This document shows, one piece after another, positions 1 through 45,341 of a DNA stretch of 45,341 nucleotides. Position 1 is the stretch's first letter; each line of letters opens with the position of its first letter. Below the pieces are notes generated by a model. That model was not told the DNA's origin. It did no database searches and saw only the letters and a program-made list of their open reading frames with translations. Source of the stretch: Nemertoderma westbladi (taxonomy: Eukaryota > Animalia > Xenacoelomorpha); contig JAUCBJ010005132.1 in assembly GCA_032718475.1 (NCBI GenBank), forward strand, positions 1 through 45,341, read 5' to 3'. Both the position numbers and the translations under genes were made by a program.

Positions 1-81
1 CAACACTTCTTGCTATGGTGTCATTTATGGTATCCAATACGGGGGTGGAAAGCATTGGCGACTCGACATCAATAACCAGAT
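1..81 (-). CDS. Candidate downstream exon running off the window edge
   Basis: Acceptor tgtgtttccAG at 82-92, then open frame (D)LVIDVESPMLSTPVLDTINDTIARSV. Phase-compatible with the ...TTFV(G|AT) reading of 2555-2616. Confidence 0.35.
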
Positions 82-862
82 CTGGAAACACAATCACATG
101 TATTTTAATTAGCGAAACAATGAAGTTCCATTAAACAGTAACGCAGTTAAATTTTAAGAAAGAATATGGCAGCCTGTCGTAGTTTATTTGATGTGATGGC
201 AATGGGGGGCGAGTCAAAACTTCGAGCCATCAGCGAACTGTTATAATTATACTATGGCCGATTTCTAAAAGTCTGAGTGTGTGTGTGTCGTGTCGGAAGC
301 CATAATTGTCGGAAGCCAATTTATAACTAGCCATCCAATAGTATATGGTAATTATAATTGTTCGCTAAGATGGTTTGCAGCTTTAGCTGCACGAAGGCCC
401 CACTCGTGTCTAAAAGTGCTGCACCCCTATCAGCAAGTTACTGTAGTTATTGTTACGAGCTCAGCCATTCATTTGCTGGCAATTAGCAGTGTTGGATAGT
501 CGATCTGTTAGTTAGTGTAGGCCTACTACAGAATCTCCGTATGTGTATAGCCTGTATAGGCCTTCCTTTAACAATAACAAGTTGCGAAACAATACTATCT
601 AAGCCAATCAGAGACAACCGCGTATGTATGTATGTTGACATTCAGACATTGCCGGTTGAGTGGAGTGATCCTCCTTCTGTCCTTCTAATACTGTAATACA
701 ATAATAGCACCTCACATGCTCATCCCATTCACAATAGGCCTACTGCAATAATATTCCTGTAAATATTCTTGACCAGTTCGCCAATAATTCATTGGTATTA
801 TCAGATTATTGCTGTATTGGGGGCCGTCCAAGTATGACGTCAGCACTTTAGGGGGGGGAGGG

Positions 863-2393
863 CCCGTATGCTAAGTGATTTTTTTGTGCGCGGAACGCGA
901 CGCGGCGCAGAAAAAATGTGCGCCTGCGCAGTCGAAAACAGTGCAAAATCCGCGTGCGCAGCAGAAAAACTGCGCGAGATTGGCGCGCGCAGCAGAAATT
1001 CTGCGCGAGATTGGCGCGCACAGCAGAAATACTGCGCGAAATCTCCTACCACGTACCTGCCTGCCTACTGCTGTACTGGCCTAAAGCACACCAAGCAGCC
1101 AAGCAGCAAGTAGGAGGCTTATTATTTCAGTATTTCTTACAGTCTTATCTGTATTGTCATTACCCTGTTACCGGTAGTCGGCAGACTGCCAGGGGTAGCG
1201 GGTAGGTCTACTTACCGGTACTGACTGACTGACTTAGTGCTGTAGTGCAAGTCTGAGCCGTGCTATCAATTTTCTGCGCCTGCGCCTGCCTATATGGAAT
1301 ACTGACAAAAAGCGCGCCACACGCGTTCTGGTTAAACGAAAATCGCGCCAGCCATGATATCTAATGCGCGCCAAGCCAACAATTGACTATGAAATTTTGC
1401 AGTAATTCTGTAATTGCTTAATTGTAATAATTTGTCAGTTTATAATGCTGTAGCCCTACAATATTTTAACATTAAAATGCGAGCGTAGCGAGCAAGGAAA
1501 TTTTCCAATTATGTTAACATATATACAGTCTGACAGTAATAGTCAGATAGTGATGTAATTGTAGTTGCAGTAGTTGTAGGTCAACGTCAACTGAATGTTT
1601 TTAAATGCAGATGTGATCAAGATGCGAGCGTAGCGAGCATTACAATTTTAACATTTCAGCATTTAAAGTAGGCAAACCGACTGTTTTCAAATACAGAAAT
1701 GTAGATGTCATTAAATTGTGAGCTGGCGAGCGTAGCGAGCATGGGAATTCTGCTGAATCATGCAGGCTGTCATGGTCTTAGGCCTATTGGTTTGAAGAAT
1801 CTGACAATTGAAAAACTTTTGAAACAAGTCATGTTTTTAATGGTCATGCTCAATCTGTGCGTTTCCATTTGTCCACAGCCAGACAGTGCTAAGGGTAGGC
1901 TGGTTGGCTTACAGTATAAACGCGAGCGAAGCGAGCGGACATTTTTCAATCTTTTTAAACCTATGGAATATTTTCAAATAGACCTGTCATCTGTAGAGTG
2001 GGATGTGTTGCCAGTGCACTGCTACGCTACCTCCTACTGTCCTAACCTAACCCTACATCCATACTGCCATATTCGCGCCAGGACCGCCAGGATCCTCAAT
2101 GCGCGCCACACGCCCCTGTCACTACGCGCCAGGATCCTTAATCCGCGCCACACGCCCCTGTCACTACGCGCCAGGACCCTTAATCCGCGCCACACATGTT
2201 GAGCAAACTCTACATAAATTCCAACCTGGGCGCCTGTCGCGCCGCGCTCTAAATTTTCTGCGCCTGTCGCGCCGCGCTCTACATTTTCTGCGCGGCGCTG
2301 CGCTGCGCTCTCAATTTTCTGCGCCTGCTCCAAATTCTGGAAAAAATTGTGCGCCGAACGCGTTCGGCGTACATGCCCTACTTAGCAGAATGG
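863..2393. mobile_element. Non-autonomous DNA transposon, hAT-like (8-bp TSD)
   Basis: Imperfect 14-bp TIRs CCCGTATGCTAAGT / ACTTAGCAGAATGG flanked by direct GGGGAGGG (855-862, 2394-2401). CpG-rich subterminal repeats in inverted orientation (GCGCAG..AAAA left, TTTTCTGCGC right). Four internal GCGAGCG(T/A)AGCGAGC motifs. No transposase ORF. Confidence 0.7.
2074..2195 (+). repeat. 42-bp tandem repeat (~3 copies) inside the hAT-like element
   Basis: CGCGCCAGGATCCTTAATCCGCGCCACACGCCCCTGTCACTA recurs at ~2083, 2125 and 2167. Confidence 0.85.
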
Positions 2394-2554
2394 GGGGAGG
2401 GGGGTTGGGAAAATCTGATGACGTGCTGATGAGGGGAGGGGAGGGGGTCAGCCAAAATCTGACGTCTGCATGTTCATTTATAGGTGCTAGAAGAGATATA
2501 GCTATTATTACTTTAAACCTATTTGTATTGACTGTCTGATAGAATTAAACTCAC

Positions 2555-2616
2555 CAACGAATGTCGTTTGGCGTTGGGGAATTAATATTTGTTGTTCTTC
2601 GACGGATTGTTGGCTT
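2555..2616 (-). CDS. Candidate short C-terminal exon of the same gene
   Basis: Strong splice signals (cattttttttcAG ... TG|GTGAGT), 62 nt. Two frames are open (KPTIRRRTTNINSPTPNDIR or SQQSVEEQQILIPQRQTTFV). Phase not resolved and no recognisable homology. Confidence 0.45.
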
Positions 2617-3149
2617 CTGAAAAAAAAATGAAAAGTGAAAGTAACTTTATATTTCGCGGACATCGAATAGAAATAAAGTGGGTAGAGATTCTGAGAAAAA
2701 ACCGCACCTAATTAATGGCGAAACATAACGAAACGCTTGATCAAATTAACGCCACTAATTTAAATTTAGTTAGTGTTAGTGAGTAACCCCAAACAAATAA
2801 ACGATATCCCTCTAGTGACCTTTCTTTACTGGAGGAGTTCCCTTACAAAGTTTGTAATATTCAAACAAAATTACCTTATACCAAAAACCAAACCACCGCT
2901 TGTTTGGGACAATAATAGTCCGGCCTATATCTCAGAGCAAGATTCAGCCATGAATCCATGAGCCATGAATTCGCTTTATGGTCAACATTTCGAAAATGAA
3001 TAATTTTAATAGAAATAAAATGTTAAGAATATTTAAGGTACCCCAGAACTTTTCAAAAAATACAAATTTTCAAAACTTTTTTTATTAATTCTAAATCAGA
3101 ATTTAACGTAGATTTCAGAAATCTAAATCCTAACATCATATCGTAAGCT

Positions 3150-4200
3150 TAAGATGTCTGCTTTTCTGTTTGTCTGTCTATTGGTCTGTTTATCTGTCTG
3201 TCAACAAATTATGGATATCAATTTGTACACCACCTAACTGAAATTATTGCTACATGGGTTTTCGTGGTCGAGGAATTCATTTCCGGGGTAAGTTTTCAAA
3301 TTTGGCGTATTCTAGTTTGTCTGTCTGTTTGTCCGTCTGTCGGTCTGTCTGTCAAAAACATAACGAAGCACACTACGTAACTAAGATTTTCACTGTGGGT
3401 GTTTTTAAGGTCAGTGATTTTATTTCTGGTGTTATGTTTCCTGTTTGGATGGGTCTATTATGCCTGTCTATTTGTCTGTCAGTACAGACAGTAAGACATA
3501 CAGACAGACTTAAACAGACGCTCTAGGTTCATTCAATTATTAAAAATGACATCGTAAATGAAATCAGCGACAAGGAAAACCCCAATATCAGAAATTTTGT
3601 TCAGGTGATATGCCTCCTTCTATTTTGACTGACAGAAAGACAAACATAAAAACAGACAAACAGACACTCTAGGTTCAGTCAAATATTAAAATTGACATCG
3701 GAAATGGATTCAGCGACTAGGAAAACCCCCATATCACAAATTATAGTAAAGTGGTGTGTTTACTTATGTTTTGTCTGTGAGACCGACAGTCAGACAGACA
3801 TACAGATAGACAGACAGACAGACAGTCCAGATGTCATCAAACATTAAAACAGGTATTAGAAATTAAATCAGCGACTAGGAAAACCCCCACATCAGAAATT
3901 TTGTTCAGGTGATATGCCTCCTTATATTTTGACTGACAGACAGACAGAGATAAAAATAGACAAACAGACACTTTAGGTTCAGCCAAATATTAAAATTGAC
4001 ATCGGAAATAGATTCAGCGACTAGGAAAACCCCCATATCACAAATTATAGAAAAGTGGTGTGCTTACTTATTTATTGTCTGTGAGATTGACAGTCAGACA
4101 GACAGTCCAGATGTCATCAAACATCAAAACAAAACAGATATCAGACATGAACTCAGCGACTACGAAAATCCCTAAATCGTGAATTTTGGTTCGCTGGAGT
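3150..4200. repeat. Fold-back array of ~150-bp units with (GACA)n-like tracts; probable internal part of a non-autonomous DNA transposon
   Basis: Core TCAGCGACTAGGAAAACCCC at 3564, 3710, 3868, 4014 and 4153, with reverse-complement copies near 3267 and 3410. TGTCTGTC tracts switch to GACAGACA at ~3483. Confidence 0.75.
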
Positions 4201-4731
4201 AGTTTATTATATTTTGGCTTATTTTTGAAATTTCCCGCGATTTACATAAAATTAACGGGAAGGTTTGAAAACTTTAAACGCGTTATTCTCAGCATTTACT
4301 TTTTCGTGAAATTTAGAGATAAATGTACCTTTTTCTCGAAAACTGATGGAATTGGCTGAAAGCTTCGCAGCAGGTCTGTCAAAAACTGACACAATTGTGG
4401 AACCTTTAAAAACATATGTTTAAAACAATTATCAAATGTATTTCTAATATAAACTTCAAAAATGCGTCATTTTTTGGTTTTTGGTGCAATTAAAGTGACC
4501 CTCAAACATAGACACAAAAAATAATCTATTTTTTTTAGGTTCCAGGTGTGTTTCGATAGTTACTCCACCCTTCTGGAGATTTCCATGAAATTCAATCTTG
4601 TAGAACCAGCGTAATGGGTACATGAGTTAATAATAAAATGTATGGGGATAGCCTGGGGTACTGACGCGTAATCTTATCAGAGTACTTGATTAGGAATAAG
4701 TTACTAAGGCACTGACTGGGAAGTTACTAAC

Positions 4732-4872
4732 CCTAACTGTAACTTTCCGCCAAGAACCATCTTCCCGTACCAGTAACCTTGCCAACTGGTGCTGTTTCAG
4801 TGTTTTCACCATACTTCGGATTACCATTGATGGCGAGACTGTTTCGTGGATATTCACAGCTCTATGAATTCT
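4732..4872 (-). CDS. GRIN3: C-terminal-tail exon of GluN3-like receptor
   Basis: Acceptor attttttAG, phase 0, begins RIHRAVN, giving SQ|RIHRAVN (GluN3A SQRLHRAIN). Continues IHETVSPSMVIRSMVKTLKQHQLARLLVREDGSWRKVTVR. Best donor is AGG|GTTAGT at 4732, but the 3' boundary is less certain. Confidence 0.82.
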
Positions 4873-5299
4873 CTAAAAAATATCAGACGATTAATAATAT
4901 TATAGACACAGACGAATAAATAGCAAACTTATCAACAATAATGGTCAGATGAATTCAGTGAACATCAGCATACAACATACGAGTATAGTCATAGTGTGAT
5001 CCTCAGTTTAATTAATATAAAAGTGTATTCGAAATTACAAACAATATTCGTTGAAATCTAATTTTATATGTATAAAAAAAAGTTTGTTTAAATATATTAT
5101 ACGGTGTTCAGTAAGCATGCGTTAATATAAAACATTGAGCTGTGACAGGATAGCTGAGCATATTTTAAAAACATATGGTAATTAAGCTTAGCAGCTTAAA
5201 TAAATAAATTGATCCTCCTTCGTCTATAAGCCAAAGGGACTGGTGTAAACCTCTTAATGAACAGAAGTTTTCTCGACTAGTGAGCTCGTGTGACATGTA

Positions 5300-6310
5300 C
5301 TACCATCTTGCCAGATTACACGGAGTCTCCGCCCCTGGTGCTGGTGCTTGGCTACAAGCCCTCCCATCTGGAAACTTGGGTACACGCCTTTCTGATAATC
5401 AGCTAAGAATCTCTGCCTCCATCAGACTTGGAGCTTATGTGCACTGCCTGGGCGACAGGCGAGACACCGCCTATGTAACAAGGCAATAAGCGAAGCTCTT
5501 CGCTCGGCCGAGACACCATCAACCCTTGAACGCCTGTTCACCACCATGGGTGATCTTCCACAGTAAACCCTTCCACTCTGTTTCCCAAGTTGCCTTGGTT
5601 CCCATTTATCGACCACTGAATGATGAAAGCCGGGGTTTGGCTAGGCTGCAGCATTTAAAGCTCTGTGCCCAAATAGTGCTGCCCCATCTAGGGATCGAAC
5701 CAGGGCTCCCTAATTGGAAGCCCAGGAATGTCACCACTAGACCAAGCTGCTGCTTAACTTTCTGACAATAAAAGACCTGATGGCATTGCCCTCATCCCAT
5801 GGACTATTGGAAAGCCTGCAATGTGGGACTTCACTTGTGCGCACCGAATGGCCAATTCTTCCTCGGCAATTGCAATCAATGAAGGACCCTCTGTCGCCAC
5901 ATCACAAGGAAACCCAGAAGAACAGCAAGTATTCCGAGCTCGCATCATCCAATTCTGCCACTTTTACCCCGTCTCTTTCGAGACAACTGGCGGAATGGGT
6001 GAAGCGACTCGGAATTCCATTAAAGCAATTGGGAATAGGATCTCACAATCCTCTGGTGACCCACGAGCAACGTCATTCCTTCGCCAACGTCTCGGAATAC
6101 TTGTGCAGATTGGAAATGCACTCAGTGCATCTGTTTCCAGTAAACTCTCCCCTGATGCCTTAACACCAGCAATGCTTGATGTCCCTAGGTAGGCTTGCAT
6201 TCCATATTATTGATGTGTGGGGTAGTTTTTTTTATAGTTCTTCCTTTGTTTATGTTTTATTTATTTATTATTTACGATTAAATAATAAATAAATGTTTTT
6301 TTTATTTATA
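5300..6310 (+). mobile_element. Decayed 3' fragment of a CRE-like non-LTR retrotransposon (restriction-like endonuclease domain)
   Basis: Frameshifted pieces RLHGVSAPGAGAWLQALPSGNLGTRLSDNQLRISASIRLG, GRQARHRLCNKAISEALRSAETPSTLE, DNKRPDGIALIPWTIGKPAMWDFTC, KETQKNSKYSEL and FYPVSFETTGGMG...SGDPRATSFLRQRLGILVQIGNA, then an AT-rich tail. These are hallmark RH, RPDG, WD and QxGNA motifs. Confidence 0.85.
5535..5752 (-). mobile_element. tRNA-derived SINE (Gly-TCC-like head) inserted in the CRE-like element
   Basis: Pol III A box TGGTCTAGTGG (5744-5734), anticodon-like arm CTGGG-CTTCCAA-TTAGG, B box GGTTCGATCCC (5701-5691). Followed by GCTTTCATCATTCAGTGGTCGATAAATGGGAACCA, resembling Meta/Ceph-type SINE central domains. 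Confidence 0.8.
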
Positions 6311-6969
6311 ATAAATTTTTATTTCTTAATCATTTCCCAGTTCTAATTACTATAATTACTGCTTCTTTATGTAATGTTTGTCTAGTGTTTCAAAAATTCT
6401 ACCATCTTATTTTTATCATTTATCAACATCCTTCCTATTATCTATTATCTATTATCAATTGTTATTATTAGAATTAGAGTGATAAAAAAAAATGCTACAT
6501 AGTATTAATTAGCTGTTTTAAATATGAAAACATTCCAGAATGAAAAGAACATACTGTAGTACCGGTAGTTAATAATGTAATTTCCTAAACCTGTATTAAA
6601 AGATTTAAAAAAATTATTAGTTACTGCAACTATACAATAATACGAATTAAAAAAAAAATATTGGTACTTTAAAATCTAAGCTAAATCCAGACAAAAGGTA
6701 CACGGAGATTTTTTGAGTAACCTTTGCCTTATTACAAGGATAGGATTGTTCGAACATAGACCACAAACGTACAATAACTATTTGGCCCGCACTAAACTCT
6801 ATTAACTGATTCCTTTCAACTTGCGACATAAAATTCGAAATAAATCAAGTAAAAATTACCAAATTAGAGCATCCGAGATATAATAAAAGGATGACAATCT
6901 AAATAACTGACATATACATTTTCAACTTATAATGTTAATAAAATAATAATAATGTATTCGGCCATTCAC

Positions 6970-7175
6970 CTGACTTATAAATAATAAATAAGTTCGCCAT
7001 TTACTGCGCTCGGGTTGTAGTTTCAACCAGGGCACCAAGTATTTGTAGGCGACGAATTCGGCAATAAGGCACAATATAGCGATGAGGAGACCACATGCGA
7101 AGAATATGTAAATACCGATAGCGTGTTTGAGACCGAGACCCTGCTGTTTGTTTTGGAAAATATTGTCGGCGCACC
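6970..7175 (-). CDS. GRIN3: Exon encoding the conserved S2 Cys, M4 transmembrane helix and proximal C-tail of GluN3-like receptor
   Basis: Acceptor atttactttcAG, donor CAG|GTGAAT, 206 nt (phase 1 to 0). Translates (G)CADNIFQNKQQGLGLKHAIGIYIFFACGLLIAILCLIAEFVAYKYLVPWLKLQPERSKWRTYLLFISQ; compare GluN3A MGIKHFSGLFVLLCIG...GEHIVYRLLLP...WLHTSQ. Confidence 0.92.
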
Positions 7176-7474
7176 CTGAAAGTAAATAAAAGAACCGTTA
7201 AAGTAAATAAAGTAGGTATTAGAATGAAACATAGTAAATTAAAAGATAAATAAGGAAATTCTCAAAGGAAGTCTATGAATCACAATGTCATCTTCATGTT
7301 GTGATTGCTTAACAATAATTACCGATCGTGTAACACAACAAAAGATAAAGTTTAAGAAGATGACTATTTAATTCAGTAATACATAATATTGTAATTTATA
7401 CGTTAAGAATAATATGATTAAATCTCATCGAGGCAGCGAGGAGAATAACTGTAATCTTATCCAGTTCTAGATTA

Positions 7475-10400
7475 CTAACCCTTGCTGCACTATCTAACCC
7501 TTGCACTCTCTAACCCCTGTACTCTCTAACCCTTGTACTCTCTAACCCTCGCATTCTCTAACCCTTGTACTCTCTAACCCTTGTACTACCTAACCCTTGC
7601 TCTCTCTAACCCTTGTACTCTCTAACCCTTGTACTCTCTAACCCTTGTACTCTCTAACCCTTGTACTCTCTAACCCGTGCACTCTCTAACCCTTGTACTC
7701 TCTAACCCCTGTACTCTCTAACCCTTGTACTCTCTAACCCTTGTACTGTCTAACCCTTGTACTCTCTAACCCTTGTACTCTCTAACCCTTGTACTCCCTA
7801 ACCCTTGTACTATCTAACCCTTGTACTCTCTAACCCTTGTACTCTCTAACCCCTGTACTCTTTAACCCTTGTACTCTCTAACCCCTGTACTCTCTAACCC
7901 TTGTACTCTCTAACCCTTGTACTGTCTAACCCTTGTACTCTCTAACCCTTGTACTCTCTAACCCTTGTACTCCCTAACCCTTGTACTATCTAACCCTTGT
8001 ACTCTCTAACCCTTGTACTCTCTAACCCCTGTACTCTCTAACCCTTGTACTACATAACCCTTGCTCTCTCTAACCCTTGTACTCTCTAACCCTTGTACTC
8101 TCTAACCCTTGTACTCTCTAACCCTTGTACTCTCTAACCCGTGCACTCTCTAACCCTTGTACTCTCTAACCCCTGTACTCTCTAACCCGTGCACTCTCTA
8201 ACCCTTGTACTCTCTAACCCTTGTACTCTCTAACCCTTGTACTCCCTAACCCTTGTACTATCTAACCCTTGTACTCTCTAACCCTCGCATTCTCTAACCC
8301 TTGTACTCTCTAACCCTTGTACTACCTAACCCTTGCTCTCTCTAACCCTTGTACTCTCTAACCCTTGTACTCTCTAACCCTTGTACTCTCTAGCCCTTGT
8401 ACTCTCTAACCCGTGCACTCTCTAACCCTTGTACTCTCTAACCCCTGTACTCTCTAACCCTTGTACTCTCTAACCCTTGTACTCTCTAACCCTTGTACTC
8501 TCTAACCCTTGTACTCTCTAACCCGTGCACTCTCTAACCCTTGTACTCTCTAACCCCTGTACTCTCTAACCCTTGTACTCTCTAACCCTTGTACTGTCTA
8601 ACCCTTGTACTCTCTAACCCCTGTACTCTCTAACCCTTGTACTCTCTAACCCTTGTACTGTCTAACCCTTGTACTCTCTAACCCTTGTACTCTCTAACCC
8701 TTGTACTCCCTAACCCTTGTACTATCTAACCCTTGTACTCTCTAACCCTTGTACTCTCTAACCCCTGTACTCTCTAACCCTTGTACTCTCTAACCCTTGT
8801 ACTCTTTAACCCTTGTACTCTCTAACCCTTGTACTCTCTAACCCTTGTACTCTCTAACCCTTGTACTCTCTAACCCCTGTACTCTCTAACCCTTGTACTC
8901 TCTAACCCTTGTACTGTCTAACCCTTGTACTCTCTAACCCTTGTACTCTTTAACCCTTGTACTCTCTAACCCTTGTACTCTCTAACCCTTGTACTCTCTA
9001 ACCCTTGTACTCTCTAACCCTTGTACTCTCTAACCCTTGTACTCTCTAACCCTTGCACTCTCTAACCCTTGTACTCTCTAACCCGTGCACTCTCTAACCC
9101 GTGCACTCTCTAACCCTTGCACTCTCTAACCCTTGTACTCTCTAACCCTTGTACTCTCTAACCCTTGTACTCTCTAACCCTTGCACTCTCTAACCCGTGC
9201 ACTCTCTAACCCGTGCACTATCTAACCCGTGCACTCTCTAACCCGTGCACTCTCTAACCCGTGCACTCTCTAACCCTTGCACTCTCTAACCCTTGTACTC
9301 TCTAACCCGTGCACTCTCTAACCCGTGCACTCTCTAACCCTTGCACTCTCTAACCCTTGTACTCTCTAACCCTTGCACTCTCTAACCCTTGTACTCTCTA
9401 ACCCTTGTACTCTCTAACCCTTGTACTCTCTAACCTTTGTACTCTCTAACCCTTGTACTCTCTAACCCTTGTACTCTCTAACCCTTGTACTCTCTAACCC
9501 TTGTACTCTCTAACCCTTGCACTCTCTAACCCTTGCACTCTCTAACCCTTGTACTCTCTAACCCTTGTACTCTCTAACCCTTGTACTCTCTAACCCTTGC
9601 ACTCTCTAACCCTTGTACTCTCTAACCCTTGTACTATCTAACCCTTGTACTCTCTTACCGTTGCACTCTTTAACCCTTGTACTCTCTAACCCTTGTACTC
9701 TCTAACCCTTGTACTCTCTAACCGTTGCACTCTTTAACCCTTGTACTCTCTAACCCTTGTACTCTCTAACCCTTGTACTCTCTAACCCTTGTACTATCTA
9801 ACCCTTGTACTCCCTAACCCTTGTACTCTCTAACCCTTGTACTCTCTAACCCTTGCACTCTCTAACCCTTGTACTCTCTAACCCTTGTACTCTCTAACCC
9901 TTGTACTCTCTAACCCTTGCACTCTCTAACCCTTGTACTCCCTAACCCTCGCATTCTCTAAACCTTGCTCTCTCTAACCCTTGTACTCTCTAACCCTTGT
10001 ATTCTCTAACCCTTGTACTCTCTAACCCTTGTACTCTCTAACCATTGTACTCCCTAACCCTTGTACTCTCTAACCCTTGTACTCTCTAACCCTTGTACTC
10101 TCTAACCCTTGCACTCTCTAACCCTTGTACTCTCTAACCCTTGTACTATCTAACCCTTGTACTCTCTAACCGTTGCACTCTCTAACCGTTGCACTCTTTA
10201 ACCCTTGTACTCTCTAACCCTTGTACTCTCTAACCCTTGTACTCTCTAACCCTTGTACTATCTAACCCTTCTACTCCCTAACCCTTGCTCTCTCTAACCC
10301 TTGTACTCTCTAACCCTTGTACTCCCTAACCCTTGTACTCCCTAACCCTTGTACTCTCTAACCCTTGTACTATCTAACCCTTGTACTCTCTAACCGTTGC

Positions 10401-13400
10401 ACTCTCTAACCGTTGCACTCTTTAACCCTTGTACTCTCTAACCCTTGTACTCTCTAACCCTTGTACTCTCTAACCCTTGTACTATCTAACCCTTGTACTC
10501 CCTAACCCTTGCTCTCTCTAACCCTTGTACTCCCTAACCCTTGTACTCTCTAACCCTTGTACTCTCTAACCCTTGTACTCTCTAACCCTTGTACTCTCTA
10601 ACCCTTGTACTCTCTAACCCTTGTACTCTCTAACCCTTGTACTCTCTAATCCTTGTACTTTCTAACCCTTGTACTCTCTAACCCTTGTACTCTCTAACCC
10701 TTGCTCTCTCTAACCCTTGTACTCTCTAACCCTTGTACTCTCTAACCCTTGTACTCTCTAACCCTTGCACTCTCTAACCCTTGCACTATCTAACCCTTGC
10801 ACTATCTAACCCTTGCTCTCTCTAACCCTTGTACTCTCTAATCCTTGTACTTTCTAACCCTTGTACTCTCTAACCCTTGTACTCTCTAACCCTTGCTCTC
10901 TCTAACCCTTGTACTCTCTAACCCTTGTACTCTCTAACCCCTGTACTCTCTAACCCTTGTACTCTCTAACCCTTGCTCTCTCTAACCCTTGTACTCTCTA
11001 ACCCTTGTACTCTCTAACCCTTGCACTCTCTAACCCTTGCACTATCTAACCCTTGCACTATCTAACCATTGCTCTCTCTAACCCTTGTACTCTCTAACCC
11101 TTGTACTCTCTAACCCTTGTACTTTCTAACCCTTGTACTCTCTAACCCTTGCACTCCCTAACCCTTGTACTCTCCAACCCTTTTACTCTCTAACCCTTGT
11201 ACTCTCTAACCCTTGTAATCTCTAACACCTGTACTCTCTAACCCTTGTACTCTCTAACCCTTGCTCTCTCTAACCCTTGTACTCTCTAACCCTTGTACTC
11301 CCTAACCCTTGTACTCTCTAACTCTTGCTCTCTCTAACCCTTGCACTCTCCTACCCTTATACTCTCTAACCCTTGCACTCTCTAACCCTTGCACTCTCTA
11401 ACCCTTGTACTCTCTAAACCTTGTACTCTCTAACCCTTGTACTCTCTAACCCTTGTACTCTCTAACCCTTGTACTCTCTTCTAACCCTTGTACTCTCTAA
11501 CCCTTGCACTCTCTAACCCTTGTACTCTCTAACCCTTGTACTCTCTAACCCTTGTACTCTCTAACCCTTGTACTCTCTAACCCTTGTACTCTCTAACCCT
11601 TGTACTCCCTAACCATTGTACTCTCTAACCCTTGCTCTCTCTAACCCTTGTACTCTCTAACCCTTGCACTCTCTAACCCTTGTACTCTCTAACCCTTGTA
11701 CTCTCTAACCATTGTACTCTCTAACCCTTGTACTCCCTAACCCTTGTACTCCCTAACCCTTGTACTCCCTAACCCTTGAACTCCCTAACCCTTGTACTCC
11801 CTAACCCTTGTACTCTCCAACCCTTTTACTCTCTAACCCTTGTACTCTCTAACCCTTGTAATCTCTAACCCTTGTACTCTCTAACCCTTGTACTTTCTAA
11901 GCCTTGTACTCTCTAACCCTTGCACTCTCTAACCCTTGTACTCTCTAACCCTTGCTCTCTCTAACCCTTGTACTCTCTAACCCTTGTACTCTCTAACCCT
12001 TGTACTCTCTAACCCTTGCACTCTCTAACCCTTGTACTCTCTAACCCTTGTACTCTCTAACCCTTGTACTCTCTAACCCTTGCACTCTCTAACCCTTGTA
12101 CTCCCTAACCCTCGCATTCTCTAAACCTTGCTCTCTCTAACCCTTGTACTCTCTAACCCTTGTACTCTCTAACCCTTGTACTCTCTAACCCTTGTACTCT
12201 CTAACCATTGTACTCCCTAACCCTTGTACTCTCTAACCCTTGTACTCTCTAACCCCTGTACTCTCTAACCCTTGCACTCTCTAACCCTTGTACTCTCTAA
12301 CCCTTGTACTATCTAACCCTTGTACTCTCTAACCGTTGCACTCTCTAACCGTTGCACTCTTTAACCCTTGTACTCTCTAACCCTTGTACTCTCTAACCCT
12401 TGTACTCTCTAACCCTTGTACTATCTAACCCTTCTACTCCCTAACCCTTGCTCTCTCTAACCCTTGTACTCTCTAACCCTTGTACTCCCTAACCCTTGTA
12501 CTCCCTAACCCTTGTACTCTCTAACCCTTGTACTATCTAACCCTTGTACTCTCTAACCGTTGCACTCTCTAACCGTTGCACTCTTTAACCCTTGTACTCT
12601 CTAACCCTTGTACTCTCTAACCCTTGTACTCTCTAACCCTTGTACTATCTAACCCTTGTACTCCCTAACCCTTGCTCTCTCTAACCCTTGTACTCCCTAA
12701 CCCTTGTACTCTCTAACCCTTGTACTCTCTAACCCTTGTACTCTCTAACCCTTGTACTCTCTAACCCTTGTACTCTCTAACCCTTGTACTCTCTAACTCT
12801 TGTACTCTCTAATCCTTGTACTTTCTAACCCTTGCACTCTCTAACCCTTGTACTCTCTAACCCTTGCTCTCTCTAACCCTTGTACTCTCTAAACATTGTA
12901 CTCTCTAACCCTTGTACTCTCTAACCCTTGTACTCTCTAACCCTTGTACTCTCTAACCCTTGTACTCTCTAACCCTTGCACTCTCTAACCCTTGCACTAT
13001 CTAACCCTTGCACTATCTAACCCTTGCTCTATCTAACCCTTGTACTCTCTAATCCTTGTACTTTCTAACCCTTGTACTCTCTAACCCTTGTACTCTCTAA
13101 CCCTTGCTCTCTCTAACCCTTGTACTCTCTAACCCTTGTACTCTCTAACCCCTGTACTCTCTAACCCTTGTACTCTCTAACCCTTGCTCTCTCTAACCCT
13201 TGTACTCTCTAACCCTTGTACTCTCTAACCCTTGTACTCTCTAACCCTTGCACTCTCTAACCCTTGCACTATCTAACCCTTGCACTATCTAACCATTGCT
13301 CTCTCTAACCCTTGTACTCTCTAACCCTTGTACTCTCTAACCCTTGTACTTTCTAACCCTTGTACTCTCTAACCCTTGCACTCCCTAACCCTTGTACTCT

Positions 13401-16400
13401 CCAACCCTTTTACTCTCTAACCCTTGTACTCTCTAACCCTTGTAATCTCTAACACCTGTACTCTCTAACCCTTGTACTCTCTAACCCTTGCTCTCTCTAA
13501 CCCTTGTACTCTCTAACCCTTGTACTCCCTAAACCTTGTACTCTCTAACTCTTGCTCTCTCTAACCCTTGCACTCTCCTACCCTTATACTCTCTAACCCT
13601 TGCACTCTCTAACCCTTGCACTCTCTAACCCTTGTACTCTCTAAACCTTGTACTCTCTAACCCTTGTACTCTCTAACCCTTGTACTCTCTAACCCTTGTA
13701 CTCTCTTCTAACCCTTGTACTCTCTAACCCTTGCACTCTCTAACCCTTGTACTCTCTAACCCTTGTACTCTCTAACCCTTGTACTCTCTAACCCTTGTAC
13801 TCTCTAACCCTTGTACTCTCTAACCCTTGTACTCCCTAACCATTGTACTCTCTAACCCTTGCTCTCTCTAACCCTTGTACTCTCTAACCCTTGCACTCTC
13901 TAACCCTTGTACTCTCTAACCCTTGTACTCTCTAACCATTGTACTCTCTAACCCTTGTACTCCCTAACCCTTGTACTCCCTAACCCTTGTACTCCCTAAC
14001 CCTTGTACTCCCTAACCCTTGTACTCCCTAACCCTTGTACTCTCCAACCATTTTACTCTCTAACCCTTGTACTCTCTAACCCTTGTAATCTCTAACCCTT
14101 GTACTCTCTAACCCTTGTACTTTCTAACCCTTGTACTCTCTAACCCTTGCACTCTCTAACCCTTGTACTCTCTAACCCTTGCTCTCTCTAACCCTTGTAC
14201 TCTCTAACCCTTGTACTCTCTAACCCTTGTACTCTCTAACCCTTGTACTCTCTAACCCTTGTACTCTCTAACCCTTGTACTCTCTAACCCATGTACTCTC
14301 TAACCCTTGTACTCTCTAACCCTTGTACTCCCTAACCCTTGTACTCTCTAACCCTTGCACTCTCTAACCCTTGTACTCTCTAACCCTTGCTCTCTCTAAC
14401 CCTTGTACTCTCTAACCCTTGTACTTTCTAACCATTGTACTCTCTAACCCTTGCACTCTCTAAACCTTGTACTCTCTAACCCTTGCACTCTCTAACCCTT
14501 GTACTCCCTAACCCTCGCATTCTCTAACCCTTGTACTCTCTAACCCTTGCTCTCTCTAACCCTTGTACTCTCTAACCCTTGTACTCTCTAACCCTTGTAC
14601 TTTCTAACCCTTGTACTCTCTAACCCTTGTACTCTCTAACCCTTGTACTTTCTAACCCTTGTACTCTCTAACCCTTGCACTCTCTAACCCTTGTACTCTC
14701 TAACCCTTGCTCTCTCTAACCCTTGTACTCTCTAACCCTTGTACTCCCTAACCCTTGTACTCTCTAACTCTTGCTCTCTCTAACCCTTGCACTCTCCTAC
14801 CCTTATACTCTCTAACCCTTGCACTCTCTAACCCTTGCACTCTCTAAACCTTGTACTCTCTAACCCTTGTACTCTCTAACCCTTGTACTCTCTAACCCTT
14901 GTACTCTCTTCTAACCCTTGTACTCTCTAACCCTTGCACTCTCTAACCCTTGTACTCTCTAACCCTTGTACTCTCTAACCCTTGTACTCTCTAACCCTTG
15001 TACTCTCTAACCCTTGTACTCTCTAACCCTTGTACTCTCTAACCCTTGTACTCCCTAACCCTTGTACTCTCTAACCCTTGCTCTCTCTAACCCTTGCACT
15101 CTTTAACCCTTGTACTCTCTAACCCTTGCACTCTCTAACCCTTGCACTTTCTAACCCTTGTACTCACTAACCCTTGTACTCTCTAACCCTTGTACTCTCT
15201 AACCCTTGTACTCTCTAACCATTGTACTCTCTAACCCTTGTACTCTCTAACCCTTGTACTCTCTAACCCTTGTACTCTCTAACCATTGTACTCTCTAACC
15301 CTTGTACTCTCTAACCCTTGTACTCTCTAACCCTTGTACTCTCTAACCCTTGTACTCTCTAACCCTTGTACTCTCTAACCATTGTACTCTCTAACCCTTG
15401 TACTCTCTAACCCTTGTACTCTCTAACCTTTGTACTCTCTAACCCTTGCACTCTCTAACCCTTGCACTTTCTAACCCTTGTACTCACTAACCCTTGTACT
15501 CTCTAACCCTTGTACTCTCTAACCCTTGTACTCTCTAACCATTGTACTCTCTAACCCTTGTACTCTCTAACCCTTGTACTCTCTAACCCTTGTACTCTCT
15601 AACCCTTGTACTCTCTAACCCTTGTACTCTCTAACCCTTGCACTCTCTAACCCTTGTACTCTCTAACCCTTGTACTCTCTAACCCTTGTACTCTCTAACC
15701 CTTGTACTCTCTAACCCTTGCACTCTCTAACCCTTGTACTCTCTAACCCTTGTACTCTCTAACCCTTGTACTCTCTAACCCTTGTACTCTCTAACCCTTG
15801 TACTCTCTAACCCCTGTACTCTCTAAACCTTGTACTTTCTAACCCTTGTACTCTCTAACCCTGCTCTCTCTAACCCTTGTACTCTCTAACCCTTGTACTC
15901 TCTAACCCTTGTACTCTCTAACCCTTGTACTCTCTAACCCCTGTACTCTCTAAACCTTGTACTTTCTAACCCTTGTACTCTCTAACCTTGCTCTCTCTAA
16001 CCCTTGTACTCTCTAACCCTTGTACTCTCTAACCCTTGTACTCTCTAACCCTTGTACTCTCTAACCCTTGTACTCTCTAACCCTTGTACTCTCTAACCCT
16101 CGCATTCTCTAACCCTTGTACTCTCTAACCCTTGTACTCTCTAACCCTTGTACTCTCTAACCCTTGTACTCACTAACCCTTGCACTATCTAACCCTTGCA
16201 CTATCTAACCCTTGCTCTCTCTAACCCTTGTACACTCTAACCCTTGTACTCTCTAACCCTTGTACACTCTAACCCTTGTACTCTCTAACCCTTGTACTCT
16301 CTAACCCTTGTAATATCTAACCCCTGTACTCTCTAACCCTTGTACTCTCTAACCCTTGCTCTCTCTCACCCTTGTACTCTCTAACCCTTGTACTCTCCAA

Positions 16401-19400
16401 CCCTTGTACTCTCTAACCCTTGTACTCTCTAACCCTTGTACTCTCTAACCCTTGTAATCTCTAACCCCTGTACTCTCTAACCATTGTACTCTCTAACCCT
16501 TGTACTCTCTAACCCTTGTAATATCTAACCCCTGTACTCTCTAACCCTTGTACTCTCTAACCCTTGCTCTCACTCACCCTTGTACTCTCTAACCCTTGTA
16601 CTCTCCAACCCTTGTACTCTCTAACCCTTGTACTCTCTAACCCTTGTACTCTCTAACCCTTGTAATCTCTAACCCCTGTACTCTCTAACCATTGTACTCT
16701 CTAACCCTTGTAATATCTAACCCCTGTACTCTCTAACCCTTGTACTCTCTAACCCTTGTATTCTCTAACCCTTGTACTCTCTAACCCTTGTACTCTCTAA
16801 CCCTTGTACTCTCTAACCCTTGTACTCTCTAACCCTTGCTCTCTCTAACCATTGTACTCTCTAACCCTTGTACTCTCTAACCCTTGTACTCTCTAACCCT
16901 TGTATTCTCTAACCCTTGTACTCTCTAACCCTTGTACTCTCTAACCCTTGTACTCTCTAACCCTTGTACTCTCTAACCCTTGTACTCTCTAACCATTGTA
17001 CTCTCTAACCCTTGTACTCTCTAACCCTTGTACTCTCTAACCCTTGTACTCTCTAACCCTTGTACTCTCTAACCCTTGTACTCTCTAACCCTTGTAATCT
17101 CTAACCCCTGTACTCTCTAACCATTGTACTCTCTAACCCTTGTACTCTCTAACCCTTGTAATATCTAACCCCTGTACTCTCTAACCCTTGTACTCTCTAA
17201 CCCTTGCTCTCTCTCACCCTTGTACTCTCTAACCCTTGTACTCTCCAACCCTTGTACTCTCTAACCCTTGTACTCTCTAACCCTTGTACTCTCTAACCCT
17301 TGTAATCTCTAACCCCTGTACTCTCTAACCATTGTACTCTCTAACCCTTGTAATATCTAACCCCTGTACTCTCCAACCCTTGTACTCTCTAACCCTTGTA
17401 CTCTCTAACCCTTGTATTCTCTAACCCTTGTACTCTCTAACCCTTGTACTCTCTAACCCTTGTAATCTCTAACCCCTGTACTCTCTAACCCTTGTACTCT
17501 CTAACCCTTGTAATATCTAACCCCTGTACTCTCTAACACTTGTACTCTCTAACCCTTGTACTCTCTAACCCTCGCATTCTCTAACCCTTGTACTCTCTAA
17601 CCCTTGTACTCTCCAACCCTTGTACTCTCTAACCCTTGTACTCTCTAACCCTCGCATTCTCTAACCCTTGTACTCTCTAACCCTTGTACTCTCCAACCCT
17701 TGTACTCTCTAACCCTTGTACTCTCCAACCCTTGTACTCTCTAACCCTTGTACTCTCTAACCCTTGTACTCTCTAACCCTCGCATTCTCTAACCCTTGTA
17801 CTCTCTAACCCTTGTACTCTCCAACCCTTGTACTCTCTAACCCTTGTACTCTCCAACCCTTGTACTCTCTAACCCTTGTACTCTCTAACCCTTGTACTCT
17901 CTAACCCTTGTAATCTCTAACCCTTGCACTCTCTAACCCTTACTCTCTCTAACCCTTGTACTCTCTAACCATTGTACTCTCTAACCCTTGCTATCTCTAA
18001 CCCTTGTACTCTCTAACCCTTGTACTCTCTAACCCTTGTACTCTATAACCCTTGTACTCTCTAACCATTGTACTCTCTAACCCTTGTACTCTCTAACCCT
18101 TGTACTCTCTAACCCTTGTACTCTCTAACCATTGTACTCTCTAACCCTTGTACTCTCTAACCCTTGCTCTCTCTAACCCTTGTACTCTCTAACCCTTGTA
18201 TTCTCTAACCCTTGTACTCTCTAACCCTTGTATTCTCTAACCCTTGCACTCTCTAAACCTTGCTCTCTCTAACCCTTGCTCTCTCTAACCCTTGTACTCT
18301 CTAACCCTTGTATTCTCTAACCCTTGTACTCTCTAACCCTTGTATTCTCTAACCCTTGTACTCTCTAACCCTTGTACTCTCTAACCCTTGTAATCTCTAA
18401 CCCCTGTACTCTCTAACCCTTGTACTCTCTAACCCTTGTAATATCTAACCCCTGTACTCTCTAACACTTGTACTCTCTAACCCTTGTACTCTCTAACCCT
18501 TGTACTCTCTAACCCTTGTAATCTCTAACCCCTGTACTCTCTAACCATTGTACTCTCTAACCCTTGCTATCTCTAACCCTTGTACTCTCTAACCCTTGTA
18601 CTTTCTAACCATTGTACTCTCTAACCCTTGTACTCTCTAACCCTTGTACTCTCTAACCCTTGTACTCTCTAACCCTTGTACTCTCTAACCCTTGCACTCT
18701 CTAACCCTTGTACTCTCTAACCCTTGTACTCTCTAACCCTTGTACTCTCTAACCCTTGTACTCCCTAACCCTTGTACTCTCTAACCCTTGTACTCTCTAA
18801 CCCTTGTACTATCTAACCCTTGTACTCCCTAACCCTTGCTCTCTCTAACCCTTGTACTCCCTAACCCTTGTACTCTCTAACCCTTGTACTCTCTAACCCT
18901 TGTACTCTCTAACCCTTGTACTCTCTAACCCTTGTACTCTCTAACCCTTGTACTCTCTAACCCTTGTACTCTCTAACCCTTGTATTCTCTAACCCTTGTA
19001 CTCTCTAACCCTTGTACTCTCTAACCCTTGTATTCTCTAACCCTTGTACTCTCTAACCCTTGTACTCTCTAACCCTTGTATTCTCTAACCCTTGTACTCT
19101 CTAACCCTTGTAATCTCTAACCCCTGTACTCTCTAACCCTTGTACTCTCTAACCCTTGTAATATCTAACCCCTGTACTCTCTAACCCTTGTACTCTCTAA
19201 CCCTTGCACTCTCTAACCCTTGTACTCTCTAACCCTTGTACTCTCTAACCCTTGTACTCTCTAACCCTTGTACTCTCTAACCCTTGTACTCTCTAACCCT
19301 TGTACTCCCTAACCCTTGTACTCTCTAACCCTTGTACTATCTAACCCTTGTACTCCCTAACCCTTGTACTCCCTAACCCTTGCACTCTCTAACCCTTGTA

Positions 19401-22400
19401 CTCTCTAACCCTTGCACTCTCTAACCCTTGTACTCTCTAACCCTTGTACTCTCTAACCCTTGTACTCTCTAACCCTTGTACTCTCTAACCCTTGTACTCT
19501 CTAACCCTTGTACTCCCTAACCCTTGTACTCTCTAACCCTTGTACTATCTAACCCTTGTACTCCCTAACCCTTGCTCTCTCTAACCCTTGTACTCCCTAA
19601 CCCTTGTACTCTCTAACCCTTGTACTATCTAACCCTTGTACTCCCTAACCCTTGCTCTCTCTAACCCTTGTACTCCCTAACCCTTGTACTCTCTAACCCT
19701 TGTACTGTCTAACCCTTGTACTATCTAACCCTTGTACTCCCTAACCCTTGCTCTCTCTAACCCTTGTACTCTCTAACCCTTGCTCTCTCTAACCCTTGTA
19801 CTCCCTAACCCTTGTACTCTCTAACCCTTGTACTATCTAACCCTTGTACTCTCTAACCCTTGTACTCTCTAACCCTTGCACTCTCTAACCCTTGTACTCT
19901 CTAACCCTTGTACTCTCTAACCCTTGTACTCTCTAACCCTTGTACTCTCTAACCCTTGTACTCTCTAACCCTTGTACTCTCTAACCCTTGTACTCTCTAA
20001 CCCTTGTACTCCCTAACCCTTGTACTCTCTAACCCTTGTACTATCTAACCCTTGTACTCCCTAACCCTTGCTCTCTCTAACCCTTGTACTCCCTAACCCT
20101 TGTACTCTCTAACCCTTGTACTATCTAACCCTTGTACTCCCTAACCCTTGCTCTCTCTAACCCTTGTACTCCCTAACCCTTGTACTCTCTAACCCTTGTA
20201 CTGTCTAACCCTTGTACTATCTAACCCTTGTACTCCCTAACCCTTGCTCTCTCTAACCCTTGTACTCTCTAACCCTTGCTCTCTCTAACCCTTGTACTCC
20301 CTAACCCTTGTACTCTCTAACCCTTGTACTATCTAACCCTTGTACTCCCTAACCCTTGTACTCTCTAACCCTTGTACTCCCTAACCCTTGTACTCTCTAA
20401 CCCTTGTACTCTCTAACCCTTGTACTCTCTAACCCTTGCACTCTCTAACCTTTGTACTCCCTAACCCCTGTACTCTCTAAACCTTGTACTCTCTAACCCT
20501 TGTACTCCCTAACCCTTGCTCTCTCTAACCCTTGTACTCCCTAACCCTTGTACTCTCTAACCCTTGTACTATCTAACCCTTGTACTCCCTAACCCTTGCT
20601 CTCTCTAACCCTTGTACTCCCTAACCCTTGTACTCTCTAACCCTTGTACTATCTAACCCTTGTACTCCCTAACCCTTGCTCTCTCTAACCCTTGTACTCC
20701 CTAACCATTGTACTCTCTAACCCTTGTACTGTCTAACCCTTGTACTATCTAACCCTTGTACTCCCTAACCCTTGCTCTCTCTAACCCTTGTACTCTCTAA
20801 CCCTTGCTCTCTCTAACCCTTGTACTCCCTAACCCTTGTACTCTCTAACCCTTGTACTATCTAACCCTTGTACTCCCTAACCCTTGTACTCTCTAACCCT
20901 TGTACTCCCTAACCCTTGTACTCTCTAACCCTTGTACTCTCTAACCCTTGTACTCTCTAACCCTTGCTCTCTCTAACCCTTGTACTCCCTAACCCTTGTA
21001 CTCTCTAACCCTTGTACTCTCTAACCCTTGTACTCTCTAACCCTTGCACTCTCTAACCTTTGTACTCCCTAACCCCTGTACTCTCTAAACCTTGTACTCT
21101 CTAACCCTTGTACTCTCTAACCCTTGTACTCTCTAACCCTTGTACTCTCTAACCCTTGCACTCTCTAACCCTTGTACTCTCTAACCCTTGTAATATCTAA
21201 CCCCTGTACTCTCTAACCCTTGTACTCTCTAACCCTTGCACTCTCTAAACCTTGTACTCTCTAACCCTTGTACTCTCTAACCCTTGTACTCTCTAACCCT
21301 TGTACTCTCTAAGCCTTGTACTCCCTAACCCTTGCTCTCTCTAACCCTTGTACTCCCTAACCCCTGTACTCTCTAAACCTTGTACTCTCTAACCCTTGTA
21401 CTCTCTAACCCTTGTACTCTCTAACCCTTGTACTCTCTAACCCTTGTACTCTCTAAGCCTTGTACTCTTTAACCCTTGTACTCTCTAACCCTTGTACTCT
21501 CTAACCCTTGTACTCTCTAAACCTTGTACTCTCTAACCCTTGTACTATCTAACCCTTGTACTCCCTAACCCTTGCTCTCTCTAACCCTTGTACTCCCTAA
21601 CCCCTGTACTCTCTAAACCTTGTACTCTCTAACCCTTGTACTCTCTAACCCTTGTACTCTCTAACCCTTGTACTCTCTAACCCTTGTACTCTCTAACCCT
21701 TGTACTCTCTAACCCTTGTACTCTCTAAACCTTGTACTCTCTAACCCTTGTACTATCTAACCCTTGTACTCCCTAACCCTTGCTCTCTCTAACCCTTGTA
21801 CTCCCTAACCCCTGTACTCTCTAAACCTTGTACTCTCTAACCCTTGTACTCTCTAACCCTTGTACTCTCTAACCCTTGCACTCTCTAACCCTTGTACTCT
21901 CTAACCCTTGTACTCTCTAAGCCTTGTACTCCCTAACCCTTGCTCTCTCTAACCCTTGGTCTCCCTAACCCCTGTACTCTCTAACCCTTGTACTCCCTAA
22001 CCCCTGTACTCTCTAAACCTTGTACTCTCTAACCCTTGTACTCTCTAACCCTTGTACTCTCTAACCCTTGTACTATCTAACCCTTGTACTCTCTAAGCCT
22101 TGTACTCTCTAACCCTTGTACTCTCTAACCCTTGTACTCTCTAACCCTTGTACTCTCTAAACCTTGTACTCTCTAACCCTTGTACTATCTAACCCTTGTA
22201 CTCCCTAACCCTTGCTCTCTCTAACCCTTGTACTCTCTAACCCTTGTACTCTCTAAGCCTTGTACTCTCTAACCCTTGTACTCTCTAACCCTTGTACTCT
22301 CTAACCCTTGTACTCTCTAAACCTTGTACTCTCTAACCCTTGTACTATCTAACCCTTGTACTCCCTAACCCTTGCTCTCTCTAACCCTTGTACTCCCTAA

Positions 22401-25400
22401 CCCCTGTACTCTCTAAACCTTGTACTCCCTAACCCCTGTACTCTCTAAACCTTGTACTCTCTAACCCTTGTACTCTCTAACCCTTGTACTCTCTAACCCT
22501 TGTACTCTCTAACCCTTGTACTCTCTAAGCCTTGTACTCTCTAACCCTTGTACTCTCTAACCCTTGTACTCTCTAACCCTTGTACTCTCTAAACCTTGTA
22601 CTCTCTAACCCTTGTACTATCTAACCCTTGTACTCCCTAACCCTTGCTCTCTCTAACCCTTGTACTCTCTAACCCTTGTACTCTCTAACCCTTGTACTCT
22701 CTAACCCTTGCACTCTCTAACCCTTGTACTCTCTAACCCTTGTACTCTCTAACCCTTGTACTCTCTAACCCTTGTACTCTCTAACCCTTGTACTCTCTAA
22801 CCCTTGTACTCCCTAACCCTTGTACTCTCTAACCCTTGTACTATCTAACCCTTGTACTCCCTAACCCTTGCTCTCTCTAACCCTTGTACTCCCTAACCCT
22901 TGTACTCTCTAACCCTTGTACTATCTAACCCTTGTACTCCCTAACCCTTGCTCTCTCTAACCCTTGTACTCCCTAACCCTTGTACTCTCTAACCCTTGTA
23001 CTGTCTAACCCTTGTACTATCTAACCCTTGTACTCCCTAACCCTTGCTCTCTCTAACCCTTGTACTCTCTAACCCTTGCTCTCTCTAACCCTTGTACTCC
23101 CTAACCCTTGTACTCTCTAACCCTTGTACTATCTAACCCTTGTACTCTCTAACCCTTGTACTCTCTAACCCTTGCACTCTCTAACCCTTGTACTCTCTAA
23201 CCCTTGTACTCTCTAACCCTTGTACTCTCTAACCCTTGTACTCTCTAACCCTTGTACTCTCTAACCCTTGTACTCTCTAACCCTTGTACTCTCTAACCCT
23301 TGTACTCCCTAACCCTTGTACTCTCTAACCCTTGTACTATCTAACCCTTGTACTCCCTAACCCTTGCTCTCTCTAACCCTTGTACTCCCTAACCCTTGTA
23401 CTCTCTAACCCTTGTACTATCTAACCCTTGTACTCCCTAACCCTTGCTCTCTCTAACCCTTGTACTCCCTAACCCTTGTACTCTCTAACCCTTGTACTGT
23501 CTAACCCTTGTACTATCTAACCCTTGTACTCCCTAACCCTTGCTCTCTCTAACCCTTGTACTCTCTAACCCTTGCTCTCTCTAACCCTTGTACTCCCTAA
23601 CCCTTGTACTCTCTAACCCTTGTACTATCTAACCCTTGTACTCCCTAACCCTTGTACTCTCTAACCCTTGTACTCCCTAACCCTTGTACTCTCTAACCCT
23701 TGTACTCTCTAACCCTTGTACTCTCTAACCCTTGCACTCTCTAACCTTTGTACTCCCTAACCCCTGTACTCTCTAAACCTTGTACTCTCTAACCCTTGTA
23801 CTCCCTAACCCTTGCTCTCTCTAACCCTTGTACTCCCTAACCCTTGTACTCTCTAACCCTTGTACTATCTAACCCTTGTACTCCCTAACCCTTGCTCTCT
23901 CTAACCCTTGTACTCCCTAACCCTTGTACTCTCTAACCCTTGTACTATCTAACCCTTGTACTCCCTAACCCTTGCTCTCTCTAACCCTTGTACTCCCTAA
24001 CCATTGTACTCTCTAACCCTTGTACTGTCTAACCCTTGTACTATCTAACCCTTGTACTCCCTAACCCTTGCTCTCTCTAACCCTTGTACTCTCTAACCCT
24101 TGCTCTCTCTAACCCTTGTACTCCCTAACCCTTGTACTCTCTAACCCTTGTACTATCTAACCCTTGTACTCCCTAACCCTTGTACTCTCTAACCCTTGTA
24201 CTCCCTAACCCTTGTACTCTCTAACCCTTGTACTCTCTAACCCTTGTACTCTCTAACCCTTGCTCTCTCTAACCCTTGTACTCCCTAACCCTTGTACTCT
24301 CTAACCCTTGTACTCTCTAACCCTTGTACTCTCTAACCCTTGCACTCTCTAACCTTTGTACTCCCTAACCCCTGTACTCTCTAAACCTTGTACTCTCTAA
24401 CCCTTGTACTCTCTAACCCTTGTACTCTCTAACCCTTGTACTCTCTAACCCTTGCACTCTCTAACCCTTGTACTCTCTAACCCTTGTAATATCTAACCCC
24501 TGTACTCTCTAACCCTTGTACTCTCTAACCCTTGCACTCTCTAAACCTTGTACTCTCTAACCCTTGTACTCTCTAACCCTTGTACTCTCTAACCCTTGTA
24601 CTCTCTAAGCCTTGTACTCCCTAACCCTTGCTCTCTCTAACCCTTGTACTCCCTAACCCCTGTACTCTCTAAACCTTGTACTCTCTAACCCTTGTACTCT
24701 CTAACCCTTGTACTCTCTAACCCTTGTACTCTCTAACCCTTGTACTCTCTAAGCCTTGTACTCTTTAACCCTTGTACTCTCTAACCCTTGTACTCTCTAA
24801 CCCTTGTACTCTCTAAACCTTGTACTCTCTAACCCTTGTACTATCTAACCCTTGTACTCCCTAACCCTTGCTCTCTCTAACCCTTGTACTCCCTAACCCC
24901 TGTACTCTCTAAACCTTGTACTCTCTAACCCTTGTACTCTCTAACCCTTGTACTCTCTAACCCTTGTACTCTCTAACCCTTGTACTCTCTAACCCTTGTA
25001 CTCTCTAACCCTTGTACTCTCTAAACCTTGTACTCTCTAACCCTTGTACTATCTAACCCTTGTACTCCCTAACCCTTGCTCTCTCTAACCCTTGTACTCC
25101 CTAACCCCTGTACTCTCTAAACCTTGTACTCTCTAACCCTTGTACTCTCTAACCCTTGTACTCTCTAACCCTTGCACTCTCTAACCCTTGTACTCTCTAA
25201 CCCTTGTACTCTCTAAGCCTTGTACTCCCTAACCCTTGCTCTCTCTAACCCTTGGTCTCCCTAACCCCTGTACTCTCTAACCCTTGTACTCCCTAACCCC
25301 TGTACTCTCTAAACCTTGTACTCTCTAACCCTTGTACTCTCTAACCCTTGTACTCTCTAACCCTTGTACTATCTAACCCTTGTACTCTCTAAGCCTTGTA

Positions 25401-28400
25401 CTCTCTAACCCTTGTACTCTCTAACCCTTGTACTCTCTAACCCTTGTACTCTCTAAACCTTGTACTCTCTAACCCTTGTACTATCTAACCCTTGTACTCC
25501 CTAACCCTTGCTCTCTCTAACCCTTGTACTCTCTAACCCTTGTACTCTCTAAGCCTTGTACTCTCTAACCCTTGTACTCTCTAACCCTTGTACTCTCTAA
25601 CCCTTGTACTCTCTAAACCTTGTACTCTCTAACCCTTGTACTATCTAACCCTTGTACTCCCTAACCCTTGCTCTCTCTAACCCTTGTACTCCCTAACCCC
25701 TGTACTCTCTAAACCTTGTACTCTCTAACCCTTGTACTCTCTAACCCTTGTACTCTCTAACCCTTGTACTCTCTAACCCTTGTACTCTCTAACCCTTGTA
25801 CTCTCTAACCCTTGTACTCTCTAACCCTTGTACTCTCTAACCCTTGTACTCTCTAACCCTTGTACTCTCTAACCCTTGTACTATCTAACCCTTGTACTCC
25901 CTAACCCTTGCTCTCTCTAACCCTTGCCCTAACCCTTGCTCTCTCTAACCCTTGTACTCCCTAACCCTTGCTCTCTCTAACCCTTGTACTCTCTAACCCT
26001 TGTACTCTCTAACCCTTGCACTCTCTAACCCTTGCACTCTCTAACCCTTGTACTCTCTAAACCTTGTACTCTCTAACCCTTGTACTCCCTAACCCTTGCT
26101 CTCTCTAACCCTTGTACTATCTAACCCTTGTACTCTCTAACCCTTGTACTCTCTAACCCTTGTACTCCCTAACCCTTGTACTATCTAACCCTTGTACTCC
26201 CTAACCCTTGCTCTCTCTAACCCTTGTACTCCCTAACCCTTGCTCTCTCTAACCCTTGTACTCCCTAACCCTTGCTCTCTCTAACCCTTGTACTCTCTAA
26301 CCCTTGTACTCTCTAACCCTTGCACTCTCTAACCCTTGCACTCTCTAACCCTTGTACTCTCTAAACCTTGTACTCTCTAACCCTTGTACTCTCTAACCCT
26401 TGTACTCTCTAAACCTTGTACTCTCTAACCCTTGTACTCCCTAACCCTCGGTCTCTCTAACCCTTGTACTCTCTAAACCTTGTACTCTCTAACCCTTGTA
26501 CTCCCTAACCCTTGCTCTCTCTAACCCTTGTACTATCTAACCCTTGTACTCTCTAACCCTTGTACTCTCTAACCCTTGCACTCTCTAACCCTTGTACTCT
26601 CTAACCCTTGTACTCTCTAACCCTTGTACTCTCTAACCCTTGTACTCCCTAACCCTTGTACTCTCTAACCCTTGTACTCTCTAACCCTTGCACTCTCTAA
26701 CCCTTGTACTCCCTAACCCTTGTACTCTCTAACCCTTGTACTCTCTAACCCTTGTACTCTCTAACCCTTGTACTCTCTAACCCTTGTACTCTCTAACCCT
26801 TGTACTCCCTAACCCTTGTACTCTCTAACCCTTGTACTCTCTAACCCTTGTACTCTCTAACCCTTGTACTCTCTAACCCTTGTATTCTCTAACCCTTGTA
26901 CTCTCTAACCCTTGTACTCTCTAACCCTTGTACTCTCTAACCCTTGTACTCTCTAACCCTTGTACTCTCTAACCCTTGTACTCTCTAACCCTTGCACTAT
27001 CTAACCCTTGCACTATCTAACCCTTGTACTCTCTAACCCTTGTACTCTCTAACCCTTGTACTCTCTAACCCTTGTACTCCCTAACCCTTGTACTCTCTAA
27101 CCCTTGTACTCTCTAACCCTTGTACTCTCTAACCCTTGTATTCTCTAACCCTTGTACTCTCTAACCCTTGTACTCTCTAACCCTTGTACTCTCTAACCCT
27201 TGTACTCTCTAACCCTTGTACTCTCTAACCCTTGTACTCTCTACACCTTGTACTCTCTAACCCTTGTACTCTCTAACCCTTGTACTCTCTAACCCTTGTA
27301 CTCTCTAACCCTTGTACTCTCTAACCCTTGTACTCTCTAACCCTTGTACTCTCTAACCCTTGTACTCTCTAACCCTTGCTCTCTCTAACCCTTGCTCTCT
27401 CTAACCCTTGCTCTCTCTAACCCTTGTACTCTCTAACCCTTGTACTCTCTAACCCTTGCACTCTCTAACCCTTGTACTCCCTAACCCCTGTACTCTCTAA
27501 ACCTTGTACTCTCTAACCCTTGTACTCTCTAACCCTTGTACTCTCTAACCCTTGTACTCTCTAACCCTTGTACTCTCTAACCCTTGTACTCTCTAACCCT
27601 TGTACTCTCTAACCCTTGTACTCTCTAACCCTTGTACTCTCTAACCCTTGTACTCTCTAACCCTTGTACTCTCTAACCCTTGTACTATCTAACCCTTGTA
27701 CTCCCTAACCCTTGCTCTCTCTAACCCTTGTACTCCCTAACCCTTGCTCTCTCTAACCCTTGTACTCCCTAACCCTTGCTCTCTCTAACCCTTGTACTCT
27801 CTAACCCTTGTACTCTCTAACCCTTGCACTCTCTAACCCTTGCACTCTCTAACCCTTGTACTCTCTAAACCTTGTACTCTCTAACCCTTGTACTCTCTAA
27901 CCCTTGTACTCTCTAACCCTTGTACTCTCTAACCCTTGTACTCCCTAACCCTTGTACTCTCTAACCCTTGTACTCTCTAACCCGTGCACTCTCTAACCCT
28001 TGTACTCCCTAACCCTTGTACTCTCTAACCCTTGCTCTCTCTAACCCTTGTACTCTCTAACCCTTGTACTCTCTAACCCTTGTACTCTCTAACCCTTGTA
28101 CTCTCTAACCCTTGTACTCTCTAACACTTGTACTCTCTAACCCTTGTATTCTCTAACTATCTAAGCCTCGCATTCTCTAACCCTTGTACTCTCTAACCCT
28201 TGCACTCTCTAACCCTTGTACTCCCTAACCCTTGTACTCACTAACCCTTGTACTCTCTAACCCTTGTACTCTCTAACCCTTGTACTCTCTAACCCTTGTA
28301 CTCTCTAACCCTTGTACTCTCTAACCCTTGTACTCTCTAACCCTTGTACTCTCTAACCCTTGTACTCTCTAACCCTTGTACTCTCTAACCCTTGTACTCC

Positions 28401-31400
28401 CTAACCCTTGTACTCTCTAACCCTTGTACTCTCTAACCCTTGTACTCTCTAACCCTTGTACTCTCTAACCCTTGTATTCTCTAACCCTTGTACTCTCTAA
28501 CCCTTGTACTCTCTAACCCTTGTACTCTCTAACCCTTGTACTCTCTAACCCTTGCACTCTCTAACCCTTGCACTATCTAACCCCTGTACTCTCTAACCCT
28601 TGCACTCTCTAACCCTTGTACTCTCTAACCCTTGCACTATCTAACCCTTGCACTATCTAACCCTTGCACTATCTAACCATTGCTCTCTCTAACCCTTGTA
28701 CTCTCTAACCCTTGTACTCCCTAACCCTTGTACTCCCTAACCCTTGTACTCTCTAACCCTTGCTCTCTCTAACCCTTGTACTCTCTAACCCTTGTACTCT
28801 CTAACCCTTGCACTCTCTAACCATTGCACTCTCTAACCCTTGTACTCTCTAACCCTTGTACTCTCTAACCCTTGTACTCTCTAACCCTTGTACTCTCTAA
28901 CCCTTGTACTCTCTAACCCTTGTACTCTCTAACCCTTGTACTCTCTAACCCTTGTACTCTCTAACCCTTGTACTCTCTAACCCTTGCACTCTCTAACCCT
29001 TGCACTCTCTAACCCTTACTCTCTCTAACCCTTGTACTCTCTAACCCTTGCACTCTCTAAACCTTGTACTCTCTAAACCTTGTACTCTCTAACCCTTGCA
29101 CTCTCTAACCCTTGCTCTCTCTAACCCTTGTACTCTCTAACCCTTGTACTCTCTAACCCTTGTACTCTCTAACCCTTGTACTCTCTAACCCTTGTACTCT
29201 CTAACCCTTGTACTCTCTAACCCTTGTACTCTCTAACCCTTGTATTCTCTAACCCTTGTACTCTCTAACCCTTGTACTCTCTAACCCTTGTATTCTCTAA
29301 CCCTTGTACTCTCTAACCCTTGTACTCTCTAACCCTTGTAATCTCTAACCCCTGTACTCTCTAACCCTTGTACTCTCTAACCCTTGTAATATCTAACCCC
29401 TGTACTCTCTAACACTTGTACTCTCTAACCCTTGTACTCTCTAACCCTCGCATTCTCTAACCCTTGTACTCTCTAACCCTTGTACTCTCTAACCCTTGCA
29501 CACTCTAACCCTTGTACTCTCTAACCCTTGTACTCTCTAACTCTCGCACTATCTAACCCTTGCTCTCTCTAACCCTTGCACTCTCTAACTCTTTCTCTCT
29601 CTAACCCTTGCACTCTCTAACCCTTGTACTATCTAACCCTTGTACTCTCTAACCCTTGTACTCTCTAACCCTTGTAATCTCTAACCCCTGTACTCTCTAA
29701 CCCTTGTACTCTCTAACCCTTGCTCTCTCTAACCCTTGTACTCTCTAACCCTTGTACTCTCTAACCCTTGTACTCTCTAGCCCTTGTACTCTCTAACCCT
29801 TGTACTCTCTAACCCTTGTACTCTCTAACCCTTGTACTATCTAACCCTTGTACTCTCTAACCCTTGTACTCTCTAACCCTTGTACTCTCTAACCCTTGTA
29901 ATCTCTAACCCCTGTACTCTCTAACCCTTGCACACTCTAACCCCTGTACTCTCTAACCCTTGTACTCTCTAACTCTCGCACTATCTAACCCTTGCTCTCT
30001 CTAACCCTTGCACTCTCTAACTCTTGCTCTCTCTAACCCTTGTACTCTCTAACCCTTGTACTCTCTAACCCTTGCTCTCTCTAACCCTTGTACTCTCTAA
30101 CCCTTGTACTCTCTAACCCTTGCTCTCTCTAACCCTTGTACTCTCTAACCCTTGTACTCTCTGACCCTTGTATTCTCTGACCCTTGTACTCTCTAACCCT
30201 TGCTATCTCTAACCCTTGTACTCTCTAACCCTTGTACTTTCTAACCCTTGTACTCTCTAACCCTTGTACTTTCTAACCCTTGTACTCTCTAACCCTTGCA
30301 CTCTCTAAACCTTGTACTCTCTAACCGTTGTACTCTCTAACCATTGTACTCTCTAACCCTTGTACTCTCTAACCCTTGTACTCTCTAACCCTTGTAATCT
30401 CTAACCCCTGTACTCTCTAACCCTTGTACTCTCTAACTCTCGCACTATCTAACCCTTGCTCTCTCTAACCCTTGTACTCTCTAACCCTTGTACTCTCTAA
30501 CCCTTGCTCTCTCTAACCCTTGTACTCTCTAACCCTTGTACTCTCTAACCCTTGTACTCTCTAACCCTTGTACTCTCTAACCCTTGTACTCTCTAACCCT
30601 TGTACTCTCTAACCCTTGTACTCTCTAACCCTTGCACTCTCTAACCGTTGCACTATCTAACCCTTGCATTCTCTAACCCCTGTACTCTCTAACCCTTGTA
30701 CTCTCTAACTCTCGCACTATCTAACCCTTGCTCTCTCTAACCCTTGTACTCTCTAAGCCTTGTACTCTCTAACCCTTGTACTCTCTAACCCTTGTACTCT
30801 CTAACCCTTGTATTCTCTAACCCTTGTACTCTCTAACCCTTGTACTCTCTAACCCTTGTATTCTCTAACCCTTGTACTCTCTAACCCTTGTACTCTCTAA
30901 CCCTTGTAATCTCTAACCCCTGTACTCTCTAACCCTTGTACTCTCTAACCCTTGTAATATCTAACCCCTGTACTCTCTAACACTTGTACTCTCTAACCCT
31001 TGTACTCTCTAACCCTCGCATTCTCTAACCCTTGTACTCTCTAACCCTTGTACTCTCTAACCCTTGCACACTCTAACCCTTGTACTCTCTAACCCTTGTA
31101 CTCTCTAACTCTCGCACTATCTAACCCTTGCTCTCTCTAACCCTTGCACTCTCTAACTCTTTCTCTCTCTAACCCTTGCACTCTCTAACCCTTGTACTAT
31201 CTAAGCCTTGTACTCTCTAACCCTTGTACTCTCTAACCCTTGTACTCTCTAACCCTTGTACTCTCTAACCCTTGTAATCTCTAACCCCTGTACTCTCTAA
31301 CCCTTGTACTCTCTAACCCTTGCTCTCTCTAACCCTTGTACTCTCTAACCCTTGTACTCTCTAACCCTTGTACTCTCTAGCCCTTGTACTCTCTAACCCT

Positions 31401-34400
31401 TGTACTCTCTAACCCTTGTACTCTCTAACCCTTGTACTATCTAACCCTTGTACTCTCTAACCCTTGTACTCTCTAACCCTTGTACTCTCTAACCCTTGTA
31501 ATCTCTAACCCCTGTACTCTCTAACCCTTGCACACTCTAACCCCTGTACTCTCTAACCCTTGTACTCTCTAACTCTCGCACTATCTAACCCTTGCTCTCT
31601 CTAACCCTTGCACTCTCTAACTCTTGCTCTCTCTAACCCTTGTACTCTCTAACCCTTGTACTCTCTAACCCTTGCTCTCTCTAACCCTTGTACTCTCTAA
31701 CCCTTGTACTCTCTAACCCTTGCTCTCTCTAACCCTTGTACTCTCTAACCCTTGTACTCTCTGACCCTTGTATTCTCTGACCCTTGTACTCTCTAACCCT
31801 TGCTATCTCTAACCCTTGTACTCTCTAACCCTTGTACTTTCTAACCCTTGTACTCTCTAACCCTTGTACTTTCTAACCCTTGTACTCTCTAACCCTTGCA
31901 CTCTCTAAACCTTGTACTCTCTAACCGTTGTACTCTCTAACCATTGTACTCTCTAACCCTTGTACTCTCTAACCCTTGTACTCTCTAACCCTTGTAATCT
32001 CTAACCCCTGTACTCTCTAACCCTTGTACTCTCTAACTCTCGCACTATCTAACCCTTGCTCTCTCTAACCCTTGTACTCTCTAACCCTTGTACTCTCTAA
32101 CCCTTGCTCTCTCTAACCCTTGTACTCTCTAACCCTTGTACTCTCTAACCCTTGTACTCTCTAACCCTTGTACTCTCTAACCCTTGTACTCTCTAACCCT
32201 TGTACTCTCTAACCCTTGTACTCTCTAACCCTTGCACTCTCTAACCGTTGCACTATCTAACCCTTGCATTCTCTAACCCTTGTACTCTCTAACCCTTGTA
32301 CTATCTAACCCTTGTACTCCCTAACCCCTGTACTCTCTAACCCTTGTATTCTCTAACTCTTGTACTCTCTAACCCTTGTACTCTCTAACCCTTGTACTCT
32401 CTAACCCTTGTACTCTCTAACCCTTGCATTCTCTAACCCTTGTACTATCTAACACTTATACTATCTAACCCTCGCATTCTCTAACCTTTGTACTATCTAA
32501 CCCTTGTACTCTCTAACCCTTGTACTCTCTAACCCTTGTACTCTCTAACCCTTGTACTCTCTAACCCTTGTGCTCTCTAACCCTTGTACTCTCTAACCCT
32601 TGTACTCTCTAACCCTTGTACTCTCTAACCCTTGTACTCTCTAACCCTTGTACTCTCTAACCCTTGTACTCTCTAACCCTTGCACTCTCTAAACCTTGTA
32701 CTCTCTAACCCTTGCACTCTCTAACCATTGTACTCTCTAACCCTTGTACTCTCTAACCCTTGTACTCTCTAACCCTTGTACTCTCTAACCCTTGTACTCT
32801 CTAACCCTTGCACTCTCTAACCCTTGCACTATCTAAACCTTGTACTCTCTAACCCTTGTACTCTCTAACCCTTGTACTCTCTAACCCTTGTATTCTCTAA
32901 CCCTTGTACTCTCTAACCCTTGTACTATCTAACCCTTGTACTCCCTAACCCCTGTACTCTCTAACCCTTGTATTCTCTAACTCTTGTACTCTCTAACCCT
33001 TGTACTCTCTAACCCTTGTACTCTCTAACCCTTGTACTCTCTAACCCTTGTACTCTCTAACCCTTGTATTCTCTAACCTTTGTACTCTCTAACCCTTGTA
33101 CTCTCTAACCCTTGTACTCTCTAACCCTTGTACTCTCTAACCCTTGTACTCTCTAACCCTTGCACTCTCTAACCCTTGCACTCTCTAACCCTTGTACTCT
33201 CTAACCCTTGCTCTCTCTAACCCTTGCACTCTCTAACCCTTGCACTATCTAAACCTTGCACTCTCTAACCCTTGTACTATCTAACCCTTGTACTCCCTAA
33301 CCCCTGTACTCTCTAACCCTTGTATTCTCTAACCCTTGTACTCTCTAACCCTTGTACTCTCTAACCCTTGTACTCTCTAACCCTTGTACTCTCTAACCGT
33401 TGCACTATCTAACCCTTGCACTATCTAAACCTTGCACTCTCTAACCCTTGTACTCTCTAACCCTTGTACTCTCTAACCCTTGTACTCTCTAACCCTTGTA
33501 CTCTCTAACCCTTGTACTCTCTAACCCTTGTACTCTCTAACCCTTGTACTCTCTAACCCTTGTACTCTCTAACCCTCGTACTCCCTAACCCTTGCATTCT
33601 CTAACCCTTGTACTATCTAACCCTTATACTATCTAACCCTCGCATTCTCTAACCTGTGTACTATCTAACCCTTGTACTCCCTAACCCCTGTACTCTCTAA
33701 CCCTTGTACTCTCTAACCCTTGTACTCTCTAACCCTTGTACTCCCTAACCCTTGCATTCTCTAACCCTTGTACTATCTAACCCTTATACTATCTAACCCT
33801 CGCATTCTCTAACCTGTGTACTATCTAACCCTTGTACTCCCTAACCCCTGTACTCTCTAACCCTTGTACTCTCTAACCCTTGTACTCTCTAACCCTCGTA
33901 CTCCCTAACCCTTGCATTCTCTAACCCTTGTACTCTCTAACCCTTGTACTCTCTAACCCTTGTATTCTCTAACCTTTGTACTCTCTAACCCTTGTACTCT
34001 CTAACCCTTGTACTCTCTAACCCTTGTACTCTCTAACCCTTGTACTCTCTAACCCTTGCACTCTCTAACCCTTGCACTCTCTAACCCTTGTACTCTCTAA
34101 CCCTTGCTCTCTCTAACCCTTGCACTCTCTAACCCTTGCACTATCTAAACCTTGCACTCTCTAACCCTTGTACTATCTAACCCTTGTACTCCCTAACCCC
34201 TGTACTCTCTAACCCTTGTATTCTCTAACCCTTGTACTCTCTAACCCTTGTACTCTCTAACCCTTGTACTCTCTAAACCTTGTACTCTCTAACCGTTGCA
34301 CTATCTAACCCTTGCACTATCTAAACCTTGCACTCTCTAACCCTTGTACTCTCTAACCCTTGTACTCTCTAACCCTTGTACTCTCTAACCCTTGTACTCT

Positions 34401-36533
34401 CTAACCCTTGTACTCTCTAACCGTTGTACTCTCTAACCCTTGTACTCTCTAACCCTTGTACTCTCTAACCCTTGTACTCCCTAACCCTTGCATTCTCTAA
34501 CCCTTGTACTATCTAACCCTTATACTATCTAACCCTCGCATTCTCTAACCTGTGTACTATCTAACCCTTGTACTCCCTAACCCCTGTACTCTCTAACCCT
34601 TGTACTCTCTAACCCTTGTACTTTCTAACCCTTGTACTCTCTAACCCTTGCACTCTCTAAACCTTGTACTCTCTAACCGTTGTACTCTCTAACCATTGTA
34701 CTCTCTAACCCTTGTACTCTCTAACCCTTGTACTCTCTAACCCTTGTAATCTCTAACCCCTGTACTCTCTAACCCTTGTACTCTCTAACTCTCGCACTAT
34801 CTAACCCTTGCTCTCTCTAACCCTTGTACTCTCTAACCCTTGTACTCTCTAACCCTTGCTCTCTCTAACCCTTGTACTCTCTAACCCTTGTACTCTCTAA
34901 CCCTTGTACTCTCTAACCCTTGTACTCTCTAACCCTTGTACTCTCTAACCCTTGTACTCTCTAACCCTTGTACTCTCTAACCCTTGCACTCTCTAACCGT
35001 TGCACTATCTAACCCTTGCATTCTCTAACCCTTGTACTCTCTAACCCTTGTACTATCTAACCCTTGTACTCCCTAACCCCTGTACTCTCTAACCCTTGTA
35101 TTCTCTAACTCTTGTACTCTCTAACCCTTGTACTCTCTAACCCTTGTACTCTCTAACCCTTGTACTCTCTAACCCTTGCATTCTCTAACCCTTGTACTAT
35201 CTAACACTTATACTATCTAACCCTCGCATTCTCTAACCTTTGTACTATCTAACCCTTGTACTCTCTAACCCTTGTACTCTCTAACCCTTGTACTCTCTAA
35301 CCCTTGTACTCTCTAACCCTTGTGCTCTCTAACCCTTGTACTCTCTAACCCTTGTACTCTCTAACCCTTGTACTCTCTAACCCTTGTACTCTCTAACCCT
35401 TGTACTCTCTAACCCTTGTACTCTCTAACCCTTGCACTCTCTAAACCTTGTACTCTCTAACCCTTGCACTCTCTAACCATTGTACTCTCTAACCCTTGTA
35501 CTCTCTAACCCTTGTACTCTCTAACCCTTGTACTCTCTAACCCTTGTACTCTCTAACCCTTGCACTCTCTAACCCTTGCACTATCTAAACCTTGTACTCT
35601 CTAACCCTTGTACTCTCTAACCCTTGTACTCTCTAACCTTTGTATTCTCTAACCCTTGTACTCTCTAACCCTTGTACTATCTAACCCTTGTACTCCCTAA
35701 CCCCTGTACTCTCTAACCCTTGTATTCTCTAACTCTTGTACTCTCTAACCCTTGTACTCTCTAACCCTTGTACTCTCTAACCCTTGTACTCTCTAACCCT
35801 TGTACTCTCTAACCCTTGTATTCTCTAACCTTTGTACTCTCTAACCCTTGTACTCTCTAACCCTTGTACTCTCTAACCCTTGTACTCTCTAACCCTTGTA
35901 CTCTCTAACCCTTGCACTCTCTAACCCTTGCACTCTCTAACCCTTGTACTCTCTAACCCTTGCTCTCTCTAACCCTTGCACTCTCTAACCCTTGCACTAT
36001 CTAAACCTTGCACTCTCTAACCCTTGTACTATCTAACCCTTGTACTCCCTAACCCCTGTACTCTCTAACCCTTGTATTCTCTAACCCTTGTACTCTCTAA
36101 CCCTTGTACTCTCTAACCCTTGTACTCTCTAACCCTTGTACTCTCTAACCGTTGCACTATCTAACCCTTGCACTATCTAAACCTTGCACTCTCTAACCCT
36201 TGTACTCTCTAACCCTTGTACTCTCTAACCCTTGTACTCTCTAACCCTTGTACTCTCTAACCCTTGTACTCTCTAACCCTTGTACTCTCTAACCCTTGTA
36301 CTCTCTAACCCTTGTACTCTCTAACCCTCGTACTCCCTAACCCTTGCATTCTCTAACCCTTGTACTATCTAACCCTTATACTATCTAACCCTCGCATTCT
36401 CTAACCTGTGTACTATCTAACCCTTGTACTCCCTAACCCCTGTACTCTCTAACCCTTGTACTCTCTAACCCTTGTACTCTCTAACCCTTGTACTCCCTAA
36501 CACTTGCATTCTCTAATCCTTGCACAAACTAAC
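7475..36533. repeat. Intronic 16-bp satellite (CTAACCCTTGTACTCT)n, ~29 kb, ~1800 units
   Basis: Directly visible 16-bp periodicity with point variants and rare indels. Ends exactly at the splice donor of exon 36650-36534. Confidence 0.99.
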
Positions 36534-36650
36534 CTTTGGGCGAGGAGCTGCGGAACCATTTATCCTGCAACTGTTCGAATTCAACACCGCTCGTATAATT
36601 ATGTATCAGTTTGGAGAGAACGTCCTTTAGGTTGGAACCTTTTGGAACGC
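36534..36650 (-). CDS. GRIN3: Internal exon of GluN3-like receptor (end of S2 domain)
   Basis: Acceptor ttttgattttAG, donor AAAG|GTTAGT, 117 nt (phase 1 to 1), in frame with both neighbours. Translates (G)VPKGSNLKDVLSKLIHNYTSGVEFEQLQDKWFRSSSPK(G), a typical iGluR 'P.GS.L...S..I.......L..KW' segment. Confidence 0.92.
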
Positions 36651-36678
36651 CTAAAATCAAAACAAAATCATTAACAAT

Positions 36679-36921
36679 GGACGGACGGACGGACGGACGG
36701 ACGGACGGACGGACGGACGGACGGACGGACGGACGGACGGACGGACGGACGGACGGACGGACGGACGGACGGACGGACGGACGGACGGACGGACGGACGG
36801 ACGGACGGACGGACGGACGGACGGACGGACGGACGGACGGACGGACGGACGGACGGACGGACGGACGGACGGACGGACGGACGGACGGACGGACGGACGG
36901 ACGGACGGACGGACGGACGGA
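36679..36921. repeat. Perfect (GGAC)n microsatellite, ~60 units
   Basis: Directly visible. Ends ~28 nt from the acceptor of exon 36650. Confidence 0.99.
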
Positions 36922-37188
36922 TGTGGATAAATGTGAAATAATGTAGGGATGGGTGGCGGTGATTTTTCTGGTAATTATTACAAAATATATTAAAGAAAAC
37001 CACCGATAATTCAGCCCACCTCAACGTAACCCGACTTGTTGGTTGCCAAGCTCCCTATGATAAAGACTAACTAGATGCCCTTCTTTCTCTACTACTACTA
37101 CTACTATGATCGGCATGCTGCATTGCAGCTGCATTTTTAAGAATGCTGTGCCGGCTTGACGACAAAACTGCGCCGCCACAACTCCCTA

Positions 37189-37971
37189 TCACACAAGACA
37201 TGTCATGGGCTGTCCACCATGCTTATTCACTCCATGAGGCTGCCAAAGTACAAGATTATGCACTGGCTGGTCCTCACGGCGAAAGCAATGTCCTGCAAAG
37301 CGGAGGCGATTTTGTTCTAGTGTCAAGCTTGGGGGAACCAATGAGACACCTCCAATGTTATATAGTGTCTGGTTGGAGATGTGTGCATTGTACTTGACAC
37401 AATGAACCCGGCGTAGCATTCTTGTGAATGTGCCATCCAGAGATTTGGTGTCCTCAGCAGTTAGAGCCCAGCATGGACTCCCATAGAGGAGTACTGGAAC
37501 TACTGCTGCTCTAAATAACCGGACCTTAAGTTTCCGATTAATTCTCGGTGACTTCCAAATCCTGGAAAGCCTATTCAAGGCTGCCCATGCCTTTCCCTTA
37601 CGTATTCGAAGGTCCTCACCTGACTTCTGGATCCATGATCCCAGGTAACAGAAGTCATCCACATGCTCAAGCATACCATCTTTGGAGCGTATGCTCATCC
37701 GATCAGAGACTTGCTGAGGACTTTCAAAGTTAACTGTCAAAATTTTGATCTTTCTGGAGTTAATAAAAAGACCAACACTAGAAGCAGCATGTTCTAATGA
37801 GCTGAGGAGCCGTTGGGCTCCCTCTAGTGATTCTGAGAGTACTTCTAAGTCATCAGCAAAGTCTAGATCAGTTAGGTACTTGGCAGGATTTCCTCGACTT
37901 CTGGAGCCAGTAGGTGGAGTTATCATCACCCCATCATCATTGTGATGATCTAAGGACATGCGTAGAACATA
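37189..37971 (-). pseudogene. C-terminal part of LINE reverse transcriptase (motif 5 onward)
   Basis: YVLRMSLD...YLTDLDFADDL...DFCYLGSWI...LFRAAVVPVLLYGS..W...RLRFAGHCFR. Upstream RT motifs are absent. Confidence 0.88.
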
Positions 37972-38373
37972 GCATCATTGATGGCATCAACCTGTTGGTT
38001 TATTAGCTCCTGGAGATTAACAGAGTACTGCCTATTCAGGGACCTAGATGCAGCCTTAACTGCATTCTTGGCCGCTGTAGTCTGTTTGAGTCGGGACTCT
38101 TTCTGCGCCTTATAAAGGTCATTTCGGCACTTCTGAATTTTGTTGTCAGTCCAGGGGGCCCTTTTCCTGTTTCGAGGGTATACGGGAACTGTATCTGCAG
38201 CTGCTAACTTAACTGCTTCTGTGAAGGCAGTATAGCCCTCACAGTGATCTGCCGCCTCAGAGGCAAGAACCTCATACCTGTTGCTCAGCTGTAGTGTGAA
38301 GCTGGATCTCACCCTTGGCTGTTGCAACAGAGAGGACCAGTCATGCCGCGGCAAGGCAGATTTCGTTGTTCTG

Positions 38374-39150
38374 CTAGCACGCAGACTTAAGTCTTACCTT
38401 GGCCACAATAAGGCGGTGATCACTGGAGAAGGGTCGAAGTGTAAATGCATTACAGTCTTGTATAGAGCTCCTGTATTTCCTATGAAACAGAATATGGTCT
38501 ATCTGGGACTTGTGACCACTGGGTCCACTATGAGTCCATACCTTTCCAGTTCGCATCTTGAACTGGGTTCCAGCCGAAAACAATCCATTTCCAGAGATAA
38601 AATCCTGAAGAATGACGGAATTTCGGTTAACACTATTGCTATTAACCCAGGGCGATGTAGGTGATTGATGCAGACTTGCATTAAAGTCTCCCAGGAATGT
38701 TAAGAATGCATGCTGATCCACTCCATCAGTAGCTGCTTGTAGATTATGGTAGAAATTTTCCACCTCCTCTACAGGGGCAACACTAGTTGGAGAGTAGCAC
38801 ACAATCAGAACCACCTTAGGAAACTTCTTAGCCAGTCTTCCAGAACATGAGAAGTGACAACGGATGATGCGGTTAGAGATTTGGTCTATTTTGTCCAATG
38901 CTGCATGTGCAGTTGGATTCATCAAAAGACCAATTCCACCATTGCCACTATCATCTGCTGAAGCGAGGGCGAGTCGCCAACCGCACCCCATGTCCTTAAT
39001 CAGAACCTCATCAGTCTGTCCAGTCTGCATTCGGTGCTCTTGAACACCCACTGCGCTAATTAAGAGAAAGCTTATCTGCCAAGGCAGTCAGCTCACCTTG
39101 TCGCATTGGGGACCCGAGTGTTAGGGTGTTTACTGAGGCTAGTCTAGTGA
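38374..39150 (-). pseudogene. Apurinic-like (APE) endonuclease domain of the LINE, disrupted
   Basis: ASVNTLTL ... stop ... GVQEHR ... GDFNA ... IDH ... SDH. A stop at ~39056 and a frameshift at ~38375 break the frame. Confidence 0.85.
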
Positions 39151-40338
39151 CTTGCCTCAGATTCACCAATGACTTTGTTGGTCGGGGTGGAACATGAGAG
39201 TAGCCTCCAACTCCAGAATCCCTCTCCCCCTCACAATCTGGCCTCCCTGGTGACCCAGGGTTTGAGCCAGAAAGGTCATCAGGAAAGGGACTCAAAGAAT
39301 TGTTGGCTGCCCTCTCTCCAGAGGGGGGGGGGGGGGGGGGGGTGAGACAGGCAGCCGGTCAGGAGATAACTGACGCCTGTGAGACCGATTGTGTCCGGTA
39401 ATTCCACTGGCCTCTAGTGGCCGGACCTCCGCATTACTAATGTAATCCATAGTGGGGGTTGGGGGGTGCTTTTTCGCCGAGTCAGCTCTCGGAGCAAATA
39501 CCACACCCTGGTTTGGCATTCGACAGGTTGGGTGTCGCAGTCAGATATGAGGCCCATCACCCATATCTACTCTGGCGCACATGACCCACCATTGGCTGTG
39601 CAGCTCATCTGCTGGGTCATTCCCTTTACCCCTGCTGCCAGGTGCAGGTCGCAGTGAAGTGCACTCAGAGTGGACATTGGAACACTCTACTCCTGACCAG
39701 CCATTGGTAGATCACCATCTGCCTGGCCAGGCCATATACCCCTGCAGCCAAGTATATGGGCCCTTAATCCAGGACCCAGGGCGTCCTTATCCCAGAACGA
39801 AGGGGATCCTAGTTACAGGACCAGATTTGCCCTAGTAAGAGGGTCTATGCAGCTACAGGTGGCACCTCCTCTATGCTGCATGGAGGTGGCAAGTTTTCCT
39901 GATCATTGACCTAGAATACCTGACCTGACCTGACCTGAATCTTCTTTCTGTACCCCTTTGGCCTGCAACACAGTCAGTGGGTCGTCTCTTGGCGCAGCAG
40001 TTACCTATTATTCCCAATCTTGCTCCCTTCAAAACTCCTCGCAATCAGGGCTTAAAAAGTAGCAGACGGATATACAATGAACCCTAGAATCATATGACAC
40101 AACTTAGAATAATGTTTGGTTAAGAAAAAAGTTAGAATAATGGAAAGCGGACGTCCCTAATGGGAAACCTAATGAGTGTGGGATTCCACGTGTTCCCATT
40201 ACAGCCTCCCTCCCCATAATCAGTAATAGGATGGCTCAACAGTCGTGAAACTTACAACATTTAAAAGACTGTTTATTTATTATGTATTAGATGTATTTTA
40301 TGTTTTGTGATTGTTCTTCACTTTTTTGTAGCACAACA

Positions 40339-41033
40339 GGTTCAGTTTGACTTACCCAATGGTTCAGTTTGATTCACCTAATGGTTCAGTTTTACTCTCA
40401 CAATGGTTCAGTTTCACTCACACATTGGTTCAGTTTGACTCACACATTGGTTCGGTTTCACTCAACTAATGGTTCAGTTTGAATCACACCTTGGTTCAGT
40501 TTACTAACCCAATGGTTCAGTTTGACTCACACATTGGTTCAGTTTGACTCACACATTGGTACAGTTTGACTCACACATTGGTTCAGTTTCAATCAACTAA
40601 TAGTTCATTTTGAATCACACGGTTCAGTTTGACTTACACATTGGTTCAGTTTGACTCACACATTGGTTCAGTTTGACTCACACATTAGTTCAGTTTGACT
40701 CAACTAATGGTTGAGTTTGACTCCCACAGTGGTTCAGTTTGACTCACACAATGGTTCAGTTTGACTCATACATTGGTTCAGTTTGACTCACCTATTGGTT
40801 CAGTTTGACTCACACATTGGTTCAGTTTGACTCACCCATTGGTTCAGTTTAACTCACACATTGGTTAAGTTTGACTCACCTAATGCTTCCGTTTGACTCA
40901 ACTAATGGTTCAGTTTGACTTACCTATTGGTTAAGTTTGACTTGAACATTGGTTATGTTTGACTCACACATTCGTTCAGTTTGACTCAGCCATTGGTTCA
41001 GTTTGACTCACCCATTGGTTCAGTTTGACTCAC
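40339..41033. repeat. 22-bp minisatellite (TGGTTCAGTTTGACTCACACAT)n, ~31 diverged units
   Basis: Visible periodicity. On the gene strand the unit is GTGAGTCAAACTGAACCAATG(T/G), starting with the donor motif. Confidence 0.97.
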
Positions 41034-44000
41034 CTATCCCGTAACCCTCACCACCGAACGGCGCACCAACCGAACGTAGAACGCTGACTCACCTATCCCG
41101 TAACCCTCACCACCGAACGGCGCACCAACCGAACGTAGAACGCTGACTCACCTATCCCGTAACCCTCACCACCGAACGGCGCACCAACCGAACGTAGAAC
41201 GCTGACTCACCTATCCCGTAACCCTCACCACCGAACGGCGCACCAACCGAACGTAGAACGCTGACTCACCTATCCCGTAACCCTCACCACCGAACGGCGC
41301 ACCAACCGAACGTAGAACGCTGACTCACCTATCCCGTAACCCTCACCACCGAACGGCGCACCAACCGAACGTAGAACGCTGACTCACCTATCCCGTAACC
41401 CTCACCACCGAACGGCGCACCAACCGAACGTAGAACGCTGACTCACCTATCCCGTAACCCTCACCACCGAACGGCGCACCAACCGAACGTAGAACGCTGA
41501 CTCACCTATCCCGTAACCCTCACCACCGAACGGCGCACCAACCGAACGTAGAACGCTGACTCACCTATCCCGTAACCCTCACCACCGAACGGCGCACCAA
41601 CCGAACGTAGAACGCTGACTCACCTATCCCGTAACCCTCACCACCGAACGGCGCACCAACCGAACGTAGAACGCTGACTCACCTATCCCGTAACCCTCAC
41701 CACCGAACGGCGCACCAACCGAACGTAGAACGCTGACTCACCTATCCCGTAACCCTCACCACCGAACGGCGCACCAACCGAACGTAGAACGCTGACTCAC
41801 CTATCCCGTAACCCTCACCACCGAACGGCGCACCAACCGAACGTAGAACGCTGACTCACCTATCCCGTAACCCTCACCACCGAACGGCGCACCAACCGAA
41901 CGTAGAACGCTGACTCACCTATCCCGTAACCCTCACCACCGAACGGCGCACCAACCGAACGTAGAACGCTGACTCACCTATCCCGTAACCCTCACCACCG
42001 AACGGCGCACCAACCGAACGTAGAACGCTGACTCACCTATCCCGTAACCCTCACCACCGAACGGCGCACCAACCGAACGTAGAACGCTGACTCACCTATC
42101 CCGTAACCCTCACCACCGAACGGCGCACCAACCGAACGTAGAACGCTGACTCACCTATCCCGTAACCCTCACCACCGAACGGCGCACCAACCGAACGTAG
42201 AACGCTGACTCACCTATCCCGTAACCCTCACCACCGAACGGCGCACCAACCGAACGTAGAACGCTGACTCACCTATCCCGTAACCCTCACCACCGAACGG
42301 CGCACCAACCGAACGTAGAACGCTGACTCACCTATCCCGTAACCCTCACCACCGAACGGCGCACCAACCGAACGTAGAACGCTGACTCACCTATCCCGTA
42401 ACCCTCACCACCGAACGGCGCACCAACCGAACGTAGAACGCTGACTCACCTATCCCGTAACCCTCACCACCGAACGGCGCACCAACCGAACGTAGAACGC
42501 TGACTCACCTATCCCGTAACCCTCACCACCGAACGGCGCACCAACCGAACGTAGAACGCTGACTCACCTATCCCGTAACCCTCACCACCGAACGGCGCAC
42601 CAACCGAACGTAGAACGCTGACTCACCTATCCCGTAACCCTCACCACCGAACGGCGCACCAACCGAACGTAGAACGCTGACTCACCTATCCCGTAACCCT
42701 CACCACCGAACGGCGCACCAACCGAACGTAGAACGCTGACTCACCTATCCCGTAACCCTCACCACCGAACGGCGCACCAACCGAACGTAGAACGCTGACT
42801 CACCTATCCCGTAACCCTCACCACCGAACGGCGCACCAACCGAACGTAGAACGCTGACTCACCTATCCCGTAACCCTCACCACCGAACGGCGCACCAACC
42901 GAACGTAGAACGCTGACTCACCTATCCCGTAACCCTCACCACCGAACGGCGCACCAACCGAACGTAGAACGCTGACTCACCTATCCCGTAACCCTCACCA
43001 CCGAACGGCGCACCAACCGAACGTAGAACGCTGACTCACCTATCCCGTAACCCTCACCACCGAACGGCGCACCAACCGAACGTAGAACGCTGACTCACCT
43101 ATCCCGTAACCCTCACCACCGAAGATCCCGTAACCCTCACCACCGAACGGCGCACCAACCGAACGTAGAACGCTGACTCACCTATCCCGTAACCCTCACC
43201 ACCGAACGGCGCACCAACCGAACGTAGAACGCTGACTCACCTATCCCGTAACCCTCACCACCGAACGGCGCACCAACCGAACGTAGAACGCTGACTCACC
43301 TATCCCGTAACCCTCACCACCGAACGGCGCACCAACCGAACGTAGAACGCTGACTCACCTATCCCGTAACCCTCACCACCGAACGGCGCACCAACCGAAC
43401 GTAGAACGCTGACTCACCTATCCCGTAACCCTCACCACCGAACGGCGCACCAACCGAACGTAGAACGCTGACTCACCTATCCCGTAACCCTCACCACCGA
43501 ACGGCGCACCAACCGAACGTAGAACGCTGACTCACCTATCCCGTAACCCTCACCACCGAACGGCGCACCAACCGAACGTAGAACGCTGACTCACCTATCC
43601 CGTAACCCTCACCACCGAACGGCGCACCAACCGAACGTAGAACGCTGACTCACCTATCCCGTAACCCTCACCACCGAACGGCGCACCAACCGAACGTAGA
43701 ACGCTGACTCACCTATCCCGTAACCCTCACCACCGAACGGCGCACCAACCGAACGTAGAACGCTGACTCACCTATCCCGTAACCCTCACCACCGAACGGC
43801 GCACCAACCGAACGTAGAACGCTGACTCACCTATCCCGTAACCCTCACCACCGAACGGCGCACCAACCGAACGTAGAACGCTGACTCACCTATCCCGTAA
43901 CCCTCACCACCGAACGGCGCACCAACCGAACGTAGAACGCTGACTCACCTATCCCGTAACCCTCACCACCGAACGGCGCACCAACCGAACGTAGAACGCT

Positions 44001-44353
44001 GACTCACCTATCCCGTAACCCTCACCACCGAACGGCGCACCAACCGAACGTAGAACGCTGACTCACCTATCCCGTAACCCTCACCACCGAACGGCGCACC
44101 AACCGAACGTAGAACGCTGACTCACCTATCCCGTAACCCTCACCACCGAACGGCGCACCAACCGAACGTAGAACGCTGACTCACCTATCCCGTAACCCTC
44201 ACCACCGAACGGCGCACCAACCGAACGTAGAACGCTGACTCACCTATCCCGTAACCCTCACCACCGAACGGCGCACCAACCGAACGTAGAACGCTGACTC
44301 ACCTATCCCGTAACCCTCACCACCGAACGGCGCACCAACCGAACGTAGAACGC
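41026..44353. repeat. 59-bp tandem array, 56 essentially identical units, made of exon 3' end plus splice donor
   Basis: Unit TGACTCACCTATCCCGTAACCCTCACCACCGAACGGCGCACCAACCGAACGTAGAACGC. 35 units, one unit with a 24-bp internal duplication (43091-43173), then 20 units. The last unit overlaps the real exon. Confidence 0.99.
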
Positions 44354-44439
44354 ACTCGGGATCTGTGGCCACCTCGTGCGTGATTATTGGATTATCGTAT
44401 ATAAACATATCCAACGTGCTTGGATGGCTGTCGTTGCCC
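44303..44439 (-). CDS. GRIN3: Internal exon of an NMDA-type glutamate receptor, GluN3-like (S2 ligand-binding lobe)
   Basis: Acceptor tgtgtttccAG, donor G|GTGAGT, 137 nt (phase 2 to 1). Translates GNDSHPSTLDMFIYDNPIITHEVATDPECVLRSVGAPFGGEGYGI(G), matching from memory GluN3 [38 protein letters not shown]. Confidence 0.92.
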
Positions 44440-44566
44440 CTGGAAACACAAGACAAGGTATCCAATTACTCCTACATTTATAACAACAGTCTGAATAATG
44501 CATCTCACTCAATTGTTCGAAATCTCCCTCTCCTTTGTCCCACAGCTTTAAGAATCATTGAACATA

Positions 44567-44588
44567 CCCCCCCCCCCCCCCCCCCCCC
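44567..44588. repeat. Poly-C homopolymer (~22 nt)
   Basis: Directly visible. Confidence 0.9.
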
Positions 44589-44737
44589 ATCTTTTAATGA
44601 AGAAACCATCATTTTGGTTTATATAATGCGGAATTTTGAATTCGGAGTCTGTAAAATTTTTTAACGACTCCATCATTTATTTGTAATTATTTACAATTAT
44701 AATTAGACAAAATAAAATAGAAAATGTTAAGGCCTTT

Positions 44738-45341
44738 GCTAATGAATAATGTGGTACTCGCTAGAAACCATGGCTGAGTGCTTAATGAATAATGTGGCAC
44801 TCACTAGAAACCATGGCTGAGTGCTTAATGAATAATGTGGTACTCGATAGAAACCATGGCTGAGTGCTTAATGAATAATGTGGTACTCACTAGAAACCAT
44901 GGCTGAGTGCTTAATGAATAATGTGGTACTCACTAGAAACCATGGCTGAGTGCTTAATGAATAATGTGGTACTCACTAGAAACCATGGCTGAGTGCTTAC
45001 TGAATAATGTGGTACTCACTAGAAACCATGGCTGAGTGCTTATTGAATAATGTGGTACTCACTAGAAACCATGGCTGAGTGCTTAATGAATAATGTGGTA
45101 CTCACTAGAAACCATGGCTGAGTGCTTAATGAATAATGTGGTACTCACTAGAAACCATGGCTGAGTGCTTAATGAATAATGAGATACTCACTAGAAACCA
45201 TGGCTGAGTGCTTAATGAATAATGTGGTACTCACTAGAAACCATGGCTGAGTGCTTAATGAATAATGAGGTACTCACTAGAAACCATGGCTGAGTGCTTA
45301 ATGAATAATGTGGTACTCACTAGAAACCATGGCTGAGTGCT
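44738..45341. repeat. 43-bp minisatellite (GCTTAATGAATAATGTGGTACTCACTAGAAACCATGGCTGAGT)n, ~14 units, running off the window
   Basis: 43-bp spacing of CTAGAAACCA (44761, 44804, ...). The gene-strand unit contains GTGAGTA. Confidence 0.98.

What the first reader, a model, noticed from the sequence alone, without database searches (positions are those of the whole stretch)
7475..45341. Splice-donor-anchored satellites: unrelated tandem arrays originating at 5' splice sites of one gene
Seen: three arrays of different sequence and period start at a 5' splice donor of the GluN3-like gene and contain the donor in register. These are the 16-mer (CAAAG|GTTAG vs unit CAAGG GTTAG), the 59-mer (GATAG|GTGAGTCA) and the 22-mer (GTGAGTCAAACTGAACC). 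A fourth array (43-mer) also carries GTGAGTA on the gene strand. All extend away from the exon into the intron, leaving the coding sequence intact. Inference: a recurrent mutational process focused on donors, such as transcription/R-loop- or U1-associated breaks repaired by microhomology-mediated or rolling-circle synthesis, seeds satellites and inflates introns. Selection would then retain only events that keep the proximal donor usable. I do not know of a named system for this, but cannot rule out prior description.
Basis: partly seen in the sequence, partly recalled or inferred. Interest (0 to 1): 0.88.

Follow-up and report, generated by a model that had tools for sequence, protein, structure and literature searches.

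The report
Giant splice-donor "mirage" repeats, GluN3 gene
In an animal's glutamate-receptor gene, short pieces spanning the ends of two predicted exons are copied head-to-tail into the following introns, one about 1,800 times (29 kb); this is a known and likely harmless kind of repeat ("mirage"), here unusually large, and a special process aimed at splice donors is not shown.

Summary
The arrays are real and the gene is GluN3-like, but three arrays sit at two donors, not three. The 59-mer (51 exon + 8 intron bases, 56 copies) and the 22-mer (about -5..+17) are successive duplications of one junction. The 16-mer (-5..+11, about 1,815 copies, 29 kb) spans the next donor. Two other donors and all four acceptors are not spanned by an array. 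The 43-mer begins outside the window, so its anchor is untested. The 59-mer and 16-mer also occur in a second, independent sample, and the 16-mer behaves as a single-locus array, so it most likely arose in place. Units that span an exon-intron boundary are a named class: amphioxus "mirage" minisatellites, with human cases in F7, CBS, 6-16, LMNB2 and PDGF, where the first donor is normally used. Here every later donor would give a premature stop. Most likely the arrays began as single local duplications, grew by block duplication, and survive because the first donor and the coding sequence stay intact. A donor-targeting process could not be tested (no genome, no RNA). Local odds against chance are 1e-3 to 4e-6, but the window was picked after the fact. 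Notable for size and for a repeat hit at one donor.

The parts
44740..45341 (-). 43-mer array, 14 copies visible, runs off the window; carries GTGAGTA on the gene strand; anchor at a donor not shown
44303..44439 (-). Exon A of GluN3-like gene (S2 ligand-binding segment, ends at GYGIG), 137 bases, phase 2 in, phase 1 out
   Evidence: (GluN3A E 7e-7)
44295..44302 (-). Predicted working donor A (first intron base 44302, TAG|GTGAGTCA)
   Evidence: no RNA
41026..44353 (-). 59-mer mirage: last 51 bases of exon A + first 8 of the intron; 56 donor copies, 54 identical 59-base spacings and one of 83 (24-base internal duplication)
   Evidence: repeat junction also in sample S2
40339..41038 (-). 22-mer mirage (about -5..+17 of the same junction), 31 units in register, more diverged (83% matches); starts at the last 59-mer donor copy (41033)
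37100..40000 (-). Broken non-LTR retroelement (endonuclease + reverse transcriptase remnants) in intron A-B; limits approximate
36679..36921 (.). Perfect (GGAC)61 microsatellite ending 28 bases before acceptor B; not at a donor
36534..36650 (-). Exon B (GVPKGS...KWF...PK), 117 bases, phase 1 at both ends; donor B first intron base 36533 (AAG|GTTAGT)
   Evidence: exon-donor-array junction on one contig of sample S2
7475..36538 (-). 16-mer mirage (-5..+11 of donor B), about 1,815 units, 904 identical to consensus, 29 kb, 99% of intron B-C; exact internal block duplications up to 188 units
6970..7175 (-). Exon C (pre-M4/M4), donor C at 6969 with no array
4732..4872 (-). Probable exon D (RIHRAVN...), donor at about 4731 or 4737 uncertain, no array
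   Evidence: P0009, E 3e-4 against the 7.5 kb left part

Best explanation
Three tandem arrays have units that span a predicted exon-intron donor junction of a GluN3-like gene, which makes them 'mirage'-type minisatellites; each likely began as one local duplication across the junction, grew by repeated block duplication, and likely persists because the first donor is used and the coding sequence is untouched. Steps: (1) Birth, inferred: a 16-, 22- or 59-base tandem duplication straddles the junction, so the copy lies in the intron. (2) Growth, shown for the 16-mer as exact duplicated blocks of up to 188 units; the cause (unequal exchange, conversion or slippage) is inferred. (3) Survival, inferred from F7 experiments: the most upstream donor wins, and any later donor here would give a premature stop. 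(4) Decay, shown: decoy donors are weaker in the more diverged arrays. Junction A was hit twice, first by the 22-mer and later by the 59-mer (order inferred from divergence). The clustering at donors is most likely small ancestral introns, seeding at an existing array's edge and after-the-fact choice of window, with at most a modest bias.
For: Units span the junction in register. Gene model is continuous with GluN3-like proteins. The 59-mer repeat junction is in sample S2 of another study (X2 depth 254 vs flank 9.67; X3 contig goes back 59). One X2 contig runs from exon B across donor B into the 16-mer; the distal flank is seen in X1 and X2; none of 5 loose-end rows points to another locus. 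Summed depth over flank depth is about 10,900 (X1) and 8,300-12,100 (X2) against 14,374 simulated for this one array. Longest exact block 188 units with 109 non-consensus units, against at most 3 in 5 shuffles. 59-mer donors 2, 3, 4, 5 and 56 all give a stop at residue 64, and read-through of donor B stops at once. Decoys scoring at least as high as the real donor on a crude U1 match: 0 of 1,814 (16-mer), 4 of 30 (22-mer), 55 of 55 (59-mer). Class described in PMC3087553, PMC3902484, PMC1557585.
Against: Under uniform placement within de-arrayed introns, the chance that the 16-mer and 22-mer both span a donor is 2.5e-4 to 1.1e-3, and all three 4e-6 to 8e-5; survival alone does not favour junction-spanning over purely intronic duplications. 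A fourth array also carries a donor-like motif (1.5% by shuffle). No array spans any of four acceptors, a donor-side asymmetry on very small numbers. In 6-16 and CBS some pseudo-donors are used (PMC1557585 introduction), so 'harmless' is not guaranteed. Depth ratios from contigs are rough: X3, the same sample as X2, gives a 16-mer depth about 55 times lower, and 454 records were not shown.
Confidence: 0.7

Rival explanations
1. Donor-biased birth: transcription-, R-loop- or spliceosome-linked nicks near 5' splice sites would seed duplications across donors much more often than elsewhere.
For: 3 of the 3 minisatellites inside the gene whose start is visible span a donor; one junction was hit twice; local odds 1e-3 to 4e-6; the 16-mer and 59-mer are G-rich on the sense strand (skew 0.71 and 0.43); the 59-mer breaks at +8, the edge of U1 pairing (recalled consensus).
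Against: Only two donors, non-independent events, window chosen for the pattern; 2 of 4 donors have no array; the (GGAC)n array is not at a donor; 22-mer and 43-mer are not G-rich; no exact microhomology at the 59-mer junction; G4 enrichment at splice sites is reported as restricted to mammals and birds (10.1101/700575, abstract); acceptor-side mirages exist (PMC3087553).
Confidence: 0.17
2. Growth or tolerance bias: birth is random, but arrays carrying U1-like sites and no poly(A) signal would be tolerated at very large size because they keep long introns from premature cleavage.
For: No AATAAA or ATTAAA in 33.6 kb of arrays on the sense strand, against 8 in 1.8 kb of other intron sequence; 1,728 of 1,814 16-mer units keep the GT; U1 protection of long introns is established (PMC5499120, search listing only).
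Against: Four unit types are four observations, and the units are less AT-rich than the introns; the largest array has the weakest decoys (0 of 1,814 match the real donor's score).
Confidence: 0.08
3. The 16-mer is a dispersed or telomere-derived satellite that landed beside the donor, the match being chance.
For: The unit contains telomere-like AGGGTTA; the first unit matches consensus at only 11 of 16 bases.
Against: No other flanks among listed loose ends and depth fits one locus; register runs into the exon (24 of 32 over two units, 0 of about 11,400 elsewhere).
Confidence: 0.04
4. Assembly artefact, above all the perfect 59-mer.
For: 54 identical spacings; copy number in the window (56) differs from rough depth ratios (221 in X1, 26 in X2).
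Against: High-depth repeat contigs in two samples of two studies; 94 unit variants and nested blocks in the 16-mer. Only the lengths are uncertain.
Confidence: 0.01

Closest known systems
Amphioxus 'mirage' minisatellites (Adh3, globins BflGb6/BflGb9, troponin C, PGBD5). Seen: passages of PMC3087553 and PMC3902484; the original Canestro et al. 2002 paper was not held and is known here only through these citations
   Same: Tandem units spanning an exon-intron boundary; splice signals repeated; unit sizes within the reported 10-160 bases; edge units escape homogenisation; mechanism of birth called unclear
   Different: Far larger here (about 1,815 copies and 29 kb against 3-6 copies for BflGb6); donor side only in this window; one junction amplified twice with different units; splicing not checked here
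Human donor-spanning VNTRs: F7 intron 7 (37-mer, 5-9 copies), CBS intron 13, 6-16, LMNB2, PDGF. Seen: abstract, introduction and discussion of PMC1557585
   Same: First unit holds the exon end and the real donor, followed by identical pseudo-donors; F7 has 4 exon + 33 intron bases, like the 22-mer and 16-mer here
   Different: 5-25 copies in humans against 31, 56 and about 1,815 here; three arrays in one gene; first-donor use is shown for F7 and only inferred here
Internal tandem repeats at exon-intron boundaries that create new introns or splice forms (PMC2812944, passages)
   Same: Repeats at boundaries that could open new splice choices
   Different: Here later donors give premature stops, so no new protein form or intron gain is indicated

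Membership tests
Mirage minisatellite | Repeat unit spans an exon-intron boundary | tested here: met
   59-mer -51..+8, 22-mer about -5..+17, 16-mer -5..+11; boundaries from homology and phase, not RNA. For the 22-mer and 16-mer only 3-5 exon bases are involved
Mirage minisatellite | Head-to-tail array of minisatellite-size units | tested here: met
Mirage minisatellite | Splice signal repeated in many copies | tested here: met
   GT kept in 55 of 55, 21 of 30 and 1,728 of 1,814 downstream units
Mirage minisatellite | Length instability between haplotypes | tested here: inconclusive
   59-mer depth ratios 221 (X1) and 26 (X2) against 56 copies in the window; an 80-base higher-order 16-mer repeat in X1 is absent from the window; contig depth is not a copy number
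Mirage minisatellite | Normal splicing preserved | not testable with these tools
   needs RNA reads; none could be laid
Mirage minisatellite (43-mer) | First unit spans the upstream donor | not testable with these tools
   array start lies beyond 45341; consensus in the needed phase gives a stop
Dispersed or telomere-derived satellite (16-mer) | Present at several unrelated loci | tested here: not met
   only the two known flanks among 5 loose-end rows; depth at or below the single-locus simulation; 454 records not shown
Donor-targeted seeding process (proposed) | Genome-wide excess at donors over null and acceptors | not testable with these tools
   no genome held

The most novel reading that the evidence does not exclude
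5' splice sites are hotspots for the birth of tandem duplications in this lineage, hit repeatedly (twice at one junction here), and such mirages grow into multi-kilobase satellites that make up most of some introns, so splice-site position itself steers where satellites arise and introns inflate.
Probability: 0.2. Interest if true: 0.65.

Novelty: new member of a known kind. Interest (0 to 1): 0.3.

Why it matters
As it stands it is an extreme example of a known repeat class: a 310-base intron turned into 29 kb by copies of its own donor region, and one junction amplified twice. It is a good natural test of first-come donor choice against 55 identical competitors. If a genome-wide donor excess were shown, it would link splicing or transcription to where satellites are born and answer the open question of how mirages arise.

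Tried and rejected
No whole genome is held, so the genome-wide test was not run. No RNA holder listed. Pfam gave no hit for the three exon peptides; exon B alone found no glutamate receptor in PDB; two word-based protein searches found nothing; the HMMER search found 12 hits, of which I used 5 plus two cluster members. A metagenome scan for related loci found none, so orthologous introns were not compared. Run X5 covered neither exon A nor exon B. The exon join was one base off and was redone; the register test used a variant unit by mistake and was redone. No hidden periodicity at donor C or three acceptors. The bacterial promoter scan is irrelevant to this animal sequence. Look-ups of earlier findings in this genome were empty, and the look-up by sequence gave an unrelated note. 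Paper searches listed no genome-wide test of junction-spanning arrays; only titles and abstract starts were seen for most, and subscription journals are not covered. Rejected: in-frame isoform ladder (59 is not a multiple of 3 and a stop precedes donor 2); the idea that the 43-mer consensus is the end of the upstream exon.

Full report
What is there. The window holds the 3' part of an animal gene on the minus strand. Exon A (44439-44303) matches GluN3A best among solved structures (E 7e-7; GluN2 at E 0.15 or worse). The closest named proteins are echinoderm and hemichordate 'NMDA 3A/3B-like' receptors at about 60% identity over exon A. Exons A, B (36650-36534) and C (7175-6970) join without a stop and align to P0006 over 140 columns at E 2e-31, with no gap at A|B and a 3-residue gap near B|C. 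A probable exon D starts at 4872. The boundaries rest on homology, phase and canonical signals; no RNA could be laid. I did not identify the organism.

The arrays. Tandem Repeats Finder gives a 16-mer (7475-36522), a (GGAC)n run, a 22-mer, a 59-mer and a 43-mer inside the gene. The 59-mer is the last 51 bases of exon A plus 8 intron bases: 56 donor copies, 54 identical spacings and one with a 24-base internal duplication. The 22-mer begins at the last of these copies. Its units fall into a whole number when read from about -5 to +17, and about a quarter keep the exon-end TAG. So junction A was amplified twice; the more diverged 22-mer is likely the older. The 16-mer starts 5 bases inside exon B. 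Its first two units match the consensus dimer at 24 of 32 bases, which 0 of about 11,400 non-array positions do. It has about 1,815 units, 904 identical to consensus, and makes intron B-C 29,358 bases instead of 310. The 43-mer carries GTGAGTA (1.5% of shuffles), but its start is off the window and its consensus would give a stop if joined to exon A. Donors C and D have no array, and no acceptor is spanned: array ends lie 300, 28 and 299 bases from acceptors A, B and C.

Real and local. Three of six listed runs hold the locus, in two studies; X1 may be the source of the window. I laid four of the six. The 59-mer appears as a high-depth repeat contig in X1 (2,013 against 9.12 for the flank) and in sample S2 (X2: 254 against 9.67; X3: a contig that goes back 59). 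One X2 contig runs from exon B across donor B into the 16-mer, the distal flank is seen in X1 and X2, and none of the 5 loose-end rows points to another locus (454 records not shown). A graph simulation of this single array predicts a peak of 14,374 times single-copy depth; observed ratios are about 10,900 (X1) and 8,300-12,100 (X2). X3 is far lower, so these figures are rough. They exclude an artefact and argue against a genome-wide satellite family.

How it likely works. Birth: one tandem duplication across the junction puts the copy in the intron and leaves the coding sequence whole (inferred). The 59-mer junction has no exact microhomology; a 4-base match is 2 bases out of register. Growth: the 16-mer contains exact duplicated blocks up to 188 units, 109 of them non-consensus, against at most 3 in 5 shuffles; this fits unequal exchange or conversion. 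X1 holds an 80-base higher-order repeat of the donor-proximal units that the window lacks. Survival: 59-mer donors 2, 3, 4, 5 and 56 all give a stop at residue 64, and read-through of donor B stops at once, so only the first donor gives protein. In human F7 the most upstream of several identical donors is the one used (PMC1557585; abstract, introduction, discussion read); tethering of the upstream donor to the polymerase offers a reason (PMC8316553, abstract only). Decay: on a crude U1-match score of my own, decoys as strong as the real donor number 55 of 55 (59-mer), 4 of 30 (22-mer) and 0 of 1,814 (16-mer); drift alone would give this.

Is it more than chance? Placing each unit uniformly in its de-arrayed intron, the 16-mer and 22-mer both span a donor with probability 2.5e-4 to 1.1e-3, and all three 4e-6 to 8e-5. 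That counts against pure chance. But the events are at two donors, two of them at one junction, two other donors are bare, and the window was chosen for this pattern. The sense strand is G-rich in the 16-mer and 59-mer but not in the 22-mer or 43-mer, and G-quadruplex enrichment at splice sites is reported only for mammals and birds (10.1101/700575, abstract). Unchecked notes from other genomes in this scan disagree: no excess in one, a modest excess in another. The decisive genome-wide count could not be run.

What is known. [quoted passage not shown] The original paper was not held. Human donor-side cases with 5-25 copies are listed in PMC1557585. PMC2812944 and PMC10078293 were seen as passages only; no supplements were read. 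A word search of this scan gave 14 similar findings in at least 11 genomes, 8 shown; that lead is what pointed me to the name. The three arrays meet the defining sequence features of the class; preserved splicing is untested.

Verdict. A new member of a known kind, extreme in size and with a double hit at one junction. Interest 0.3.

Noticed in passing
window 37100-40000, minus strand: Broken non-LTR retroelement in intron A-B, same sense as the gene, with endonuclease and reverse-transcriptase remnants and a short (TAG)n tail.
   Followed up: partly
window 5200-6192, plus strand: Open frame 5758-6192 that resembles the 3' end of a non-LTR retroelement (recalled resemblance; no Pfam hit), in intron C-D.
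   Followed up: partly
window 36679-36921: Perfect (GGAC)61 microsatellite ending 28 bases before acceptor B; the X2 contig diverges from the window just beside it.
   Followed up: partly
window 830-2470 and 3150-4220: GC-rich element with inverted arms and internal 30-, 31- and 42-base repeats; then 146/304-base repeats with (GACA)n runs.
   Followed up: no
window 36445-36521: Run X1 holds an 80-base higher-order repeat of the donor-proximal 16-mer units at depth 128.5, absent from the window, suggesting recent growth next to the donor on another haplotype.
   Followed up: partly
16-mer and 59-mer units; window 4726-4737: Both units contain telomere-like AGGGTTA, and the probable donor D has two GTTAG motifs 6 bases apart.
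   Followed up: no
proteins P0001, P0002, P0004: These predicted relatives break off after GIGVxKG, a few codons later than donor A here, which may mark a shifted intron position.
   Followed up: no

What the first reader, a model, noticed from the sequence alone, without database searches (positions are those of the whole stretch)
41026..44353. Coding exon end plus donor amplified 56 times: 55 identical decoy 5' splice sites, all leading to a stop
Seen: the unit is the last 51 nt of the exon (encoding VLRSVGAPFGGEGYGI) plus GTGAGTCA. Reading past the first donor gives IGESAFYVRLVRRSVVRVTG-stop, and the TAG lies just before the second donor. Use of any distal donor therefore includes a premature stop. 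Inference: the spliceosome must pick the first of 56 sequence-identical donors. Otherwise transcripts go to NMD or encode an M4-less receptor, so copy number could tune receptor expression. This is a natural test of exon definition and first-come donor choice.
Basis: partly seen in the sequence, partly recalled or inferred. Interest (0 to 1): 0.82.

Follow-up and report, generated by a model that had tools for sequence, protein, structure and literature searches.

The report
Splice-donor minisatellite in NMDA receptor intron
A 59-base repeat has copied the end of one exon of an animal NMDA-type glutamate receptor gene, splice signal included, 55 more times into the next intron; the repeat is real, but this kind is already known from human and lancelet genes, and the cell likely just uses the first signal.

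Summary
On the minus strand, 56 identical TAG|GTGAGT donors follow a GluN3-like exon: 54 spacings of 59 nt and one of 83 nt. Any donor after the first brings in an in-frame TAG. The array is not an assembly artefact: the unit-to-unit junction appears in DNA contigs of two samples from two studies. Repeat-to-flank depth is about 26x in one and 221x in the other, a hint of length polymorphism. It is a known kind: exon/intron-boundary minisatellites (human F7, CBS, 6-16, LMNB2, PDGF, ABCA7; amphioxus 'mirages'). The proposed minigene test was done on F7 in 2006: the first donor was used exclusively with 1-12 units. In ABCA7, second-donor use was about 2% and independent of length. This scan has noted the same layout in several other animal genomes. 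The stop is expected by chance. A copy-number dial on expression is unsupported, but untested here because no RNA could be laid. What remains interesting: these donors are strong, identical and 59 nt apart, a regime where other experiments favour the downstream site. Two older arrays in this gene (22-mer; 29-kb 16-mer) also start in register at a donor, with weakened copies.

The parts
44303..44439 (-). Exon A (137 nt, phase 2 to phase 1) of a GluN3-like NMDA receptor subunit gene; part of the S2 ligand-binding segment
   Evidence: TTTCCAG acceptor and TAG|GTGAGT donor; best PDB matches GluN3A/3B, E 6.8e-07, versus 0.15 for GluN2
44297..44305 (-). Authentic donor (donor 1), TAG|GTGAGT, 8 of 9 matches to MAG|GTRAGT
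   Evidence: First of the 56 donors and the only one of them that is stop-free; gives 51 residues between the aligned blocks of exons A and C, against 49 in GluN3A chain 8usw_B
41026..44353 (-). 59-nt minisatellite: last 51 exon nt plus first 8 intron nt; 56 donors (1 authentic, 55 copies); 54 of 55 spacings identical
   Evidence: junction and 89-nt loop contigs in runs X1, X2, X3
44244..44246 (-). First in-frame stop (TAG) on read-through; it is positions -3..-1 of donor 2
43099..43181 (-). Single 83-nt variant unit with an internal 24-nt duplication; donor intact
40339..41037 (-). Older 22-nt minisatellite whose first unit is the last 4 exon-derived nt plus 18 intron nt; 31 downstream units, 21 keep GT, 4 keep AG|GT
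37189..39087 (-). Broken non-LTR retrotransposon remnant (endonuclease and partial RT) in the same intron
   Evidence: PF03372 E 1.2e-07, above cut-off; PF00078 E 5.1e-05, below cut-off
36534..36650 (-). Exon B (117 nt, phase 1 to phase 1; skipping it would keep the frame), end of S2
   Evidence: Sequence and frame continuity; alone it has no significant PDB or Pfam match
7475..36538 (-). 29-kb 16-nt satellite (about 1,800 units) whose first in-register unit overlaps the exon B donor AAG|GTTAGT; copies mostly read AGG|GTTAGA
   Evidence: 1706 of 1785 downstream units keep GT in register, 0 of 1785 have the authentic 9-mer
6970..7175 (-). Exon C (206 nt) encoding M4 and the start of the C-terminal tail
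   Evidence: Best PDB match GluN3A 8usw_B residues 888-929, E 0.011, weak on its own
4771..4872 (-). Exon D (102 nt), tentative
   Evidence: Open frame continuing exon C, canonical AG/GT ends; inferred
2555..2616 (-). Exon E (62 nt), tentative
   Evidence: Open frame and canonical ends; inferred

Best explanation
This is a real 59-nt minisatellite built from the end of a GluN3-like exon plus its splice donor; it is likely young, length-variable and close to neutral, with the spliceosome likely using the first donor and the few downstream choices likely removed by nonsense-mediated decay. Shown: the anatomy, the stop, and the junction in two samples' DNA. Inferred: (1) it arose by slippage or unequal exchange; the junction repeats the exon's GAGT before the unit start with a 2-nt offset, and the expansion pushed an older donor-seeded 22-mer array 3.27 kb downstream; (2) it is recent or homogenised, as 54 of 55 spacings are identical; (3) the 137-nt exon is defined from its single acceptor to the first donor met, as in F7; (4) minor leakage to donors 2-3, as in CBS, 6-16 and ABCA7, gives stop-containing transcripts with at least one junction 117 nt or more downstream, at a level largely independent of copy number.
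For: Same anatomy with tested outcomes. F7: exclusive first-donor use with 1-12 units and with downstream sites strengthened to CV 91. LMNB2 and PDGF use only the authentic donor; CBS and 6-16 also use the next two (as cited there). CBS unit is c.1444_1467+7, 16-21 copies. ABCA7 one-unit retention is 2 +/- 1% and not length-dependent. Amphioxus mirages do not disturb splicing. The five exons found form one open frame collinear with GluN3A, and the only exonic difference seen in X1 and X2 is synonymous. The units contain no good acceptor: pyrimidine fraction 0.30 before the unit's TAG against 0.65-0.90 at the five real acceptors, so decoy exons and recursive sites are unlikely. Tandem arrays fill 76% of the window. 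The stop is expected by chance.
Against: No RNA from this locus was seen, so donor use is inferred from mammals and amphioxus. The F7 donor is moderate (CV 74), whereas TAG|GTGAGT matches 8 of 9 consensus positions. In F7, perfect downstream sites took 70-90% of splicing from the weaker first site. Strong duplicated sites 45 nt or more apart splice about 100% to the downstream site in HeLa cells and in vitro (PMC3413131), and 59 nt is in that range. The array is larger (56; perhaps over 100 in X2) than any tested case (F7 up to 12, 6-16 25). The two older arrays in this gene carry mostly weakened donor copies, which would fit selection against strong decoys.
Confidence: 0.72

Rival explanations
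1. Copy-number rheostat: downstream donors compete, so longer arrays send more transcripts to NMD or to M4-less truncated protein and lower receptor level.
For: Donors are strong, identical and 59 nt apart, the regime in which double U1 occupancy favours the downstream site (PMC3413131). Latent donors behind stops can be activated by stress (PMC3510495 abstract). Depth ratios of 26x and 221x hint at wide length variation.
Against: Copy number did not change donor choice in F7 (1-12 units) or second-donor use in ABCA7. Mirages give no aberrant mRNA. The stop needs no special explanation. Nothing suggests adaptation.
Confidence: 0.12
2. ABCA7-like indirect effect: array length does not change donor choice but increases skipping of the next exon. 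Exon B is 117 nt, phase 1 to 1, so skipping would delete 39 residues of S2 in frame and escape NMD.
For: In ABCA7 the length-dependent event was in-frame skipping of the exon after the donor-containing VNTR (3.2-fold between extremes). Exon B is small, frame-preserving and flanked by 7.65-kb and 29.4-kb repeat-filled introns.
Against: One precedent only; no RNA seen here; exon B has an ordinary T-rich acceptor and an 8-of-9 donor.
Confidence: 0.08
3. The expansion cripples the gene: downstream donors win and the allele is a near-null that persists because the subunit is dispensable or redundant in this animal.
For: Downstream preference for strong duplicated donors; a young expansion would leave the coding sequence still intact.
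Against: The array junction is in both samples that cover the locus, from different studies and years, with no frame defect in the exons seen.
Confidence: 0.05
4. Assembly or amplification artefact.
For: Near-perfect identity of the units; no contig bridges the array, so the count of 56 is not independently confirmed; in X2 the unique contig stops at the array edge.
Against: Junction contigs at depth 254 (X1) and 89-nt loop contigs (59+30) at 2013 (X2) and 45 (X3, 'goes back 59'), against flank depth 9-10 in X1 and X2. X1 and X2 differ from the window at 44427, so they are probably not its source haplotype. One variant unit sits inside the array.
Confidence: 0.03

Closest known systems
Human F7 intron 7 37-bp VNTR (Borensztajn et al. 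2006, PMC1557585; seen: abstract, parts 1-3 of 6, Discussion), with the 6-16, CBS, LMNB2 and PDGF cases it cites
   Different: Here the unit is mostly exonic (51 of 59 nt, against 4 of 37), the donor is stronger (TAG|GTGAGT against TGG|GTGGGT), there are 56 copies against 5-9, and the host gene is a GluN3-like gene of an animal not identified here. No RNA data here.
Human CBS intron 13 31-bp VNTR, c.1444_1467+7(16_21) (PMC2630376, passages; splicing outcome as cited in PMC1557585)
   Same: Nearly the same build: last 24 exon nt plus first 7 intron nt, against 51 plus 8 here.
   Different: 15-21 copies with single-base variants; two pseudo-sites are reported in use. The primary paper (Lievers 2001) was not held.
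Amphioxus 'mirages' in Adh3, globin, TnC and PGBD5 genes (PMC3087553, section 16 read; PMC3902484, one passage; Canestro 2002 not held)
   Same: Minisatellite-like tandem duplications of exon/intron boundaries in an invertebrate, units 10-160 bp, unstable in length, found at several loci, reported not to disturb splicing.
   Different: Globin mirages have 3-6 units at 81-100% identity; here 56 nearly perfect units plus a 29-kb array at the next donor. The organism here is not identified.
ABCA7 intron 18 25-bp VNTR (De Roeck et al. 2018, PMC5954066; passages and section 21)
   Same: Each unit starts with a donor; alleles reach several kb; use of donor 2 gives a premature stop and is NMD-sensitive.
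   Different: The unit is essentially intronic. Its length-dependent effect is skipping of the next exon, not decoy use.

Membership tests
Exon/intron-boundary (donor-reiterating) minisatellite, F7/CBS type | Tandem array whose first unit spans an authentic exon/intron boundary | tested here: met
   Unit = last 51 exon nt plus 8 intron nt; exon is GluN3-like and collinear
Exon/intron-boundary (donor-reiterating) minisatellite, F7/CBS type | Donor sequence reiterated identically in the intron | tested here: met
   55 downstream TAG|GTGAGT sites
Exon/intron-boundary (donor-reiterating) minisatellite, F7/CBS type | Variable copy number between individuals | tested here: inconclusive
   Repeat-to-flank contig depth 26x (X1) and 221x (X2) against 56 in the window; the tool warns that depth is no copy number, and copies elsewhere or library bias are not excluded
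Exon/intron-boundary (donor-reiterating) minisatellite, F7/CBS type | Only the first donor, or the first two or three, is used in mRNA | not testable with these tools
   No RNA holder listed; the one RNA-guess run gave no contig on exon A
Amphioxus mirage | Minisatellite-like duplication of an exon/intron boundary, unit within about 10-160 bp | tested here: met
   59-nt, 22-nt and 16-nt units in register with donors; range
Amphioxus mirage | Occurs in a cephalochordate genome | not tested
   Organism names are coded; two homologue searches found nothing
Amphioxus mirage | Somatic or allelic length instability, normal splicing | not testable with these tools
   Only contigs were available; no spanning reads, no RNA
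Recursive splice sites / decoy exons (AG|GT ratchet points; definition recalled) | AG|GT preceded by a polypyrimidine tract so that it can act as acceptor | tested here: not met
   Pyrimidine fraction 0.30 before the unit's TAG (0.30-0.55 for all 4 AGs in the unit) against 0.65-0.90 at 5 real acceptors
NMDA3 (GluN3) class of ionotropic glutamate receptors | S2 and M4 segments closest to GluN3 rather than GluN1 or GluN2 | tested here: met
   Exon A: the 8 best PDB sequences are GluN3A/3B (E 6.8e-07 to 3.4e-06), then GluN2 at E 0.15 or worse; exon C top hit GluN3A, E 0.011
NMDA3 (GluN3) class of ionotropic glutamate receptors | Placement by full-length phylogeny; M2 pore and glycine-binding residues | not testable with these tools
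   The 5' part of the gene lies outside the window and no genome is held

The most novel reading that the evidence does not exclude
This gene records a life cycle of donor-seeded arrays under selection. Tandem repeats nucleate preferentially at 5' splice sites (59-mer and 22-mer at donor A, 29-kb 16-mer at donor B). A newborn array of strong, identical donors spaced more than 45 nt apart leaks to NMD in proportion to its length (tens to hundreds of units between individuals) and acts as an expression allele series for GluN3, until unit variants with weakened donors take over, as in the two older arrays.
Probability: 0.1. Interest if true: 0.6.

Novelty: new member of a known kind. Interest (0 to 1): 0.22.

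Why it matters
As it most likely stands, it adds a large and clean example to a described class and matters mainly as a trap for annotation and read mapping: junction reads with under 52 nt of overhang cannot tell donor 1 from donor n. Its one real use is as an extreme case between two published rules that disagree, first-donor scanning (F7) and downstream preference for strong sites 45 nt or more apart. If length did tune GluN3 level, it would be a natural expression series in a synaptic receptor, but the two closest tested precedents argue against that.

Tried and rejected
No genome is held for the window, so other loci of the genome and other copies of the units could not be searched. No RNA holder listed. 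Run X4 (RNA only by guess, organism B) and runs X5, X6, X7, X8 gave no contig on 44275-44560; these blanks are no evidence on expression or on absence in the other organisms. Only 44275-44560 was laid; the array body, its exit and exon B were not. Homologue searches with exon C and exon A among longer proteins: 13 and 3 candidates, none at E <= 0.001. Pfam on three single exons: no family. Exon B alone: no significant PDB hit. Coding repeat rejected: all six frames of the array hold stops. Recursive-splicing or decoy-exon reading rejected for want of a pyrimidine tract. 'The TAG is a designed safety stop' rejected: 2496 of 2730 hypothetical duplications contain a stop; 2106 of these are forced by a TGA at intron nt 12-14, and among the 624 shorter ones 390 still do (arithmetic on its ranges). 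RNA folding of two units had no shuffle control and is not used. The first 22-mer tabulation lost register after unit 19 and was redone. Papers not held: Lievers 2001, Canestro 2002. A search for recalled human cases (UPF3A, CUL4A) found 0 papers with 4 of 5 terms, so they are not used. PMC10078293 passages gave no directly comparable case. A sequence look-up in earlier findings returned one unrelated bacterial repeat; the place look-up returned none. No supplementary files were read.

Full report
Observation. The gene lies on the minus strand. Exon A (44439-44303, 137 nt) translates to an S2 segment whose eight best PDB matches are GluN3A/3B (E 6.8e-07 to 3.4e-06), with GluN2 at E 0.15 or worse. 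Exon B (36650-36534), exon C (7175-6970, M4; top hit GluN3A, E 0.011) and two tentative exons continue one open frame. Between the aligned blocks of exons A and C the model has 51 residues and GluN3A chain 8usw_B has 49, so donor 1 at 44302 is the right one. NMDA3 is reported as conserved among bilaterians (PMC6307864, passages). The organism was not identified.

The array holds 56 GATAG|GTGAGTCA sites. Of 55 spacings, 54 are one identical 59-nt unit and one is an 83-nt variant. A unit probe gives 56 matches against none in shuffles. Read-through ends at TAG 44246-44244, directly before donor 2. With donor 2 the stop abuts the A/B junction, but the B/C junction is 117 nt further on, so by the 50-55-nt rule (established knowledge, recalled) all downstream choices would be NMD targets.

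Is it real? Eight public runs were listed, none on record as RNA, and all eight were laid on 44275-44560. Three carry the unit junction. X1 has an 80-nt contig across donor 1 into the next unit at depth 254 and a unique exon contig at 9.7. X2, another study and year, has an 89-nt contig (59+30, a closed loop) at 2013 and flank at 9.1. X3, the same sample as X1, has an 89-nt contig that 'goes back 59' and no flank contig. The other five gave nothing. X1 and X2 both differ from the window at 44427, a synonymous change, so they are probably not its source haplotype. Ratios of 26 and 221 bracket the window's 56 and hint at a VNTR, but contig depth is not a copy number and no contig spans the array.

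Is the stop special? No. Of 2730 hypothetical duplications of exon end plus intron start, 2496 contain a stop before the second donor; 390 of 624 do so even when the intron's own early TGA is excluded. With a phase-1 donor ending in TAG, a unit length of 2 modulo 3 brings that TAG into frame. The units are poor acceptors (pyrimidine fraction 0.30 against 0.65-0.90), so they are not decoy exons or recursive sites.

Surroundings. Tandem arrays fill 76% of the window. Two other arrays begin in register at donors. The 22-mer array (41037-40339) starts with the last 4 exon-derived bases plus 18 intron bases; it presumably abutted exon A before the 59-mer expanded. Its 31 downstream units differ from the first unit at 41 of 62 bases at -2/-1 but 57 of 620 elsewhere; 4 of 31 keep AG|GT. 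The 29-kb 16-mer array starts 5 nt inside exon B; 1706 of 1785 units keep GT in register, 1563 match 6 of 9 consensus positions, and none repeats the authentic 9-mer. A crude post-hoc estimate for 2 of 4 array starts covering a donor is 0.0003-0.004. The weakening fits selection against strong decoys, but units are not independent, so this is two events, and the 16-mer has a telomere-like core and could be a dispersed satellite.

Mechanism. Best reading (0.72): a young, unstable, near-neutral array, with exon A defined from its single acceptor to the first donor met and minor leakage cleared by NMD. This step is inferred from precedent, not shown here. Borensztajn et al. (PMC1557585; abstract, parts 1-3 of 6 and Discussion read) describe the class: F7 (5-9 units), LMNB2 and PDGF use only the first donor; CBS and 6-16 also use the next two. 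F7 minigenes with 1-12 units did not change the choice. The CBS unit is 24 exon plus 7 intron nt (PMC2630376, passages). In ABCA7 one-unit retention was 2 +/- 1% and independent of length, while skipping of the next exon rose with length (PMC5954066, passages and section 21). Amphioxus mirages are the invertebrate counterpart and reportedly leave splicing normal (PMC3087553 section 16; PMC3902484 passage).

Against this reading: strong duplicated donors 45 nt or more apart splice almost wholly to the downstream site (PMC3413131, passages), perfect downstream sites took 70-90% in F7, and latent donors behind stops can be switched on by stress (PMC3510495, abstract). The donor here is strong and 59 nt from its twin, and the array is larger than any tested.

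Comparison and verdict. It meets the structural definition of a donor-reiterating exon/intron-boundary minisatellite; length variation is inconclusive and splicing outcome untestable here. Eight earlier notes of this scan describe this or the mirror-image acceptor layout in other animal genomes (unchecked AI notes, seen after I had found the F7 paper). New member of a known kind; interest 0.22.

Noticed in passing
window 7475-36538 (-): A 29-kb, about 1,800-unit 16-nt satellite fills the intron after exon B and starts in register at its donor; copies read AGG|GTTAGA instead of AAG|GTTAGT. It has a telomere-like core (170 isolated TTAGGG hexamers, no runs; motif recalled).
   Followed up: partly
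window 40339-41037 (-): Older 22-nt array seeded at the same donor as the 59-mer; most copies are changed at -2/-1, but 3 of 31 match 8 of 9 consensus positions, one being TAG|GTAAGT at 40923.
   Followed up: yes
window 44740-45341 (-): 43-nt array (14 copies, 97%) in the intron upstream of exon A; 12 units carry CTA|GTGAGT (7 of 9). Its start is outside the window, so whether it too is donor-seeded is unknown.
   Followed up: partly
window 37189-39087 (-): Broken non-LTR retrotransposon remnant (endonuclease, partial RT). Run X4 of another organism label holds 0.25 of the words of 36534-44740 but none of exon A; it may share this element, which was not tested.
   Followed up: partly
window 44348-44353 and 36645-36650 (-): The duplicated exon segment and exon B both begin with GCGTTC, so the unit junction looks like the spliced A/B junction with 8 intron bases left in; probably chance.
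   Followed up: no
window 36679-36921: Perfect (GGAC)n microsatellite, about 61 copies, ending 28 nt before the exon B acceptor.
   Followed up: no
window 44303-44325 (-): Two weaker GT sites inside exon A lie in frame 12 and 18 nt upstream of donor 1 (AGG|GTTACG, GTG|GTGAGG) and are copied in every unit.
   Followed up: no
window 3512-4112: Diverged 146/304-nt repeat in the intron between tentative exons D and E.
   Followed up: no
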